A model generated the notes under the pieces. That model searched no databases. It was not told where the DNA came from and worked only from the letters and a program-made list of their open reading frames with translations. From the IMG/VR virus record IMGVR_UViG_3300011008_000003: a DNA stretch of 64,000 bases. One strand, 5' to 3'. The DNA comes from a virus (Duplodnaviria; Heunggongvirae; Uroviricota; Caudoviricetes). The position numbers were made by a program, and so were the translations under genes. Positions 1-64,000 of the stretch are shown piece by piece. Positions within the stretch are counted from its first letter, which is position 1; every line of letters starts with the position of its first letter.

Positions 1-132
1 GGTTGATAGGTAATATGTACGAGCTTGCCGTTTACGTCAAGTACGCATTCGTTCATATTCCATGACTTTACGTAAGACATTACGCCTTCCGCATTCTTGA
101 AACGCCATAAAGCAAAATCTACTAATCCCATT
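1..132 (-). CDS. hypothetical protein, runs off window edge
   Basis: ATG at 132, open frame MGLVDFALWRFKNAEG... to base 1. Confidence 0.5.
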
Positions 133-176
133 TTTAATCTCCGATACGGATAATATAATAAAAAAGAAAGGACTTG

Positions 177-1010
177 TCAGCCCTTTTTATAATTTTTCTG
201 TACTTGTTTGTATATTTTATAGAGAGCCATACATTTTTCGATATAGCCTTTAGTTTCTCCTGCCAAAGGTTTAGCAGGTCTTCCAGCTCGGTCAAATTTG
301 GATTTCGACCTGTATGTACGGTAATTAGTAGCCTGAGCCCATCCACCGTTATAGTCAGCAAGCATCATTTCAATAACGTTCTTGTGTGTCTTAGAAAGAT
401 ATGCAATGATTCTTCCTGCATTGTCGATATTGAACTTCAAGTCATTGAAATCATCAAAGTTGAACTTTTTAGGATCCTTGCCTTGAAGTCTGGTATGGGT
501 ATCGAAAGCAGTTCCTTTCGTAATCTGCATCATTCCCCGTGCACCGGCACCGCTCCTGGCTCCGTTATCGTAATTCGATTCGGTTCCGGCCATAGCGAGA
601 AGAATATCAATATCGATATTATACTTATTGGCAGTATTCACCATGTATTTTGCAATAATATCGAGATTCTTCCTTCCGTATTTCTTAAGCATAGTATCTG
701 GAGTAGCGAGAATCTTCTTCTTGGTCAATTCGATTTCATCCTTAAAGGTGAACTTGGAAGAATCTTCAGGACTGGCCTTATAATTCTTAGGAACACCGAA
801 CTTGTCGAAATTCGTATTATAACGTTGCTGCATGTGAACGACTGAACCCTTACCGAAAGAATCATCAGTAACAGGCTTAGCCTTTACACCGCTGTTTCCG
901 AATGCGAGACCTGCAGCGAGAGCTCCAGCGCCCAACGCCTTAGAAATTACGCCTTCTTCCAAAATATATCCGGCATCTTCCAGAATTTCTTTTGCTTCTT
1001 CTATTGTCAT
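177..1010 (-). CDS. lytic transglycosylase (SLT domain) with N-terminal hydrophobic segment
   Basis: Motifs TESNY, GARGMMQI, YNGG; start taken at MTIEEAKEIL (1010). Confidence 0.85.
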   Translation of the reverse strand: MTIEEAKEILEDAGYILEEGVISKALGAGALAAGLAFGNSGVKAKPVTDDSFGKGSVVHMQQRYNTNFDKFGVPKNYKASPEDSSKFTFKDEIELTKKKILATPDTMLKKYGRKNLDIIAKYMVNTANKYNIDIDILLAMAGTESNYDNGARSGAGARGMMQITKGTAFDTHTRLQGKDPKKFNFDDFNDLKFNIDNAGRIIAYLSKTHKNVIEMMLADYNGGWAQATNYRTYRSKSKFDRAGRPAKPLAGETKGYIEKCMALYKIYKQVQKNYKKG

Positions 1011-1302
1011 TAAATCGTCCAAAAAGAGTATAATAAGAAAGCGACTATTCCGATACAGACTAAGATAGCGACACCAGCTAGAGCCTTGTCTAGCCAATCG
1101 TCGTCAAATGCCGTTACCGGTATAAAGTCGTTTTTCTTTTTCATTATTCTACAATATTATCTAAAGAATCAACAAATTCCTGTGCAGCCTCAAGTTCTTC
1201 ATCAGTAAACTTATGGCCTTTCTTCTTGTTTTTCTTTGCTTCATCGATTTGTTCGATGTATTCGTTAAGTTCTACATAGTTATCGTCAAACATTTTAACT
1301 CC

Positions 1303-2535
1303 TTATCTAGGCTTTATTGTATATTGGCCTGGTTCATATACTCTAACATCCCATTCTACCTTAACACGACCAAGATAGTCATAATCAATAACATAATTCG
1401 GTTTTGACGTTATTCGGTAACGCTTATAGAAAGTGTTGAAGCTTGTCATAGTCGTACCAAAAGATACAAAATATTTCGGATCTCTATTTATCTTCAGTTC
1501 GTACCAAGTGCCTTCAAGGTCAGGGTCATTAGATTTACCAGTAGCTATAGCACGAGTAATAGATGCATATGCCTTAGAACCGCGTTTTACAAAATACACA
1601 GGACTGTCGTCACCGCCGTCTTCATAATCCTTAGCAAAAACGCGAACACTATCACACCACTTATTAATTGCTTCCTGCGACATGCCGGATCTCGATGCAT
1701 TCTCCGCATCATAAGATACAACACCAAGTTCTCTTTCACGGCGAATCATTTCCGGTTTGATACTGTAGTAATAGTGCATCATATCTCGCATGGTACGCAT
1801 CTGTTCAAAATTATTCGGATCTAATGTACTGAACAATCTTGTCCACTTACCACAGAATCTTTGCTGTCCAGATTTTCCACTAGCTAATGCTTCTTGTAAT
1901 GCCTTCCAATCTGAACAATTTACAGAAACAACATAGAAATATGTCTTACCCTGATATTCCTGCTTAAGCATGACGTTCTTCATTGCCCATTCAGCAACAT
2001 AGTCCTTATCCATCAAGGCGACACCGGTTTCAACATTCTTAACGGCATACCTTTCGATATTGCCAAGTTCTGGATAATCTTCAGAAAGCTTGTCAGCCAG
2101 TCGTTTCCATTCGAACTTATGGCATGTTTCATCGCTGGTTCTCAATGCACGCCTAACCGCAGTACGGTCACGAAGTGCTGCACGACGAATTGCGAAATCC
2201 CAGTTTTCAGGCGGAAGTTCAGTATAGCAATGAACATAATAGTGAAGCATTTCATGTACGAATACGTTTCTAAAAGCCGCATAAGTACCGCATGCATTAA
2301 GATTCAACTTTATACATATCGGAATGAACTTGCGATTTATCATATCCGTTCTATGTGAAAAATATCCATGTAACCTGGTACCTTTCATCCAATCAAGTGG
2401 AATCGGGGCAAGTACACCGTTAAAATAAGTCTTATTAAACTTATCGAAATAATATTTCAATGCGGCTTTATCTTTTTCAAAAGAACGGCCTTCATCGTCT
2501 GTTAACTGTATGGCTTCGTCTAATATATTCATCAT
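1303..2535 (-). CDS. SprT-like zinc metalloprotease
   Basis: FNKTYFNG, HEMLH and downstream H..EW; TATAAATA directly upstream. Confidence 0.8.
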   Translation of the reverse strand: MMNILDEAIQLTDDEGRSFEKDKAALKYYFDKFNKTYFNGVLAPIPLDWMKGTRLHGYFSHRTDMINRKFIPICIKLNLNACGTYAAFRNVFVHEMLHYYVHCYTELPPENWDFAIRRAALRDRTAVRRALRTSDETCHKFEWKRLADKLSEDYPELGNIERYAVKNVETGVALMDKDYVAEWAMKNVMLKQEYQGKTYFYVVSVNCSDWKALQEALASGKSGQQRFCGKWTRLFSTLDPNNFEQMRTMRDMMHYYYSIKPEMIRRERELGVVSYDAENASRSGMSQEAINKWCDSVRVFAKDYEDGGDDSPVYFVKRGSKAYASITRAIATGKSNDPDLEGTWYELKINRDPKYFVSFGTTMTSFNTFYKRYRITSKPNYVIDYDYLGRVKVEWDVRVYEPGQYTIKPR

Positions 2536-2539
2536 ATAT

Positions 2540-2547
2540 TATTTATA
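2540..2547 (-). promoter_or_regulatory. T4-type late promoter TATAAATA
   Basis: Exact motif 4 nt upstream of the SprT start. Confidence 0.7.
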
Positions 2548-2555
2548 AGAAGCTT

Positions 2556-3347
2556 CTACTTTGTTTCCCAGGACAGCTTAATATATTTTACCGGAATATT
2601 CTGGTTAGTGAAACAGGCACAGGCAGACAAATCGTCCTCATCGTCAAATTCTGGGTCCTTATAGACCTTAAAATTCGATGGAAGATTGATTTCATAGATA
2701 TACATCTTCGGCATATCCTCGTCATGATCCTTACGCCATGTATAATGCATATCAAATAACATCCTCTCGGTAAGCTCGTCCAGACGCTTTTCAAGTGCCA
2801 CCTGAGCTTCTTCCGTAGATGTATCGTAATCTATCGTACCGTCAATAATGATAGTCTTTAAAGCCATCTTGCCGCTAATCATGTAAATACGGCGTTCATA
2901 TTTGACATTGTTCTTGTTCTTGCAACGAAGACCGCCAGTCTGCTTAAGAATTTCCGGCGTGGCAGAACTAATATGATAGAACTTGCTGAAATCCAGCTCT
3001 TCAATAAACCTGTTATAAGCTTCCATCTTATCTGGGTCATTCAACAGTTCAAGTTCGACATACGGCTTGATATTGTCGACTGGTTCTCTGGACTGACGGA
3101 AAATCAACTGTTTCTTATTCGGGGAACAGTCAGACCAGCCATTGGCGTCAAAGAACTGTTTTGCTTCCGCAATATCGATATTATAAATGGTAGTTAATTC
3201 TGTTGCGGAAAATTTAACTTCCATACCATTAAGAGACAAAGTAGCACAGTCGTTCAACCTTATGTTAAAGCGGTTTTTCCATTTCTGGCAAAGTTCGGGT
3301 AAATCTACGAATCTTAAAGATTCGTTCATATATTCTGCAAATGTCAT
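2556..3347 (-). CDS. putative ADP-ribosyltransferase-fold head protein
   Basis: FYHISS...GGL...RIYM...YIYEI...DPEF...NIP pattern; N-terminus MTFAEYMNES. Confidence 0.5.
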   Translation of the reverse strand: MTFAEYMNESLRFVDLPELCQKWKNRFNIRLNDCATLSLNGMEVKFSATELTTIYNIDIAEAKQFFDANGWSDCSPNKKQLIFRQSREPVDNIKPYVELELLNDPDKMEAYNRFIEELDFSKFYHISSATPEILKQTGGLRCKNKNNVKYERRIYMISGKMALKTIIIDGTIDYDTSTEEAQVALEKRLDELTERMLFDMHYTWRKDHDEDMPKMYIYEINLPSNFKVYKDPEFDDEDDLSACACFTNQNIPVKYIKLSWETK

Positions 3348-3350
3348 ATA

Positions 3351-3686
3351 TTATTTATTCAATATTTCGTACTTCTCATCGAAGTCTTTTTTAGAATACC
3401 AAGAAAATTTAAAATACCCGTCCTTGGTAACTTCTTTTACTATATAAGTATTATACTGGAAATATCTAGGAGTAAGTCTCCATGCGATATTGTTCAAACA
3501 GATAGGATCTTCCCAGACCATTACGCCGTAATCGGTAAAATCGTAATCATACGTATCGCCGAAAAATGCTTCAAGTTTTTCTCTATCGTTATTCGTAAAA
3601 TAAATGAAATTGAACGTAGGAGACTTGTATCGACATTGCTCCACGCCAGTATTGTTAAACATTTTACGTATAAACCGTTTGAACAT
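3351..3686 (-). CDS. hypothetical protein
   Basis: ORF with GGAG RBS. Confidence 0.7.
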   Translation of the reverse strand: MFKRFIRKMFNNTGVEQCRYKSPTFNFIYFTNNDREKLEAFFGDTYDYDFTDYGVMVWEDPICLNNIAWRLTPRYFQYNTYIVKEVTKDGYFKFSWYSKKDFDEKYEILNK

Positions 3687-3736
3687 GTTTTAATTCTCCA
3701 GGCAAATCACAATTTAACATAAAATATAGTAAAATT

Positions 3737-4177
3737 TTAATCACGTACAGAAACAAAAAAATTATCTGATAATTGCCAATGCTCTTTCATTTTCCTGGTC
3801 AATTCATTGGCGCAATCTGTCGTAAAAGCACAATCGCAGTCGCGTTCCGCATATTTGAGAATTATATATTCATAACGGTTATTACCCATCTTTTCAACCA
3901 ACTTATGGACACTGTTATAGGTTTCGTTACGAATCTCGTATTCGACCTTATCCCTGTCTGTATTCGACGGAATATCTATATCAAGCTTGAATATATCAAT
4001 CGACTTGATATAGGCCTTAAGTTTCTTTCTCTTCTGCTTGTCGGTTTCTAAAAACAGTTCCTTAAGCTTTTCTCTCAGAAGTGCCGTATAGGCAAACAAT
4101 TCCTCTGTAGTATAACCGAAAACGATATTCTTATATCGGTCGAGAAAAAACAATCTTTCCTGATAGGTCATTTCCAT
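3737..4177 (-). CDS. hypothetical protein
   Basis: ORF in operon. Confidence 0.7.
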   Translation of the reverse strand: MEMTYQERLFFLDRYKNIVFGYTTEELFAYTALLREKLKELFLETDKQKRKKLKAYIKSIDIFKLDIDIPSNTDRDKVEYEIRNETYNSVHKLVEKMGNNRYEYIILKYAERDCDCAFTTDCANELTRKMKEHWQLSDNFFVSVRD

Positions 4178-4191
4178 ATTATATTTATTCC

Positions 4192-4413
4192 TTACAGGCC
4201 GAGTTTTTTCTTAAGCTCGTTATTTCGCTTGACAAGCTGTTCAAATAACGGTTTCGCATTTTCGAAATAGTCTTTCTGGTCCTGGCGAAGCCTTACACCG
4301 TCAGGCAGATACCACTTATGAACATCGTCATATTGAAATCCGCATGCCATCAAAGTATTCTTGATTCCGTTTATCCTCATGCCGTTAAGCTGGTATTCTT
4401 CCATCTCGCTCAT
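4192..4413 (-). CDS. hypothetical protein
   Basis: ORF abutting upstream gene. Confidence 0.7.
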   Translation of the reverse strand: MSEMEEYQLNGMRINGIKNTLMACGFQYDDVHKWYLPDGVRLRQDQKDYFENAKPLFEQLVKRNNELKKKLGL

Positions 4414-4414
4414 A

Positions 4415-4738
4415 TTACTTTCCTTTCTTTTTCCAGTCGATGTCCTTCTTCATGAATTCGACTTCGGCGTTTTCGTTCGCCTTTATATACTTTTTGAATT
4501 CTGCCAACGTATCGTAATGGCAATCGGTCAACTTTACCGTGGGCTTCTTGGAAAAACACAAGAACTTGTCCTCGACCTTCATTACCCGGATTATCCTAAG
4601 CTTGAAATCAACCAGAATAATATCACCGGTAACTACATCTGTCTTTATATTTTTCATATACAGGTAAGGGTTCATTTTGATATATCCCTTATCTGTCAAG
4701 TATTTGGACATAGCCTTCACGATAGCATCAACCTTCAT
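4415..4738 (-). CDS. hypothetical protein
   Basis: ORF in operon. Confidence 0.7.
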   Translation of the reverse strand: MKVDAIVKAMSKYLTDKGYIKMNPYLYMKNIKTDVVTGDIILVDFKLRIIRVMKVEDKFLCFSKKPTVKLTDCHYDTLAEFKKYIKANENAEVEFMKKDIDWKKKGK

Positions 4739-4819
4739 TATTTAACTTTTTATTTATTATAAAAGAAAACCGTCATCCAAGAAGTTAGGCCTGACGGTTT
4801 CTTATAGTATGAAAATGAA

Positions 4820-5200
4820 TTACATGGTAATAGAAGTCTTCAAGTTAGCACAATCGATAGCGCAGTGCTTGAGAAGTTCGATAAGGGTCTTAGAAGCACC
4901 CTGCTGAATCTTCTGAGTAACGGCGTTGATGTACTTAGCCTTGTCGTCCTGAGAAGCGAACATTTCATCAGTTACGTAACGTTCGGTTGCGTACTTGAAA
5001 ATAGCGTCGCCGAGGTCCTGACCGAGCTTCTTGAGACCTTCCTTCATATCGCCGTTGCCAACATAACGCTGGACAAGAGAATCGAGGGAAGAATTCATAG
5101 CCTGAGTTTCATAGCTCTGTTCGGCAGTTGACTGCTGAGCGGCTTCCATTTCCTCGTCAAGCTTCTTGTGGTAATAAGTCTTGAAATCAATATCTGTCAT
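4820..5200 (-). CDS. hypothetical late protein
   Basis: GGAG RBS, optimised codons, TATAAATA at 5230-5237. Confidence 0.75.
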   Translation of the reverse strand: MTDIDFKTYYHKKLDEEMEAAQQSTAEQSYETQAMNSSLDSLVQRYVGNGDMKEGLKKLGQDLGDAIFKYATERYVTDEMFASQDDKAKYINAVTQKIQQGASKTLIELLKHCAIDCANLKTSITM

Positions 5201-5228
5201 GATAATCTCCTAAATTTTTTCTTTTATA

Positions 5229-5735
5229 TTATTTATAGCGTTTATTTTCCAAAATCATGAAAGTTGTCGGAAAATCGTTATCTTTGTCTGCAGGGAAATC
5301 TTCAGAATGCACAATATCCCACTTCGACATATCTAATTCAGGAAAAAATGTATCGCCATCTGGTATTTCTGTATGAATTCTGGTCAAATAAATCTTATTA
5401 ACAATGTTAACAGACTGTCTATAGAGTGAACCGCCACCGATAATGAACGGCTCTTTAATATACTTGGAATTAACATAATCGACCGCAAACTGAAGGCTCG
5501 GCTTAACTATAACACCTTCCGGATTATAACTTTCGTTAGACGAGACCACGACATTAAGTCGATTCGGCAACGGCCTGCCTATGGATTCAAAACACTTACG
5601 GCCCATAATTACTGCTGAACCAGTAGTCAATTCCTTAAAACGTATCAAATCTCGCTTTAAATGCCAGGGCATGGCATTATTTCGACCAATGACGTTATTA
5701 TCCGTTGCTGCTACAATTATACTATACTTACTCAT
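5229..5735 (-). CDS. frd: dihydrofolate reductase
   Basis: IG..NAMPWHL..D...FK..T, MGRK, LPNRLNVV, IIGGG, GDTFFP. Confidence 0.97.
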   Translation of the reverse strand: MSKYSIIVAATDNNVIGRNNAMPWHLKRDLIRFKELTTGSAVIMGRKCFESIGRPLPNRLNVVVSSNESYNPEGVIVKPSLQFAVDYVNSKYIKEPFIIGGGSLYRQSVNIVNKIYLTRIHTEIPDGDTFFPELDMSKWDIVHSEDFPADKDNDFPTTFMILENKRYK

Positions 5736-6232
5736 ATCCTTTCTACCTTTACTCCGTTGCGTTCCAAAAAGCTAATGCCATTAGACCCACGATCATATTT
5801 ATTTTCATACATGACATGCTTAATTCCACAAGTATAAATTAAACGAGCACATGCTTCACAAGGTTCATGTGTCAAAAGCATAGATGTACCAGTAATATCG
5901 ATTTTTTCCCTTAATACATTGCCCAACGTATTCTGTTCGGCATGGATTTCGTTCGTATTGGCGAACTCATGATGAAGTTCTTTCCATTCCTCTTCTGAAT
6001 ATTCCAGCCATTCCGCGGAAGTCGTCTTCCTTGCATAGAACTTTCCAGCCTCTGTCTTGAAGAGCTCGTTACAATTGGTCTGACCTGCGGGAGTTCCGTT
6101 ATATCCGCAAGAAAGAATCCTACCGTCTTTCACAATCAAAGCTGCGACCTTGACCCTGGAACATTTGCTAAGATTCTGATATTCTTTCAAAACCGTCTTA
6201 TAGAGATGCTTATATTTTAATTCCATTACCAT
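5732..6232 (-). CDS. cd: dCMP deaminase
   Basis: GYNGTP, HAEQN, PCEAC. Confidence 0.95.
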   Translation of the reverse strand: MVMELKYKHLYKTVLKEYQNLSKCSRVKVAALIVKDGRILSCGYNGTPAGQTNCNELFKTEAGKFYARKTTSAEWLEYSEEEWKELHHEFANTNEIHAEQNTLGNVLREKIDITGTSMLLTHEPCEACARLIYTCGIKHVMYENKYDRGSNGISFLERNGVKVERI

Positions 6233-6738
6233 TGCTCCGAAATACGTCGAATTTCAGATTTATCAAATAAAACATATCGACTATTATCTTTTTCTCGAGT
6301 TCTTTCAACCTCGCCAGTTTGTTTTATTCTCTTTACTATATGAGAACCTTGATACCATTCATTATTTTCAATCTTATTCATCAATAGTTCATATAGGCTT
6401 TTCAAACCAGGAAGATATATTATATTATCATTTTTATATTTCAACAATAAAAATATTGAAAAATCCTTATCATACAACGGTGTATGCAAACCACAATCTT
6501 TCAAATACGTATATGATAATTTATACTGTGCGTCTTTACCTTGGCCGGTCTTAATATCACCCCAATACTGTTTACCAGTTTTTATATCCGTTATTTTAAC
6601 ATCATGCCCAGTCTTATCTAAATAAGAACCTTTCATTACTTCATTAAAAATATATTCTGGATGTCTTTGCTGTAATATCTGAATAATCTTAGTCTGATCA
6701 TCCATACCGTTTTGATTCAATTCAATTATTGTACTCAT
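6226..6738 (-). CDS. putative PD-(D/E)XK nuclease-like protein
   Basis: D..GHD...GDIK; paralog-like to next ORF. Confidence 0.4.
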   Translation of the reverse strand: MSTIIELNQNGMDDQTKIIQILQQRHPEYIFNEVMKGSYLDKTGHDVKITDIKTGKQYWGDIKTGQGKDAQYKLSYTYLKDCGLHTPLYDKDFSIFLLLKYKNDNIIYLPGLKSLYELLMNKIENNEWYQGSHIVKRIKQTGEVERTREKDNSRYVLFDKSEIRRISEQW

Positions 6739-6799
6739 AGATACAAATATAGCATATTCCTGTTAAAGAATATGCTATTTGTAAATTTAGTTGTAATTT

Positions 6800-7270
6800 T
6801 TAAATAGTAGCGTATGCCAAATTTTTAATTTCGTCTAATGTGAATCGTACAAAACGACTCTTTTCATAATAATGACTAACTTCTTCCTTGCCTTCAGCAA
6901 TCTTATCAAGCAAAGCCTTATGGAATTCTTTTGCCTTTACGATATATCCGACGACATAGGTATCTAATGTGAAAACTAAGTCAATCGAAAAATCACCAGA
7001 ATATATTTTACTTTTCTCACCCAACCCATTAATATGTGTATAGGTAATAGAATCCGAACTCTTAGAACTCTTGACATCAATATAAGCATCAACATTCTTT
7101 ACACTATCGTGTATAATAATATCGATTTTATCTTCCATGTCTGTCTTTGAATTTTCTTCAGATTCAGTAACAATATATTTCGGTAGTTTCTTAAAGTATT
7201 GTTCAAATCTGCCGAATATTACATGCTGTGCTGTAAATCCTTCCGAACGAAGTTGTGTTTTACTTACCAT
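6800..7270 (-). CDS. putative PD-(D/E)XK nuclease-like protein
   Basis: D..DKID...YIDVK. Confidence 0.45.
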   Translation of the reverse strand: MVSKTQLRSEGFTAQHVIFGRFEQYFKKLPKYIVTESEENSKTDMEDKIDIIIHDSVKNVDAYIDVKSSKSSDSITYTHINGLGEKSKIYSGDFSIDLVFTLDTYVVGYIVKAKEFHKALLDKIAEGKEEVSHYYEKSRFVRFTLDEIKNLAYATI

Positions 7271-8106
7271 TAATGTACCTTTTTAACTAAGTTAACATAA
7301 TCGGTAAACGTATTCATCAGCTCTGCCAATCCTGACATCTGAATGAACTTGAAATACTTCTTAGTATCTGGTTCACCGTATGTTAAATTATTTATTACGT
7401 CATTAATCGCAAGTTCGATTTCCTTAGGAATACAGTCAAACGAAATCAACTTCATATTACGTTCATATTCGGGCTGAAGCTTTTCAGTTTCAATCCACTG
7501 GTTAACGTCTTCGTTGATAATCTTCAATGCACGCTTCGGACCAATGCCTCGTTTGAGACCAGGAATATTATCGCTGCTGTCGCCAGTAAGAATCTTCACC
7601 ATCAATTCGACATCAGGATCCAAACCTTCAATAAACGTATGCTTCATCGCATCCCATTGGCGGTAATTTGGATATTTGAATAACTGGTAAAAGTCCCTAT
7701 CTGAAGATACGTTAATTATATCCCAGTCAGGATGGTTTTTGACAATCGTTGCTATACAATCATCTGCCTCGGCGTGAGGAATCTTGACGAACGGAATATT
7801 CTTAAACGAATCCGCAATATCGTTGATAAACTTCTCGAGAACCGGGAAAAACACATCGAAATTGACTACAGATTGTTCACGCTTTGCAGCACGATTAGCC
7901 TTGTATTCCGGATATACCTGTTTACGCCAGCTTTCAGAATCCTGCAAACAGATTACTCGCTCTGGTTCAAGTGTCTTGAGAAGCTTCATAAACGAAGCCA
8001 TGAATGTAAGCTTGAATATGGAAAATTCCTGTTCTTCTGGACCTGGCATCTGTGAGAACAGGCACCTCATAGTTAAATTTGATACGTCGATTAATACTAC
8101 TTTCAT
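7270..8106 (-). CDS. rnh: T4 RNase H-like 5'-3' exonuclease
   Basis: LID.SN, WRK..YPEYKANR, EADD, SSDRDFYQL, GDSSDNIPG. Confidence 0.93.
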   Translation of the reverse strand: MKVVLIDVSNLTMRCLFSQMPGPEEQEFSIFKLTFMASFMKLLKTLEPERVICLQDSESWRKQVYPEYKANRAAKREQSVVNFDVFFPVLEKFINDIADSFKNIPFVKIPHAEADDCIATIVKNHPDWDIINVSSDRDFYQLFKYPNYRQWDAMKHTFIEGLDPDVELMVKILTGDSSDNIPGLKRGIGPKRALKIINEDVNQWIETEKLQPEYERNMKLISFDCIPKEIELAINDVINNLTYGEPDTKKYFKFIQMSGLAELMNTFTDYVNLVKKVH

Positions 8107-8155
8107 ACGATTTCAAATATAGTAAAAAACGCTAATGAAAATTAGCGTTTTATTT

Positions 8156-8491
8156 TTATTCCAGATTTTCTTCTTCGTCATTCTCAAGCCAGTATCGTTC
8201 TTTATACATTTTCCGACTTTCCCTGACCTTTATCTTTCGTTTCTCGTCTTCTTTCATTCTCATGTATTCACGAACATTGACATGACGGTAACAATACTTA
8301 AGACACTTACCCATCTTAATCAGAAGCAAATGGCACAAGTGATGTTCTTTCGGAGAAAGCTCAATCTTGTTTTCCTTCTTGTTACTCCCACCTTCGCTTC
8401 TGGGTATAATATGATGGTTTTCTATCTGTCCGAATAATATCCTGTTACGAGCCCGATTAATTAACGTCTCATATATCTTTTCGTAATTCAA
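8156..8491 (-). CDS. HNH endonuclease
   Basis: HHIIPRSEGG.N...N...L...EH..CH. Confidence 0.85.
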   Translation of the reverse strand: MNYEKIYETLINRARNRILFGQIENHHIIPRSEGGSNKKENKIELSPKEHHLCHLLLIKMGKCLKYCYRHVNVREYMRMKEDEKRKIKVRESRKMYKERYWLENDEEENLE

Positions 8492-8493
8492 AA

Positions 8494-8979
8494 TTAGAAT
8501 CCTTTGTTACCTGGTGCCAAATCAAACTTACTCTTAGCGTCCTTGCTATCCATAATCCTGAACTTTTCTTCTAATCCAAGGTATTTCGGAACACACGGCA
8601 TCTTAATCCTGAAACTATCCATAACATATTTTCTATTATAGCATCTCAGACCGATAGCTATATTAGAATATATATCATTTAATTGCTTTCCGTTCCACAA
8701 AATTCTTACGTCTTCCAAAAACGCATGATATTGTTTCTGCATCTCGTTCAAAATGTATAGCTGTGTATTCATATCGAAATGGTGAAGATTGATTGCCCAG
8801 AACGCATTGATAGACATCTCGTCAGGTCCGATACAGTAAATCAACGGAAAATTATCGAAACCCTGTTTCCTTGCAGTCGTCGTATATGCGTCGTATTCAA
8901 GCAAGTAGAAATAGCCGTTCTGTATCAGATCGGTTTTTTCACATTCGTTTCTATCAATATGATAATGGTCTGCAATCAT
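8494..8979 (-). CDS. DNA end protector, T4 gp2-like
   Basis: YDA...FDNFPLI...AINLHH resembles the gp2 core. Confidence 0.7.
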   Translation of the reverse strand: MIADHYHIDRNECEKTDLIQNGYFYLLEYDAYTTTARKQGFDNFPLIYCIGPDEMSINAFWAINLHHFDMNTQLYILNEMQKQYHAFLEDVRILWNGKQLNDIYSNIAIGLRCYNRKYVMDSFRIKMPCVPKYLGLEEKFRIMDSKDAKSKFDLAPGNKGF

Positions 8980-9530
8980 TAAATATCTTCAGTATTTTCA
9001 AGCATGAGTTCTACGTTTTCGTAATCGAATGTCGCGACGAAATTAACCGGCGACGCAGAACCATACTGCAAGGATAAACTCGACAAGTTGTTGATGATAG
9101 CATGTTTGAACTTCATCTTGGAAATAATCTTGTTGTTATTATTGAGCGATACGAGCTCTATGGCGTCAATACAGTCATACCTTAGTAGTTCTTCCCCTTT
9201 AAGGTTTGTCTTGCCCACGGGCTCGCCGAAACGCATCCAGTAAATCCATTCGCGGAACAGGTAGTAGTTCATCATGTGTTCATCGAGCTGGAATTCAACA
9301 TGCATTGTCTGCAAGTCTCTAGCACCAATCGGATTCGGGTGTAGCTGTCTTTCATGCTGATATAAGGACGTAAGCATCGGAATAGAAAAATCCGGCACTG
9401 TTACGTTTCTTACGTAGTTATCGAGAATATGAGTATCAAGTTCATAATTAGTCATGTTAACGAGATTTGAAAACCTGATTATAAACTTGTTATTACTAAA
9501 ATCATTAATTTGAGTAGTTATTCCTGCCAT
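8979..9530 (-). CDS. tail completion / tail tube-fold protein, T4 gp3-like
   Basis: NKF...VTVP...VEFQLDE.M.NY...WI, LSSL.L..F.Y; TATAAATA at 9535-9542. Confidence 0.7.
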   Translation of the reverse strand: MAGITTQINDFSNNKFIIRFSNLVNMTNYELDTHILDNYVRNVTVPDFSIPMLTSLYQHERQLHPNPIGARDLQTMHVEFQLDEHMMNYYLFREWIYWMRFGEPVGKTNLKGEELLRYDCIDAIELVSLNNNNKIISKMKFKHAIINNLSSLSLQYGSASPVNFVATFDYENVELMLENTEDI

Positions 9531-9542
9531 GTTTTATTTATA

Positions 9543-9572
9543 AAAAAGGTATTTCCGAGTGGAAATACCTTT
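9543..9572 (-). terminator. intrinsic terminator
   Basis: AAGGTATTTCC/GGAAATACCTT stem with T-run on minus strand. Confidence 0.7.
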
Positions 9573-9593
9573 AAATCTTATTTTTTATCGTTA

Positions 9594-11957
9594 TTAAGGA
9601 TTCTTTGCACCCTTAATTTCGATTATACCGTTCGAGGCAGCCTTCAAGTCATTGACATACTTTTCAATTCTGTCTTTTGCCTTAGCCTGATACTTGATTA
9701 TGATAGAGAAATCTTCGCCGAGCTTAACTTCAATTTCGCTCTGGGTCTTTTCTTTAATCACTTCCATAATAGTCTGTATCTTAACAGTAATCAAAGTAAG
9801 CAATGCCTTAGAATCGACATCTTCCGGATGTTCAATAACATCTTGGAATGAAATCTTTCCCTTTGGCGTATTAATAACTGCTGCCTTTGGTGCTGCTGCC
9901 TTCTTTTCTGTAGCTTTCTTTGCCTTCGGGTCTGCTTCCGGCTTTTTAGGCTTTGCTGCCGATTTTTTAGTTTCAGATTCCTTTGCCGCAATTTCATCGA
10001 GATACTGTTTACGTAATTCTCTAGCTTGTTTTGGATCTTTTTCTTTCAATTCAGCCAATTTTGCCTTTTGTTCATCACTCAATTTATCATCTAATGCATT
10101 TTCATTAAGATGTAAAGATTCCATCAAGTAGTCATACAGATTCATAGCGAAAGATTCAGCTAATGGAATTGTATCAATAGCAGTAAGAAGATTCGACTTT
10201 GCTTGAGTGCTCAATTTCTTGAACTTATCGAAAATAAACTGAATAGCCAATGCACCAGTAGCATTTGCTGCCTTCTGTGCATCTGCATCAGCTGCCTTCT
10301 GAGCATCATTTTGGTCTTTAGTAATCCACTTAGAAGCCATTTCGAATAACGAAGTAAACTTTTCACGAATTGCATTAATTTCGTCTTGCTGTTTACTGAA
10401 ATTATTAGCGAGCTTCTGCATCAAACTCTGATGACCTTCAATTTCGCCTTGTGTAAAGCTACCGCGACGAATCGTAATCTTAGAAGCCGGAACAATACCG
10501 TTCAAATAAGTTTCGATATTATCAGTAGAAGTATTGCCTGTGAAAATGAACACAAGATTTGAACCTTCAGAACTTGCAGAAACGAAGTTTTCCTTACCAT
10601 GGTCAACGAGCGGCTTAAAGACTCTATCCTTTAAGCTTTCAGCCATATAGAATTCGGTATTATTATCGCCATTCAAAATCTTATTCTTAATCCAATCATC
10701 ATCGACCTTTACAGTAGCAATCTTAACTTCACGCGCAGTCTTTGCTTCAGGATAAATATCACCAATAAGTCCGACAACATGCTCAACAGCAAAACGAGTT
10801 CCCATAAGCCAAGAACCAGCGCCGCTAATACCTGTCAAAGTCTTACCGTTAATATCCGCACTTGCAGCCAATACCTTAGGACGATTTACAATCTTTCCTT
10901 CATAACGCTTACGTTCAGAAACCTTGACATCTGTTCCGTCCTGATTCAAACCTTCAGCAGCCTGTTCAGCAGTGTCACGGTCCTTAAAGTAAAGGTTGAA
11001 ACCGTAAGTCTTAACCGGAACAATTCCGAGATAATCATTAAGACCATCTTCATTCAAAGTCTTTAAGAAATCAACAATGTTATTATTAGCAACACTTGCA
11101 AGCTTATCAAAGAAATTACCTGCAGTAGCATTACTGTTTTCTTTCTTCAAATCTTCAGCGATTTTAACGATAGAGTCATCAGAAATCTTGTACGGAATAG
11201 AGAACACAGTAATGAGATTACCTTTCTTGGCAAATTCAGCATTCTTATCGATACGTTCCTTGACCTTATTATAAATGTTAGCAGTAACATTCATAACGAA
11301 ATCGCTCTGTTCGATATTTTCAGCAGTCGGGTTATTGAAAATGTTTCCCTTACCTGCTTTATCTCCCATTTCACGGTTCGTATAGGTAGTCTTAACTACT
11401 TCCGCAATTTCAGAAAGATAAGCCATATTGGTTGCAGTATCGTTCGTAGCCATGTTACCAATCAACTTAACAAAGCTGTTGGCATAAGCCTTCGGCTGAG
11501 CATCGTTGTATTTCTTAAACAGATAAATAACTTCGTTATCGTTTTTTACCTTTGCAATGATACGACCTTTAGCTTTACTATATCTTTCAGCAAGTTTCTT
11601 GATATATGTAGAAATAATCGTAGCTGCATTTTTCTTATATGTATCTTTGTCTGCCAGCGGATCTTTTTTCGTATCTGTGCCAGTAGTTGTAGAACCATCG
11701 GCAGGAGCAGAACCATCTTCTGGTTTTTTAGTTTCTCCTTCCTTCTTTTCTTCCTTCTTGAAAGTATCGTTATTAAGAAGCGCCTTAGCAATATGATTAA
11801 TGACTGCAGGATCTGCAAAATTAATTATAACACCGTAAGCTTCACGTTCCTTATCCTTACCTGTAAGACCAAACAAACCTTCGGACAGGATAAATTCAGA
11901 AGAATAGCTATTGGCTTTCTTTTTCTCATTAAGATATTCGTTAAATGAATCTACCAT
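9594..11957 (-). CDS. large late protein, possible internal head protein
   Basis: 787 aa, N-terminus MVDSFNEYLNE, late promoter upstream. Confidence 0.75.
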   Translation of the reverse strand: MVDSFNEYLNEKKKANSYSSEFILSEGLFGLTGKDKEREAYGVIINFADPAVINHIAKALLNNDTFKKEEKKEGETKKPEDGSAPADGSTTTGTDTKKDPLADKDTYKKNAATIISTYIKKLAERYSKAKGRIIAKVKNDNEVIYLFKKYNDAQPKAYANSFVKLIGNMATNDTATNMAYLSEIAEVVKTTYTNREMGDKAGKGNIFNNPTAENIEQSDFVMNVTANIYNKVKERIDKNAEFAKKGNLITVFSIPYKISDDSIVKIAEDLKKENSNATAGNFFDKLASVANNNIVDFLKTLNEDGLNDYLGIVPVKTYGFNLYFKDRDTAEQAAEGLNQDGTDVKVSERKRYEGKIVNRPKVLAASADINGKTLTGISGAGSWLMGTRFAVEHVVGLIGDIYPEAKTAREVKIATVKVDDDWIKNKILNGDNNTEFYMAESLKDRVFKPLVDHGKENFVSASSEGSNLVFIFTGNTSTDNIETYLNGIVPASKITIRRGSFTQGEIEGHQSLMQKLANNFSKQQDEINAIREKFTSLFEMASKWITKDQNDAQKAADADAQKAANATGALAIQFIFDKFKKLSTQAKSNLLTAIDTIPLAESFAMNLYDYLMESLHLNENALDDKLSDEQKAKLAELKEKDPKQARELRKQYLDEIAAKESETKKSAAKPKKPEADPKAKKATEKKAAAPKAAVINTPKGKISFQDVIEHPEDVDSKALLTLITVKIQTIMEVIKEKTQSEIEVKLGEDFSIIIKYQAKAKDRIEKYVNDLKAASNGIIEIKGAKNP

Positions 11958-11979
11958 AATAATTCCTTGTTCTTTTTAT

Positions 11980-11991
11980 TATTTATAAATA
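11980..11991. promoter_or_regulatory. overlapping bidirectional late promoter TATTTATAAATA
   Basis: TATAAATA on both strands between divergent ORFs. Confidence 0.75.
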
Positions 11992-11997
11992 AATTGT

Positions 11998-12801
11998 ATG
12001 ACGAACTTCAAAGATTACGTTCTTGACCAGATTGAATCCAGCGGCGACGATAGCCTCCTGGACGAGAAGATGTACTGGGAATATGTTACTAGAAACGGAA
12101 AACGTCAGAAAAAGTGGCATACCGATAAGAAAAACTACAGAATTCAGATAAACCGCAAGACTGGTCAGCCTAAAGAGGTCTTTATTACTCCTACGGAACG
12201 TCTAAAACGTAAAATCGGCCAGCGAAAAGCCGCACTGAAGCGTCGTTCTAAGCAGAAAAACATATCCGCAAGACGTCATAAGTCATTCAATGTCCGTAAG
12301 TTGGCCGGTATGAGATACAATACTGGTTCCTCGAGAGAAGATAAAAACAAAAAACACGGAAATTCGGATAACTACAGAGAACGCGATACATTGATGCCTA
12401 ACATGATGGAAGCATTGTTATTGGAATGGCCTCATGTTGAAATTCTTCCTGATACTTTCTGGGATTTCTATTCTGAAGTAGGAAACGAAGACGGTTCCTG
12501 GATTATGCAGCTTGTTACCCTTGTTCGTGAACAGGAAATGCATTCCATGAAGGAAGGGGATCCGAAAGACAATAATAACTCTACTGAATTCGAAAAACCG
12601 AAGGATGGAGTTATCAAGGTCTCTCCTGGTGAAATTGAACAGATTTTCTATGCGATTTCGACAGACATGTTCTGTGTCAACGCCATCAGGAAAGCTTATA
12701 AACTGTTAAGCTATGAAGACCGACTCGAATTCGATGAAGCCATGGTCGCTGGCGGACAAGGAAACTTTCTTAAAAAGGTAAAATCGGTCGATTATACATA
12801 A
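11998..12801 (+). CDS. prohead core protein gp68-like with C-terminal extension
   Basis: Acidic N-terminus then Arg/Lys-rich ERLKRKIGQRKAALKRR...RKLAGM. Confidence 0.55.
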   Translation: MTNFKDYVLDQIESSGDDSLLDEKMYWEYVTRNGKRQKKWHTDKKNYRIQINRKTGQPKEVFITPTERLKRKIGQRKAALKRRSKQKNISARRHKSFNVRKLAGMRYNTGSSREDKNKKHGNSDNYRERDTLMPNMMEALLLEWPHVEILPDTFWDFYSEVGNEDGSWIMQLVTLVREQEMHSMKEGDPKDNNNSTEFEKPKDGVIKVSPGEIEQIFYAISTDMFCVNAIRKAYKLLSYEDRLEFDEAMVAGGQGNFLKKVKSVDYT

Positions 12802-13261
12802 CCGGCTGGTCATAGACAAGGAACTGGTCAATACCAGATTCATCGGTCGATTCTTCCTTAGGACACCAGTTATCGAAATCCCATTTAAAGAAATCTGCAC
12901 AAACGAAATTATGGTCAATAATTTCGTTTATTTTTTCTGTAATCTTGACCTTATTCGAACGAAGTACATCACGGATTCTGTCTTTACAAACATCAACATT
13001 ATCCTGCATTAATTCAACACCGAATAATGTCTTTAATGCCGTAATAGGTTCAATACCGGAAGCAATTCGTTTTTCGAGCATACAAATAATCATATTACCA
13101 GAACCCATCGTAGGATCTAGATACTGTTCTTCCGGATTTGTCCATAGTTCCTTTGGAAACTGATTTATCATCGATTCAACAAGTTCCCTCGGAGTCCAAA
13201 CCTCGCCGTTCTTCTTGGCGATTTCCTTACTGACTACATGTTCATTAAATCTATTATCCAT
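12770..13261 (-). CDS. N6-adenine DNA methyltransferase N-terminal half
   Basis: GEVWTP, LDPTMGSGN, FGVEL, CADF; no NPPY. Confidence 0.75.
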   Translation of the reverse strand: MDNRFNEHVVSKEIAKKNGEVWTPRELVESMINQFPKELWTNPEEQYLDPTMGSGNMIICMLEKRIASGIEPITALKTLFGVELMQDNVDVCKDRIRDVLRSNKVKITEKINEIIDHNFVCADFFKWDFDNWCPKEESTDESGIDQFLVYDQPVMYNRPILPF

Positions 13262-13265
13262 AACA

Positions 13266-13958
13266 TTACCTAAATACGCAATAGTAACTGTTTCGTTTTT
13301 CACATAAGTTATTTGTTGCATGTATTGTGTCCATGCCGTCTCTAATTTCCATTGCTGTAAAATTTTTAAACTTTTTTACATCAGCCGGAGTCTTTATTGA
13401 AAGCAAGTTATTAATCATGTAAAAGAAAAGCTTGTCTTTTATCTTATCCGGCGGACTCATATCGACAGAAGGTAAAAGCCATATTTGATGCTTATTTTTA
13501 AGTACATTTATACATTCCTTAATCGATTTCGCCATAGCTGATTTTTCAGGAACTGCATCTGCACCTTTGCTCGGCATATTCAATTCATATCCGGTAAACC
13601 TTTTTGATACATATTTACCGTCAATATTAAATTTACCTTCATAACATGCATATCTGGCTCTGATATTAAGCAATACGTCATTATCCGGTTTCTTTACGAC
13701 GAAATTAATTTCAGAATACGGCTTAATAAAACTATACTCCATATTTTTTTCAAAACTACGACCAAGATCATAGTTAAGAATTTCGATATTATTATCGGCA
13801 AACATATCTAAAACAGTCTGCAAATCGCCCTTATTCTTAAGGACTTCGTTCTTTGCTTTCTCTACTGTTTTTATTTTCTTGTTAAAATCTTCGATATGGT
13901 TGTCAAAATGCTTGACAACTTCAGTCTTAAGCTTTTCAATTATTTTAGGCTCTGACAT
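13266..13958 (-). CDS. hypothetical protein (paralog group A)
   Basis: C-terminal similarity to 14328 and 14918 ORFs. Confidence 0.7.
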   Translation of the reverse strand: MSEPKIIEKLKTEVVKHFDNHIEDFNKKIKTVEKAKNEVLKNKGDLQTVLDMFADNNIEILNYDLGRSFEKNMEYSFIKPYSEINFVVKKPDNDVLLNIRARYACYEGKFNIDGKYVSKRFTGYELNMPSKGADAVPEKSAMAKSIKECINVLKNKHQIWLLPSVDMSPPDKIKDKLFFYMINNLLSIKTPADVKKFKNFTAMEIRDGMDTIHATNNLCEKRNSYYCVFR

Positions 13959-14331
13959 ACTGATATTCTCCAGCCAGACCTTCTACATCCAGAACAGCGG
14001 AAATGTTATTGACATACATCCGATAGCTATTATAAGCTTCCTGAACATATCCCTTCAGGCAAGAAAGGAATTTAACGATATTCGCATTACTGCCCGGATT
14101 ATGAAGCCTTACCGCATTGATACTGTGAATACTGCCTTCAGTTTGATTGTAGATATTAACATGAATATCGTTATAATGTTCATACATCGTAACGCTAAGC
14201 TCGAACTTTATCGAATTGATAAACAGTTCAATAGCAAACTCGCATCGTTCTGAACCCTTATGATATTCTATGAGTTTCATATCTGAAGGAATAACTGCTT
14301 CGATTGCTTCTTTGGAAAGGTCACAGGTCAT
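13945..14331 (-). CDS. hypothetical protein
   Basis: Overlapping operon ORF. Confidence 0.7.
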   Translation of the reverse strand: MTCDLSKEAIEAVIPSDMKLIEYHKGSERCEFAIELFINSIKFELSVTMYEHYNDIHVNIYNQTEGSIHSINAVRLHNPGSNANIVKFLSCLKGYVQEAYNSYRMYVNNISAVLDVEGLAGEYQYVRA

Positions 14332-14918
14332 AGCTTTTTCAACTCCCTAATTAATTCATGATTTTCTTTGATTGCCTTGCAGGTCAAACTCACATATTTG
14401 TTGTAATCATGTTCTGATTTTATGTTGCTCAAACCGTCCAATGCTAAAAAGAACGTATCAATTACTTCAGACGGGCTTTTTGCAAACAACTGTACAAACG
14501 GAGTTTGACAGCATGCACTATTCAACCAATATTGTTCCGGTAATCTCTTCTTATTAGTCGGAGACTTATGCTTTAAAGAGAAATACAATTTACCTTTGTT
14601 TGCTTTCGCAGACGATAACTTATAATTCAACGGAATAATGCCACCGCCGTCTTTCTGTACATTAACGGTAAATGCAAGCTCATTAGTATAAGCATTAGCT
14701 CTCGGATTATAATAATCGTCTTTGAGTGTTTGAAATCCATTATTATAAGATACAATCTTATAACCATGGTCTGCTAAGAGCTGTTCCATTACGGCAGAAT
14801 CTTCTCTGAAACGATTATAAACTGCTTGATAACGACTAGTAATGTTACTAATCGCCTTTTCATAGTATTCTCTCGTTTCCTTTATACCGTCATTTATGAT
14901 TTCATCAATTAATCCCAT
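14328..14918 (-). CDS. hypothetical protein (paralog group A)
   Basis: GKLYF...DTFF...TC...KEN. Confidence 0.75.
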   Translation of the reverse strand: MGLIDEIINDGIKETREYYEKAISNITSRYQAVYNRFREDSAVMEQLLADHGYKIVSYNNGFQTLKDDYYNPRANAYTNELAFTVNVQKDGGGIIPLNYKLSSAKANKGKLYFSLKHKSPTNKKRLPEQYWLNSACCQTPFVQLFAKSPSEVIDTFFLALDGLSNIKSEHDYNKYVSLTCKAIKENHELIRELKKL

Positions 14919-15505
14919 TAGTTCAACTCCTCAAGCATTTTGATATTCTTGATATTTTCCTTTGCGACATGGCAGGTATAATTGGTAAAATGTTCAGAAC
15001 TACGCTTCGTTTTCACTTCCTTCAATTCTCTGGCAAGCATAAAGAACGTATCTTTAAGTTCTTGTTCGCTGTGCAGGAATACATGGATTCTGGGTCTGGC
15101 ATACATTGCATTACGCATCATGCTGTATTCACTTTCTGTCTTAATGTTGACAAGCGTTTCATTTAGTTTAGTTTCAAACGTAAGATACAGCTTTCCATTT
15201 TTCTTCTTGTTCTTGCAGATAGCTACAGGAACCTTGAACTTTCCGCCGTCATTAGAAATACAGAAAGCGCATCGATTTGTCTTCAAATCGAATATCGAAT
15301 AGTCACACGCAGTAAAACCGTATTCTGCGATTAACTTATGAAACTTCGCAATATCTCCGTCCTCGTTAGCACAGTAGTTCTTCATCTTATTGAACTTATC
15401 CTGCTTTTCGGCAAGTTCGTTTTGAAGCTGCTTGATTTTTTCCTGAAGCTCTCGCTCGGACTTTTTAATTGCGGCACTGAGTGAATCATTAATTGAACTA
15501 TACAT
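14918..15505 (-). CDS. hypothetical protein (paralog group A)
   Basis: GKLYL...DTFF...TC...KEN; start MYSSIND. Confidence 0.75.
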   Translation of the reverse strand: MYSSINDSLSAAIKKSERELQEKIKQLQNELAEKQDKFNKMKNYCANEDGDIAKFHKLIAEYGFTACDYSIFDLKTNRCAFCISNDGGKFKVPVAICKNKKKNGKLYLTFETKLNETLVNIKTESEYSMMRNAMYARPRIHVFLHSEQELKDTFFMLARELKEVKTKRSSEHFTNYTCHVAKENIKNIKMLEELN

Positions 15506-15549
15506 ATTAGCTAATATAATAAAAAGGTTGACTTTCGTCAACCCTTATC

Positions 15550-15921
15550 TTATTCATTTCGCTTACGTTCGTGTTCTGCAATTCGCCTTGTAAATATTGC
15601 CCGGTTCTTATTAATCCAGTTGATAATATCCATAAACGCATTCTTTAGGTCAACCGGATCCAACTCAGTGCCTTTCGGCAAGTCTTCATCTCGAAGGTCC
15701 ATTGCCCATTTACCAGAATTGAATCTGAATTTTCGCTGGTCGATTTCGTCACGATACTTGTGACACTGTTCGATTGCCCAGTCTGGATAGTGCATTACGG
15801 TATTGACGCAATGCATAAGTAATGAATTGTATTTCGGATTATCCATCAGGCTCTCGATTGAACGCGAACCTGTAAACTTATTGATAATGTAGAAACGAAC
15901 GATTTGGACTACTGGTCTCAT
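15550..15921 (-). CDS. hypothetical protein
   Basis: GAGGTG RBS. Confidence 0.7.
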   Translation of the reverse strand: MRPVVQIVRFYIINKFTGSRSIESLMDNPKYNSLLMHCVNTVMHYPDWAIEQCHKYRDEIDQRKFRFNSGKWAMDLRDEDLPKGTELDPVDLKNAFMDIINWINKNRAIFTRRIAEHERKRNE

Positions 15922-15952
15922 GTTTTCACCTCATGTTTTATTTAAACAATTT

Positions 15953-15985
15953 AATCCTGCCTCAAACGGGCAGGATTCTTTTTTC
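15953..15985. terminator. stem-loop terminator
   Basis: AATCCTGCC/GGCAGGATT plus T-run. Confidence 0.55.
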
Positions 15986-16005
15986 TTATATAGTATATAT
16001 AATTT

Positions 16006-16950
16006 TCAATTTTTGATTTTCGCAAAAAGTCCAGTTATCATGCTAAGAATTTCTACATACCATGGCTTGTCTTCTTTAACAGGAATTGGATTCTTTTTTG
16101 CTGTAGTCTTAATCGTAGTTGTAGATTTCTCAACATTCTTTCGAATTTCAGCAAACGTTATATCTTCGGTCTTAACCAGTCCTTCTTTCTCGACCGGTTC
16201 CGGCGGAAGCAATGATTCTTCCCACTTTTCCTTAATATACTTTACCTGTGCATACGGTAAATCGAATTTATCTTTTCTGACCTGTGCATGTGTAAATATA
16301 CCCGTAAATTCCTGTGCACATTTATCGTTTTCGAACATACCTTCGAGCTTATAATTATGCGGAATATCGCATTGTTCGCAAAGCCAGTTAACAAGTTCAT
16401 AAACTGCTGTTTTCTGAGCTTCGGTCATTCTCGAATAATAATTATAGTTTCTGAAAAGAATATTTTCAACGTGTCTGTCTTCGACACAATAAAGCTGCTT
16501 ATAGGCGTTATAATATCCGTCAGAATGCCTATTAAGCGGCCCGTAATTGGATATTTCAATTCCTATTGCACTCTTACTCATTACTCCGTTAGTTCCGATA
16601 CATTTGGCACCGAGATGATAGGACCAGTTCTTTTCCTTATCCAACGGAATAAGATTATAGATATTTCCAAGCCTGTCGACAACATAATGAACTGAGACTT
16701 TGTTATCTGGTTTGGTCAAAGTCGCAATATCACCGGTTATGCTGCCGACGGTGAAATGCAAGCAAATCTGAGTTTTCTTCGCCTTGGATGTATAGTAATA
16801 GCTCCGGTCTTTCGTCCAGAGCCTATAAATCGAACTTTCGCCGATTTTTGTAGTTTCGGCGATTTCGAAAACTTTACCGTTAGAATCCTTTAGATTCTTC
16901 TTGAAAGTCGTTTCTCGTTTTTCTAAGGTATCTATAATCGCAGCATTCAT
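16006..16950 (-). CDS. N-acetylmuramoyl-L-alanine amidase (Amidase_2), probable endolysin
   Basis: ICLHFT, SVHYVVD, SYHLG, IGIEISN, FTH...KFD. Confidence 0.88.
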   Translation of the reverse strand: MNAAIIDTLEKRETTFKKNLKDSNGKVFEIAETTKIGESSIYRLWTKDRSYYYTSKAKKTQICLHFTVGSITGDIATLTKPDNKVSVHYVVDRLGNIYNLIPLDKEKNWSYHLGAKCIGTNGVMSKSAIGIEISNYGPLNRHSDGYYNAYKQLYCVEDRHVENILFRNYNYYSRMTEAQKTAVYELVNWLCEQCDIPHNYKLEGMFENDKCAQEFTGIFTHAQVRKDKFDLPYAQVKYIKEKWEESLLPPEPVEKEGLVKTEDITFAEIRKNVEKSTTTIKTTAKKNPIPVKEDKPWYVEILSMITGLFAKIKN

Positions 16951-16957
16951 ATATTAT

Positions 16958-17251
16958 TTATGTCTGCGGCTTATCATACCAGTAATACCCTACGTGATTT
17001 TCGTTCTCGTAATAGTTAAAACAATAGTGAGCTTTCTCAAGAGATACTGCATGGTTCATAATCTGCGTAATAGAAGAAGCAAGTTCTGAACTATTACGCT
17101 TATATTCCATGAATACGACATCCAAATCTTTCTGCATACCCGGAATTACTTCCTTGGTAAACAGTTCCTTTTCCTTTTCAGTCATTTCAGGAATATCGAT
17201 AATACGAATCCTTGGAGTATCTGACATATAATCCAAAGATACTTTTACCAT
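16958..17251 (-). CDS. hypothetical protein
   Basis: Operon ORF with GGAG RBS. Confidence 0.65.
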   Translation of the reverse strand: MVKVSLDYMSDTPRIRIIDIPEMTEKEKELFTKEVIPGMQKDLDVVFMEYKRNSSELASSITQIMNHAVSLEKAHYCFNYYENENHVGYYWYDKPQT

Positions 17252-17479
17252 TTATTCTCCCATGTGATGCAACAAGAATTCTTCGATTTCGCCAAATTCC
17301 ACTTCATGCTCCATATTGGCGAAATAAGTTACTTGAGTATCACCGTTAATGACACCTATAGTATCTTGCCCGTTCTTCAGTTCAAACAGTGTTTTCGTTT
17401 CATTCACCAAAACATTGGTAACCTGCTTAAGGTTAACAAGATTTTCAGAATTATTCTTTCGTACGATTTTAATATTCAT
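17252..17479 (-). CDS. hypothetical protein
   Basis: Operon ORF. Confidence 0.65.
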   Translation of the reverse strand: MNIKIVRKNNSENLVNLKQVTNVLVNETKTLFELKNGQDTIGVINGDTQVTYFANMEHEVEFGEIEEFLLHHMGE

Positions 17480-17481
17480 AA

Positions 17482-17847
17482 TTATACCAGCTTGTAAAAC
17501 AATTCGTTAATTTCTTTATACTTTAAACCTTTTTCTTCACAAACCTTCTTAAGATAATTCTGCTCTTCCTGAGCTTTCTTATCTTTCTTTGTAAGAGAAA
17601 CGAATTTGACATAGTAATCACCAGAAGTACAAGAAATAACGAAGTCAAAAACCGCGTTACATTCCTCTCCGTCTACTGCGGACTTATAGGATCCTGCCGG
17701 AACGGCATACATCCATTTACTAACGTCCTTCATAGTATCACACCACTTAGCGAACACATAAAACATTTTCTTATGTGTCGCAAACAATACATTGCCTGCA
17801 CATTTTTCAGGATGCTTTAACTTCACTGTAAGTTGTCTATGATTCAT
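17482..17847 (-). CDS. hypothetical protein
   Basis: Operon ORF. Confidence 0.65.
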   Translation of the reverse strand: MNHRQLTVKLKHPEKCAGNVLFATHKKMFYVFAKWCDTMKDVSKWMYAVPAGSYKSAVDGEECNAVFDFVISCTSGDYYVKFVSLTKKDKKAQEEQNYLKKVCEEKGLKYKEINELFYKLV

Positions 17848-18089
17848 TCTAAACCTGCCAAATCAAATTCTGTTTTAAGGTCACTTAATAGGAAAAATAT
17901 ATCTTTTTTCTTCTCTCGTAGTTCATCAATTTTTTCTTCGCTCAAATTATATGCTTTAGGATTACTCAGTACGTATTCGACAAACTTTAATTGTTCTTGA
18001 AGACTGCGTATGTCAGTTCCATACGCAATCTTTAATTGTTTAGCATTAAGCTTTTTAGAATCGTATCTGAATGTTCCCATTACATACAC
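17844..18089 (-). CDS. hypothetical protein
   Basis: Overlaps the gp44 stop. Confidence 0.6.
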   Translation of the reverse strand: MYVMGTFRYDSKKLNAKQLKIAYGTDIRSLQEQLKFVEYVLSNPKAYNLSEEKIDELREKKKDIFFLLSDLKTEFDLAGLE

Positions 18090-19021
18090 CCAAACAAAGA
18101 AACTATCGCTGCCGCAATCTGAATAGTCGGGTCGCTAGACAAAGCACACTGATATTCATACTGTGCCATGTTAAGGATAGCGTCACCCTTATTCTTAATT
18201 CTTGCGTCAGGAATAACCTTTTCCATAATGAACGAGAATACATCGCTAGGACTCAACCCGCATTCTGAAATATAAGCACGAGCTTCACCGAGCTTCTTGG
18301 TAAGAATCTTCTCTGCAAGTTCGTCACCGATTTCAAGATACTGTACGAGGCCAGAATCAATCTTTCCTCTCATCATAGCATACTGCTGTAATGCCGTAAT
18401 GATAGCACGGATAGACGGATATTTCTTTTCGATAAGGTCAATAACCGGCTGAACGTCGTATTCAATCTTCAAGAACTTGAGAATACCAATCATACGCTTC
18501 AGAATCTGTTCCTTGATTTCTTTCTGGTATTCCGGTTTTTTCATATCGAAATTAAATACCATTGTTCGACCGCCGACATCCTTGAGCGGGTCGATAATCT
18601 TCGCAATATAGTTACAAGTCAGAATGAAACGACAATTCTCTTGACACTTGTCGATATAGGAACGAAGTGCTTCTTGTCCTTTCGGAGTCATACCGTCTGC
18701 TTCGTCGAAAATAATAAGCTTCGGTTTGCCATTAAAAGCCATAGTCGAAGCAAAGTTCGTAACAGTTTCACGAATAGTCTCGATACCGTTGTCGTCAGAC
18801 GCATTAAGAAACAGATATTCTACATCGAGGTCATTAGCCAAAGCCTGTGCAAGAGTAGACTTGCCAGTACCCGGATAACCTGCAAGAATCAAATTCATCG
18901 ACGCACCAGCTTCGATAACCTTAGCACAAAAATTTCTATAGTCCTGCGGTAAAATAACATCTTTAACTGTCGTGGGACGGAAATAACCTTCCCAAACAGC
19001 TTCCTTAAGTTCATTAGCCAT
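18080..19021 (-). CDS. gp44: clamp loader large subunit
   Basis: W...RP, GYPGTGKS, NASDDNG, IFDEAD, NCRFILTCN. Confidence 0.95.
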   Translation of the reverse strand: MANELKEAVWEGYFRPTTVKDVILPQDYRNFCAKVIEAGASMNLILAGYPGTGKSTLAQALANDLDVEYLFLNASDDNGIETIRETVTNFASTMAFNGKPKLIIFDEADGMTPKGQEALRSYIDKCQENCRFILTCNYIAKIIDPLKDVGGRTMVFNFDMKKPEYQKEIKEQILKRMIGILKFLKIEYDVQPVIDLIEKKYPSIRAIITALQQYAMMRGKIDSGLVQYLEIGDELAEKILTKKLGEARAYISECGLSPSDVFSFIMEKVIPDARIKNKGDAILNMAQYEYQCALSSDPTIQIAAAIVSLFGCM

Positions 19022-19022
19022 A

Positions 19023-19325
19023 TTAGCCCTTCTTTTTCATTGCTCTGCGTTCTGCTCTATTCATCGGCTTATGCGGAATCTCGCCGATTTCCCTATCAAA
19101 CTTCTGCTTCGGGAAAATACAAGTGCATGCAATCGGTTCGCCGGAATCTGAATGACGTCCGACATAACCACGACCATGACACTTCTTACAATTCGGCTTA
19201 GGCTTCATAATTTCGATACCCATTGCCTGTGCAGCTTCGACTATGACCTTCCACGGGTCCATAGTCTTTAAATCCTGCTGCATTGCTTCTTCTGTCTGAT
19301 TCTGAAATACTTGTTCTACTGACAT
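19023..19325 (-). CDS. Zn-ribbon hypothetical protein
   Basis: CKKCHGRG...CTC, NRAERR. Confidence 0.65.
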   Translation of the reverse strand: MSVEQVFQNQTEEAMQQDLKTMDPWKVIVEAAQAMGIEIMKPKPNCKKCHGRGYVGRHSDSGEPIACTCIFPKQKFDREIGEIPHKPMNRAERRAMKKKG

Positions 19326-19326
19326 A

Positions 19327-20100
19327 TTAAACCCTACCTGCTGCCTGTACACGCTGTCTGGAGACATAAAGATCCAACTTAATCTGGTCGTCACGCATCA
19401 TATGGAAATTAATCAATCCACGAGGGTCGATAACCATCTTATATTCTGCACTCGGAAGAAGCAAAATACCTTCTTTATCCGTAGTGAACGTAAAGTCCTG
19501 GGTAACAGGAACAGGCAAATCATATTCAATCTTATAAGAGTTAGACGTTGCAAGACATACAAACGAAATAATCAACTTGTTGCCTTTACCAGTAAACTTA
19601 ATACCAGACTTTTCTGTACGTTCCTGGGTGAGGTTAATCATCTTCTGAAGATGGTCAATCTGTGCCTTAGTAAAGTTAAGGCTCGTCGCAGGATTCTGCA
19701 AATCGACATTGCTGAACTTCGGTTCATCAATCATGCCATCTGCGGCTGTACGATACGTAAACTGCTGATTACTCTTAGAAGACTTGATAATAATATTATG
19801 GACTTCGCCTTCATCTGTAAGCGAAGTATCAAGAACTGGAACTTCGTTAAGTTCCACATTTTTATCCGGATTATTGAAAATATCGAAGAATGACTTAAAT
19901 TTCTTATATTCGAAGAAACGGACTGCATTACCCGGGAATTCGAAATATTCCCATGGGCAAGAAAGTCGATATACAACCTTCTTTGTCACTTCTTGTGCGA
20001 CAAGAACGATAGAACCGTCTTGTTCTTTAGCGAACTTTAACTGTTGCTGAATAGGAGAAAGCTTAGATACTAGGTCGAGTAATTCTATATTATAGTTCAT
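19327..20100 (-). CDS. gp45: DNA polymerase sliding clamp
   Basis: Size, position before gp44, S.IQQQL.F and LLPSAEY pattern. Confidence 0.7.
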   Translation of the reverse strand: MNYNIELLDLVSKLSPIQQQLKFAKEQDGSIVLVAQEVTKKVVYRLSCPWEYFEFPGNAVRFFEYKKFKSFFDIFNNPDKNVELNEVPVLDTSLTDEGEVHNIIIKSSKSNQQFTYRTAADGMIDEPKFSNVDLQNPATSLNFTKAQIDHLQKMINLTQERTEKSGIKFTGKGNKLIISFVCLATSNSYKIEYDLPVPVTQDFTFTTDKEGILLLPSAEYKMVIDPRGLINFHMMRDDQIKLDLYVSRQRVQAAGRV

Positions 20101-20235
20101 AGATTATCCTTGTTATGTTTTCTGAACTAAATATAGAAAAACTTACAATGTAATTTTAAAGAAGTATTTTTATTTGAATTTTTTAAAAAACCGGAATTCT
20201 TATTCAGAACTCCGGTTTAAATATACTTAATTTTA

Positions 20236-21786
20236 TTAGAAACAGAATGCTAATTCTTTCCAATCTGGAAGATTTGCATACCTGAACATGTAGATATTAT
20301 GGAACAGACGAATAGAAATCAACTTTTCCTTACCTCTAATTCTAGGATCCTTCAGGAATTCGTCAGATTTCATATATTCAAGAACTTCTTTCTTGATTTC
20401 ATCATTCGAAACATCCTTGCCACGGTTATCATAGATGTGCATTGTCGGAAGGATAGATTCGATTTTGAACATAATATCTTCAGCCATGAGCTTAATATCG
20501 ACCGCAAGGTTACGAGTCAAAAGCGGCTGCATAGCGGAATTCTTTTCCAAGTCTTCCTTGAACAAATTGGAAATGAAGATACATGCACCCTGGAACTGGA
20601 AGTAATTCGGAGTACCGACCTTACCCTTATGCTGTGCCGACCAAGCAGCAAGACGTTCTTCGATTTCTTCATGGCTTTCACAACCGAACGTATCAACCAT
20701 GTCAGCACCCTTCGTATTCCAGCTAACTTCCTTAACCGCACCGGAATCGAGAACACCCTTAAGAATATTCAAACCGTCTGCATCCTGAAGAACAGAGTCA
20801 CAGTCATCGAATACGACAATCTTGTTATAATTATCGTAAAGGAACTTATACATTGCGGACGTACTAGACTTACCCTTCATGATAACATAGTCTTTGTTCT
20901 TTGTGCCGTAAGCAGCCAATATCTTATTGACATTGTAAGACTTACCAACACCACCTTGACCAGTAATAAGCAAGCCATTACGCAATCCACGAGCAACCAT
21001 GAGGACATACTTATTAAGCTGTCTAAATACAGGAAGAGGGTCTGCAATAAGCTGTTCGTCAAGTTCAGCCTGATTTTGCTTAATAGTCGGATTTTCTTCT
21101 ACCTGTTCCGGAATTTCGCCAGCGACTTCAATATCTTCATCGTCAAAAGAAGATACACTGAGTTCTTCCGGCGGTTCTGCCTCGTCAGTATCTCGAGCGT
21201 CTTTAGTTCCGAACTTTGCCTTATAACCGACTACTGAATAAACGTCTTCTTCATCAATTACACCGTCAAACCAGTAAAGAATAGAATCGAGGGAATATCC
21301 TTCTTTATACATGAGCATAATCGCCATAGTAATACTATAAGCGACTTCTCCATCCGGCGTCTGGATTTGTTCAGAGTGATAAATAGCTTCTACAGGTGCA
21401 TCAAGTGCCGAGGTTTCGCCTTTAGCAATGGATTCCAAAATCGCTTCAATAGACTTGTCACTCATGGCAAGAATATTAGAACGAGTCTGATTAGACTGGT
21501 TCTTAAATATAACCGTACGGTTCGGATTTTTACCGAACTTAGTCCAGGCAGATACGGAATGAAGCTTGTTCTTCATAAAGTTAATCCTCACGGCAGAAGT
21601 CCCGCCAATATAAAGTCTACCATTCAGCTTACCGAAACCGTTTGTGACATTTTGTGTATCAACAAACTTAAAATCCTTTCCGGACTTCTTGTTCAGTAAT
21701 CTGACAAATCCGTCAGCAAGTCCAGCAGTATCGTTATTTTCACGTGCCGGTGCAGACTCAAGCATAAATTTAGCAAATCCTACCAT
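20236..21786 (-). CDS. P-loop/AAA ATPase with acidic linker, late-expressed
   Basis: GQGGVGKS, VVFDDCD, LK..LDS, IFISN; TATAAATA at 21814-21821. Confidence 0.85.
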   Translation of the reverse strand: MVGFAKFMLESAPARENNDTAGLADGFVRLLNKKSGKDFKFVDTQNVTNGFGKLNGRLYIGGTSAVRINFMKNKLHSVSAWTKFGKNPNRTVIFKNQSNQTRSNILAMSDKSIEAILESIAKGETSALDAPVEAIYHSEQIQTPDGEVAYSITMAIMLMYKEGYSLDSILYWFDGVIDEEDVYSVVGYKAKFGTKDARDTDEAEPPEELSVSSFDDEDIEVAGEIPEQVEENPTIKQNQAELDEQLIADPLPVFRQLNKYVLMVARGLRNGLLITGQGGVGKSYNVNKILAAYGTKNKDYVIMKGKSSTSAMYKFLYDNYNKIVVFDDCDSVLQDADGLNILKGVLDSGAVKEVSWNTKGADMVDTFGCESHEEIEERLAAWSAQHKGKVGTPNYFQFQGACIFISNLFKEDLEKNSAMQPLLTRNLAVDIKLMAEDIMFKIESILPTMHIYDNRGKDVSNDEIKKEVLEYMKSDEFLKDPRIRGKEKLISIRLFHNIYMFRYANLPDWKELAFCF

Positions 21787-21816
21787 ATCTTGTATACCTT
21801 TTTTATCTTACATTAT

Positions 21817-22209
21817 TTATAAGGTTTCCTGCGCCGTTTCGGTTTCCTCATCCAGATTTTCGATTGCTACCTCGTTCCAATAATTCTTTACATACATCTG
21901 CACTTTATTCATGAATGTCGTATACTTTTCGAGATCTTGATAATAAAATTCTTCAGATGCACCTTCATATTCCAGTTTAATATCGCCGTAAAGAAAAGTC
22001 AATTTTTCTTCATTGCTAAATGAAATAAGCTCAGGTACATTACTCAATTCATAATGATCTTTCTTATCGACCATAGAATAACCAGTAATAACTGTTTTAC
22101 TTCCTATTGTCCTAAATTCACTATCTGACGGTAAAAAATAAGAGCAATTTTTCCAAATCGCACGCTTATACATCAAACATGGAACTTCCAGAAGTTTCTT
22201 GTTCTTCAT
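21817..22209 (-). CDS. hypothetical protein with near-terminal tag motif
   Basis: WNEVAIENLD near C-terminus. Confidence 0.65.
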   Translation of the reverse strand: MKNKKLLEVPCLMYKRAIWKNCSYFLPSDSEFRTIGSKTVITGYSMVDKKDHYELSNVPELISFSNEEKLTFLYGDIKLEYEGASEEFYYQDLEKYTTFMNKVQMYVKNYWNEVAIENLDEETETAQETL

Positions 22210-22723
22210 TATAATCTTCCTTTGCTTGCTTAATCTTGTTATATACAAATGCGTAAACCAAACCAGTAGCAAGACCGATTAAATGCCCGCTGTGGCTGAT
22301 ACCGTCATTGTGCATGACTCCGCTAATTTCCTTGAACCCGTAAATAAACAACAGGATAATTCCACAAATAGAAATCCCGCGTCGTTTATCTGTAATAAAA
22401 CAGTTCAACATAAACAGGGCAAATACGAAGCCGGACAAGCCGATTGCCATTACATGTGCTACGTATGTCTGGAAAAGATAATCGACAATTGCCGTCAATA
22501 GAAATGCGCCGATATAGTTCAGCTTTCCGTAAGTCTTTTCTACGGCTGGGCTCAACATCAAGAAAAGCAGCATGTTATTCATAAAATGCTGCATATTGCC
22601 GTGCATGAATACGGCTGTAACGAAATTGTAACCAATATGATCTTTTAAAACCGTACCGATAAAACACAGTACGATTATTAAAACAGAAATGATTTCAGAC
22701 TTAAGTCCGTTAACGATTGCCAT
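22166..22723 (-). CDS. rhomboid intramembrane serine protease
   Basis: FMHG..HF..NM, GLSG, HSGHLIG; multiple TM segments. Confidence 0.9.
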   Translation of the reverse strand: MAIVNGLKSEIISVLIIVLCFIGTVLKDHIGYNFVTAVFMHGNMQHFMNNMLLFLMLSPAVEKTYGKLNYIGAFLLTAIVDYLFQTYVAHVMAIGLSGFVFALFMLNCFITDKRRGISICGIILLFIYGFKEISGVMHNDGISHSGHLIGLATGLVYAFVYNKIKQAKEDYNEEQETSGSSMFDV

Positions 22724-22746
22724 ATATTGTCCTTTGGTTGCTTGTT

Positions 22747-22788
22747 ATATAGACAATATAGCAAAAAGAGCTGAATATGTCAACCCTT
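22747..22788 (-). repeat. 42 bp promoter module, inverted copy at 28170-28211
   Basis: 38/42 identical; TTGACA-17-TATATT. Confidence 0.85.
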
Positions 22789-23123
22789 TACAAATCCTTT
22801 AAAATATGTTTCGCTTCCCAGTTATTGAAAATAACAATCGCTTTTTCCGGATTCTTAATTGCACGTTTCATAACTGACAACGGTATATTATTGAATTGAT
22901 ATGAAAGTAATGTCTTTGTCGCACCGATTCCTATAACTTTACCGTCAACGATTTTACGTAAGTCATAAACGTTCCTAAAGCGATTCATATATACTTGTTC
23001 AAGAGAAAACCGGATATAATATCCGTCTTTACAATATTCGCCCGGAAATGTTCTGCGTTCAGTAGGTTTATAACCTAAACCTTCTACATACTTACGCATC
23101 ATTCTAAAATAATCTTGTTCCAT
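22788..23123 (-). CDS. C-terminal tag family protein
   Basis: Ends WEAKHILKDL. Confidence 0.75.
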   Translation of the reverse strand: MEQDYFRMMRKYVEGLGYKPTERRTFPGEYCKDGYYIRFSLEQVYMNRFRNVYDLRKIVDGKVIGIGATKTLLSYQFNNIPLSVMKRAIKNPEKAIVIFNNWEAKHILKDL

Positions 23124-23124
23124 A

Positions 23125-23571
23125 TTAACCCAACTTATCCAATGCCGCTTCGGTGTATGCCAAATTGATATACGGAGTAACCTTGTCCTTGAATTCTGTC
23201 AAGCTCAAACCGTTACTGTCAATAACGATATTCTTATAATGGAAAGAAAACGCTTCTGTCTTATAAAGGGTGACACGTTCACATGACTCATGAGTATCAG
23301 GAATTGAATATCCCATCATATCGCCATAAATCGGTTCTTCCGTGATTTTCCATCCCATTAGTTCCAAAGTCTTGTAGCCAAGACCATCTGTCCAAATCTC
23401 AAGCGGAACATCAGCGATCAACAAATCAAACTCTTCTGTACGACGATCCGACCGATACTTACGATAAACAAGTCGCGGGACATTGACTAAATCAGCCGGA
23501 CTTGCATATCGCATTCCGATAAACGCTTTCGTAAACGGATTAGTATACAAGCTGGTCTGGGAAGTACTCAT
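23125..23571 (-). CDS. C-terminal tag family protein
   Basis: Ends YTEAALDKLG. Confidence 0.75.
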   Translation of the reverse strand: MSTSQTSLYTNPFTKAFIGMRYASPADLVNVPRLVYRKYRSDRRTEEFDLLIADVPLEIWTDGLGYKTLELMGWKITEEPIYGDMMGYSIPDTHESCERVTLYKTEAFSFHYKNIVIDSNGLSLTEFKDKVTPYINLAYTEAALDKLG

Positions 23572-23773
23572 TCTGCTTCATCTCCACATGGAAATCTGTA
23601 TCGAGGCCGTTTTCCTTGAGAAATTCGATAGCCTGCTTACGCTTGTTCCAAGCCATAGCATCCATGAAATCTTCGGTGGAAATAAAGCCAGGATGGTTTT
23701 CGATGTAATTCCGGAAATAGTAATGGACATAGTTATTAGTCCTATTCGATTCCAGAACATAGAATGTAATCAT
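23540..23773 (-). CDS. hypothetical protein
   Basis: GGAG RBS. Confidence 0.65.
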   Translation of the reverse strand: MITFYVLESNRTNNYVHYYFRNYIENHPGFISTEDFMDAMAWNKRKQAIEFLKENGLDTDFHVEMKQNEYFPDQLVY

Positions 23774-23793
23774 TTCAACTCCGTTTTTATGGT

Positions 23794-24042
23794 TTACTTC
23801 AATCCTAAAATTTTATTTGCTATTCGATTCAATAATGTCATATGTGTATAGTGTACATATGTTAAAGATTCTGTAGCGGACGACCATTTGCTTTCTCCGA
23901 AAATATATACTTCTCGAATATATTTGGAACCGAAAATATTTCGTCCTTCAAATTTAACATGCGTTGGAATTTTATACATATAATTTCCAGGAAGAGCTAT
24001 TTCGCCTTCACGCATCACTTCTTTTTCATAAGACCATAACAT
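23794..24042 (-). CDS. hypothetical protein (tag-like end)
   Basis: Ends IANKILGLK; -10 box 7 nt upstream. Confidence 0.65.
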   Translation of the reverse strand: MLWSYEKEVMREGEIALPGNYMYKIPTHVKFEGRNIFGSKYIREVYIFGESKWSSATESLTYVHYTHMTLLNRIANKILGLK

Positions 24043-24080
24043 ATTATTGAATATAGTAAAAGCGAATAAGTTCGTAAACC

Positions 24081-24422
24081 CTATTCCAAAGAATTTAATG
24101 CATTAATTTCCCAATAATATCGGATATACGGCCAAATAACATTAATAAAATCCGGCAAGTCCATATCTTCATTTGTAATTTTCTTATTCTCAAATACAAA
24201 TTCTATATAATCATAATCGTACAGTGCAAGCGGATTATTATCAACATAGAAATCCCCAGAATATGAACCATATATCATACAATATGTTTCTTGACCATTA
24301 TATGTTATATTAGGTTCTTTCGTACCTGGATAGAAAATCTTAAATCTTCTTTCTGTTATTTGAATACCAACCATACGGTCGTATTTATCGTTTGCTGATA
24401 CTCTTATAAACGGTTTATCCAT
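24081..24422 (-). CDS. C-terminal tag family protein
   Basis: Ends WEINALNSLE. Confidence 0.75.
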   Translation of the reverse strand: MDKPFIRVSANDKYDRMVGIQITERRFKIFYPGTKEPNITYNGQETYCMIYGSYSGDFYVDNNPLALYDYDYIEFVFENKKITNEDMDLPDFINVIWPYIRYYWEINALNSLE

Positions 24423-24424
24423 AA

Positions 24425-24754
24425 CTAGTCCAATGTTTCCAAAGATTTCGATAAAAGATAATTCTCGACATTCATTTCAAGTTTCGTTAAATCCCCGCAC
24501 AGCCATTCGATAACTTTCTTCAGCGGAATATCCCTATACTTATAACTTTCGAAACCTTTATCGCTAGAAATCAAAGATATTCTATAAGATCTTGGCGTAT
24601 TAAAGGCGTCAAGTTCATTATATACGCGGTTCACAAAAACCGCATTATGATACATTTCCACAACGAAATCACCTTTTATGAAATTCCAGTCGCCTTCTTG
24701 TACAAATCCGGCTTTTTCCAACTGAGCCCTATGTAACCTGTCAACGAAGTTCAT
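24425..24754 (-). CDS. C-terminal tag family protein
   Basis: Ends LLSKSLETLD. Confidence 0.75.
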   Translation of the reverse strand: MNFVDRLHRAQLEKAGFVQEGDWNFIKGDFVVEMYHNAVFVNRVYNELDAFNTPRSYRISLISSDKGFESYKYRDIPLKKVIEWLCGDLTKLEMNVENYLLSKSLETLD

Positions 24755-25089
24755 TATTCAAGCTCCCCTAATGACTTTTCAATTTCCATGTTATTAAGCC
24801 GCATGAGAATCTTACTCGAGTCGCCGCAAGCTATACTAATTAACGTATCTACAGGAACTGAATTATACCTGTAAGGCTCCGCCAGATTAGTAGTCGCAAT
24901 CCGTTGCTCATTGCAATCCAAAAATATATTTTCGTTCCAGATAATTACCTTAAATCCGGATTTATCGTTTTTCTCATAGGTAGCCGAATATTTAGCTGTC
25001 TGAGTAAATCCGTGATTTGATATGAAATTTTCAATAAGTCTTTGTTTTGCGTAATCTACCATAGGCTTAACGTTTATCAGGTGGTGCAT
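24754..25089 (-). CDS. C-terminal tag family protein
   Basis: Ends EIEKSLGELE; ATG 6 nt after TATATT. Confidence 0.7.
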   Translation of the reverse strand: MHHLINVKPMVDYAKQRLIENFISNHGFTQTAKYSATYEKNDKSGFKVIIWNENIFLDCNEQRIATTNLAEPYRYNSVPVDTLISIACGDSSKILMRLNNMEIEKSLGELE

Positions 25090-25173
25090 ATCTGTAATAT
25101 AGTAAAACTTAAACATCATGTAAACCCATAAAAACGGGTTGACATATATAATGGCTTTTGCTATATTATAATC

Positions 25174-25488
25174 ATGGTTCAAATACACAACGGAAAAATC
25201 AAGAATTTAAACATTAACCTTAAAACCGCGACTAAGGTCGTAGGAGATGTTTGCGTAGATGAAGATGTACTCGTACTTCGTTTTACTGTACCAAACCCAG
25301 ATTATGTAAGTAAGTCTGGTTTCTGGTCGAATATCGGACCTACTACACATGAAAACGTATATCTTGAACCGCATGATATTATCATAATCGGTGGAAACCG
25401 ATTTGAATGTACAGAAATTTCAGATTACGAAGCTACCCGCCTCGCAAAGAACATTACAACCCTTATCGACCTGGAGAAATTGGCATGA
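25174..25488 (+). CDS. C-terminal tag family protein
   Basis: Ends TLIDLEKLA; TTGACA-17-TATATT upstream. Confidence 0.75.
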   Translation: MVQIHNGKIKNLNINLKTATKVVGDVCVDEDVLVLRFTVPNPDYVSKSGFWSNIGPTTHENVYLEPHDIIIIGGNRFECTEISDYEATRLAKNITTLIDLEKLA

Positions 25489-25781
25489 GTCAAAACGTTA
25501 TGAAATTCAGCGGTGCAAACTGGTATGTGGTCAAGTCCTTTACCAAGATTCTGGGTATTAGCAAAACCAACGGAATCTATCTTGACAATAATGCCAGGGT
25601 TATCGAATCCAATCTATGCTCACTTACAAGAGATACAGCAGACTCTTCAAACGGCTTTACTTTATATTCCGATACCGACTATATTGAATATAACGGTAAG
25701 CGTTATACAAACAAAAATTTAGACAAGCTTAAGATGATCGTAGAAAACGAAAAGAATGAAGAGGCAATAGATGCACTCTGA
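25485..25781 (+). CDS. C-terminal tag family protein
   Basis: YNGKRY...EEAIDAL. Confidence 0.75.
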   Translation: MSQNVMKFSGANWYVVKSFTKILGISKTNGIYLDNNARVIESNLCSLTRDTADSSNGFTLYSDTDYIEYNGKRYTNKNLDKLKMIVENEKNEEAIDAL

Positions 25782-26091
25782 ACATAAACCTACATGCGTC
25801 GTTGTCGGGGGAGCATTCACTATGCATCATCTCGACATAGACCGACTTGATGAATTTACGGTAGATACAAAAAACCAATGTATCAAATTTCCATTCATTG
25901 ATTATAACTGGCATAAAGGTTTTTCAAAAGAAAGTTTTTTCTATATCTACCAAATTGATCAATATTCATTTTATATTAATGACCAATATGTACATTTTTT
26001 CTGTGAAAAAAATTTAGAAAAAGTATATTGGCATATATTCAACGAACTGCACGATAAAGTTGTCAAATATCAGCTTTCCGCATTGGAGTAA
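25771..26091 (+). CDS. C-terminal tag family protein
   Basis: Ends KYQLSALE. Confidence 0.7.
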   Translation: MHSEHKPTCVVVGGAFTMHHLDIDRLDEFTVDTKNQCIKFPFIDYNWHKGFSKESFFYIYQIDQYSFYINDQYVHFFCEKNLEKVYWHIFNELHDKVVKYQLSALE

Positions 26092-26093
26092 CT

Positions 26094-26474
26094 ATGTACG
26101 ACGAATTATATGACAGCCTTTTAGCCGGTAAGTTTTTACGTCCTGTAGGCGAAGAAATAAAGCCTGAATGGCCTGTTATGGCATATACTACAAGTTATGG
26201 CGAAGATGAATTTTTCATAATCAAATCAATCGACGATGCTTCTCACAATGACAGCCTGTATTTAATCGGAATTGATTTTCGTCGCGTAAAAGATGGAAAA
26301 TTCGATTATGATATGAGTGACTATAATGTCCTTGATTATAGATCATGTCGAGGCCTGCATTATCTTGGAAAATATATCCGTTGCCGAGGTAAGTCTATGG
26401 AGGAATTCATTAACGAAATTACTCCGCTGGTCGCAAATTTCAATAACGAAATGGCTATCGAAAAATTGGATTAA
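26094..26474 (+). CDS. C-terminal tag family protein
   Basis: Ends EMAIEKLD. Confidence 0.75.
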   Translation: MYDELYDSLLAGKFLRPVGEEIKPEWPVMAYTTSYGEDEFFIIKSIDDASHNDSLYLIGIDFRRVKDGKFDYDMSDYNVLDYRSCRGLHYLGKYIRCRGKSMEEFINEITPLVANFNNEMAIEKLD

Positions 26475-26475
26475 T

Positions 26476-26823
26476 ATGAAAGTTCATCCTTGTGCAATAT
26501 TCATGAAAGAGCTTATGCCTACAGCTTATAATTCAATATATGAGCTGTGTAAGCATAATCCGATGCGTTGCGTTATTATCAATCAGATTTCGAAAGAAAG
26601 AACCTATATCGACGGGCATTTTGTAGACATAGATTATCATAATGATACTCTCGAAATTAATTATATCTGTGTTGATTTGGTTGCAGGCCTGTGCGGAATT
26701 CCGACTATGGACAGTCATTGTTATGTAATCTATAACGGTAAATCGTATCAAGACATGATGCAATTATACAAAGACTTTAAGAACAACGAACTTTCAAAAG
26801 AAATCGATGAGGCATTAGGATGA
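26476..26823 (+). CDS. C-terminal tag family protein
   Basis: YNGKSY...KEIDEALG. Confidence 0.75.
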   Translation: MKVHPCAIFMKELMPTAYNSIYELCKHNPMRCVIINQISKERTYIDGHFVDIDYHNDTLEINYICVDLVAGLCGIPTMDSHCYVIYNGKSYQDMMQLYKDFKNNELSKEIDEALG

Positions 26824-27188
26824 ATATACAACCGATAGCACTTACAAGAGATTTTTGGTCTTTAAAAACTTTTAAAACCGCTGAATATCATACCTTTGAT
26901 GAGTTTTTACATTTTTTCGATGAAAATCCTATTAAATGTCTGTTCTTAAGCTATACACATACTGGCTGTACAAAAACTTATATACATGGTAATTTTATAG
27001 GTATTGAATACGAAGAAAAAGACGATGAACTTCTAATCTATTATGTTACAGATGAAGAACTTCCGCATGGTATGGTTCAAATGTGTTCAGTAGCCTATAA
27101 CGGTAAAACTTATATAGACCCATTGGAATTATATCATGTTTATCAAAATGATAAACTCGAACAAGAAATCGACGAGGCTTTAGAATGA
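26820..27188 (+). CDS. C-terminal tag family protein
   Basis: YNGKTY...QEIDEALE. Confidence 0.75.
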   Translation: MNIQPIALTRDFWSLKTFKTAEYHTFDEFLHFFDENPIKCLFLSYTHTGCTKTYIHGNFIGIEYEEKDDELLIYYVTDEELPHGMVQMCSVAYNGKTYIDPLELYHVYQNDKLEQEIDEALE

Positions 27189-27502
27189 TTAAGCCATATG
27201 TCGAATGTATAAATGTCTGGACCGGAAAAAACGATATTTTTATATTGTCGCTAAATTCGGCGTCGGTTGACTATATGAAAAAATATCGTAAACTTGTCGG
27301 ATTCTTTAAGACAGACCCGTTGCATGCCGATTTAAAAATGCTTACTCCCTTATTCGGTTCCGTTTTTCATTGCGGAAATATCGTAATAAATTACGATACA
27401 AATAATAACAACTGGACGATTCGAAAAGAAGATGACTTTTGTAATCTAGTCGCGACATACGTAGAACAAGCAAGATTATCAAACGAGATAGATAACCTAT
27501 GA
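27185..27502 (+). CDS. C-terminal tag family protein
   Basis: Ends SNEIDNL. Confidence 0.7.
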   Translation: MIKPYVECINVWTGKNDIFILSLNSASVDYMKKYRKLVGFFKTDPLHADLKMLTPLFGSVFHCGNIVINYDTNNNNWTIRKEDDFCNLVATYVEQARLSNEIDNL

Positions 27503-27864
27503 TGCATGTACTTGTGAAAAAACTTACCAATGAAGATATATTACTAAGAATGAAATTAAATAAATTTTCATTCTGTAATCTTGGTTTTGTATATTTGCCA
27601 TTCTATGCCGGTAGAATCCTTAAAAATTACCAGCCAGCCGTTACATATCATAATGTTTCATTTATCGACCTAGAACAAGATAAACTATATCCGCATATCT
27701 GGAATGTATATTATTATAATCCGGATAAATTTAAAGGCGTTGTAGTCTGGGAAGATAACGTTTCGTATGTTACTTTCAGAGATAAAAAATATATGGATAT
27801 GACGCAATTACATTTTGCCCTTGAAAATTTCAAAATGGAGAGAATGCTCAGTGTGCTCGACTAA
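27499..27864 (+). CDS. C-terminal tag family protein
   Basis: FRDKKY...ERMLSVLD. Confidence 0.75.
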   Translation: MMHVLVKKLTNEDILLRMKLNKFSFCNLGFVYLPFYAGRILKNYQPAVTYHNVSFIDLEQDKLYPHIWNVYYYNPDKFKGVVVWEDNVSYVTFRDKKYMDMTQLHFALENFKMERMLSVLD

Positions 27865-27874
27865 AATTAAATTC

Positions 27875-28171
27875 ATGCAATTCGTCAATGACCCAAATAT
27901 CGAGATCGATAAATATCAGATTATTCATGTAGGCGTCGGCTCTCATGAATATTTCCGGTATACCGACTTGCGTTTTTGCGGTCTGACATATAAAGACGAT
28001 ACATTCTATATTTTCTGGGATTCTCCGCATGACTATTACAGCGATGCGTTTACCTGGGACGATGAGTCATTTATCGTATATCAACACACGATATATACAG
28101 ATTTAAAACAGCTTGCTTTAAAACTCACTAATGACGCAAACGAACGCGATATTGATGAAGCGCTTGGATAA
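27875..28171 (+). CDS. C-terminal tag family protein
   Basis: Ends RDIDEALG; start uncertain (GTG 27851 possible). Confidence 0.7.
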   Translation: MQFVNDPNIEIDKYQIIHVGVGSHEYFRYTDLRFCGLTYKDDTFYIFWDSPHDYYSDAFTWDDESFIVYQHTIYTDLKQLALKLTNDANERDIDEALG

Positions 28172-28209
28172 GGGTTGACACGTTCAGCCCTTTTTGCTAT
28201 ATTGTCAAT

Positions 28210-28575
28210 ATGACTGATGCTGAATTTTTAAAACTGCCGCATATTGCCATATGCGTTTATAATGATTCGGACCATGATTTCTTTTACGATTATTTCCTGC
28301 TATCGCCTGTTGAAGAACCGGTTTTATATGATAAAATTCATAAGTTAAATGTCGTCGGTTCTTATGTAATGGACCGCTCTAATAACCAATGTAAGCTGGA
28401 ATTTCCTGAGCTTAATTATTCTATGAATTTTTACGACTCAGACAGCTTTGAATTCATCGACAAGGATTTTAGAATTAAATTTGACAATCCTCTTAAGTTT
28501 AACGAATTGGCACAGAAGCTTGTCATGCACCTGAAAAATGAAATAACCAAAAAGGCAATTAACGATTTGGAGTAA
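28210..28575 (+). CDS. C-terminal tag family protein
   Basis: Ends KKAINDLE; leaderless. Confidence 0.75.
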   Translation: MTDAEFLKLPHIAICVYNDSDHDFFYDYFLLSPVEEPVLYDKIHKLNVVGSYVMDRSNNQCKLEFPELNYSMNFYDSDSFEFIDKDFRIKFDNPLKFNELAQKLVMHLKNEITKKAINDLE

Positions 28576-28577
28576 AT

Positions 28578-28970
28578 ATGAGTTGTTATCGTCAAATTGA
28601 TTTACGTAAATGCTGTTATTTTAAGTTCACCACATACGAGGATGGAACTCAGTATTTCGTTCTCAGACCCGGTACTTTAGTAGAGCATGAAGGCGACGAA
28701 CACGGAATGTCTGTTTGTGGCGCATTTGGAGTCTATGATAGTTATTCTATAGCATTTACTGTACCTAAAACATTAGATATTTGCCATACATTTTATTATA
28801 GCCAAAAATGGGAATTCCACGACGGTTCGAATTATTTTAAAGTCGAAAATTCTGAAACTTCTCATAATAGTCGTGGTGAAATCTACCATCGATTTATTCA
28901 GAATATCGGCAAAATTAATATGTATCTCGAAAACAAATATATGAAAGAAGCAATTGACGACTTAGCATAA
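28578..28970 (+). CDS. C-terminal tag family protein
   Basis: Ends KEAIDDLA. Confidence 0.75.
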   Translation: MSCYRQIDLRKCCYFKFTTYEDGTQYFVLRPGTLVEHEGDEHGMSVCGAFGVYDSYSIAFTVPKTLDICHTFYYSQKWEFHDGSNYFKVENSETSHNSRGEIYHRFIQNIGKINMYLENKYMKEAIDDLA

Positions 28971-29326
28971 TGACAATACAAGAAAGCCCTATACAGATTC
29001 GTTACTATACTCCCGGTGTCGATTTCGCTCGATACATTATTCCGAATATTCACGATGCTTCAGCTACTCCTTGGTTTACTGACAAGATGATAATCGTAAA
29101 CGGTATATACGGACATGAGAATTTCAACCAGGAAGATTTCTATGACGACAGCAATATAAACATTCGACTGTTGCCGACTTATAAGATTCAAGTCTATTAT
29201 AACGATACATGGTTTGAATATAATCCGTATAAGGATTCGTATGAAAAATTCCAAGACTGCTTCAATTTTATCTTATCCTGCTATGAACATTGCATGACGA
29301 TAAACACTATTGACGAACTGGAATAG
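28970..29326 (+). CDS. C-terminal tag family protein
   Basis: Ends INTIDELE. Confidence 0.75.
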   Translation: MTIQESPIQIRYYTPGVDFARYIIPNIHDASATPWFTDKMIIVNGIYGHENFNQEDFYDDSNINIRLLPTYKIQVYYNDTWFEYNPYKDSYEKFQDCFNFILSCYEHCMTINTIDELE

Positions 29327-29344
29327 TTTTGCTATATTAAAGCC

Positions 29345-29815
29345 ATGAAGATTTCTCACGTTGAAAAAACCTATCATGATATCAAGACTCCTTTCGAAAT
29401 CGCAGAAGGAATAAAGAAAGATCGTTTCAGAAACGACTTCGGATATTATGAAGATACTTCCAAACATACGGTCGACTATATCAAGACGTTATCTCGAATC
29501 GTAGAATCCGCTCTTCTCTGCATACCTATGCCTTTTATCGGTGGAATCCAAAACTGTGATGGTAGTATCGAATTTACCAGAAATTGTATTGTTCCTGGTG
29601 CTCTCGTAGCGTTTATGGAAAACAAGTTTCCTCTTGTCGGCATGAAAGTTTTAACCGACGCAGAAGGTCTTTTCTATAACGACCTTATGGGGATTTATCG
29701 TAACCGTATCGACGACTGCAGGCTCGATATTCATTATGTGTTACGTAACTCCAATTCCGGTATTGTTCAGGATATGTATTTCAACAGCCTTGTCGGGAAT
29801 TTTAGCTGTGATTAG
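29345..29815 (+). CDS. DUF262 (GmrSD/ParB-like) domain fragment
   Basis: SRIVES.LL.IPMP...F.EN.F.L.G...L...G..Y.DL; DGQQR absent. Confidence 0.55.
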   Translation: MKISHVEKTYHDIKTPFEIAEGIKKDRFRNDFGYYEDTSKHTVDYIKTLSRIVESALLCIPMPFIGGIQNCDGSIEFTRNCIVPGALVAFMENKFPLVGMKVLTDAEGLFYNDLMGIYRNRIDDCRLDIHYVLRNSNSGIVQDMYFNSLVGNFSCD

Positions 29816-30149
29816 AATACAATATACATCGATTGAAAATCCATTATTGAAAGATATACCGGTACATGTATATCAATCATATCCGAATAAGCTTGATGGC
29901 GAATATCAAGACTATGGCCTTGCAGATATACATTACACAAGGAAAACTACGCCGGAAGGTGTATCTTATGATTTCATCAGAATTTTTATTAGTGCAAAAT
30001 TAACCGGTGATATTCCGCTGCATCTATGGAATAACAAATCATATATTGAATATGAAGGTAAGAAATATAGAACTGAGCAAGACCTATTAAAAATGCTTAT
30101 GATTATCGACAACTTAAGAGCGTTGCGAGCAATTAACCGACTTGATTAG
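29808..30149 (+). CDS. C-terminal tag family protein
   Basis: YEGKKY...RAINRLD; GTG start. Confidence 0.7.
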   Translation: MIRIQYTSIENPLLKDIPVHVYQSYPNKLDGEYQDYGLADIHYTRKTTPEGVSYDFIRIFISAKLTGDIPLHLWNNKSYIEYEGKKYRTEQDLLKMLMIIDNLRALRAINRLD

Positions 30150-30158
30150 GGGCTTGCC

Positions 30159-30449
30159 ATGAAAAATAATAATACATTAGTCTTTACATGTGGAAATCCG
30201 CCAGAGCATAGGCCAGTAGATTTCGAAGAGATTCATCGTATCTATACATTGACCGATTGTTATCATCTCAAGTTAACAAACTGCTATATGGAATGGAATC
30301 CCATCAGTCATGCCAAATGCGAATATTTTTACATGCAGCCGAATGACTATATTATCTACAAGAAAAAACGATATACGTACGACGACATGCCAAAACTTAT
30401 AATGTTACTCGAAAACGAAAATACCATGAAGGTAATAGAGCGTTTATGA
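30159..30449 (+). CDS. C-terminal tag family protein
   Basis: YKKKRY...MKVIERL. Confidence 0.75.
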   Translation: MKNNNTLVFTCGNPPEHRPVDFEEIHRIYTLTDCYHLKLTNCYMEWNPISHAKCEYFYMQPNDYIIYKKKRYTYDDMPKLIMLLENENTMKVIERL

Positions 30450-30739
30450 AAAATCATGTAGTTTACGGTGCTGGCCATGGTTATACTCGGGCCGATTTCG
30501 ATGAAATCGTACTTATACGGTATGATGAAACAATAAGACCAGAATATTCTGTTCAATTTAAAAATATTAAATTTGAATGCGATGAAAATACTTATGCGTT
30601 TTGGACTGCCTATTTATGCAATATTACTGACTGCATAACCTATAAAGGCAAATTTTACAGTTTCTTCGAAATGCCAAATCTCAGTATGCTCATCGAACAG
30701 GAAAAAACCAAAATAGCCATCGACAACCTGGAGGGATAA
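30446..30739 (+). CDS. C-terminal tag family protein
   Basis: YKGKFY...IAIDNLEG. Confidence 0.75.
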   Translation: MKNHVVYGAGHGYTRADFDEIVLIRYDETIRPEYSVQFKNIKFECDENTYAFWTAYLCNITDCITYKGKFYSFFEMPNLSMLIEQEKTKIAIDNLEG

Positions 30740-31125
30740 TGACAGATAGAGAACACGAACATTGGAAGGATATTCAAAGCAGTAGTCATAAGGAAAAATT
30801 GGAATATCTATTAAGCCTGACCAAACCCGGCAAGAACTATTTTATTACCCCTCATTATCATACGTCTCCCATTAAAGAATTTATAGATATTACCGAACTT
30901 GATTTAGAAAGACATGCCGTACAGTTTAAGTATATCCACGAAGTTTTCAACGATAAATGGGACGGGCTTAGGTATACTACCGATTACGAGTTTATTATCT
31001 GGAACGGGAAAATGTACAGGGGATTTATCGTAACCAACGTATGTATAGACGACCCAGAAGAATTCAAACGGCTTGCATTCGATTTTCACAAATACCAGAT
31101 AGAAAAGTCTTTGGCGGTTCTATAA
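30739..31125 (+). CDS. C-terminal tag family protein
   Basis: WNGKMY...EKSLAVL. Confidence 0.75.
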   Translation: MTDREHEHWKDIQSSSHKEKLEYLLSLTKPGKNYFITPHYHTSPIKEFIDITELDLERHAVQFKYIHEVFNDKWDGLRYTTDYEFIIWNGKMYRGFIVTNVCIDDPEEFKRLAFDFHKYQIEKSLAVL

Positions 31126-31370
31126 AGAATTACCGCCAAAATATGCCGTTTTCTAGCCGTTTATATCCCAGAATCTATTAAGTTCATACACCGTTAGTAG
31201 ATTGTCAATCTATTAAGAATTTTCAGAAATCTATTAACAATCTGTAAACATTTCTACCACTTCCGTATTTTCCATATATACATATTACCCGAATGTAAGC
31301 CCATACAGGCGAAGATTAATTCGGCCGTTTCCATAGGGGCCCGGGAATCCATTAAGCTCGCCATATATAG

Positions 31371-31491
31371 GCCCGCCGAAATCTATTAAGCATATACGTG
31401 CCCGCCAATAAAAGTTTTTAGAATTCTGCCCGCCGAAATCTATTAAGCATATACGTGCCCGCCAATAAAAGTTTTTAGAATTCTGCCCGCC
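31371..31491 (+). repeat. 57 bp perfect tandem repeat (2 copies plus partial)
   Basis: Unit starts at 31371, 31428 and 31485. Confidence 0.95.
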
Positions 31492-31621
31492 CGGAAAACT
31501 TGATCTTAGTTCGCAAAATTTTTTTCACGTAAAAAATTTTTTACGAAAAATTTTTTTAACAAAAAATCCGGTTTTTTGGAAAAACCGGGTTTTGACATAT
31601 TTGCTGCGATTTTGCTGTATT

Positions 31622-32491
31622 TTAAGCGGGCATGGCTGAGGTTTCTTCGGGATTCAACTTCGGCAATCCGACTATTTCCCTATACAGGTTGGATTTTCTG
31701 GCGGCCGCGTTGAGCCTTCTGATGGCCTGTGTCTTATACTGTCGGATTCGTTCGCCGGACCGGCCGTACATTTCGCCGATTTCCTTATATGAGTAAACTC
31801 TGTCGCCTATTCCGTACGCCTTCGAGAGGATTTCCTTGTCTCGGCCTTCTACGAGTTCTATGAACGTATTGACGTGGGATTTATATTCTTCCTGTTCCTT
31901 GGTTTTCTGTAGGTCCTGTCCCGGGATGATGTCGGCGAGCGTCAAATCCTGTCCGTCCTGGAAATCCGACCTGACCGGCATGTCCATGGAGTGCATATTG
32001 AGTGCCGTCATGGCGGCGCTGATATTTTCGAATTCTTTTCTGCTGGTACAGAGTTCTTCGATTGACGTGCCGGTTTCCTTGGACTGTTTTAGGAGTCTTT
32101 TGAGCCGGAGTCTTTCGTTCTGGGGAACATGGATAAGGTCATCGTGGTTGAAGATATATGAGTTGATTGACTGTCGGATCCACCATACGGCATAGGAAAT
32201 GAACTTGTTGCCTGTATCGGGCGAGAAGGAATCGATAGCCCTCATGAGGCCTGTGACTCCGATATTGATAAGTTCGCCCCTTGTGGAGTTATTGGCTGAG
32301 TACTTGTTGGCGACCGATATGACGAATGGAATATGGTTGTCGGCTATCCTTTTCTTGGCTTCTTTCTTTATGGTCATTGAAATTTTCGGATTCTTGATGA
32401 TTTTAAAGTATGCCAATTCGGTTTCTTCTGGCATACGTTTCCTATTGGCCAAGTCCGCCAAAAAGTTCTTATAGCTGCGCTCCATATACAA
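31622..32491 (-). CDS. sigma70-family (RpoD/RpoS-like) RNA polymerase sigma factor
   Basis: FVISVANKY, G..GLMRAIDSF, KFISYAVWWIRQ, region 4 EIGE...ERIRQ. Confidence 0.92.
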   Translation of the reverse strand: MYMERSYKNFLADLANRKRMPEETELAYFKIIKNPKISMTIKKEAKKRIADNHIPFVISVANKYSANNSTRGELINIGVTGLMRAIDSFSPDTGNKFISYAVWWIRQSINSYIFNHDDLIHVPQNERLRLKRLLKQSKETGTSIEELCTSRKEFENISAAMTALNMHSMDMPVRSDFQDGQDLTLADIIPGQDLQKTKEQEEYKSHVNTFIELVEGRDKEILSKAYGIGDRVYSYKEIGEMYGRSGERIRQYKTQAIRRLNAAARKSNLYREIVGLPKLNPEETSAMPA

Positions 32492-32594
32492 TTTCCTTAT
32501 ATCATATGCCCGTGGATATATGTCGGGCTGTTCCTAATAGATCAATATAGCAATACCGACATGTTTTGTAAACCCCGTATTGCCATGTAATACA

Positions 32595-32624
32595 AAAAAC
32601 CCGCCGGATTCGAATCGGCGGGCC
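32595..32624 (-). terminator. intrinsic terminator after td
   Basis: CCCGCCG/CGGCGGG stem with T-run on minus strand. Confidence 0.75.
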
Positions 32625-32645
32625 TTTTGAAATATATTCGGTATG

Positions 32646-33491
32646 TTAGACTGCAACGGGCATCTTTATGGCCGGGTGGCACTTGTAATCGATTAATTCG
32701 AAATCGGTATAATGCCAGTCTTCTATAGTCCAGCCAGGTTTTGTATTAAGGATTTTGACTGACGGGAGAGGATAAGGTTCCCTGGTCAGCTGTTCCTTTA
32801 CGCCGTCGATCTGGTTGACATAGATGTGGGAATCGGCGAAGAATCCGATAAGCTTGCCCGGTTTCAACCCGGTTTCGGTACAGATCAGGGTCAGCAGCAT
32901 GGCGTACGATGCTATGTCGTAAGGCACGCCGATAGGGAAATCGGAGCTTCTCTGGTTCCACAATAAATCTACGTATCCTTCATTTGACAGGAGCTGGAAG
33001 CAGTAATGGCACGGCGGGAGAGCCATTTCATTAAGCTGTTGCGGGTTCCAGGCAGACACGATCATGCGGCGATCCGTAGGATTCGTCTTCAACGTATTGA
33101 TGGCGTTCCTGAGCTGGTTGATGCCGGAATCGTTGAAATTGGTCCACTGATAGCCATAAATCTTGCCGAGATCGTCTTCTTCGGCCATCTTTTTCTGGGT
33201 TTCCGGGTCTGTAGAATAGGGAATCTTACTTGGATTACACCAGGAATCCCATATATGGCAGTTACGATCCTGGAGAAATTTCTTGGAATTCCCGCCGTGA
33301 ATAAACATTTCGAGTTCCGCGCAGATGTTCTTGAGGCCCATTTTCTTGGTAGTCATGAGCGGGAACTTGCCGGTTGACATGTCGAATTCCAGCATGGTAC
33401 CCGAAATCGATAAAGTATCTACGCCGGTACGGTTGTGTTTGGTCCTGCCTTCGTAGAGAATTCTCTTAAGTACGTCGATATACTGTTTCAT
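32646..33491 (-). CDS. td: thymidylate synthase
   Basis: RTG, FPL.TTK, YG.QW, RR, ALPPCH, QRSSD, HIY. Confidence 0.97.
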   Translation of the reverse strand: MKQYIDVLKRILYEGRTKHNRTGVDTLSISGTMLEFDMSTGKFPLMTTKKMGLKNICAELEMFIHGGNSKKFLQDRNCHIWDSWCNPSKIPYSTDPETQKKMAEEDDLGKIYGYQWTNFNDSGINQLRNAINTLKTNPTDRRMIVSAWNPQQLNEMALPPCHYCFQLLSNEGYVDLLWNQRSSDFPIGVPYDIASYAMLLTLICTETGLKPGKLIGFFADSHIYVNQIDGVKEQLTREPYPLPSVKILNTKPGWTIEDWHYTDFELIDYKCHPAIKMPVAV

Positions 33492-34007
33492 TTATTTCTC
33501 CATTGCCTTGATTAGGCTATCAATAAACCTTTGTCTTACGATGTTCTGGCCGGCATAGTGGTTGCCTTCGTTGACCTGAATCATCATCTTGTTAAGTTTG
33601 GATTCCTCGAACTTCTTTATAAAGTCTTCCTGTTCTTCCTGTCTACGGCTGAAGTCATGAGACTTGCCGTCGTCCTGCATGATATTGAAATCCGTAGTAT
33701 AGAGAAGTATAAAGTATGTATTCTTTAAGTTATCCCTGTACTCGTCTTCCATAATCCTTACATAGTTCGGGCTGTAGTCCCTATATCTCGGGGCGTAGAC
33801 CAGTTCGTCCCAGTGGCCTCTGTTGAACACGACATGATCCTGGTACGCCAGTGTCATGAAGTAATCCAGGTACTGTGACTTGGACCAGGTTAACGGATCC
33901 GAATCCTTCGGCGGCTTGTCCAGGTGGATTTCCTTATAGCCTTTCAGAATCCGTCTAATAAAAGTATTCTTACCAATTCTATCTATTCCAGTAATCACGA
34001 AATTCAT
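33492..34007 (-). CDS. dNMP/thymidylate kinase-like protein
   Basis: GIDRIGKNT, FNRGHWDELVY. Confidence 0.75.
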   Translation of the reverse strand: MNFVITGIDRIGKNTFIRRILKGYKEIHLDKPPKDSDPLTWSKSQYLDYFMTLAYQDHVVFNRGHWDELVYAPRYRDYSPNYVRIMEDEYRDNLKNTYFILLYTTDFNIMQDDGKSHDFSRRQEEQEDFIKKFEESKLNKMMIQVNEGNHYAGQNIVRQRFIDSLIKAMEK

Positions 34008-35038
34008 TAAGCTTGTTCCTTGTAAGTAGTGTATAAATCCATAAAGCCTTCGTATATCTTGGCCTTGTCTACCGTGGTATTGTACTGTTCTAGGTAGTTA
34101 TTGAACAATGTCACGATGTTAAGGTCACCGGTATCTATGTCGTCGTCTTCCGATTCGGCTGTCAGGTAGTTGATGTTTACCGGGTATGCGGGTTTCAACT
34201 TCTCGAGTTTCTGAACATAGAGTTCGACTTTCTTGGTCTGGTCGAAGTATTCAGGCGGAATGTCGAGGTCGACCACGTTATTGGCGATCATGTTCATGTC
34301 GGCATTCGGATAGGTATGCTTGGTGAACTTGATAGATACTCTGTTCTCTACGAATTCGATTTCGCCTGACCTTATGTCCAGAATATGATAGCCTCTTTGG
34401 CCGTCCCTGTCGATTCGGGTAAGCTGGTAAGGCGCGCCGAGATAAGAAATCGATTTACCCTGTTCATATTTCCTGGTTACCTTGGTATGGTAATGACCAG
34501 TATATACCGTATTGACATGATCCAGAACATACGCTGCGGTCAGGCCGACATCGCTTGGACGCCCGCCGCCGACATCGAAAGTCATAATATCGGCATGCAT
34601 GAAGGCGTAATCGTACTTGTTATTACCGAAAATATCAGAAGTATAGTCGGTAATCCACGGCTGGAAACGTATTGTTCTACCGTCGATATATTCTGTAACG
34701 GCATCTTCATATACTGTGACATTCGGCAAAAGGGAGAGAATCTTTAAAGAATTCACACCCAGGTCAGTGTTATAGAACATGTCGTGGTTGCCGACGATGA
34801 TACGGATATTGAAATCCTTTAAGACATTCTTGAAGAGATCGATGACTCGGTTGATTGTCGGTAAAGTTATCGCTTTTCTCTGGTCGAATACGTCTCCCAA
34901 AATCCAAATATCATTAATATTTCGTTTTTTTAAATCCACTACAAGTTGTTCAGTGAAAAACTTATACTGAGAATTAAAAAAAGTTTCATCATCGCGTTTT
35001 ATACCGATATGCAAATCAGCTAGCATTGCAATTTTCAT
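34007..35038 (-). CDS. gp47: Mre11-like recombination nuclease
   Basis: DLHIG, GDVFD, GNHD, GHYH. Confidence 0.93.
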   Translation of the reverse strand: MKIAMLADLHIGIKRDDETFFNSQYKFFTEQLVVDLKKRNINDIWILGDVFDQRKAITLPTINRVIDLFKNVLKDFNIRIIVGNHDMFYNTDLGVNSLKILSLLPNVTVYEDAVTEYIDGRTIRFQPWITDYTSDIFGNNKYDYAFMHADIMTFDVGGGRPSDVGLTAAYVLDHVNTVYTGHYHTKVTRKYEQGKSISYLGAPYQLTRIDRDGQRGYHILDIRSGEIEFVENRVSIKFTKHTYPNADMNMIANNVVDLDIPPEYFDQTKKVELYVQKLEKLKPAYPVNINYLTAESEDDDIDTGDLNIVTLFNNYLEQYNTTVDKAKIYEGFMDLYTTYKEQA

Positions 35039-35984
35039 AAATAATACCCAAAATATATTTTTTAACCTGTTCTTTAGTATTTAACCAATCATATTCTTTA
35101 ATATGTATTAATTTTACATTTAACTGTTGACATTTTTCATCTTTTTCTTTATCGCGTTTCCATATATCGGTTGCCAACAAATTACCTCTTATAATATCAT
35201 CTTCCTTATAAAATCTAGGGTCAGCATGCCAATATGTTCCGTCAAATTCAAATCCTAAGTTTAAATCTGGTAAATATATATCTATTTCTTTTCTTTTTAA
35301 AATTGATGTCGTATTTTCTAATATTATACCATGATAGTTTTCTTTAATAAAATTAAATAATTCTTTCTCCAAATAACTATAACCAGTATAATGCATATCT
35401 TTCATACATTTAGGGCAAAATACTTTATTATATCGTTTAATAATCCTATTAAATTGCGCAGTAGATATTTTGAAATTTGTATTGCATTCATTACAATATA
35501 AAAAATACCAATATTTTGTTTTACTTATACAAACAATATTATTTTGATTTAATATTGTATTATATTTTTTAATTGTATTATTTTTTCTAGTAGTAATATA
35601 TTTTTCTTGTATTATAGCAGATTGTGCAGAACTATCTGCATTATATCTTTTTCTAAATGTTTGTCGTGCCTTATCTTTTATTAATTTAGACTGCCTTGGA
35701 TTTTTAACTCCATATTTTTTAAAACATGTAGCTTCTGCTTCTTGTTTAAAACTTGGTGATAAAAATTTACATGTACCAGAACACCATTTTTTATATCCTT
35801 TTATAAGACTTACAAATTTTGTAGGCTTATCACAATATAAACATTTACCGTCCTTTTCATTTTTTAAATATAAATCATAATATTCTTTTATTGTTATATT
35901 TTTATGACATAAACGTATATGATTACTTAATGAACGTAAATTATTACATTCTTTATTACATATTTTACATATAATTTTATACAT
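35016..35984 (-). mobile_element. free-standing homing endonuclease (Zn fingers plus PD-(D/E)XK)
   Basis: CxxC..H..H, KYGVKNP, EIDIYLP...FEFDGTYWH; very AT-rich compared with flanks. Confidence 0.8.
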
Positions 35985-35993
35985 AAAAATTTA

Positions 35994-36248
35994 TTAAGTG
36001 TTTTTAGCCTTGGCTACTGCGTCCTTGAATTCTTCGTAGACGACGATCTTGCCGTCTATCATAGGACAAATATAGAATTTTACCGGGTCGCCGTTGTGAA
36101 TTTTGTATTTAAACTGAATTTTCGTATTCGGCAGGTAGAATTCCTTAATCTCCGATTCGAAGAGATCGACTTCCTTGCACTTGAAGCCGGCGCGTTCGCA
36201 ATACAGGATTGCGTCATTGAATGTAATCTGAATCCATTTATTATCCAT
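35994..36248 (-). CDS. hypothetical protein
   Basis: Operon ORF. Confidence 0.7.
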   Translation of the reverse strand: MDNKWIQITFNDAILYCERAGFKCKEVDLFESEIKEFYLPNTKIQFKYKIHNGDPVKFYICPMIDGKIVVYEEFKDAVAKAKNT

Positions 36249-38004
36249 AAATTACCTTTAAGTTACTGTATCCGTGTTCTTTCTTGATTTCTATCTTGGA
36301 CGCCACTTCTACGTTCATTTCATTAAGCTTATGCGAAATGATATAGAAACCCAATTTCTTTTTCTTGTTCTTGGCAATCATATTCTTTAAAGTAGAAATG
36401 AAGCCCGTGATACCGGCCGCGTCGATGTTCTGGTCGAGAAGCTCGTCGATCATGCACATGTTGCAAGACCAGTTACTGATGATTCGGCTGATGTCGAAGA
36501 AGCTGAGAAGGATAGCCATGTCGATTCTGGTACGCTCGCCTGCAGAGAAACCCTCGTATGATCTCGGCAGGAGTTCGACAGTAAAGGATTCTTCCATCTG
36601 TTCGTTGAACGTCAGTTCGGTATTCTTAAGCTCGAAATCCTTTAAGTATGCGTTGACAGTCTTATTAAGGATTCCGGTAAGCTTACGGAAGAAGTACGTC
36701 TTGATGCCGTCGTCACCGAGGATGTTTACCAGTTCGGTATCGACCTTGATTTCTTCTTCCAGGCCGTCAATGTCGTGCTTTAACGCATCCGAAGCTGCTT
36801 CGAGCTCGGTAATCCTGTTTTCAGCATCAGACGTGTCGGCTGGACAGGTCTTATTGTTTTCCGCGTCCAGATTATCAAGTTCCTTGTCGAGTTCCGACTG
36901 TGCAGAGTTCTTAGCAACTTCCTCGCCTCGTATCTTTGTCTTAATCGTCTGAATGAATTCCTGCGCTTTGCGGTATTCATCGATCGCAGCGCGGTACGTA
37001 TTGAACTTTTCCTGGAGAGCCGGGATAATCTTCTTTTCGTTTTCATCATATTCTTCCTTCATCTGGTCAAGATGCTTCTTTGCATGTCCTTCATCCAAAG
37101 GCGAGCCGCATACCGGACAGGTCGGCTTCTTCGAAAGCTTTTCCAGCGTACTCGAAATCCGTTCCATAGTGGAATAGGCCATACCGATTTGTCTGTCAAT
37201 ACTAGACACCTCGTTGGCATCAGGACACTCTGGAAGCTTTTCAGTCAGCTCGACGATCTTCTTGTTCGCCATCTCGATATTGCTGTCGGCCTTCTTGATT
37301 CTGTCTTGGCAAGCCTTGATAGAATTGTTAATACGCTGTAAGTTCGCCGTTTTTATCTCGTTGAAACTGTTAATATATTCATTAAGCTTTTTCACATGGG
37401 ACTGGTTGTCTACAATCTGTCTCGTGATTCCATTAAGCTCTGTGGTCTTCAACGCCTGTTCGGAAGCCTTTAACGATTTTCTCTTCTTGACATCCTTGCA
37501 CATAAGGCCGAGGACGTCGATATTAAAGATATTTTCGATTAAGGTTCTTTTCTCGCCGATAGACAGGCTGAGGAACGGCTTGTTGTTGGTAACGCCCATG
37601 GCGACGATATTCTTGAAGAGACGGAAGTTAATCCCGAGCAGCTTGTCGATTTCGTCCTGATTAAGCTTCTTGGAAGAAAGTAGATCCAGTTCCTGTCCGT
37701 TCTTGAGGAATTCGAACTTGGCCGGCTTTAATCCCCTGGTAATTGTATAAAGGTCTTTTCCGATTTTGAAGTCAACCGTGACCTCTAGTCCCTTCCCGTT
37801 CTGTACGTTGACGAGCTCGCCCATCTTGATGTCTCGGTACGGTTTGCCGAAGAGGGCGAATGTCAGAGCGTCCAGGATGGTAGACTTTCCGGCTCCGTTG
37901 ACGGCCATGATTGTATTAAATCCCGGTTGGAATTCAATCTCCGCGCCGGCAGCGCCATAGGACATGATATTAGAAAAACTAAGTTTCTTAAATTCTACAA
38001 ACAT
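36241..38004 (-). CDS. gp46: Rad50/SMC-like recombination ATPase
   Basis: NGAGKS, CPVC hook, FSAGE, IDELLD, ISH. Confidence 0.95.
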   Translation of the reverse strand: MFVEFKKLSFSNIMSYGAAGAEIEFQPGFNTIMAVNGAGKSTILDALTFALFGKPYRDIKMGELVNVQNGKGLEVTVDFKIGKDLYTITRGLKPAKFEFLKNGQELDLLSSKKLNQDEIDKLLGINFRLFKNIVAMGVTNNKPFLSLSIGEKRTLIENIFNIDVLGLMCKDVKKRKSLKASEQALKTTELNGITRQIVDNQSHVKKLNEYINSFNEIKTANLQRINNSIKACQDRIKKADSNIEMANKKIVELTEKLPECPDANEVSSIDRQIGMAYSTMERISSTLEKLSKKPTCPVCGSPLDEGHAKKHLDQMKEEYDENEKKIIPALQEKFNTYRAAIDEYRKAQEFIQTIKTKIRGEEVAKNSAQSELDKELDNLDAENNKTCPADTSDAENRITELEAASDALKHDIDGLEEEIKVDTELVNILGDDGIKTYFFRKLTGILNKTVNAYLKDFELKNTELTFNEQMEESFTVELLPRSYEGFSAGERTRIDMAILLSFFDISRIISNWSCNMCMIDELLDQNIDAAGITGFISTLKNMIAKNKKKKLGFYIISHKLNEMNVEVASKIEIKKEHGYSNLKVIYG

Positions 38005-38127
38005 ACTGGATTAAATATAGAAATATTAATTAAGTTTACGAATGTTTGCGTTTTTATCTGGAAATTAGAAAATATACAGAATATTTTTATTAAATGAAAT
38101 CGATTAAGAAAATTTTCTATATTCGAG

Positions 38128-38780
38128 ATGTAAAAAGATCTTAACGTAATAAGTTCGCAGCATGATGATCGTTATATATAATATAAATGGTCTGGAAACG
38201 AAAGGATATTACGTTAAGTTTAAGGTAGCATCGGCTACCTGAGTCCTGTTCGCAACCGAACGTTTTTTATTACATAGCCAACCAGGTTTTGACAACCACA
38301 GGCAAGAAATCCAGAATCCGAGCGGTCTTCCTAAAGTCCATGCAACATTGGGCGAGGCACCTAAAGAGTCTGGTCGGGTCGGCCCGAGTCAGCAAGCCGC
38401 ATTCGAAAACCCGAAGCCTGACATTGAAGTATTGCCTAGCGAACAATACATATAGCCGCCATTGGCGACATAGGATGTAGCCGGAGTACAGGATGACCAA
38501 CCCGTAAGCCTATGTGTAAGTCCCGAAGATCGACGACATACGGAATACTCAGTGAAGTATGAATCGGTCGTGAGTCTCAGAAGAGATTTTCAGATTCCTT
38601 CTAAGGCTCATGATCTCAGAGCAGCCGAGCCTCGTGAAGAAGTGAATCAAATTCGACTTTACAAAGTATAAAGATTACGGCACTCCAAGTCGATCAAAAT
38701 CTACTAAGTCGATCGAATCGATCAAAGAATAAAATTTATAATATTATTAATGGGAGGAGTCTGCTCCCAGAAACCATTAA
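38128..38780 (+). ncRNA. candidate large structured ncRNA
   Basis: No credible ORF, TATATT at 38118, many nested stems. Confidence 0.5.
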
Positions 38781-38841
38781 GAAAAATCCAGAAAAAATTC
38801 ATTAAATAAACCGTCCGCGCGGTTTTTTTCTATATTATAAC

Positions 38842-38928
38842 ATGTGTTAAGGCTTCGTAATCCTTGGCATATTTCTCATAATAACCAATTAATACGGTCT
38901 CCTATATATCCGGGAGGCCGTATTTTTT
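38842..38928 (+). ncRNA. candidate small RNA (hairpin plus terminator)
   Basis: TATATT at 38831, ATGTGTTAAGG/CCTTGGCATAT stem, ATACGGTCTCC/GGAGGCCGTAT-T6. Confidence 0.45.
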
Positions 38929-38958
38929 ATTAAGGATTTCCAAATAATTCCATTAAGG

Positions 38959-38987
38959 TTTACATTTTTATTAAAAATTGCTATATT
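38959..38987 (+). promoter_or_regulatory. groEL promoter
   Basis: TTTACA-17-TATATT with extended TG. Confidence 0.75.
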
Positions 38988-39015
38988 TTAACCAGTCTTA
39001 TAAAAAGGATTAAAT

Positions 39016-40635
39016 ATGTCAAAAGAAATTTTGTTCGACGAAAATGCTCGTGTTAAGCTGATGGCCGGCGTAAATATCCTTGCCGATGCCGTATGTAGTA
39101 CTCTCGGTCCTTCTGGCCGTAATGTCATGTTGTCCAACGGTGTAGTCACCAAGGACGGCGTGTCGGTCGCCAAGGATATCAGTATGGAAGATCCGTTTGT
39201 TGATAAGGGTGTTCAGATGGCTGTAGCCGCCGCTTCCAAGACCAACGATGTCGCCGGTGACGGTACGACCTCCAGTGTCTGTCTCAGCCGCGCCATTGCC
39301 CGTGAAGGATTAAAGATTGTTGCAGCCGGCGCCAATCCGACTGAAGTAAAGGCCGGAATCGATAAAGCTGTTTCTGCTATCGTCGACCAGCTCGATAAGA
39401 ATTCCATTAAGGTAAACGACAAGAAGTCCATTGCACAGGTGGGTACTATCTCCGCTAACGGCGATACCGAAATCGGTAATATGATCGCCGATGCCATGGA
39501 CAAGGTTGGTCCGGACGGTGTTATCACTGTCGAGGAATCCAACACTGCAGAAACCGTTCTCGATGTCGTAGACGGTATGCAGTTCAATAACGGTTACCTC
39601 TCCCCGTATTTTGTAACTGACCAGGAAAAGATGGTTGCCGTTCTCGAAAACCCGGCCATCCTTATGTACGAACATAAGATTTCCAGTGTACAGGAATTGC
39701 TCCCGCATCTTGAATATATCGGCCAGTCCGGTAAGCCGTTGCTGATTATCGCAGAAGATGTTGACTCCGAAGCGCTCGCTATGTTGGTGTTGAATAAGCT
39801 CCGTGGCGCTCTAAAGGTCGTAGCTGTCAAGGCTCCTGGCTACGGCGAATCCAGGAAGAACAATCTCCGTGACATCGCGCTGCTTACCGGCGGCCACGTT
39901 GTTTCCGATGAAACAGGTGTTAAGCTTGCCGATGCAGTCACCCAGGAAATCCTTGGTTATGCCAAGACTGTTAAGGTTTCCCGTGACCATACCATTATTG
40001 TCGACGGTGCTGCTGAAAAGGAATCCGTAGACCAGCATGTCCAGACTCTTAAGGCTCAGCTCGCCTCTACCGAATCCGAATATGACAAGGCTAACCTTGC
40101 AGAACGTATTGCACGTCTGGCTGGCGGTGTCGCTGTCATTAAGGTCGGTGCAGCCACTGAAGTAGAAATGAAGGAAAAGAAAGACCGAGTGGACGATGCT
40201 CTCCATGCAACGAAGGCTGCTGTCGAAGAAGGTATTGTCGCAGGCGGCGGAACTGCCCTAATCCGTGCGGCATCCGCTGTCAAGGTCACTGGAGCTACAG
40301 CTGACGAAGAATCCGGTATTAAGATTATCATGAAGGCAGCCGAAGAACCGGCACGCCAGATTGTTAAGAATACCGGCAAGGAACCGTCCGTTGTGGTTAA
40401 CGAAATCATGAAGCGTTCCGGCAACGAAGGCTACAATGCCAAGACAGGTACGTTCGAAGACCTGGTTGAATCCGGTGTTATCGACCCGGTTAAGGTCACC
40501 AAGAACGCTCTTAAGAATGCCGCTTCTATCGCATCTATGATTCTGACGACTAACTGCGTTATCGTTGAGAAGAAGGAAGACAAGGAATGTTCTTGTCACC
40601 AGCCGCAGATGCCGATGATGCCCGGCATGATGTAA
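39016..40635 (+). CDS. groEL: chaperonin GroEL
   Basis: TLGP.GRN, TKDGVSVA, AGDGTT, GYLSPYF, IAEDVD.EAL, MPGMM tail. Confidence 0.98.
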   Translation: MSKEILFDENARVKLMAGVNILADAVCSTLGPSGRNVMLSNGVVTKDGVSVAKDISMEDPFVDKGVQMAVAAASKTNDVAGDGTTSSVCLSRAIAREGLKIVAAGANPTEVKAGIDKAVSAIVDQLDKNSIKVNDKKSIAQVGTISANGDTEIGNMIADAMDKVGPDGVITVEESNTAETVLDVVDGMQFNNGYLSPYFVTDQEKMVAVLENPAILMYEHKISSVQELLPHLEYIGQSGKPLLIIAEDVDSEALAMLVLNKLRGALKVVAVKAPGYGESRKNNLRDIALLTGGHVVSDETGVKLADAVTQEILGYAKTVKVSRDHTIIVDGAAEKESVDQHVQTLKAQLASTESEYDKANLAERIARLAGGVAVIKVGAATEVEMKEKKDRVDDALHATKAAVEEGIVAGGGTALIRAASAVKVTGATADEESGIKIIMKAAEEPARQIVKNTGKEPSVVVNEIMKRSGNEGYNAKTGTFEDLVESGVIDPVKVTKNALKNAASIASMILTTNCVIVEKKEDKECSCHQPQMPMMPGMM

Positions 40636-40661
40636 TAAGAATTCCGAGAGAGAGAACAGAA

Positions 40662-40689
40662 AGGAACACCGTTAATTCGGTGTTCCTTC
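40662..40689. terminator. terminator stem-loop after groEL
   Basis: AAGGAACACCG/CGGTGTTCCTT. Confidence 0.75.
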
Positions 40690-40735
40690 ATTGTTTATAA
40701 AGTGTTTATAATCTACTAACAATCTACTAACAATG

Positions 40736-41338
40736 TTAGCATTTTGTTAAGTCTACTTTCAGACAGTCTGCACGGTCCGGATTCTTTTCTTTCAGAATCT
40801 CTAAAGCTCGGTTAATATCGTCGAGAGAAATCAACCACTTATTAAGCATTCTGACTTTGAATACGGCTTTGGCCTGGCTCGCCCTGGAATAATACCGTTC
40901 TCCGATTTTGTTCGGAACCCAAGGCTGAAGCCTTATGGTATTCGACTTTTCGAGACAGACAGCCATGCCATACGGCATTAAGATACTGTGGACGCTGGAG
41001 TAAGGAATAGTCTGGACGTCCGACATATCTATTTCCTTCTCGAGTTTTTTCATCTGCATTCTCTTATAGTCTTTGGAGAACAGCACTCGCCAGATTTCAT
41101 TAAGTATGTCGGAATTTGGTTCCAGAACTTTTCCTTTAAGGTAATAGTTAAACAGGGATGCCAAATTCGGATGGTACGTAGCGACGTCATTCCCGCCAAC
41201 TGCATTAAGGTCTTCCTTCATACGGCTTCGGGAATGCTTCACTAGCATCGGCCAGTTTACCGAGAAGTTCTCAAAGAATATCATGTTGACGACTTCCTGA
41301 GTCTTCTTGGATAATGTACTAAGTTCTGGAATTGCCAT
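40736..41338 (-). CDS. hypothetical protein
   Basis: Operon ORF. Confidence 0.7.
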   Translation of the reverse strand: MAIPELSTLSKKTQEVVNMIFFENFSVNWPMLVKHSRSRMKEDLNAVGGNDVATYHPNLASLFNYYLKGKVLEPNSDILNEIWRVLFSKDYKRMQMKKLEKEIDMSDVQTIPYSSVHSILMPYGMAVCLEKSNTIRLQPWVPNKIGERYYSRASQAKAVFKVRMLNKWLISLDDINRALEILKEKNPDRADCLKVDLTKC

Positions 41339-41340
41339 AG

Positions 41341-41979
41341 TTATTTTCCTTCTTGCCAGCGTTCATTGATAGTCTGTAAAGCTTCATCGAGCAGTGCCGA
41401 AGTGAACGGCTTCTTGCGCATATCAGCGAACCAGATGCGGTTGGAAGTACGGTACTTACCCCAGTTATTCGGATCCCATGTAAAGATGGAGACCGAGGAA
41501 GAACCACAGTTTACACAGGCTCTGTTGTTGGAGAGTCTTATGATTTCCTTTCGGAACGACTGCGGGTTGGTAAAGTCCGCATCGAGATTGTTGATTGCCT
41601 TCACCAGTTCAGCATTGTGCTTACGGAGTTCCTTGTCGTATTTGGTTTGGTTAGACCATTCGGTAATCACAGCTTCCATATCCGGATATTCCACGATAAG
41701 CTGGGCGAACGCATAGACGAAATCTTCGCCTCTTTCGTACGGCCCAAGTTCTTGGAACTTCTGAAAGTAGAAGGTGTGCCACGGCATGATCAGATGCGCC
41801 TTGCGGAACTTGATGAAATCCATGTAACAGACTTTGTTGCGGGTCTGTTCGAATTTCTTAGCCCAGCTGATGACTCCGTTGTATTCATTGGAGTACGGGT
41901 CGAGAAGTCGGCATACCCTGTTATAGGCGTGCTGGACTTTCTCTTTGTATTCGGTTTCCTGCGGTGTTAATTCTGCCAT
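41341..41979 (-). CDS. hypothetical protein (CxxC)
   Basis: GAGG RBS. Confidence 0.75.
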   Translation of the reverse strand: MAELTPQETEYKEKVQHAYNRVCRLLDPYSNEYNGVISWAKKFEQTRNKVCYMDFIKFRKAHLIMPWHTFYFQKFQELGPYERGEDFVYAFAQLIVEYPDMEAVITEWSNQTKYDKELRKHNAELVKAINNLDADFTNPQSFRKEIIRLSNNRACVNCGSSSVSIFTWDPNNWGKYRTSNRIWFADMRKKPFTSALLDEALQTINERWQEGK

Positions 41980-42186
41980 TTGTATACCTCGTTTGTTTTT
42001 ATAAAAGATAGCAATAATAGTCTTCGCCGTAAATAAGACTAAAGCGAGATTATTCCCTGGACTACCTCTTGTACGATGGTAATCCTCTCGGCCAGTTTGG
42101 TGAGCTGCGCCTTCTTTCTCGGAGACCTGGACGAAAGATATTCTTTTTCCACGTCGTCCATGAGGTTGAGAAGATCAGTCACCTTC

Positions 42187-42480
42187 TTATTTGCCAGTGT
42201 TGCCTTTGTCATTTAGAATATCCTCCACTGATGCCGCTTCCAATACAGAATGGAATGCTAAGACATCATCATTGGTTTCTATCTTGTATTGTTTTCCGTT
42301 TAGCGTCAACGGATTCATATGCGGATAAACCAGCACGATTTCCGTATTCTGCCGCTTGCTGAACAGGTCTTGATAGGTCGCCTTTATTTCGAATACTATA
42401 TTGCCTATATAGTTTGAATTCCGTATAGTATAGAGTTCAACTAAGGTATATTCACGGAAACTGTTTTTGAATTTAACCAT
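42187..42480 (-). CDS. C-terminal tag family protein
   Basis: LNGKQY...SVEDILND. Confidence 0.7.
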   Translation of the reverse strand: MVKFKNSFREYTLVELYTIRNSNYIGNIVFEIKATYQDLFSKRQNTEIVLVYPHMNPLTLNGKQYKIETNDDVLAFHSVLEAASVEDILNDKGNTGK

Positions 42481-42787
42481 TAAGCGACTCCAGTACGTTT
42501 TCAGTTAAGCCGTTCTGGACGTCCTTGTAGAATTCATAAAGGACTTCATCAGATCGAATGTCGTAGTCCTTATTGCCGATACGCCAGATACCGTTAGTCT
42601 TATTGGTAAACCTGAATATAAAGGAAGTGGAACGGTCTCTCGTTTTTCTTTTCAGTTCTACCCCGATAGCATTATCCGGCAGTACCATGACGTCCAGAAC
42701 CTTATAGGTATAGTTAGGATCAGCATGCCAGCGATGATCATAACTGGAATAGTACAGTTGTTTAAGTATAAAGTCCTTACGTTTCAT
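42473..42787 (-). CDS. C-terminal tag family protein
   Basis: IGNKDY...ENVLESLNG. Confidence 0.7.
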   Translation of the reverse strand: MKRKDFILKQLYYSSYDHRWHADPNYTYKVLDVMVLPDNAIGVELKRKTRDRSTSFIFRFTNKTNGIWRIGNKDYDIRSDEVLYEFYKDVQNGLTENVLESLNG

Positions 42788-42790
42788 CGG

Positions 42791-43108
42791 TTACCTCGAT
42801 ACGTTATAACCCATTGCCGTCAGCTTTGCAATCATCTCCAGTGCATCATCAGAGTCATCGGAAATGAACCCTGCCTTTTCGAGATCCTCGTTGATGTCTT
42901 CCAGAGTCTTTATGGACAGAGCCAGAAGTTCATCGTAGTTACCGGACATCGCCAGCATTTGGTAGTTCTTCTTGTTGGCATCGGTGATCAACGCCGGTCG
43001 CTTGAACAGCTTGCCGCTTTCGTCGAACGCCCTGCAGACGTAACCCATGATGGAAAAGGCGTTTCCGTCACAGCCGACCAGAGTATATTTTTGAATTTTC
43101 TTAGCCAT
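42791..43108 (-). CDS. conserved phage hypothetical protein
   Basis: LVG.DGNAF.IMG...AMSGNYD.LL motif; GAGG RBS. Confidence 0.75.
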   Translation of the reverse strand: MAKKIQKYTLVGCDGNAFSIMGYVCRAFDESGKLFKRPALITDANKKNYQMLAMSGNYDELLALSIKTLEDINEDLEKAGFISDDSDDALEMIAKLTAMGYNVSR

Positions 43109-43281
43109 ATTTATACCTCATAATATAATATAGAAAAACGTGCCGTTATTGTAAATGATTATAATATATCGAATCTCACCGGAACAACAGCATCGATAGG
43201 AACATGGTTCATGGCAGTACCGGTGATTATATGAATAAGGTTTATGTTTACTATATTATAATGTTTTACTATATTATAAGC

Positions 43282-43566
43282 ATGGAAGTTAAGATTAACA
43301 GGACAATTTACAAGACGGTGTATAATCCGATAAAGGTAAAACCGGACGGCAGTTTTACATTGCACGTTACCAAGTGGATAGAACGCCGTAAGGGAAATGG
43401 CTGGTCTGGTTATAGTAGATTTGCTGAATATGTAATTCCGCATCCGACAAGAATGACAATGGAATTCGACGGTAAAAAGTATAAGTGTAACGGTATGACT
43501 CCGGCAGAAGTCCTTGAACTGCGTAGTCACCTGGAAGCCTGTATAGCATTAGAGAACTTGAAATAA
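43282..43566 (+). CDS. C-terminal tag family protein
   Basis: FDGKKY...IALENLK; leaderless. Confidence 0.75.
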   Translation: MEVKINRTIYKTVYNPIKVKPDGSFTLHVTKWIERRKGNGWSGYSRFAEYVIPHPTRMTMEFDGKKYKCNGMTPAEVLELRSHLEACIALENLK

Positions 43567-43585
43567 TCATCGGTAAAGGTTAACT

Positions 43586-43849
43586 ATGAATGTAATTGGA
43601 TATAGATACCACGAAAACGACATGCATTATTTTATGCTGGATTTCCGCCGTGAATTTCAGGCGCGGGAATCTATGTTAAAAGTTCCGGTTATCAATAACG
43701 AGTATAAGAAGGAATATTTGTATCTTGAATCTGATACTTTTGATGTTGTCCTATATGATGGTCGTGAATATTGTTTGCTGAAACAAGAAGATTATGATGT
43801 TCTGAAAGAAATATTCTCTACACTTTTTGCGATAGAGAGTCTTAAATAA
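43586..43849 (+). CDS. C-terminal tag family protein
   Basis: YDGREY...FAIESLK. Confidence 0.75.
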   Translation: MNVIGYRYHENDMHYFMLDFRREFQARESMLKVPVINNEYKKEYLYLESDTFDVVLYDGREYCLLKQEDYDVLKEIFSTLFAIESLK

Positions 43850-43864
43850 TTCTATATTAAGACT

Positions 43865-44131
43865 ATGTTGATAAGATGTCAAAAACATGGATTTATCCCG
43901 GTAATGTCTGATTTCGAAATTGATTTCGGCAGAAAACTTGGTGTGACTGAATCATTGATCGCTGTTCCAGTGATGCCTAATAAATTTAAGCTAAATCATT
44001 TGTTTCTGGTTCGTGGATTGTGTATTCCGGTAAGATTTGAAGGTAAAGATTTTAATCTCAATAATCCAGAACAGACAGGTATTCTGGAAGAAATGTTAAA
44101 GACAGTTTTTGCTATCGAAGACCTTAAATAA
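43865..44131 (+). CDS. C-terminal tag family protein
   Basis: FEGKDF...FAIEDLK. Confidence 0.75.
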   Translation: MLIRCQKHGFIPVMSDFEIDFGRKLGVTESLIAVPVMPNKFKLNHLFLVRGLCIPVRFEGKDFNLNNPEQTGILEEMLKTVFAIEDLK

Positions 44132-44146
44132 TTCTATATTAAGTAT

Positions 44147-44455
44147 ATGAAAAAGTTTTTAATTGGTAAAGGTTATGACCGTTCGGCGTTGGTTTATGTC
44201 GAGGTAGATCTGTCGAGGAATACAGAGCTTACCGGTAACTTCATGATTCCGACAAAACAATCTATTCTCCGTGGCATCGGCAACGTTTATTATACGTCGC
44301 TGTCTCCCAACGATGAAGGCGGTGTAAGGCTGTACAGGTATGAAACTTATTATGTCAAGTGGAGAGGGAAGATATACCATGTGGACTCACCGGCGAAGTA
44401 TGATGTTCTGGTGAATATTATTAGCACAGATTTTGCCTTAGCCCAGCTCGAATAA
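44147..44455 (+). CDS. C-terminal tag family protein
   Basis: WRGKIY...FALAQLE. Confidence 0.75.
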   Translation: MKKFLIGKGYDRSALVYVEVDLSRNTELTGNFMIPTKQSILRGIGNVYYTSLSPNDEGGVRLYRYETYYVKWRGKIYHVDSPAKYDVLVNIISTDFALAQLE

Positions 44456-44470
44456 TTCTATATTAAGAAT

Positions 44471-44743
44471 ATGAAACAGTTAATTATTATGTGGTCTAAC
44501 AACAGTGACAGGATGTCTGTGGAAAAGCTTGGTCCCTTGTGCATTTTTGCCGAAAGGAAGACTCCCTACTTTTATGTTAATGGCGAGCATTCATCGGTGA
44601 TCCGCATCTACCAAGGGGATTGTACCCGTACATACGAATTTGACGGCGTAGTCTATGATCCGATGTCCGCAGGCGATATTATGAATCTCTATTCGGCTTT
44701 GGAATTCTACCTTCTCGAAGTATCTCTTTGCGGGGTTCTATGA
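44471..44743 (+). CDS. C-terminal tag family protein
   Basis: FDGVVY...EVSLCGVL. Confidence 0.7.
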   Translation: MKQLIIMWSNNSDRMSVEKLGPLCIFAERKTPYFYVNGEHSSVIRIYQGDCTRTYEFDGVVYDPMSAGDIMNLYSALEFYLLEVSLCGVL

Positions 44744-45009
44744 CTATAGAATTATCTTTTATGACTGGAATATTCGAGACCTATGAAATCTGTACTGGCG
44801 AACAGTACGGCAAGGTTGTCGATCATCTGGGTACCGATTGGTATATCTACGTTTATAACAGGCATCACATCCCTAATCTGGTTTGCCCTTGTACTGTTTT
44901 AAAATGTCGTTATCAAGGTGTAGAATTCGATACGCTGGGTAACAAAGACCAGCTGGCGATGCTGAAGAGAAAACTTGAAGAGGATTTCGCCATTGAACGA
45001 CTCGAATAA
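44740..45009 (+). CDS. C-terminal tag family protein
   Basis: YQGVEF...FAIERLE. Confidence 0.75.
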   Translation: MTIELSFMTGIFETYEICTGEQYGKVVDHLGTDWYIYVYNRHHIPNLVCPCTVLKCRYQGVEFDTLGNKDQLAMLKRKLEEDFAIERLE

Positions 45010-45024
45010 TTCTATATTAAGCAT

Positions 45025-45288
45025 ATGCAGATAGAACTTTCGTACCTACCGGGGAGATTCGACCGGTTTGATATTTGTCTGGATCTCGGTATCGAGGCAC
45101 GAAGCAAACGGCCTGAACGCTGGAGTCTTTTTATAAAGAACAACGAAGACATGATTATTAGGGTCTCTCCGATAAGCACGCTGTGTGTCAGGTATGAAGG
45201 GCATGTATATGATTCAGAGGACGACGATCAACTGGCGATTCTGAAACATAAACTTGAGACAGATTTTGCTATTGAACGACTCGAATAA
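45025..45288 (+). CDS. C-terminal tag family protein
   Basis: YEGHVY...FAIERLE. Confidence 0.75.
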   Translation: MQIELSYLPGRFDRFDICLDLGIEARSKRPERWSLFIKNNEDMIIRVSPISTLCVRYEGHVYDSEDDDQLAILKHKLETDFAIERLE

Positions 45289-45303
45289 TTCTATATTATA
45301 AGC

Positions 45304-45603
45304 ATGTGGCTTAAGATTGACAACGACAAGTATTGGGTTAAGGGCGTTACCAAAGAACGCGGAACCTATACTAATGAACTGATTGCCTGGGTACGGTGTA
45401 CTACAGGCCCTTGTTGTACTGTTCCGTTTAACATATATTTGCATATCGGAATTCAGGTTGCCTTTATCGATGAGGAAAACGATATGTGGGGTTGCGGAAT
45501 GTTCTACGGAGATCCCATTCATATACGTGACGAGATAACCTTGTTAAAAATTATAGATCGCATCGACAACGAAACTGCCCTTGAAAAGCTGGAGGCCTTA
45601 TGA
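45304..45603 (+). CDS. C-terminal tag family protein
   Basis: Ends TALEKLEAL. Confidence 0.75.
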   Translation: MWLKIDNDKYWVKGVTKERGTYTNELIAWVRCTTGPCCTVPFNIYLHIGIQVAFIDEENDMWGCGMFYGDPIHIRDEITLLKIIDRIDNETALEKLEAL

Positions 45604-45881
45604 AAGTAATTCGTGGAATCGGAAAGAACCGATGTGTACGGACGATAGATTTTTCTCGCCCGCTTAAATACTATGATAATCCGGCCATATCTTGCGGTAA
45701 AGGTTTAGGCATTCCAGTAATAGAAAATCTTGATACTCCCAGCGAAGTTTATTTCTGGGACCATGAAACTATAAGGGCAACCGTCGGCAAGGACAGATAC
45801 GAATTGGTCGAGGATAATCCGTATGTCTATGAGCAGCTGAAGAATAATGTCGAGTTATTATTCGCCTTACATGGGCTTTAA
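45600..45881 (+). CDS. C-terminal tag family protein
   Basis: Ends LFALHGL. Confidence 0.7.
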   Translation: MKVIRGIGKNRCVRTIDFSRPLKYYDNPAISCGKGLGIPVIENLDTPSEVYFWDHETIRATVGKDRYELVEDNPYVYEQLKNNVELLFALHGL

Positions 45882-45899
45882 TAATTCTATATTATAGTC

Positions 45900-46349
45900 A
45901 TGGATATTAAAGACGTTTACAAACAACTTCAAAATCATTTTGAGCAGATTAAGTTAAAATACGGCTATCTGCAGAACGATAACGGTTTTAATTTTAGAGG
46001 CGGTGTCTTTTCCGGTAGTATTGCCGGTGGTACCGTTGAAGATGAAGAACCGGATGAAAAGTCTACCGTATTCGAATCCTTCGTTATCAACAAAACCCAT
46101 CGTAAGACACATGATGTTATTTTTTATGTGCAAGCCAAGATTTTATATTACGGCGCCAATTGCGGTATCTTTTCCAATAAGTACATGTATTCCCTTACTA
46201 CTTATCGGAAAGACCGCAAGATTGACCATTTCTATACACAAGAAAAATTATTAAACGAGTTCGACCGAATCTTTAAAGCTGAATACAAACGTGCTGTGCG
46301 GATGAACCAGCAAAAACTCGTTAAACAAATCAACTCCCTCCCTGGTTAA
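45900..46349 (+). CDS. C-terminal tag family protein (subgroup B)
   Basis: Ends KQINSLPG; paralog of next ORF. Confidence 0.75.
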   Translation: MDIKDVYKQLQNHFEQIKLKYGYLQNDNGFNFRGGVFSGSIAGGTVEDEEPDEKSTVFESFVINKTHRKTHDVIFYVQAKILYYGANCGIFSNKYMYSLTTYRKDRKIDHFYTQEKLLNEFDRIFKAEYKRAVRMNQQKLVKQINSLPG

Positions 46350-46377
46350 ACATTTCTATATTATAGTCGAGGTTATT

Positions 46378-46785
46378 ATGTTCTATGAAAAGAAAATACA
46401 TGAACTGGAATTGATGGCGGGAGCTTACAGGTATTTGGAAGAGCTGGGAAAGAAGTATACTGCGAAATATAAAAGCTTCGATACCTACAGGTTTACCGTT
46501 GACCCCTGTGCTTACAATATATCCATTCCCGAGTTAGACATTACATTTACCCGGTGCGAAGATATAACTATGGTTTTCCGATTAAAGTGTATTATTAAAT
46601 ATACGGAAAATAAATTCCATTATGAAATATGCCATTTCAATCATAAGGAAGACAGTGATTTTAACTGCAAGAATGAAGATGATATGATAGAGCAGTTTGA
46701 AAAGCTTCTTAAAGCAGACTGTAAGTATGTCATGCAGCAAGTCCAGAAAAAAACTTTTAAGGCAATTAACTCTCTTGCGGGTTAA
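46378..46785 (+). CDS. C-terminal tag family protein (subgroup B)
   Basis: Ends KAINSLAG. Confidence 0.75.
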   Translation: MFYEKKIHELELMAGAYRYLEELGKKYTAKYKSFDTYRFTVDPCAYNISIPELDITFTRCEDITMVFRLKCIIKYTENKFHYEICHFNHKEDSDFNCKNEDDMIEQFEKLLKADCKYVMQQVQKKTFKAINSLAG

Positions 46786-46821
46786 AAAATTCTATATTGT
46801 AATTAAACAAGAGAGGATATT

Positions 46822-47127
46822 ATGCCGTATTTCAAAATCAATGCTGACAAAGAAGCATATAAGCTTTCCACTATTGAAAAGCGAGGAGACCAATATTTAA
46901 TCCATGCGACACGCTGGGAACAGCATTGGAGAAATAACTATTTCGGACTTGGCCGTAAGGTTCTGAGAGGTCGTGATGAGCATTACAATTTTTATGTTCC
47001 GTCTCCGAAAAAGAAGCTGGACATCCATGTCGACAATGAAACTTATGTCTGTAAGAAAGCCGACAAGATGACTGTGGAACGTCTGGTAAATCATCTTAAA
47101 ACTTTAACAGATTTAGAAGTTCTATAA
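46822..47127 (+). CDS. C-terminal tag family protein
   Basis: H.T.W shared with 43282 ORF; ends LTDLEVL. Confidence 0.75.
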   Translation: MPYFKINADKEAYKLSTIEKRGDQYLIHATRWEQHWRNNYFGLGRKVLRGRDEHYNFYVPSPKKKLDIHVDNETYVCKKADKMTVERLVNHLKTLTDLEVL

Positions 47128-47158
47128 TTGCTATATTGTATATAGCAACGAGGTTATT

Positions 47159-47965
47159 ATGCAATGGTTAAAATGGAGAAACGGTAAAAGTAATCTGGGA
47201 TTTCCGAACCTGTCATTATTTCTTAAGTACGGCAATGACTTGCTGGAAAGGATAAGCAATACAGGAAGTAAGACGGCATTCCAGTTCAGTACGTTTGAAT
47301 TCGAAAGCTCGACGAAATACGAAGAGCTGCGGGTAAAATACAATTTCAATTACGAGGGTGACGAATTCGTATATCTTACAGCCAGATTGTCCTATCTCAA
47401 AAAACAACGGGAACTTACATTAACCATTGTCCCCGATCTGATTTCACGAGATGCCGATAAGTATGTCGGAGAGTATTCTGAAATATGGCATCATGATATG
47501 TTCGGTACGTTTTTCCGTGGAATTACGGACATTCTCGACGAACAGCTGGAAAAGTATCGAACAAAGTTCATGGATTACCTTACACAGCTTAAGAACTTGG
47601 ACACCGAGTTTATTATCGATTCCACAGAGTATATAGCTAAGCTGACCGATAAATATCCTGGTTTAAAAATTACAACAGAAAAGGAAAACGGCGGTATCGG
47701 ATATATAGTATCTGTAGCAACTAAGGAAGACGACGGAGCTTATGTGGAATTCAGCACGTCTCCGTTTAGGATTGAAGACTACGGTGGCTTCTTTCAAGAT
47801 TTCATCCAGCATGCTTGTCTTGACTTCGACGGTTTCGTTGGGTCTACTAAGGACTTCTATGATGCGGTAGAAACGTTAGTTGATGGTGCGCTCGAATATA
47901 AGAAGGTGTTAGATTCTACCTACGCGAAGTACACCAAGATCGTGCAGTCAAGAGACGACGACTAA
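47159..47965 (+). CDS. hypothetical protein (paralog group C)
   Basis: GAGG RBS; EFSTSP..GG. Confidence 0.8.
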   Translation: MQWLKWRNGKSNLGFPNLSLFLKYGNDLLERISNTGSKTAFQFSTFEFESSTKYEELRVKYNFNYEGDEFVYLTARLSYLKKQRELTLTIVPDLISRDADKYVGEYSEIWHHDMFGTFFRGITDILDEQLEKYRTKFMDYLTQLKNLDTEFIIDSTEYIAKLTDKYPGLKITTEKENGGIGYIVSVATKEDDGAYVEFSTSPFRIEDYGGFFQDFIQHACLDFDGFVGSTKDFYDAVETLVDGALEYKKVLDSTYAKYTKIVQSRDDD

Positions 47966-48050
47966 GCAATTCCGGTAATAATCCTCAAAGACTATTCATT
48001 TACGAATAGTCTTCTTTTTTCTATATTAAAAGTATAAACAAGAGGTACTT

Positions 48051-49031
48051 ATGGCATGTATTACGATTACTAATCAGTTTGACCCGTCGCTTCAGATGCG
48101 GATTGACGATAAAAAGGAATTCGATCTCGGTTCTACGGCAGACTTCACCGACAATAAGATGCTCCCCGTTATCAAGAAGACGATCGCCGATATGGTGCCG
48201 GAAGCACAGTTAAGAGTATCGACTAACTATGAAGCTTGGACGCGGTTTTTCTGTTATACCATGGAATTCAAGGTATTCTATAAAGGTGTCAACGACAACG
48301 AGGATGGCTTTAAGATTAAGGTGGAATTCACTAAGGGTCAGAACTGCGACAAGTACAAGATTGGGTTCGAAGTACCAGTTGTAAACCGTGGTTGGAGAGA
48401 TGCTCTGCTTCCGAACAAGGCTAAGGCATACCGTACTAAGGCTAACTATGCCTCGAGCTCTGATCAGCGTCTGATGTTCTATGATCCGTCTGAGGAAACT
48501 ATTAAGGGATTCCTCAATGCGATGATTACCCCGAACCGCCGCAAGGCTCTCCAGGAATTCATCAAAACTGCCAAAAAAGATGCGATGGAGAGTGCCAACA
48601 CAAAGAACCTGTTGGATATTGAGACCATGGACGTCATTCCGGAACTTGAAACAATCTGCCGTAAGTATTCCATGGGTAAACCGGACATCGTGGAGGAAGC
48701 CTATTGCCGTAAGGTAGTCTTTATTAGCGGCGAATACGGTACCAAGTTCTATCTGAACCTGTTCAAGGAATACATGGCGTTTGATATGACAAAGGGCGCT
48801 GAGTATGTATGCAACAAGTTCGATACCAACTTTATCAGGTTGCTGAAAGGCTTCTTTGCAAATTCCAATTTCGACATTGCCACTCATATCCCGTACGACA
48901 AGAAAGAACAGGTATTCGATATATTAACGCGTATCGGGAATATCTACCAGAAGACCCTTTTCCTTGTGAACTACGAAGCCTGGTATAACGTCGATCCGAT
49001 GTGGAAGCGTAATCCGAAAAACGAGGAGTAA
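48051..49031 (+). CDS. hypothetical protein (paralog group C)
   Basis: Own promoter and RBS. Confidence 0.8.
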   Translation: MACITITNQFDPSLQMRIDDKKEFDLGSTADFTDNKMLPVIKKTIADMVPEAQLRVSTNYEAWTRFFCYTMEFKVFYKGVNDNEDGFKIKVEFTKGQNCDKYKIGFEVPVVNRGWRDALLPNKAKAYRTKANYASSSDQRLMFYDPSEETIKGFLNAMITPNRRKALQEFIKTAKKDAMESANTKNLLDIETMDVIPELETICRKYSMGKPDIVEEAYCRKVVFISGEYGTKFYLNLFKEYMAFDMTKGAEYVCNKFDTNFIRLLKGFFANSNFDIATHIPYDKKEQVFDILTRIGNIYQKTLFLVNYEAWYNVDPMWKRNPKNEE

Positions 49032-49112
49032 TTCCGATAGAAATCTAATTAAGCGACTTGTTGACAAGACAAGTCGTTTTTTCTATATTAAGAGTATAAA
49101 AGAGAGGCTATT

Positions 49113-50069
49113 ATGCGAAAGATAAAAATTGCTGGTGTTCTGTCGGAAGTCAACGACTACAGTCCGTTTGTTCAGAGCATTCTGAGAATTAAAATTGACG
49201 AAATGGTGGATTACCTTAAGGGACGGTATGGCTCGCTTTATTATGTGAGAACCAACAGTTCTGTCGGTAAGGATTCTCTGTCGTTCAGCATCCGTAAAGA
49301 TCTTAACGACGTATTCGGGTTGAACTATCACAAGCCGGATATTGCACATGACTGCCAGCATCATTTTACGATGTGGACTGAATTCGAATTCGGTAAAGGT
49401 AAAAAGCACGAGGGAAAGAACACCTTTGAATTGCATACCGATGTCAGCGTACCGAGACCGCCTGAGAGATATGCCATTGAAAAGAATCCGTATTATGTGC
49501 TGTACCCGAAAGTCGGTGAAGGTTGTATTGTAAAATTCACTCAAGGGTTTTCCACAGATGAATTCATTGCCGATCCGATTAAGTTCGCCAAGCAGATTGA
49601 ATCGGCGATCGACACGACCATTCAGAGAACCAAGGATGCATGGGTAGAACTGCACGACGAACAGACCAGCCGAGACATCGACCTTATGGAAGTGCCCGAC
49701 AGCATTAAGTCTGCATTCGAAAACCATGGTGTTCCGGTAAAGTGCGAATTCAACAATACACTTACGAATACGATGATCGAAGTGACGACTGAATATAATC
49801 CGGAGCATGTCGGATATATGGAACTCCATTATATGCCGGATAAGGGTGAATGGGAATTCGATACAGTTCGCGGCGAATTTGAATTCATCGGCCACATGTT
49901 TGATTTGACCAACAGCAAATACGACAGGCGAAAGAAGGCTATCAGGAACGAGAAGTTCGGCGAACTGATGGGGTTTATCGCTGACCAATATCTTGCACAG
50001 CTGAAGATCAAGCTTGACTTCGAGGCGAAACTTAATGACTTTATGGATTGCTGGACAAAAGATGATTAA
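49113..50069 (+). CDS. hypothetical protein (paralog group C)
   Basis: Own promoter and RBS. Confidence 0.8.
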   Translation: MRKIKIAGVLSEVNDYSPFVQSILRIKIDEMVDYLKGRYGSLYYVRTNSSVGKDSLSFSIRKDLNDVFGLNYHKPDIAHDCQHHFTMWTEFEFGKGKKHEGKNTFELHTDVSVPRPPERYAIEKNPYYVLYPKVGEGCIVKFTQGFSTDEFIADPIKFAKQIESAIDTTIQRTKDAWVELHDEQTSRDIDLMEVPDSIKSAFENHGVPVKCEFNNTLTNTMIEVTTEYNPEHVGYMELHYMPDKGEWEFDTVRGEFEFIGHMFDLTNSKYDRRKKAIRNEKFGELMGFIADQYLAQLKIKLDFEAKLNDFMDCWTKDD

Positions 50070-50132
50070 GATTTTTGTTTAGTAGAATTATTAAAAATTC
50101 TATATTAAATAAAAACAAACGAGGTATTAAAT

Positions 50133-51002
50133 ATGGCTTGGAAAGAAATCTATTCGGAAAAAGGCAATTATATTGCGAAAGTTCCGTCGAACTCGATTTA
50201 CTACAGTAATCCTGACTTGCTGAGATCGATGTACAATGAATGCCGAAACGAACAACAGGAAAACGGGCTGATGTTCGGTAACGGGTACTTGAGCTATAAA
50301 AATACTGGTTCCCATGAAACGTTGGAAATCTGTCTATACCTGATAGAAAAAGTTTTTCCGTCGTATAACAGTTCTCGGTGTACCCTTCACTTCGACTACA
50401 ACAAGAATACGAAGATGTTTGATTACTATCTGGTTCCCAGTATGAGTTGTGAGGCGATGACGAACTATGTCTTGGAACATATTAAGTTCAATAAGGACAA
50501 CGTACAACACGTTTACGCTTCTGAAATCATGGATAATCCGTGGAATTACATTAAGAAACTCCTTTTTGAAGTTCAGCAAGTCTCGTATGATTACATAAAG
50601 ATTTACAAAAACAATACGCTGGAATTCGAAATTGAATATGTGGAAGACCTTGAAAATGTTAAGGAACTGGCGACCAGTCTCGGGTATACGTTCTACCTCG
50701 GTGATCACGATACCTGTGGAAAAGAGATCGCCATTTTGGACGATAAGAGTCTGAACGGATATGATAATAAAATCGAATTCGTAAGTTCTCCGTGTGGATT
50801 AGAGAGGACTGGGGGCGATTTTGAGTACGTCGCCAGTATCATGGGGTATAAAGTCGATTACGGAGATCATAGGCTTAAGTTTAAGTCTCCGAAGGACATG
50901 TTTAGTTTCATTAAGGATATGTTAATCCAGTATCACGAAGTGAAAACCAAACTGTTAAGTGTCCGACCTCAGTTTGAGGAGCACTTTTTACCCAAAGTTT
51001 AA
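50133..51002 (+). CDS. hypothetical protein (paralog group C)
   Basis: EFVSSP..GGDFEY. Confidence 0.8.
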   Translation: MAWKEIYSEKGNYIAKVPSNSIYYSNPDLLRSMYNECRNEQQENGLMFGNGYLSYKNTGSHETLEICLYLIEKVFPSYNSSRCTLHFDYNKNTKMFDYYLVPSMSCEAMTNYVLEHIKFNKDNVQHVYASEIMDNPWNYIKKLLFEVQQVSYDYIKIYKNNTLEFEIEYVEDLENVKELATSLGYTFYLGDHDTCGKEIAILDDKSLNGYDNKIEFVSSPCGLERTGGDFEYVASIMGYKVDYGDHRLKFKSPKDMFSFIKDMLIQYHEVKTKLLSVRPQFEEHFLPKV

Positions 51003-51107
51003 GATACCATAATACCTCGAAGTAGACGGTTTGGCTTAGGCCATTCCGTCTTTTTTGTTTTAAACGTTTTTATTTACAAAACATTTGGAATTTTCTATAT
51101 TAAGAAT

Positions 51108-51446
51108 ATGAACAGATACTTACCTATTAAGATTGATACTTGCAGCCATGAGTATATGATAGACCTGTGCGGCAATACCTGGACAGACAGCGGATTGCCT
51201 GTAAGTAATATAACCAAATGGAAACTGAATGACAAACCGGTAGTGTTTCGCCTGCATATCTGCGAGTTAATGAAAGCCGGCGACAAAGATATTCGGATTT
51301 TATCGGAATATGCCTTCTGCACAGGTAAGAAGGTTACTGTAGACTTTATGGGTAAAACGTATCATCCGGGTGACAGTGACTTTGAACTGATAAAGCTGCA
51401 TGATGCATTAGAAACCGAAATTGCCCTGGCAAGACTGGAGTTATAA
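51108..51446 (+). CDS. C-terminal tag family protein
   Basis: FMGKTY...IALARLEL. Confidence 0.75.
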   Translation: MNRYLPIKIDTCSHEYMIDLCGNTWTDSGLPVSNITKWKLNDKPVVFRLHICELMKAGDKDIRILSEYAFCTGKKVTVDFMGKTYHPGDSDFELIKLHDALETEIALARLEL

Positions 51447-51724
51447 TGACAATATCAACGAAAAGCGGCATCTTTGGCGACTGGTATGACTATGAAGTAA
51501 TACTGCCGTCCAACTTTATTATCTTTAAAGACCATTTTGGTTATGAGGGATTCAATATTGCGGTGAAAGCCGATGACGGATATAACTATGCGTTACGTAT
51601 CATCCAGGCAAATCTGATGCAGGTAAAATATAAAGACCAAACTTATGACATGAGGAAACCGAAAGAATATATGACGCTGAAGAGCATCCTTGAAGCCGAT
51701 ATTGTCCTGGCAAGTCTGGACTAA
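51446..51724 (+). CDS. C-terminal tag family protein
   Basis: YKDQTY...IVLASLD. Confidence 0.75.
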   Translation: MTISTKSGIFGDWYDYEVILPSNFIIFKDHFGYEGFNIAVKADDGYNYALRIIQANLMQVKYKDQTYDMRKPKEYMTLKSILEADIVLASLD

Positions 51725-51787
51725 AATCAAAATCAAAATTGATTTAAATTAAATTCGGTTTTTTCTATATTTGAGTTAGAGGTAATT

Positions 51788-52444
51788 ATGACTAAGATTA
51801 GACCATGTGACAAACTGACAATCACCGACATCCAGACTTCCATTAAGCAGAAGGCCGTTGCGTTCGATGCGCTTGCCGAGCTTATTAAGACTTTCCCGGC
51901 TCAAGATATGCTGACATGCAAGTTGTCACATATGGACGATCCGACAAAGGAACTTATGGCGAACTGCAAGTACCGCATTCCGTTCCATATGAGGGAATCC
52001 CAGTTTATGGAAAGCAAGGGACTCGGCATGGGTTACAGGTTACTCGACACCATTCCGGCTGCAATTGACCCGGAAAGCCACTATACCATTAACATTGAGA
52101 TCGTCTGTAAGAAAGCTGGCGGTTATTCCGTTAAGTTAAAGAATGTCTGCGACTATATCTATTCGCGAATCCGTCGTAAAGAAGGCAATACTGAATTTAA
52201 GAATTATCTTAATACGGCAACCTATGAACAGGTTGGACAGGATTCTGTTTCCGCCATTATCCACCGTGAAATAAAGGGCTGTGCCAGAAAGGCATCGGCT
52301 GTCAAGCATGCGACGAGGAACGTCGAATGGCTCAGGGCTGGTCTGGCTGAACTGATTCCTGCAATGTTGGAAGACAGTCTGTATAAGACCGAACAGGCCA
52401 TGTACAATATGTCGACCGATAAGGTCTTGGGTGTTCTGAAATAA
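51788..52444 (+). CDS. C-terminal tag family protein (subgroup D)
   Basis: IK.FP...N..Y.(I/L)PF; ends DKVLGVLK. Confidence 0.75.
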   Translation: MTKIRPCDKLTITDIQTSIKQKAVAFDALAELIKTFPAQDMLTCKLSHMDDPTKELMANCKYRIPFHMRESQFMESKGLGMGYRLLDTIPAAIDPESHYTINIEIVCKKAGGYSVKLKNVCDYIYSRIRRKEGNTEFKNYLNTATYEQVGQDSVSAIIHREIKGCARKASAVKHATRNVEWLRAGLAELIPAMLEDSLYKTEQAMYNMSTDKVLGVLK

Positions 52445-52512
52445 AAATTAAGAATAAATCGGGCTTATATTAAGCCCGGTTTTTCTATATTGTATTAAAA
52501 CAAGAGGATATT

Positions 52513-53142
52513 ATGATAAATTCAAGTTTAACGCTCGATGAAGCATTCCGAATTCACAAGAAACAGCTGGATCACCTTGATGCGGCTCTGGCAAAGATTA
52601 AGGAATTTCCGTTAAGCCAGTATCTGCACGTAGGTTTCGACTCAGGGCTCGCCAAGGCCACCACGTTCGTCTATAACCTTGAATACTGTTTGCCGTTCAA
52701 TTTGAACGATACCAGATTCTACGGTTATTCGAAGGATTCCAAGGTCAACATCGACGTGCCGACGAGTTGGGTTAAGGATCACCTGTTCTGCAAGCATCCG
52801 GTGATAACGATGGCATTTAAGCTCACATACCGTTCCGATAAGGATCAGTGGAGCATTAAGTGTTCGCACGTCTATGCGACGACAACCTGCAAAGACAAAT
52901 ATAACGACTATTCCGTTGCCGTTAATCATGAATATTCGACGGTCGCTGAAGCAAACCGAGTGATTGGCTGGGGTGGCGACGCGAGAAATAAGAGTGCTGT
53001 GAACAGGAAATCCGACGATGTGGGTTTTTATATTAAGCTGTTCCAGATGCTGCTGCCGTTCCTGATGAATGACAATCTTATGGGTGTACGAAGCATTCTG
53101 TCCGACGCAGCGAACACCAAAGCATTAAATTCATTAAGGTAA
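52513..53142 (+). CDS. C-terminal tag family protein (subgroup D)
   Basis: Paralog of previous; ends TKALNSLR. Confidence 0.75.
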   Translation: MINSSLTLDEAFRIHKKQLDHLDAALAKIKEFPLSQYLHVGFDSGLAKATTFVYNLEYCLPFNLNDTRFYGYSKDSKVNIDVPTSWVKDHLFCKHPVITMAFKLTYRSDKDQWSIKCSHVYATTTCKDKYNDYSVAVNHEYSTVAEANRVIGWGGDARNKSAVNRKSDDVGFYIKLFQMLLPFLMNDNLMGVRSILSDAANTKALNSLR

Positions 53143-53193
53143 TAGTTTACAAGTCAAAACCGATTTTCTATATTTAAGCCAGAGGTATTTAAT

Positions 53194-53604
53194 ATGCAAA
53201 TGAAGCGACTGAAAGAATTGCACGCCGATTACCGCGGCGAGGAATGGATAGAGAACAGCATTACCGAAGAGTATAACGATGCTCTGATGTGCGTGGCGAC
53301 CGAAAAGACGGTCAATGAAGTCATGGACATTATGGAAACCCTTATCGAATTCAATAACGGGGAACGTCCGGACGAGGAAGACGACTGGATCGTGTACGAT
53401 CCGGAAAAGTTCAATAAGGTAATCAAAGACGCGAACGCTGTAGTCTTTGCTAAGAGAGATAAGGCGACCATGGAGATTCTGGACGTGCTCGAGGGTGATC
53501 CCGAGGAACCGACGGAAGAGGAAAAGGAACTGGCCGCCTTGGACGTCCTCGACGGTATTGACTCGCCGTTCTACGATCCTAATGCAAAGGACGACGATAA
53601 TTAA
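53194..53604 (+). CDS. highly acidic small protein
   Basis: About 40 D/E in 136 aa. Confidence 0.75.
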   Translation: MQMKRLKELHADYRGEEWIENSITEEYNDALMCVATEKTVNEVMDIMETLIEFNNGERPDEEDDWIVYDPEKFNKVIKDANAVVFAKRDKATMEILDVLEGDPEEPTEEEKELAALDVLDGIDSPFYDPNAKDDDN

Positions 53605-53717
53605 ATATGGCTGTTCCGATGAAAATTTGATTATGAATACTATTTACAATTCAATATCGATTTTCTATATTTAGAGCATAAACAAAACCAATCAACTTTT
53701 TCAAAGAGGTAATTCCT

Positions 53718-54728
53718 ATGGCAAACCAAATGTTCACTCCGATGTCTGATAACGAAGCAGACGCCTTCCTCGACGATCTCTTCGGCACGTCCGAAGCCGT
53801 CGAAACCGAAACCGCACCGGTTGATACCGCTGCAGAACCGACCGTTGAACCGGTTGCTGAAATGCCGACCGAAGCGGAAGCTAAGGCAACCGACGTCGAA
53901 CTTGAAGTGGTCGACGAACTTCCGGAAGTCACTAAGTCTGTGGTTGCCGGCACTCGCCACCTCAGCAAGCCGCGTGTGGTCGTCAACAAGTTCAACGGTA
54001 TTGACGGTCTGAGCGCCGCCGAGAGTAACGAATTCAACTCGTGGCTCGCCGCTCACGGTCTGTGCAAGACCATCGGTGCTTTCGCATCCACTAAGCGTAT
54101 GCGAATCTACCGTAACCTGGGTACCAAGAACGGTAAGCAGCTCCATTCTCGTGACTGCATCTACGTCGTGTCTTCGGACGACTGGCGTAAGAACAAGGAA
54201 GCCGTTTATCGTACCATCCTCCGCCTCTCCAAGAAGCAGATGGATGCGGAAATGGTTGTTAAGGTCGCCGAATACCGTCAGAAGATGAACCAAATCGAGG
54301 AAGATTTGCTTCTCCAGCACGACATCGTGATGAACTGGTACAACGGCAAGTCCGCAACCTTCAAGAAGATCCAGCACAAGATCATGGCACCCGATGTGCT
54401 CGCCATGCTTGACGAAGCTGTCAAGCATAACGACAAGTATAACGTTCAGGATATGTACCTGCAGCGTTTCCGCATGGGTGCCCAGATTGAAGAGCTCGGT
54501 ATCGCCCCTGAGTACGACTGGCGTAACTTCGACGTCATCGTTAAGGGTGGCAAGGTTGTCTGTGCTTACAGTTACCGCGACATGGTTCCGCTGTACTCCG
54601 AAACCTTTAAGACTGGTTTCTTCAACAAGTTCGGTTACAACACCGAAATCGTGGACTCCGAAACCATCGAGAAGGTCAAGGCCATGGGTGCCAAGTACAC
54701 CTGTGCCGAAGCCGAAAAGAAGGCTTAG
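53718..54728 (+). CDS. hypothetical protein, acidic disordered N-terminus, optimised codons
   Basis: Promoter, RBS, terminator at 54742-54780. Confidence 0.85.
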   Translation: MANQMFTPMSDNEADAFLDDLFGTSEAVETETAPVDTAAEPTVEPVAEMPTEAEAKATDVELEVVDELPEVTKSVVAGTRHLSKPRVVVNKFNGIDGLSAAESNEFNSWLAAHGLCKTIGAFASTKRMRIYRNLGTKNGKQLHSRDCIYVVSSDDWRKNKEAVYRTILRLSKKQMDAEMVVKVAEYRQKMNQIEEDLLLQHDIVMNWYNGKSATFKKIQHKIMAPDVLAMLDEAVKHNDKYNVQDMYLQRFRMGAQIEELGIAPEYDWRNFDVIVKGGKVVCAYSYRDMVPLYSETFKTGFFNKFGYNTEIVDSETIEKVKAMGAKYTCAEAEKKA

Positions 54729-54877
54729 TCCGATTCGTTCAACGGGAGTCCGGCTTCGGCCGGGCTTTTCCGTTATTTTTTTCTCTATTGTTTTTATTTA
54801 CGTTTTAGCTCAGATTTTCTATATTTTAATTGAGCATGGTGCTCATTAAATAAAAGTTCAAACAAGAGGCAATTCCA

Positions 54878-56248
54878 ATGATTACATACAATCTGTCCAC
54901 CGAAGAGAAATTCGAAAAGATGCAGCAACAAATGTATCTGATTTACCCCTCGCTCGGTTCGTTCTACAACATGTGCAACAAGCGTGCACTTCCGAAAGAA
55001 TCTAAGGTGACGCTCCGACTCAACGTCTGCGAAGGTTCCGCTCCGATCATTGAGTATACCGAAGACTTCATGAAGACTCTGAGCGTCGAAACCTTTACGA
55101 TTCTGATGAGCATCGAGCTCTTCCGTTTGCTCTTGCATCATCCGACGACTCGTATGCAGATTAGCCGTTCCCTCACGGTTCAGGCTTCCAACTTCATCTG
55201 CAGTGACTCCAAAATTCGTAACTTCATCATGCCGGCACACCTTAAGGATGCTTTCCCGGACATCGCTGAAATTCAGGCTATGGAGCCCAGCTTCAACGTC
55301 AATGACGACCTTTATCTTGAAAAAGTCTACCGAATTCTTGAAAAGAATTCCCAAGACCAGAATCAGAATGGCCAGGGTCAAGGTCAAGGACAAGGCCAAG
55401 GTCAAAGCCAGGGTAACGGAGACGGTGACGGTGACGGCCAAGGTCAAGGTCAGAATGACCCGAACGGTGACAACCAAGATCAGGATGGTGACGGCGATGG
55501 TGACGGCAAGTCCGACGAACAGAAGGAAAACGACAGCCTCAAGCGTCACTTCTCTAGCCAGCAGTCTGAAAAGAACTCTGAAGGCTGGGGTGAAAACGAA
55601 CTGGTTGACGCTCAGGTTTCTGGCGAAGTCAACAAGCGTCAGTTGTCTGATTGGTCCGACGTCGGTAACGGCATGACCAAGATGATCCTGAAGGCCAACG
55701 AACTTCAGTTTGACCCCTGGTCCGTCATTAAGCGTTTCGCAACTTCCGTGTTCTCCGACTTCATCTCGTTCACTCGCATGCGTCCTAACCGCCGTCTTCC
55801 GGATTGGACTGGTGTTCTTCCGGGTAAGCGTCATGCCATGAAGGCTAAGGTACTCTTTGCGATTGACTGCAGTGGTTCCATGGCTGAGAGCGAAATCGAA
55901 CGAGCCTGCGGAGTCGTCAACTCGGCCCTCAAGCATGCTGAAACGTGGTATTGCTTCTGGGACTGCAAGTGTTCTGACTTCACTCAGAAGCGTTCCAAGA
56001 CTTCGGACTTCGACGGTCTCGGTGGTGGCGGCACCAACCCTGACTGCGTAATCAAGAAGCTCGAGGAATCCAAGGAACACTTCGACGGCCTCGTGTTCAT
56101 CACGGACTGCTACTTCGACTGGCAGCAGCCGAAAGGAAAGCACAAGATTTTCATCCTGCACACCAAGGATGCGGGTGATCCTCCGGCTTGGTGCAAGTGG
56201 CATCTGGGCATGGATGACATCGAAAAGATTCAGAAGTCTCGCTCTTAA
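54878..56248 (+). CDS. DUF2201-like peptidase-fold plus vWA domain protein
   Basis: RPNRR...PG, MIDAS DCSGSM, GGGGT, FITDCY; GQ/GD low-complexity linker. Confidence 0.88.
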   Translation: MITYNLSTEEKFEKMQQQMYLIYPSLGSFYNMCNKRALPKESKVTLRLNVCEGSAPIIEYTEDFMKTLSVETFTILMSIELFRLLLHHPTTRMQISRSLTVQASNFICSDSKIRNFIMPAHLKDAFPDIAEIQAMEPSFNVNDDLYLEKVYRILEKNSQDQNQNGQGQGQGQGQGQSQGNGDGDGDGQGQGQNDPNGDNQDQDGDGDGDGKSDEQKENDSLKRHFSSQQSEKNSEGWGENELVDAQVSGEVNKRQLSDWSDVGNGMTKMILKANELQFDPWSVIKRFATSVFSDFISFTRMRPNRRLPDWTGVLPGKRHAMKAKVLFAIDCSGSMAESEIERACGVVNSALKHAETWYCFWDCKCSDFTQKRSKTSDFDGLGGGGTNPDCVIKKLEESKEHFDGLVFITDCYFDWQQPKGKHKIFILHTKDAGDPPAWCKWHLGMDDIEKIQKSRS

Positions 56249-56371
56249 GCGATGGCTTCCGGGCCTTTGCCTCATGAACAAAGGGTGGCCGATTAAGTTC
56301 GGCTGCCCTTCTTTAATTTTTTGACTATTAAACTTATTTACAAAGATTTTCAGATTTACTATATTAAGGAT

Positions 56372-56707
56372 ATGCTTAAAGAAAAACGTTATAAAATCGA
56401 AATTGACACAGCATCTCCGGCCGTGAGCGTGCTGAAAGACGTCCCGTATCACAGGCTGTGGGAATTCCTGCGGGCGCACCCAGAGTACAAGAAGTACGCG
56501 GATGTTAACTGCAGCCGTCCGATCTATGTGTACAAGAAGTGCAAAGTCGGAACAACAGCATTGTGGAAACTCGTAGATGCACTGACATATTCGATGAGCG
56601 GTTGCCCGACTAACATCCGCCGCGATGCCAAAGACCTTAAGCGTAATTACGGTGTCAACATAGCCACCGACATGTACAAGTATCTGAGCCTGGAAGTTCT
56701 GAAGTAA
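56372..56707 (+). CDS. hypothetical protein with tag-like end
   Basis: Leaderless ATG; ends YLSLEVLK. Confidence 0.7.
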   Translation: MLKEKRYKIEIDTASPAVSVLKDVPYHRLWEFLRAHPEYKKYADVNCSRPIYVYKKCKVGTTALWKLVDALTYSMSGCPTNIRRDAKDLKRNYGVNIATDMYKYLSLEVLK

Positions 56708-56939
56708 ACGTTTAATAAAATTTAATTGACAACATTTAAAAATTTTTCTATCTTATAAGGCATGTTGAATATGGAATATATGAAAATTGACTTTTTTGCG
56801 AGCGATTCCAACAAGCCGAGCGCTTCCGACGAAAATCACTCAAAGATAATTGTTTACAAGTCAATTCGAAATTTCTATATTTAACCACGTAGCAAGTCGC
56901 TACATCGTTCAACAACTCAGAAAACCTAAGAGGTATCTA

Positions 56940-58094
56940 ATGAATATCAAGCAGCTCACCAACGCAATCAAGTTCATCCCCGCCCGCAAGTCCATCATGC
57001 TCAAGGGCACCCACGGTATCGGCAAGACCGAATGGGTCACTCAGCTCGCCAAGGACCTCGGCCTCAAGCTCGTCATCTGGCACGCCAGCCATGCCGCCGA
57101 CGCCGGCGACATCACAGGTCTTCCTTTCAAGGTCACGGAAACTGACACCGAAACTGGTGAAACCCGCGAAGTGACCAAGTTCGCCAAGCCGCAGTGGATG
57201 ATCCAGAACAAGCCGGTTCTCCTCTTGCTCGACGAAATCAACCGTGGCCTCAGCATTGCATTGAATGCAATCATGCAGCTCACCAACAACGGAACGTACG
57301 ACGACATTACCCTTCCTGAGGGTAGCCGAATCTTCGCCTGTATCAACCCGGAAGAGGACGGCAAGTACGACGTCGGTACGATGGACGCCGCACAGCTCGA
57401 CCGCTTCGCCATCTACGAATTCAAGCCGACCGTCGAGGAATGGGTCGACTGGGCAATCAAGGCTGGTCTGGATTCTCGTGTTGTCCAGTACATCAACACG
57501 CACCACACCATGTTGGACCCGTACTCCAACAACGAACTTGTGAAGTCCGTTCAGGGTAAGGATTGCGGTGTTCTTCCGTCTCGCCGTGCTTGGGAATGCG
57601 TTTCCAAGACCATTCAGAACGGCGACAAGGAACGTGCCTGGGAAGGTCAGGAAGGTATCAACCTGCTCACCGAAATCATGAACGGTATTGTCGGTACCGG
57701 TGCAACTCTGGACTTCATCGCTTACTTCAAGTCCGCTGGTAACAGCCTCAACCCGAAGACTCTGATGGAACTCCCGGAAATCACCGACAAGGAACGCAAG
57801 GCAATCGCAAAGCTCTGCAAGACCGACTTCCCGAACGCTACCAAGCTCGTGGGTGGCTGTGTCCTCTTCCTCAAGGAACACAACGACGAACTTGCGACTT
57901 CCGTCGGTGCTCAGTGGTCCCACAACTTCTACGACATTCTGGCGGCTATGACCAAGGACGCCCAGATTGCCTCCGTGAAGGACTGTGTGATTGGGGCTGT
58001 CAAGGCTCACGAACCGTGGGCTCTGAACCTCAGCAAGCACGAACATCGCTTGAAGGAACTCTACAAGGCCGCTCTGGTTGTCCGCGACCTTTAA
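56940..58094 (+). CDS. MoxR-like AAA+ ATPase
   Basis: GTHGIGKT, LLLDEINR, ACINP, D.A.LDRF, PSRRAW. Confidence 0.9.
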   Translation: MNIKQLTNAIKFIPARKSIMLKGTHGIGKTEWVTQLAKDLGLKLVIWHASHAADAGDITGLPFKVTETDTETGETREVTKFAKPQWMIQNKPVLLLLDEINRGLSIALNAIMQLTNNGTYDDITLPEGSRIFACINPEEDGKYDVGTMDAAQLDRFAIYEFKPTVEEWVDWAIKAGLDSRVVQYINTHHTMLDPYSNNELVKSVQGKDCGVLPSRRAWECVSKTIQNGDKERAWEGQEGINLLTEIMNGIVGTGATLDFIAYFKSAGNSLNPKTLMELPEITDKERKAIAKLCKTDFPNATKLVGGCVLFLKEHNDELATSVGAQWSHNFYDILAAMTKDAQIASVKDCVIGAVKAHEPWALNLSKHEHRLKELYKAALVVRDL

Positions 58095-58127
58095 TGGAAA
58101 CTGGCCTCCGGGCCGTTGTTGAACGAA

Positions 58128-58159
58128 GAGGCGGGTATCCTTTCGGATGCCCGTCTTTT
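58128..58159 (+). terminator. intrinsic terminator
   Basis: GGCGGGTATCC/GGATGCCCGTC-TTTT. Confidence 0.75.
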
Positions 58160-58453
58160 CGTTATTTATACACCGCTCCTATCCGGTACGCCGCAATAGA
58201 AACTCGTTCATATTTAAGGGAGTCTGCGCTAAATTGATTATAAGAGCTTATTTTTTAAGGCCTATAATTAGTACTAAAAATAAAATTAAAGTCCATATAA
58301 TTAAAATATGTGCGATTAAATTAGTGTTTATTGTATTATATAATAGTTGATTTAAATAGACCCCTAAGCACTTCCGACGAAATTTTTTATAATGTTTTTG
58401 TTGACAGTATTATATAATTTTTCTATATTTTAGGAAAATCTAAGAGGTATAAA

Positions 58454-59167
58454 ATGAGTGTAGTAATTTCCAGTGGTTTCCAAGACATCAAGCTCGCCGA
58501 TGACTCTCAGTGGTCTGTCGGTCGTAAGCGGTTCTTTGAAGACATTATGACCGAACTCCAGCGGGCGGACGAGGAATGGTGCGCAAGTCTGGTTATCGGA
58601 CGTAAGTTGGACAAAGCCGCGGCTTACTTCACCGCAGCTGACTGTCTGATTACGATTGTGATGCCGGAAGGAACCGCAACTTACGACGAGAACACCAAGG
58701 AAATCAGGTTCGCCGATGAAGACAAGTGGGTCTGTTTCGTCCACGAGGCAAGCCACTTTATGCACATGGTGGTTGACGGCGGTAAGTTCATCAGTCCGAG
58801 CTTCGAGCATCTGGAACCGATGGTACATGCGGCGTTCGACGGACACCGTAGGTCCAACACCAAGTATCTGGAATTCGAAGCAGGCTATCGCAGTCTGTAT
58901 TACAACGAGATTTACGAAATGGGTCCTAAGGAACTCTATTTCGAAAGGAATCTGAAAAATATGATGAACTACGTCAGGGTCGAAGGACTCGAGGGGTTTG
59001 TCAAGGCTCTCCAGGCTTGCAAGTCGGAAGACGAAGCCAAGGCTGTAATCGAAAACCGTAAGGAAGACTTCGAAAAGGCCCGCCAGCAGATCCAAAAGTG
59101 GTCGGACCTCGACAAGTTCACAATCACGGTTCCTGACAGCACCGTGGCTGCTCCGGCTGAAAACTAA
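58454..59167 (+). CDS. putative zinc metallopeptidase (ImmA/IrrE-like)
   Basis: HEASH and downstream EFEA. Confidence 0.6.
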   Translation: MSVVISSGFQDIKLADDSQWSVGRKRFFEDIMTELQRADEEWCASLVIGRKLDKAAAYFTAADCLITIVMPEGTATYDENTKEIRFADEDKWVCFVHEASHFMHMVVDGGKFISPSFEHLEPMVHAAFDGHRRSNTKYLEFEAGYRSLYYNEIYEMGPKELYFERNLKNMMNYVRVEGLEGFVKALQACKSEDEAKAVIENRKEDFEKARQQIQKWSDLDKFTITVPDSTVAAPAEN

Positions 59168-59229
59168 ATTAAAAATCGACTTACAAGATAAGTCGGTTTT
59201 TCTATATTTAGTAAAAACAAGAGGATATT

Positions 59230-59952
59230 ATGAAGTATTATTTGAACAAGGAAACCGTTCCGTGGCGCACCATCATCAATGAACATCGCCGTTGGTATCA
59301 GTGGTATAACAGCCACACAATTCGCTGCGACATCAAGGGAATGGAAAACCTTTGGTTTAAGGATAACTCTCAGGGCGACTGGGGCGTAGAAATCCAAGAA
59401 CAGTGCAATATGGCATGGCTGCAGGGTAACCATACGGCATACTTCACTAAGCATCAGGCTGTGCTGAACCTCAAGCATGTTCCGAAGGCTATCAAGGAAG
59501 CGGATTACAAGGACTTCTATGACTGGATGTCTGCTGTCTGGAAACATATCTCGGCTGCCCGTGCTAAGGCAAAATTCAAGGCGAATGCGAAAGAATCCAA
59601 CCGTAAAACCGAACAGGCCTTGGAATTCATGAACTTCAAGGACGAAATGGAACCGATGGCGAAGAGGCTGGGATTCGAACCGACCTCGAACGTTCCGGAA
59701 AGTTGTAAGAAGATCAAGCTGGCAAACGGCAAGGTTGGACTGTTCACCTGGAATGACGTCTGGGCACAGCATCCTGATAAGGGCTGGAGAAAGGATTCCG
59801 TTCAGTTCAAAAAGAAGAGACTGAAGGTGACGGCTGACATCCAGCGTTCGGGTAACAAGCTTACCATTCAGGGTATTCCGTCGGAAAGAATGCGTGACGC
59901 TCTGTTGGTGGTCTGTAAGTTACTAGAACGTGACGGCAACACCGGCAAATAA
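59230..59952 (+). CDS. hypothetical protein
   Basis: Promoter and GAGG RBS. Confidence 0.8.
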   Translation: MKYYLNKETVPWRTIINEHRRWYQWYNSHTIRCDIKGMENLWFKDNSQGDWGVEIQEQCNMAWLQGNHTAYFTKHQAVLNLKHVPKAIKEADYKDFYDWMSAVWKHISAARAKAKFKANAKESNRKTEQALEFMNFKDEMEPMAKRLGFEPTSNVPESCKKIKLANGKVGLFTWNDVWAQHPDKGWRKDSVQFKKKRLKVTADIQRSGNKLTIQGIPSERMRDALLVVCKLLERDGNTGK

Positions 59953-60028
59953 TCTTTAGACGTTTTGCTTTACAAAGTCTATTGAAATTCCTAAATTTAA
60001 ATCAAACAACAACGAAAAGGAACCCAAA

Positions 60029-60088
60029 ATGAAAGAAATAGAGCTCGCCAAACGTATTCAGAAAATCCTCGAAGACCTTTGGTGCTAA
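60029..60088 (+). CDS. 19 aa micropeptide MKEIELAKRIQKILEDLWC
   Basis: Own promoter (TTTACA 59969) and AAAGGA RBS. Confidence 0.55.
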   Translation: MKEIELAKRIQKILEDLWC

Positions 60089-60169
60089 TCCGACGATAAA
60101 TCGACTAAGAAAAAAGTTGACAAAATCTTCAGATTATTCTATATTTAAATCAAACAATGGAGGCTATAA

Positions 60170-60562
60170 ATGAAAGAATCTGATATGGAAATCGTTAAGA
60201 ACATGACGGACGCCAAGCTCATCGTCGCAATCCGTGATGCTGTTCCGGACGCCAAGGACACGATGCGTGCCCAGGACATCTGTAACAAGAAGCGTTACGC
60301 CGAAGACCGTTCGATGCTTGCCAACAAGCAGTTGAAGGCGATTACCGACACTTCGAAGTTCTACCGTCGAGCCAAGGCGTTTCTGTTAAAGGAAATCGAC
60401 ATCAAGCTCAACGACACCATCTTCTACAAGTGCAATACCATCAACGCAAAGAACTTCATCAGTTCAATGAAGCAGATGGTCAAAGCCAACCGTGAAACCA
60501 TGGAGGCTCTGGACGCGTTGAATTGCCGCGTTCAGAGGTCAAAGAATACGGTAGCAATATGA
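60170..60562 (+). CDS. hypothetical protein
   Basis: Promoter and GGAGG RBS. Confidence 0.8.
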   Translation: MKESDMEIVKNMTDAKLIVAIRDAVPDAKDTMRAQDICNKKRYAEDRSMLANKQLKAITDTSKFYRRAKAFLLKEIDIKLNDTIFYKCNTINAKNFISSMKQMVKANRETMEALDALNCRVQRSKNTVAI

Positions 60563-60897
60563 AAAGCAAAGAGTACAAGGCAAAACGGAAAGAAGTCGCG
60601 GACTTGCTCGAGACCTTCGGTCACGAGTATACCCACGACGAATTCCAGCGAATAGTATATAAGCTGACCGGTGCTCTTGTAGTCGCAGACAAGCCGAACA
60701 ATAAAATTCGAATACACAAGACCTTCCGCATGGTCGAATGCGCTCCGAAAGAACGTAACGGGAACTGGTGGGGTCTTAACGGGACATACATCAAACCCCC
60801 GAAGGCCACCATCAACTCTCGCTGTCACTACAACTGGGCATTGGTAAAACGTGTTTTAAAATCTATTTCATCTTTAAAGGAGAACCAACAGCTATGA
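60559..60897 (+). CDS. hypothetical protein
   Basis: ATGA coupling. Confidence 0.7.
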   Translation: MKSKEYKAKRKEVADLLETFGHEYTHDEFQRIVYKLTGALVVADKPNNKIRIHKTFRMVECAPKERNGNWWGLNGTYIKPPKATINSRCHYNWALVKRVLKSISSLKENQQL

Positions 60898-61028
60898 ACA
60901 AGAAGGACCGTGAGGAATACGAACGGCAGCTTGACATCGTAGAGAAACGAATCATTGCTGGCAAGCAGAGATTCGGCGATCCGGGCCTACGTAAGTATTA
61001 TCTGAACAAGCTCAGGGAAGCCAAGTAA
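60894..61028 (+). CDS. 44 aa hypothetical protein
   Basis: AGGAG RBS, ATGA coupling. Confidence 0.6.
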   Translation: MNKKDREEYERQLDIVEKRIIAGKQRFGDPGLRKYYLNKLREAK

Positions 61029-61117
61029 AAAACACTTAAAAGATTTTATTTACGAGGCTTTTGAAATTTTCTATATTTAAATCAAACGGTTAAACAATTA
61101 ACAACAAGAGGTAAAAA

Positions 61118-61306
61118 ATGAAGGTTTCCGTTCTCACCCGCACTGAAGAATCCGGTCGTCGTATCATCCACGGCATCTACGTGGACGACGAAAAGGGCAC
61201 GTCCGTCGAAAAGGCCCGCAAGGCCAAGGCAGATATGCTCAAGTTCTACCACGCTCCGAGTCGTCTCTGCATGGACACCGAAATCGACACGAGGGAGGCA
61301 GAATAA
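61118..61306 (+). CDS. hypothetical protein
   Basis: Promoter and RBS. Confidence 0.7.
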   Translation: MKVSVLTRTEESGRRIIHGIYVDDEKGTSVEKARKAKADMLKFYHAPSRLCMDTEIDTREAE

Positions 61307-61641
61307 TGGCTACCAAGAAAACAGCTAAGCCGGTTGAAAAGCCGGCTGGCACTTACCTCGTAGTCGTGGCTGAATACGACGAATGCGGTTCTGACGGACT
61401 CGCAATCGACAATGCTCTAGGATTCGACACGCCGGAAGACGCAGCGAAGTTCATCGCGGAAGATTTCAATGACACGATCAGCAGCATGGTCGAAAGCGGA
61501 GACATCGACGAAGACAAGATGCTCGACGAAGCCAGAGTTCTCACGAAGATTAAGAAGTTGGGTGTCGAAGAGAACGCGGAATGGGACACGCCTGTAGAAA
61601 CTCTGACACAGGTCAAGTGGAAAGTCTTCCGTAAGGGCTAA
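61306..61641 (+). CDS. hypothetical acidic protein
   Basis: GGAGG RBS. Confidence 0.75.
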   Translation: MATKKTAKPVEKPAGTYLVVVAEYDECGSDGLAIDNALGFDTPEDAAKFIAEDFNDTISSMVESGDIDEDKMLDEARVLTKIKKLGVEENAEWDTPVETLTQVKWKVFRKG

Positions 61642-61747
61642 ACCGTCGAAAAACTTCTAAAATATAACGTTTACGACTTGAGTATAAATTACTATATTTA
61701 AGTCGTTAACGAAACAAACAAACCATCATCAAAAAGGAAAAACCAAT

Positions 61748-62029
61748 ATGAAGTCCAATCTCTCCAATGTCAAGTCTGAAACCAAGCGCGGCCGTCTGAA
61801 GCAGGGTTCCCTCGAATACGTGCTCAAGCACGCTGTCCAGCCGAACCGCGACCGTAAGCTTCTCCAGCCGAACTGTGCTGAACGTGCACTGATGGCTGGT
61901 CACGGTGTCGACGGCTACAAGGCAATCTGGTATCGCAAGGGCGACGGAAAGAAGTTCGGCTGCAAGACCGATCAGTATTTCCACCAGACTTGCCAGAAGC
62001 TCGGGTATACCGTTATTCAAATTCAGTAG
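61748..62029 (+). CDS. hypothetical basic protein
   Basis: Promoter and AAGGA RBS. Confidence 0.75.
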   Translation: MKSNLSNVKSETKRGRLKQGSLEYVLKHAVQPNRDRKLLQPNCAERALMAGHGVDGYKAIWYRKGDGKKFGCKTDQYFHQTCQKLGYTVIQIQ

Positions 62030-62090
62030 TCTTTTTCTCCTGATGGGTGGTGGAACGTTCCCTAGTAGGACTTCCGAACGGGAACAGCAC

Positions 62091-62174
62091 GGCCTTGTGG
62101 CGGAATAGGTAGACGCTGCAGACTTAAAATCTGTTGGGAGATTTCCCGTGTCGGTTCGAGTCCGACCTTGGTCA
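62091..62174 (+). tRNA. tRNA-Leu(TAA), mismatched acceptor stem, no encoded CCA
   Basis: TGGCGGAATAGGTAGACGC D-arm, GCAGA-CTTAAAA-TCTGT, long variable arm, GTCGGTTCGAGTCCGAC. Confidence 0.85.
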
Positions 62175-62207
62175 TTTCTGTATTAGCCTCCTTCTTTGGG
62201 TTGAAGG

Positions 62208-62243
62208 GAACCGGTGGATCCGTAAGGGTCTGCCGGTTTTTTA
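62208..62243 (+). terminator. intrinsic terminator
   Basis: ACCGGTGGATCC/GGGTCTGCCGGT-T run. Confidence 0.7.
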
Positions 62244-62294
62244 TTCTTAATTATTTTTATTTACAAGATATTCAGAATTTACTATATTATAGTC

Positions 62295-62597
62295 ATGATG
62301 GAAATGAATAAGAAAATAAAAATTGTCTACAAGGATAGCTTGTCTGGTGAAACCAACGAACGCGAGATAAAGCTCCGGAACATCCTGGACCTTATGAAAC
62401 ATACGGGATTCAGTGAACTATACTTCTGGAACAATTATGTTGGCAGACTGGCCAAGATAATGATCTTCGATGATAAACTGGTTAAATGGTTTGACAAGGA
62501 AGGTGTTGAACATACCGACTACGAGAAGCTGGTAGATACGTTGTCGGTTTACGCCGAACAGACGAAACTAAAAGATGCCCTGGCAAGTCTGAATTAA
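62295..62597 (+). CDS. C-terminal tag family protein
   Basis: Ends KDALASLN; leaderless. Confidence 0.75.
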   Translation: MMEMNKKIKIVYKDSLSGETNEREIKLRNILDLMKHTGFSELYFWNNYVGRLAKIMIFDDKLVKWFDKEGVEHTDYEKLVDTLSVYAEQTKLKDALASLN

Positions 62598-62667
62598 AAC
62601 TCAATTAGATTTTGATTTACAAGACTTTTAGAATTTTCTATATTATAGTCATGCAAGAGAGGTTAAA

Positions 62668-62994
62668 ATGGTAATTCACGGTACTAATAGTGATGACATG
62701 CCGATACTGTTCGATACGACGAAGATCGATGCAACATACTGTTGCCAGAATGATCATGGTTTATGGAAAGTTGTGTTGACCCTTAGTAACGGTCTGGAAT
62801 TCTGGTTGCCGCGATATAACACTATCAAAATCAACGGCGTCAACATTATGCATGAGGGCGATATGGCTAAGTGTAAGAAGATGGCTGAGATTATCAATAC
62901 CATTATCGAACTCGAACGTCAGGACCCTCCGGTAGATATGGACAAGTTCTCGAAACTCGGTAAGGACGAGCCGAAGAGAAAAAAGTCAAAATAA
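62668..62994 (+). CDS. hypothetical protein
   Basis: Promoter and RBS. Confidence 0.7.
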   Translation: MVIHGTNSDDMPILFDTTKIDATYCCQNDHGLWKVVLTLSNGLEFWLPRYNTIKINGVNIMHEGDMAKCKKMAEIINTIIELERQDPPVDMDKFSKLGKDEPKRKKSK

Positions 62995-63050
62995 ATCGTT
63001 TACAACATTTGAATATTTTTCTATATTTAAATCAAACAAAAGAGGTTAAT

Positions 63051-63335
63051 ATGTATCTTACTCGTTCCAAGAATCCCCGCAAGTTCGTCAAGCTCTCCGA
63101 AAAGGAATACTTGGCTGAATGTCAAAAGTCTGTCCGTCCGTCCCCGGATATTCACGTCGACTTGTTCGTGAACGCCAAAGACGAAATCCGTCTGGTGATT
63201 ACGTCGATGAATCCGGAACGTCGCTACACGACCGATGAAGTTCTCCCGGTAACCTGGTATCGCGAAGAGCTCGCCGGCAAGAAGGATCGCATCCGTCACG
63301 CCGTGGCTCACTTCAAGAACCATATCAGGTTCTAG
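63051..63335 (+). CDS. hypothetical protein
   Basis: Promoter and GAGG RBS. Confidence 0.75.
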   Translation: MYLTRSKNPRKFVKLSEKEYLAECQKSVRPSPDIHVDLFVNAKDEIRLVITSMNPERRYTTDEVLPVTWYREELAGKKDRIRHAVAHFKNHIRF

Positions 63336-63338
63336 TCT

Positions 63339-63659
63339 ATGGCTGGTTATCCGATGAGTAACATTACCATGAAGATGGATGAGATTAACAAACATCTTTA
63401 TGATACTTGTTACATGATGGATGCTGTCTGGAGCGACTTCTATGGGATAAATCACAACAAGAATGGAAAGGTTCATATCAGGTTACTGACTGGGCCTGCA
63501 CCCGGATGGTTCGATGCTGTCACGTGGACAATAGACATCGACGACATCACCGCAGGGAGACTCGACCTGAAACTGCAGGAAATAGTCAAATTCGGCGATA
63601 ACTGGAAACAGCGTCTGATAGGACTCGACACGGAATATGCGATAGAAAACTTGCAATAA
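63339..63659 (+). CDS. C-terminal tag family protein
   Basis: Ends EYAIENLQ. Confidence 0.75.
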   Translation: MAGYPMSNITMKMDEINKHLYDTCYMMDAVWSDFYGINHNKNGKVHIRLLTGPAPGWFDAVTWTIDIDDITAGRLDLKLQEIVKFGDNWKQRLIGLDTEYAIENLQ

Positions 63660-63709
63660 AAACTCCACCCAGGGGTTGACAAGAGCGAAATAAAATGGTA
63701 TATTATTGA

Positions 63710-63842
63710 GGTAGCGCATGCCATAGCGCTTTCCTCAGGGGCGACCTTGTTTGGCCGCGAGTTGCCATTTTTATCGCGGAGTTTGTTGGTCGTCCCAGCC
63801 ATGACAGGGTTTTTCGTTGTTATTACCTGTCATGGCTTTTTT
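63710..63842 (+). ncRNA. candidate ~130 nt structured sRNA
   Basis: TTGACA-17-TATATT upstream, nested stems, 12 bp terminator, no ORF. Confidence 0.6.
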
Positions 63843-64000
63843 GTTTTATTATATCGTATTTGATTTATACGGCTTTAAAATATAATAGGCCTATAGATTA
63901 TACTCTTTTTTAAAACAAGTCTTTAAAACACGTTTACCACAGACCGCCTCGGTCAAAAAATAGTCAAAAATAATAGTTTACAACCTTGTCGAATTTTTCT

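Follow-up and report, generated by a model that had tools for sequence, protein, structure and literature searches.

Approximately 45 small genes in the window (the whole 64-kb stretch of DNA that was analysed, from an uncultured giant phage related to T4) constitute a single fast-changing family, the members of which are proteins of about 80 to 220 amino acids that share a tail helix. The family occupies 25% of the window. The tail is an 18-residue helix, K-h-x-x-h-h-[EN]-[NQ]-h-x-T-x-x-A-[IL]-[ED]-x-L, and no matches to the family were found in Pfam, PHROG, PDB or cultured phages. The best explanation is that it represents a lineage-specific, greatly expanded superfamily of small proteins in an uncultured jumbo phage of the T4 superfamily. 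The existence of the family, its motif, its confinement to one clade, the turnover of its genes and the predicted folds are documented here. Genes are referred to below by their first coordinate.

Tails were scored with a 16-column matrix anchored from the C terminus on the last Leu, with candidates scored leave-one-out, and 197 noncandidate ORFs of at least 60 amino acids from all six frames served as the control (maximum, 5.2 bits). Thirty-three of 46 candidates exceeded 5.2 bits, i.e., they scored above every control ORF; the 99.9th percentile of shuffled candidates was 6.8 bits. The preliminary description had listed 43 ORFs with a common C-terminal pattern. All 43 were found where it had placed them, and the enrichment of the pattern over other ORFs was borne out, but membership held only in part: 31 of the 43 are among the 33 high-scoring candidates, a further 5 (26476, 26820, 27875, 22788 and 52513) are backed by other evidence, and 7 (23794, 24081, 25771, 28970, 42187, 44471 and 56372) are weak or doubtful. 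The first three of the five end in EIDEAL-G/E, a one-residue shift, and have whole-protein family HMM E values of 1e-23 to 1e-25. Beyond that list, the tail was found in 14328, 14918 and 17844, as well as in five proteins in which 9 to 80 residues follow the motif.

The motif is linked to protein ends. In the ORFs of the window and its relatives, matches of at least 10 bits numbered 28 at 203,552 internal positions, versus dozens among approximately 8,400 ORF-end positions, and 83 of 99 tail bearers have 0 or 1 residue beyond the anchor Leu. Because the anchor uses all six Leu codons, the constraint acts on the protein. A DNA or ribosome-binding-site artefact as the source of the motif was rejected on the basis of this codon usage and of the variable downstream context. 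Both the family and the motif are genuine features of the proteins.

Members lie in arrays on both strands (bits in parentheses are leave-one-out tail-matrix scores; homologues were sought in G002, a related 411-kb jumbo phage of the T4 superfamily). On the minus strand, type B proteins (helix, strands, two helices) are encoded at 24425-24754 (10.3 bits; phmmer cluster 1) and 24754-25089 (17.8 bits; modelled, with 53 database relatives, none of them named), and a type B relative at 22788-23123 (2.5 bits; 37% homologue in G002) gave an hhalign value of 92% over 106 columns with this group. The same strand carries a member at 23125-23514, the start of which is possibly 23571 (12.8 bits), a weak member at 24081-24422 (2.7 bits), in which F-I-x-x-I-x-P-Y lies ahead of the tail as in 23125 and 26094, and a doubtful member at 23794-24042 (-8.5 bits), the end of which has only I-x-x-L-K. 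The minus and plus arrays diverge at 25095-25168 from back-to-back promoter-like motifs, CTATATTA, with exact copies at 25095 (minus) and 25161 (plus), 5 to 6 nucleotides upstream of ATG.

The plus array includes members at 25174-25488 (12.6 bits), 26094-26474 (11.8 bits; 15.9 bits with the hairpin-trained matrix described below), 27185-27502 (11.4 bits), 28210-28575 (13.1 bits) and 28578-28970 (14.9 bits; phmmer cluster 0). Hairpin-type members are encoded at 25500-25781 (20.9 bits; family HMM E value, 1e-21), 27499-27864 (13.8 bits; E value, 2.5e-26), 29736-30149 (19.6 bits; start uncertain, overlapping 29345-29815), 30159-30449 (19.9 bits) and 30446-30739 (22.8 bits), and the three hairpin-type members with the shifted tail lie at 26476-26823 (EIDEALG; E value, 1.5e-25; 2.1 bits), 26820-27188 (E value, 4.7e-25) and 27875-28171 (E value, 1.2e-23). 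Two members are weak, one at 25771-26091 (-5.3 bits), which ends in Q-L-S-A-L-E, and one at 28970-29326 (-4.4 bits), the end of which, T-I-D-E-L-E, fits by eye only. The member at 30739-31125 (6.4 bits) is conserved, with a G002 homologue that is 75% identical at a dN/dS of about 0.16.

A second cluster begins on the minus strand with a doubtful member at 42187-42480 (-7.3 bits), in which a tail-like V-E-D-I-L is followed by eight residues, and a member at 42473-42787 (5.3 bits). All genes that follow in this paragraph are on the plus strand. Type A members are encoded at 43282-43566 (9.0 bits; 42% homologue in G002), 43586-43849 (21.0 bits; modelled; 86% homologue), 43865-44131 (9.9 bits), 44147-44455 (14.8 bits; 74% homologue), 44740-45009 (20.2 bits), 45025-45288 (21.9 bits), 51108-51446 (12.4 bits) and 51446-51724 (11.9 bits; HMM E value, 3.8e-18). 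Among them lie a weak member at 44471-44743 (-3.9 bits), with the hairpin FDGVVY and a degenerate tail, and members at 45304-45603 (9.1 bits), 45600-45881 (13.8 bits; loose hairpin), 45900-46349 (12.0 bits), which has a longer, more helical body and ends in INSLPG, 46378-46785 (7.2 bits; phmmer cluster 9), a paralogue of 45900, and 46822-47127 (16.1 bits). At the cassette junctions from 43845 to 45894, CTATATTA stands 5 to 6 nucleotides upstream of each ATG, with exact motifs at 43852, 44134, 44458, 45012, 45291 and 45887. Farther along are a 218-residue tail-bearing protein at 51788-52444 (11.1 bits; homologue in G002) and its 209-residue paralogue at 52513-53142 (5.0 bits; phmmer cluster 3), a doubtful member at 56372-56707 (-3.3 bits), a conserved member at 62295-62597 (12.0 bits), the G002 homologue of which is identical over the last 18 residues, and a member at 63339-63659 (8.2 bits; 51% homologue in G002).

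The three additional tail bearers, all on the minus strand, are a member at 17844-18089 (18.0 bits), beyond the range described earlier, a 207-residue protein at 14918-15541 (16.0 bits; homologue in G002) and its 196-residue paralogue at 14328-14918 (4.2 bits; a BLAST pair). The motif is internal at residue 140 of 151 in the member at 21817-22272 (minus; 16.3 bits), where an 11-residue acidic extension follows; at residue 132 of 212 in 41341-41979 (minus; 17.6 bits), where 80 residues follow; at residue 99 of 136 in 53194-53604 (plus; 10.8 bits), which has an acidic C-terminal extension and a G002 homologue in which the motif is also internal; at residue 117 of 130 in 60170-60562 (plus; 10.2 bits), with a 13-residue extension, the G002 homologue stopping at the tail; and at residue 119 of 128 in a possible member at 13945-14331 (minus; 11.6 bits), with a 9-residue extension. 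A free C terminus is therefore not needed.

Thirty of the 46 members had no BLAST match in G002, which has about 59 tail-bearing ORFs of its own, and none of the 46 matched in a second relative, G001. Whole cassettes, gained or lost singly, distinguish close strains: 43865 and 45900 are missing in strain L063, 45025 is missing in both L063 and L064, L064 has another family gene instead of 45304, and 44471 is conserved in both strains. The dN/dS values of conserved homologue pairs are 0.15 to 0.35. The genes are best explained as accessory and fast-changing. The T4 late motif TATAAATA stands ahead of the gp23-type capsid gene in G002 and is concentrated there at 180 to 340 kb, and CTATATTA clusters coincide with the location of the tail family. 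The family genes are not part of the late structural region and have no late promoter motif; from these motifs, the family is probably expressed outside the late class.

AlphaFold2 models were obtained for one protein of each type. The type A model (43586-43849; 41 sequences; pLDDT, 93; pTM, 0.82) has six strands followed by a helix at residues 67 to 85, and the type B model (24754-25089; pLDDT, 86) has a helix at residues 13 to 24, five strands and helices at residues 80 to 87 and 91 to 110. The tail occurs on two or more distinct predicted architectures, as the earlier claim of different scaffolds had held. When types A and B were compared by hhalign, only the last 23 columns aligned (P = 0.013), with nothing similar elsewhere. 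The occurrence of one tail on two topologies with no similarity elsewhere is unexpected from simple divergence of a single fold. In both models the tail helix (pLDDT, about 90 to 97) begins 3 residues past the preceding element, without a linker. It is thus modelled as belonging to the predicted fold of each protein, where it would be buried, and not as a linker-borne tag. The whole type A model, including the helix, superposes on PH-like domains (Tfb1 PH, RanBD, EVH1 and PTB), which occupy most of the top 50 structural-match rows; the matches, with Z values of 3.5 to 4.9 and an rmsd of 2.7 to 4 Å over 65 to 75 residues, are weak, and since all are below a Z of 5, "PH-like" denotes an arrangement and not a family assignment. 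In the PH-like fold, the C-terminal helix caps the sandwich.

We hold, with moderate confidence, that these genes encode a diversified family of small, non-late proteins that probably act as binders and share a structural closing helix. Each member would be a compact alpha/beta domain closed by the conserved 18-residue C-terminal helix, and in most the domain would be a beta meander that includes a YxGKxY hairpin. The preliminary description gave the hairpin to most members, which overstates it: a loose form is present in about half, and only about 16 to 18 have the strict form correctly spaced from the tail. The helix would be integral to the fold, with the hydrophobic stripe of its first half presumably packed against the sheet of the same protein, and the helix end would be locked by the final two turns (T-7, A-4, I/L-3 and L0). 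Besides the models, the five internal motifs, the similar divergence of tail and body in homologue pairs and a variant tail in G001, LLEEIDD, speak for a helix that belongs to the fold. The strands and loops would be free to diverge, which could yield a repertoire of small binders or inhibitors of different, probably host, targets. The genes may be expressed as single cassettes, each with its own near-leaderless CTATATTA promoter-like motif, or by translational coupling.

Most of the family-wide information sits in the invariant patch formed by T-7, A-4, I/L-3 and L0, whose hydrophobic moment points to 18 degrees, compared to 207 degrees for the stripe of the first half, i.e., approximately opposite. 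A conserved contact site that faces outward would be expected to look like this too. It is possible, at well below even chances, that the tail helix bears a common patch for docking or oligomerisation. The principal form of this idea, as initially proposed, is an adaptor library, in which the patch and its acidic flanks dock all members onto one hub while the variable body captures targets. Consistent with this, the 18-residue signature holds nearly all family-wide information and the bodies are unalignable: most members remained phmmer singletons, and in profile-profile comparisons only the last 20 to 40 columns aligned, which upheld the description of a constant tail on a barely alignable remainder. 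The tail also occurs on two predicted architectures, the patch points away from the stripe, and there is a precedent in the common hydrophobic-acidic C-terminal motif that docks several T4-family proteins on the gp45 clamp (PMC2988020). A detachable docking tail nevertheless fits poorly with a helix that is modelled confidently within a compact domain, with no linker, and with the five tolerated internal motifs. Moreover, the tail is not markedly more conserved between homologues than the body (54% versus 44% identity), indicating similar divergence rates, and no hub candidate emerged; the clamp is not an obvious one, because the polymerase C termini of relatives (..LDEFFY and ..MFEFFS) are unlike the tail. 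We therefore consider the adaptor library unlikely, though a serious alternative to the closing helix.

The family might instead consist only of the hairpin-type proteins, with type B, 45900/46378, 51788/52513 and 14328/14918 having merely similar amphipathic ends. When scored with a second matrix, built from hairpin members alone, these groups come no higher than about the 98th to 99th percentile of background scores (45900, 1.4 bits; 51788, 4.5 bits; 52513, -1.2 bits; type B, 4.7, 2.4 and -1.6 bits), the hhalign P value between types A and B is 0.013, and the earlier reader had chosen the other groups by eye among about 110 genes. This narrower family is improbable, however: 14918 (13.6 bits) and 46378 (7.7 bits) do score with that matrix; five independent groups lie at that percentile, versus one or two expected; and the other groups lie inside or adjoin the arrays and have in common Asn/Gln at -10, Thr/Ile at -7 and an I/L-x-x-L end.

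It is decidedly improbable that the patch, by a short contact between helices, holds members together in homo- or hetero-oligomers. A coiled-coil-like interface would be compatible with the small residues found at -4 and -7 and with Asn/Gln at -10, the positions 0, -7 and -14 and -3/-4 and -10/-11 are heptad-like with the polar Asn/Gln conserved, and the same arrays may coexpress many members; but the helix is only about 2.5 heptads long, the hydrophobic face of its first half is on the other side, and nothing positive was found in favour of such contacts. A signal read at the C terminus, whether for packaging or ejection, for sorting or as the degron suggested earlier, is very improbable, for although the tail is terminal in the 83 of 99 bearers noted above, its final residue is variable and frequently charged, a further 9 to 80 residues are tolerated after it, its net charge is negative, unlike that of membrane-targeting helices, and the genes are neither in the late structural region nor preceded by the late motif.

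Among known systems, the PH-like superfold (pleckstrin homology, Tfb1/p62 PH, Ran-binding, EVH1 and PTB domains and bacterial PH domains) resembles type A in its small antiparallel beta structure with one C-terminal amphipathic helix and in its extreme sequence divergence, with the helix as the best-kept element. These domains are nonenzymatic binding modules and the commonest entries in the type A match list, but the type A model has six strands and not seven, all Z values are below 5, type B has another topology, and Pfam PH models matched no family member. SspB-type protease adaptors, in which a substrate-binding body carries a C-terminal tethering peptide, follow the logic of a variable binder on a constant tether. 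The SspB tether is a short peptide that ends a long flexible linker, whereas the family models have no linker, and SspB appeared only as a chance-level Foldseek row. Poxvirus ankyrin/PRANC (F-box-like) proteins, the analogy drawn initially, form a multigene family in which the bodies vary and the C-terminal element is constant; there, PRANC is a separate multihelix Skp1-binding module, whereas here a single 18-residue helix lies within a domain of about 90 residues, and no ankyrin repeats or F-box/PRANC matches were found among 47 members. Within the T4 superfamily, gp43, gp55 and gp33 bind the gp45 clamp by a common hydrophobic-acidic C-terminal motif (PMC2988020). The likeness lies in a short hydrophobic and acidic extreme C terminus on otherwise unrelated proteins that share one hub; the clamp motif, however, is aromatic rich and follows an unstructured variable linker, whereas dozens of proteins bear the family tail, a helix that runs on from its domain and lacks an aromatic pair. 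The plastic (hyperplastic) regions of T4-like phages and host-takeover modules like that of SPO1 are arrays of small, nonessential, fast-changing, non-late genes that lie between conserved replication and structural modules and contain many unrelated small genes. Strain-to-strain cassette differences are found among the close strains here as well, but in the window a single set of genes with a common motif accounts for about 25% of 64 kb, and the relative has about 59 such ORFs.

All of the ORFs named in the preliminary description are present in the window, and the C-terminal helix proposed as their common feature was scored with a 16-column matrix anchored on the last Leu with I, L, V, or M three residues upstream, each candidate being scored on a leave-one-out basis. 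The tail score exceeded 5.2 bits, the maximum reached by 197 other ORFs from all six frames, in 33 of the 46 candidates; the 99.9th percentile of shuffled candidates was 6.8 bits. The proposed enrichment over shuffled and noncandidate sequences was thus confirmed. Three low-scoring candidates (26476, 26820, and 27875; such numbers denote gene starts) end in EIDEAL-G/E, which corresponds to a one-residue shift, and are full-length homologues of the group carrying a YxGKxY hairpin (E values of 1e-23 to 1e-25). Most of the 43 members originally proposed were borne out, and 7 stay weak. Matches of at least 10 bits were found at 28 of 203,552 internal positions, compared to dozens in a few thousand end positions. 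When the matrix was trained on hairpin members only, 33 of 84 nonhairpin tail bearers outscored the 99.9th percentile of a background of 2,772 ORFs. A chance origin of the motif is ruled out by the leave-one-out scores, the internal and end counts, and the hairpin-only matrix. The family accounts for 25% of the window.

Across 99 tail-bearing ORFs of the window and of a 411-kb relative (G002), information was near zero upstream of position -17, counted back from the anchor Leu (L0), and peaked at K(-17), h(-16), h(-13/-12), E/N(-11), N/Q(-10), T(-7), A(-4), I/L(-3), E/D(-2), and L(0), where h is hydrophobic. The anchor Leu is specified by all six Leu codons, and the DNA past the stop codon differs between genes (an overlapping ATGA, TAATATG, or a promoter-like box). 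These two observations rule out a DNA-level or ribosome-binding-site artifact, as might have arisen if the L-E/D/G codons supplied the following gene with a GGAG, and they argue that the tail is constrained as protein rather than as part of a ribosome-binding site or promoter. The YxGKxY hairpin, said to precede the tail in most members, is itself present, but its strict form at the right distance was found in only about 16 to 18 of the 46 candidates and its loose form in about half. The claim of a constant tail on barely alignable bodies held up: BLAST and phmmer joined members into small groups only, most being singletons, and profile-profile comparisons between groups aligned the last 20 to 40 columns alone (P values of 1e-3 to 1e-2), the exception being the 22788 group compared with the 24425/24754 group (92%).

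Two unlike layouts were predicted by AlphaFold2, in agreement with the earlier proposal that the tail sits on different scaffolds. The model of 43586-43849 (type A; 41-sequence alignment; pLDDT, 93; pTM, 0.82) consists of six strands and a helix at residues 67 to 85, and that of 24754-25089, from the 22788/24425/24754 group (type B; 14 sequences; pLDDT, 86), consists of a helix, five strands, a short helix, and the tail helix at residues 91 to 110. In both models the tail helix starts 3 residues past the preceding element, without a linker, at a pLDDT of about 90 to 97. Foldseek searches of PDB, BFVD, and ESM Atlas with the type A model returned nothing significant. In an exhaustive VIA-align search, PH-like domains were the commonest entry among the best 50 rows, the whole model superposing weakly with its helix included (Z scores of 3.5 to 4.9). 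The PH-like superfold is a seven-stranded beta sandwich with a C-terminal helix cap, whereas the type A model has six strands and a C-terminal helix, and the curated PH-family sequence model gave one faint match below the cutoff (PH1_SSRP1-like; E value of 0.0067; a single member) in a Pfam scan of 47 members. The likeness would accordingly describe a small sheet structure with a C-terminal helix cap, not family membership. For the type B model, VIA matches were weak (SUD-C, TriTu, the MotA C-terminal domain, HicA, and frataxin; Z scores of 4.3 to 5.1); Foldseek recovered none of these five and nothing significant, and there was no Pfam or PDB sequence match. The HicA/dsRBD-like, frataxin-like, and MotA C-terminal-domain folds are two-layer sandwiches of a helix, an antiparallel sheet, and a helix.

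The tail helix has two faces. Its hydrophobic moment points to 207 degrees in the first half and to 18 degrees in the last eight residues, and the family-wide information is directed to 31 degrees. The stripe formed by positions -16, -13, -9, and -5 is hydrophobic in every subfamily, with variable residue identity; no subfamily departs from L0 or I/L-3, and most retain A-4 and T-7. Such a helix may be a wedge inside its own domain, buried where two portions of that domain meet, and it fits an outward-facing conserved contact equally well.

The window encodes gp46/gp47-type Rad50 and Mre11, thymidylate synthase, a sigma-70-type factor, GroEL, a MoxR-like ATPase, and an amidase, and a search of 50,697 deposited phages gave no near-DNA match to it. 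The Rad50 that it encodes shares about 30% identity with that of T4-like phages and 51 to 59% with Rad50 on IMG/VR contigs 230 to 416 kb long, one of which is G002 (98% complete). G002 has a gp23-type capsid gene with the T4 late motif TATAAATA and a Shine-Dalgarno sequence upstream. The Rad50 similarity and this capsid gene argue that the window derives from an uncultured T4-superfamily jumbo phage. Its composition is mosaic, positions 1-38000 and 42000-64000 differing in closest relative: many left-arm genes are nearer to a 415-kb relative, G001 (8979-9530, 81%; 18080-19021, 68%), and the right arm (48 to 63 kb) is syntenic with G002 at 385 to 401 kb and mostly lacks matches in G001. One right-arm gene of unknown function, 62668-62994 (+) (108 aa), is 91% identical to its G002 counterpart, far above its neighbors and Rad50 (51%). 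This gene, the sigma-70-type factor (31622-32491), and 53718-54728 have counterparts in G002 and none in G001. The family B DNA polymerase of G002 (85625-88910) appears to be divided between overlapping ORFs of 735 and 393 aa, and the latter has the clamp-type motif ..MFEFFS at its end.

Family members are distributed differently from most other window genes, which match one or both of these relatives: 19 of the 46 members matched G002, and none matched G001. About 59 tail-bearing ORFs were found in G002, clustered at 18 to 28, 40 to 41, 342 to 351, and 354 to 407 kb. G001 has only about five related hairpin-plus-helix genes (5773-9481), with a variant ending, LLEEIDD/G, and these look like a small sister group in which Ile replaces the anchor Leu. 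Conserved pairs have dN/dS values of about 0.15 to 0.35. Two close strains, whose flanking genes are 82 to 96% identical, lack 43865, 45025, or 45900 and carry other family genes instead, and 46822 is relocated in the same comparison. The type A profile found 33 representatives among 1.84 billion, all of 78 to 120 aa and nearly all matching through their own C terminus, and the type B profile found 53 unnamed metagenome clusters. Two long matches in the representative search were rejected as relatives, being Ig-like or portal proteins with repeats; a search for extended, fused versions of the type A domain came up empty, a result of little weight. No match was found in cultured phages, including by tblastn with a member; searches of Pfam, PHROGs, and PDB sequences found no family; an ESM Atlas feature search with a 218-aa member returned only an unnamed viral cluster; and the literature searched yielded no relevant account of such a family.

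Family cassettes are bounded by the motif CTATATTA, which is present in 24 copies in the window compared to 3.8 expected (25095-62645; e.g., 25161, 29332, 43852, 44134, 48021, 49083, 50100, 51095, 56359, and 62282). Many small genes have it 5 to 6 nt ahead of their ATG, often with TT plus a purine on its upstream side. In G002, it clusters with the family at 20 to 40 and 340 to 411 kb and is almost absent from 240 to 340 kb, where TATAAATA clusters. Judged from sequence, CTATATTA looks like a separate, nonlate promoter class yielding near-leaderless mRNAs, and expression of the family would be nonlate. The motif GGGTTGACA, a -35-like TTGACA box, lies past the stop codons of 22788 (-), 27875 (+), and 63339 (+) (22700-22790, 28172-28200, and 63660-63680), which suggests that sigma-70-type promoters may be used besides the CTATATTA class. 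The ORFs at 29345-29815 (+) and 29736-30149 (+) share 80 nt in different reading frames, which would be accounted for by a later start of the family gene (TTG 29790 or GTG 29808) or by a joining frameshift.

The most economical account, to which we give about an even chance, is a clade-specific family of small nonlate proteins, expanding cassette by cassette, whose conserved closing helix and variable surfaces make up a repertoire of binders for different targets. The conserved helix would close the fold while the varying surfaces would bind those targets. The preliminary description had instead proposed an adaptor library. Given the present data, an outward-facing patch at the helix end (T-7, A-4, I/L-3, L0, and acidic flanks) would in that case plug 45 to 100 different small proteins per genome into one partner. 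We consider this rather unlikely, and it keeps what standing it has because the conserved patch faces the opposite way and the tail occurs on two architectures. The detachable docking tail that went with it was not supported: there is no linker in the models, the motif is internal in five proteins, and tail and body differ little in identity between window and G002 homologues (54% versus 44%). The variant ending in G001 and the unlike C termini of the relatives' polymerases also speak against it. An adaptor library, if real, would be of a size that has not been described for any bacterial virus, and the helix as a common docking site would be a new phage way of organizing effectors.

That the outlying groups merely resemble the hairpin family is improbable. 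With the hairpin-only matrix, type B, 45900, and the 51788 pair reached about the 98th to 99th percentile of background and no higher, so that these groups can be regarded as suggested, but not proven, members. When the type A profile was deepened to 41 sequences and the type B profile to 62, alignment between the two was confined to the last 23 columns (P = 0.013). Association of members tail to tail appears quite improbable; a two-copy complex prediction for a type A protein, run without controls, scored 0.00 and was counted neither for nor against binding.

The tail ends 0 or 1 residue past the anchor Leu in 83 of the 99 tail-bearing ORFs, the following residue being E, D, P, K, A, or none, and 9 to 80 more residues follow the motif in five proteins (41341, 21817, 53194, 60170, and 13945). 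A C-terminal signal of the degron or PDZ-ligand type, with fixed last residues and a free C terminus, does not fit the variable last residue and these extensions. A signal function of the tail is highly improbable. The motif of 41341-41979 (-) is at residue 132 of 212 (17.6 bits), followed by an 80-residue extension; this gene and 40736-41338 (-), in which a tail-like I-N-R-A-L-E-I-L lies about 16 residues from the end, are two 200-aa genes that adjoin GroEL and have no Pfam match. In the 136-aa product of 53194-53604 (+), a tail-like motif at residue 99 is followed by another near residue 115, and the C-terminal extension is strongly acidic; its G002 homologue retains the internal motif. Marked acidity, which would point to DNA mimicry, was not seen in the family (median pI of 5.9 versus 6.7 for other genes).

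The family has no counterpart in Pfam, PHROGs, PDB, or cultured phages, and no confident structural neighbor was found for its predicted folds. Viral gene sets that expand and turn over rapidly usually mark the host interface (takeover and counterdefense), and the putative binder repertoire is therefore a large and so far unexploited source of candidate proteins aimed at the host. It would also illustrate how, in nature, a single small scaffold or a single common helix bears very many different surfaces.

Among known systems, poxvirus ANK/PRANC adaptors join N-terminal ankyrin repeats to a C-terminal F-box-like PRANC, whereas the 47 members gave no Pfam match to ankyrin, F-box, or PRANC at an E value of 0.01 or better; the hub of those adaptors is a cullin ligase, and bacteria lack the SCF ligase. 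In the T4 family, a hydrophobic-acidic C terminus binds the gp45 clamp (PMC2988020). That motif sits on an unstructured variable linker, unlike the confidently predicted tail helix, which directly follows the domain in both models, and the polymerases of the relatives end in ..SALDEFFY (G001) and ..TMFEFFS (G002, split polB), whereas the tail consensus, A-[IL]-[ED]-x-L, lacks the aromatic pair. The sliding clamp was rejected as a hub on this dissimilarity, and searching the relatives for the gp45 C-terminal domain gave no match. The family does share the setting of T4-superfamily accessory genes: T4-type core genes are present in the lineage (Rad50/Mre11 in the window and the gp23-type capsid in G002), the small genes form arrays behind putative nonlate promoters, and close strains differ by the gain, loss, or replacement of cassettes.

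Follow-up and report, generated by a model that had tools for sequence, protein, structure and literature searches.

The orphan motif cow-rumen-2 appears as the core of a much larger phage RNA

To our knowledge, very few large RNAs with complex folds have been described from bacteria and phages, and each is a ribozyme, a riboswitch or unexplained (ROOL, GOLLD, OLE). The orphan motif cow-rumen-2 is reportedly among the 224 candidate RNAs of Weinberg et al. 2017. Its Rfam entry (RF02947) is a 106-nt fragment without an assigned organism or function, and a literature search found neither a paper on a larger RNA around cow-rumen-2 nor a published function for the motif. The structure of cow-rumen-2 was revised in Rfam 15 (PMC11701678), and ROOL and GOLLD have been described by cryo-EM as RNA-only assemblies (bioRxiv 10.1101/2024.12.08.627333). 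Here we analyse a 64,000-nt stretch of viral DNA ('the window') and find good support for a real large phage RNA that is a much larger variant of this known orphan motif. A catalogued 106-nt orphan motif thereby turns out to be the central part of a far larger RNA with two pseudoknots and modular 5′ domains, tied to giant T4-like rumen phages, with a defined transcription unit and a fixed copy number of four. The Rfam family RF02947 needs revision, and exact boundaries and natural variants are now available for studies of structure, partners and catalysis.

The RNA lies in an ORF-free gap of 1011 nt (38005-39015); features below are on the + strand unless marked otherwise. A sequence-only reading of this DNA had pointed to a gap of about 1 kb without genes between divergent gp46 and groEL, and Pfam domains agree on both flanks: a 587-aa ORF (-) on one side carries AAA_23, SMC_N and the Rad50 zinc hook, which mark it as a gp46/SbcC-like recombination ATPase, and a 539-aa ORF (+) on the other is Cpn60/GroEL. 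The ORFs that can be read inside 38005-39015 are 33-76 aa long, with TTG starts in most, and a Pfam search with the two longest gave no match. The GC-richer core is present as described (0.45-0.57 in the gap centre versus 0.19-0.30 in the flanks), as is every listed stem at its position. On the + strand, 38128-38830 folds with a minimum free energy of -181 kcal/mol, and dinucleotide shuffles give -160.6 +/- 5.8 (z = -3.5); on the - strand z is -2.0. The central proposal of that reading, a candidate large ornate phage ncRNA, is borne out by this folding energy and by covariation among homologues, the latter being far stronger support for an RNA than folding energy. Its 650-nt span as a single RNA stands only in part, as the conserved folded RNA is only 38276-38650 (+), about 365-375 nt, within the gap, with a lineage-specific leader before it (38128-38275) and a tail without a conserved fold after it (38651-38807). 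As an estimate of size, about 650 nt agrees with a transcription unit of about 640-700 nt.

Scanning the whole 64-kb window with cmscan identified 38423-38528 (+) as cow-rumen-2 (RF02947) with 111 bits and E = 1e-20 (1.1e-20), where the curated gathering score is 66 bits. The match covers model positions 1-106 of 106 and is not truncated. By this defining covariance-model test, the core at 38423-38528 is a member of RF02947. The helices of cow-rumen-2 are kept by compensatory changes among relatives: P1 across 45 viral loci, P2 with two-sided changes in 6 of 7 pairs, and P3 with position 215/237 alternating between C-G and U-A among class II sequences (defined below). Searches of Rfam at E <= 10 with the gap of the window and with the paralogue L016 returned cow-rumen-2 alone, the remaining rows being at chance level. 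The earlier wording, 'known-class or new', therefore splits: the centre is catalogued as cow-rumen-2 (111 bits) and the RNA is not wholly new, while its size and architecture are new relative to the 106-nt entry. The classes that had been named as candidates fall away, since neither ROOL, GOLLD and OLE nor group I/II introns reach E = 10 in cmscan. ROOL, GOLLD and OLE gave no match either to the 64-kb window at the gathering threshold or, at E <= 10, to 37900-39100; for group I/II introns, RNase P RNA and tmRNA there was no match even at E = 10 in the gap, the last two in keeping with the earlier failure to find tmRNA ends or an RNase P motif.

With RF02947 the RNA has in common its hairpin, its long stem with bulges and the invariant sequences at the junctions, and the relatives of both come from cattle, sheep and goat gut samples. 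It differs in that the 106-nt fragment is here embedded as the core in a fold of about 375 nt, which has extra 5′ and 3′ domains and two classes of 5′ domain and belongs to a transcription unit of some 640-700 nt, in that a pseudoknot, PK1, replaces two inner pairs of the model, and in that the source is phage, with four copies per genome. The window locus adds to this a class II domain that contains a pseudoknot, an inserted leader, a terminator that covaries, and the classes of promoter. By analogy, the nearest counterparts of the RNA seem to be ROOL and GOLLD, two large orphan RNAs to whose families it does not belong. Like them it is a large, GC-richer, multi-junction, pseudoknotted phage ncRNA of rumen origin whose biochemical role is unexplained; unlike them it is smaller, with a conserved fold of ~375 nt, has no match to their sequence or structure, occurs as several diverged copies per genome, and does not sit beside the one tRNA gene detected in the window (62091, ~23 kb away). 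This tRNA gene (62091-62174, +; Rfam tRNA, 49 bits) is the sole other Rfam match in the window.

Relatives were collected with a pattern built from the invariant core, which gave 45 loci in IMG/VR, 101 stretches on metagenome contigs and 10 on contigs of metagenome-assembled genomes. With duplicates removed, the set comprises 98 distinct sequences that form 29 clusters and come from viral and metagenome contigs of rumen and gut. Nearly all derive from cattle, sheep or goat gut, in agreement with the runs that contain the window DNA. Exactly four copies, all of them above the Rfam cut-off, dispersed and mutually diverged, are present in each of two genomes that are complete and have terminal repeats (415,750 and 424,163 bp). 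Genes found near the copies include RegA, UvsW, a DHH phosphoesterase, tail sheath, a T4 baseplate-family protein and the gp46-like gene, a content that marks the carriers as giant T4-like phages. The paralogues are old and kept at syntenic sites, as opposed to recently spread. A syntenic orthologue, L039, also beside a gp46-like gene, aligns with the window over ~38280-38640, so conservation extends beyond the 106-nt motif, and cow-rumen-2 is only the middle of a larger RNA.

All paralogues possess the core as well as a 3′ domain marked by UUCCU...AGGCU...UCUC, and the same core is joined to either of two 5′ domains, by which the paralogues fall into two classes. The class I 5′ domain (GGARCGAAG...CAAYYCAAUG...UGUCGGUA) is found in 64 sequences and a degenerate variant, and the class II 5′ domain (CUUCCUAAAG-hairpin-GAGGCACCUAA...ACCCGAAG) in the window and 13 others. 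The contigs L178-L187, some of them 170-190 kb long with two copies, have been assigned to metagenome-assembled genomes under the labels Methanobrevibacter, Bacilli, Clostridia, Succinivibrionaceae and Coprovivens. The labels are mutually inconsistent, and we inferred no host from them; the contigs are probably of phage origin and were grouped by their composition, namely their low GC content.

The class II 5′ domain of the window (38276-38422) was delineated with RNAalifold, a covariation scan and pair counts with controls. It contains H1 (38277-79/38301-03), H1a (38285-87/38295-97), H2 (38311-18/38366-73), the invariant H3 (38324-30/38354-61), H3a (38336-40/38349-53) and H4 (38376-78/38410-12). 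In the covariation scan, H5a (CGGC/GCCG, 38380-83/38396-99; 4/4 pairs changed on both sides) and PK-A (GUCAG/CUGAC, 38388-92/38418-22; 4/5 pairs changed on both sides) interleave into an H-type pseudoknot. The core that follows (38423-38528, full-length RF02947 by cmscan) is built from P1 (38429-35/38443-49), P2 (38468-74/38509-15) and P3 (38482-85/38501-04), of which P1 and P2 had been listed earlier as GTATTG/CAATAC (38429/38444) and ACATAGG/CCTATGT (38468/38509). A second pseudoknot, PK1 (UUG with CAA, 38424-26/38498-500), joins the triplet before GAAG at the 5′ edge of the core to a variable triplet in the P3 loop. It covaries across all classes, with the variants UUG/CAA, GUG/CAC, AUG/CAU, GCG/CGC, CUG/CAG and UCG/CGA among clusters, and explains two inner pairs of the Rfam model better than the model does.

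Alignments and the covariation scan place the 3′ domain at 38527-38650. Its closing helix P5 (AGAUC/GAUCU, 38527-31/38613-17) covaries, being of the type AGAUCG/UGAUCU here and AGACAG/UUGUCU in other clusters. Two inner helices covary within class II (38535-37/38567-69 and 38537-41/38557-61, the second being CATAC/GTATG at 38537/38557). Hairpin P7 (38571-75/38606-10, within the stem TGAGTC..AGAAG/CTTCT..GGCTCA at 38571-38610) has five covarying pairs within class II and bears the family-wide UUCCU..AGGCU..UCUC, and a conserved CCUCGUGAAG follows at 38630-39. Several further pairings were considered, and three of them were rejected. RNAalifold proposed a long-range helix of GGG (38376-78) with CCC (38522-24), which we discarded because class I variants reveal covariation of CCC with UGG in the outer helix of the Rfam model, and GGG pairs locally with 38410-12. 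A switch in which a 5′ CCUC and the 3′ UCUC compete for GAGG is not compatible with L015, which lacks GAGG yet keeps GUCUC, and neither L071 nor L106 shows covariation for a helix between AAUCCAGAA in the tail and the 3′ strand of H2. The candidate pairings AGCC (38479-82)/GGCU (38605-08) and, in class I, UCGGU/GCCGG are compatible only through wobble.

RNAalifold, applied to 13 class II sequences, predicted 68 pairs, and compensatory changes are seen in 34 of these. The structure of 65 pairs in which we combined the helices of the 5′ domain, the two pseudoknots and the core of the Rfam model has standard pairs in 92.2% of cells across the 13 sequences, compared with 24-44% when the partners are slid by 1-3 columns; 32 pairs change on both sides, compared with 2-7 in the slid controls, and the covariation score is 0.434, compared with <= 0.10. 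None of 500 shuffles reached the observed values. As the 13 sequences stem from about seven lineages, the counts do not reflect independent changes; the slid controls keep the same relatedness and still fail. The RNA is read from the + strand, because G-U pairs are recurrent or invariant (e.g. columns 60/88 and 201/248), which would be A-C on the opposite strand.

The junctions of the core hold about 40 invariant, mostly unpaired nucleotides and two pseudoknots, with AUAGCCGCCAU, GAUGUAGCCGGAGUACAGGAUGACC, CCGUAAGC and GUAAGUCC as the long invariant, largely unpaired runs. T-loops, whose pattern is U-G-N-R-A, often form tertiary contacts, and the loop of H3a, with UGCAACAU, UGGGAUAU or a similar sequence, conforms to this pattern and may be such a loop. 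Invariant junctions held by two pseudoknots are reminiscent of ribozymes, riboswitches and protein-binding RNAs. It could accordingly be asked whether the locus is a degenerate or mobile element of ribozyme type, for instance the remains of an intron or an RNA that trims transcripts by cleaving itself, and the double-pseudoknot architecture with its invariant junction nucleotides, together with intergenic sites in varied contexts, would suit such an element. However, no Rfam ribozyme or intron family matches even at E = 10, the RNA sits between complete genes and interrupts none, the paralogues are old and at syntenic sites without recent spread, and consistent contig break points in RNA libraries were looked for and none was seen. 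We regard this explanation as very improbable.

Two promoter-like boxes precede the RNA. P_A, CTATATTCG (38116-38125; promoter-scan match ending at 38123), contains the TATATT that had been placed at 38118, and P_B, TATATATAAT, lies at 38173-82 (sequence and promoter scan). A TATATATAA box is found 8-15 nt before the 5′ end of the RNA (its first helix) in L106, L071, L090 and L039, and in L090 and L039 a further CTATATTTG box lies upstream, the same CTATATT-type box as P_A of the window. The promoter of the RNA thus belongs to a class in regular use in these phages: in the sense orientation, CTATATT stands upstream of genes 93 times in the complete relative G001, where 10.6 are expected. Upstream of genes in G001, enrichment is also found for the late box of T4 type, TATAAATA (85 versus 5.5 expected, 15-fold). 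In 18 cases (G001 = L157-L177; L005, L013, L028, L039) this late box ends 4 nt before ATG, so that many late mRNAs of these phages would be leaderless or nearly so.

L083 and L132 have both boxes of the window, and in all three ~85 nt are inserted between the second box and the RNA, a module conserved only there; the first stems of the sequence-only reading (38128-38275) thus belong to a leader and not to the conserved RNA. This lineage-specific leader contains the 12-bp helix, in which 38140-38151 is the exact reverse complement of 38207-38218, the hairpin AGGTAGC/GCTACCT (38224-38241) and a terminator-like hairpin (38247-62, with GTTCG/CGAAC at 38248-38261) that is directly followed by a U-run (38263-68, U6) just upstream of the conserved body. 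The leader might be a separate small RNA of ~140 nt or an attenuator of the large RNA. A contig from a wastewater RNA library has an 11-nt insertion after 38162, which L083 has too.

Downstream of the body, the tail (38651-38807) is poorly conserved, and a search of the alignment with RNAalifold found no conserved structure in it; it holds the hairpin TGGGAG/CTCCCA (38751/38764; hairpin 38751-69) and an A-rich box, GAAAAATCCAGAAAAAAT (38781-98), conserved in alignments. The string AAUCCAGAA is present both in the H2 region (38307-38320) and in this A-rich box (38781-38798) before the terminator. The terminator scan found an intrinsic terminator with hairpin and U7 at 38808-38829. Its stem shows compensatory changes in L106 (AAACCGCCGGTGCGGTTT) and L071 (GACCGGCGCGCCCGGTT) and is kept in three lineages, and this covariation indicates that it is selected to terminate in the window lineage. 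Between the RNA and groEL there follow a second terminator-bounded element and then a separate groEL promoter (38959-87). The upstream promoter boxes and the covarying terminator point to the RNA of the window lineage being its own transcription unit of about 640-700 nt and not a leader of groEL. A 501-nt metatranscriptome contig from a sheep-gut RNA run corresponds exactly to 38173-38673, with contigs of the same run covering gp46 and groEL and not the AT-rich spacers; this is a weak hint of transcription, as the four RNA libraries were available as assembled contigs only, which do not show ends, strand or level and may include DNA carry-over. Neither the uncovered parts of the gap nor depth values in these libraries were counted as evidence.

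The genes that follow the RNA differ between loci: a T4_baseplate-family (Pfam PF12322) protein and then RegA, a DHH-UvsW pair, tail sheath, a 455-aa ORF, or groEL. We looked across copies for a common first downstream gene and found none, as lengths and families differ. Each copy examined is nevertheless co-oriented with the next gene, and at most class I loci the next ORF begins 60-170 nt after the RNA without a detectable terminator. This orientation and spacing would be expected of a cis-acting 5′ leader of an early transcript that controls downstream genes, whether through processive antitermination, attenuation, processing or stabilisation, or riboswitch-like ligand sensing, and the two terminators between the RNA and groEL in the window are what an antiterminator RNA would be expected to read through. 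The downstream genes are, however, unrelated to each other, and most have their own TATAAATA late promoter, which sits after the RNA and before the start codon. The terminator of the window lineage covaries and is followed by a separate small unit and the groEL promoter. Conserved pairing of the RNA with a ribosome-binding site was also sought, and none was seen. A cis-acting leader is in our view an unlikely explanation. In a riboswitch, a terminator or a helix that sequesters the ribosome-binding site would be coupled directly to the aptamer and to the regulated gene; in the window the nearest terminator lies ~160 nt past the conserved fold, and groEL has its own promoter.

A promoter-driven structured RNA could also act as a pre-primer that forms a hybrid in AT-rich DNA downstream, in which case the four copies would be four origins of replication, an alternative raised in the sequence-only reading. 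T4 has several promoter-dependent origins, and the R-loop primer transcripts of T4 oriF and oriG, like ColE1 RNA II, resemble this locus in being promoter-driven RNAs, here at dispersed intergenic sites of a T4-like genome. The four copies per genome are dispersed, each with a promoter and then an AT-rich stretch, and one paralogue lies upstream of the uvsW operon. In the complete 415-kb genome, the four copies are nonetheless away from the GC-skew extremes (G001 copies at 51, 113, 273 and 359 kb versus cumulative extremes at ~155 and 340 kb), the skew of G001 simply tracks gene orientation, and the map of gene blocks carries no origin signal. AT-rich promoter regions follow nearly every gene here and are hence unspecific, and no hybrid-forming element of the kind in ColE1 RNA II or T4 origin transcripts was identified at the RNA locus. 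We know of no T4 origin that needs a conserved RNA fold, and the fold here is far more elaborate and conserved than that of known origin transcripts. The origin proposal found no support here, and we consider it quite improbable.

With the identity, fold, strand, boundaries and copy number of the RNA established, we think it probable that it is a stand-alone, trans-acting folded RNA gene, and we would place much lower confidence in any particular biochemistry for it. This reading is favoured because the junctions are invariant, the 5′ domains modular, the four paralogues old and syntenic, the promoter and terminator its own and the downstream genes unrelated. In such a gene, transcription would start at the CTATATT or TATATATAAT-type boxes (38116-38182) and run through the inserted leader and the RNA body (38276-38650) to the conserved terminator (38808-38829). 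The body consists of the class II 5′ domain (class I in other paralogues), the cow-rumen-2 core and the closed 3′ domain; the invariant core would form a tertiary pocket or a binding surface for a protein, a ligand or other copies of the RNA, and the folded RNA would act in trans. We infer that it serves as a ribonucleoprotein scaffold, an RNA-only assembly or a ribozyme and not as a control element of a neighbouring gene. Two observations count against the stand-alone reading. Most class I paralogues have no terminator before the co-oriented ORF, and there the RNA could be the 5′ leader of an early transcript; and transcription from the mapped boxes must pass the terminator-like hairpin and U-run (38247-38268). 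One speculative extension, which we hold only tentatively, is that the enlarged cow-rumen-2 RNA represents a new class of large, functional phage RNA needed early in infection, either a ribozyme or a particle formed with its paralogues or a phage protein, in which four paralogues share one catalytic or binding core and swappable peripheral domains confer specificity.

Directly after the terminator of the RNA, a second small unit (38829-38932, +) opens with a CTATATT box. Its element of ~95 nt (38838-38932) is a candidate small RNA whose CUCCU stretch could pair with Shine-Dalgarno-like sequences. The hairpin of the element shows covariation in L106 and L071, its single-stranded AUAUUUCUC(C/A)UAA is conserved, and a terminator of its own, which covaries too, lies at 38891-38924 and is followed by a U-run. 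In sister lineages (L039:4439-5806, L090, L073) the RNA is followed by a late promoter and then a conserved 455-aa ORF, for which Pfam and PHROG gave no match; in the window, 38830-39015 holds the small element, and this element and groEL stand in place of that ORF. The groEL promoter is preceded by ATTTCC..ATTCCATTAAG (38934-38958), which is similar to the AAUCCAGAA motif, and a string of this type may be a protein-binding or promoter-upstream element.
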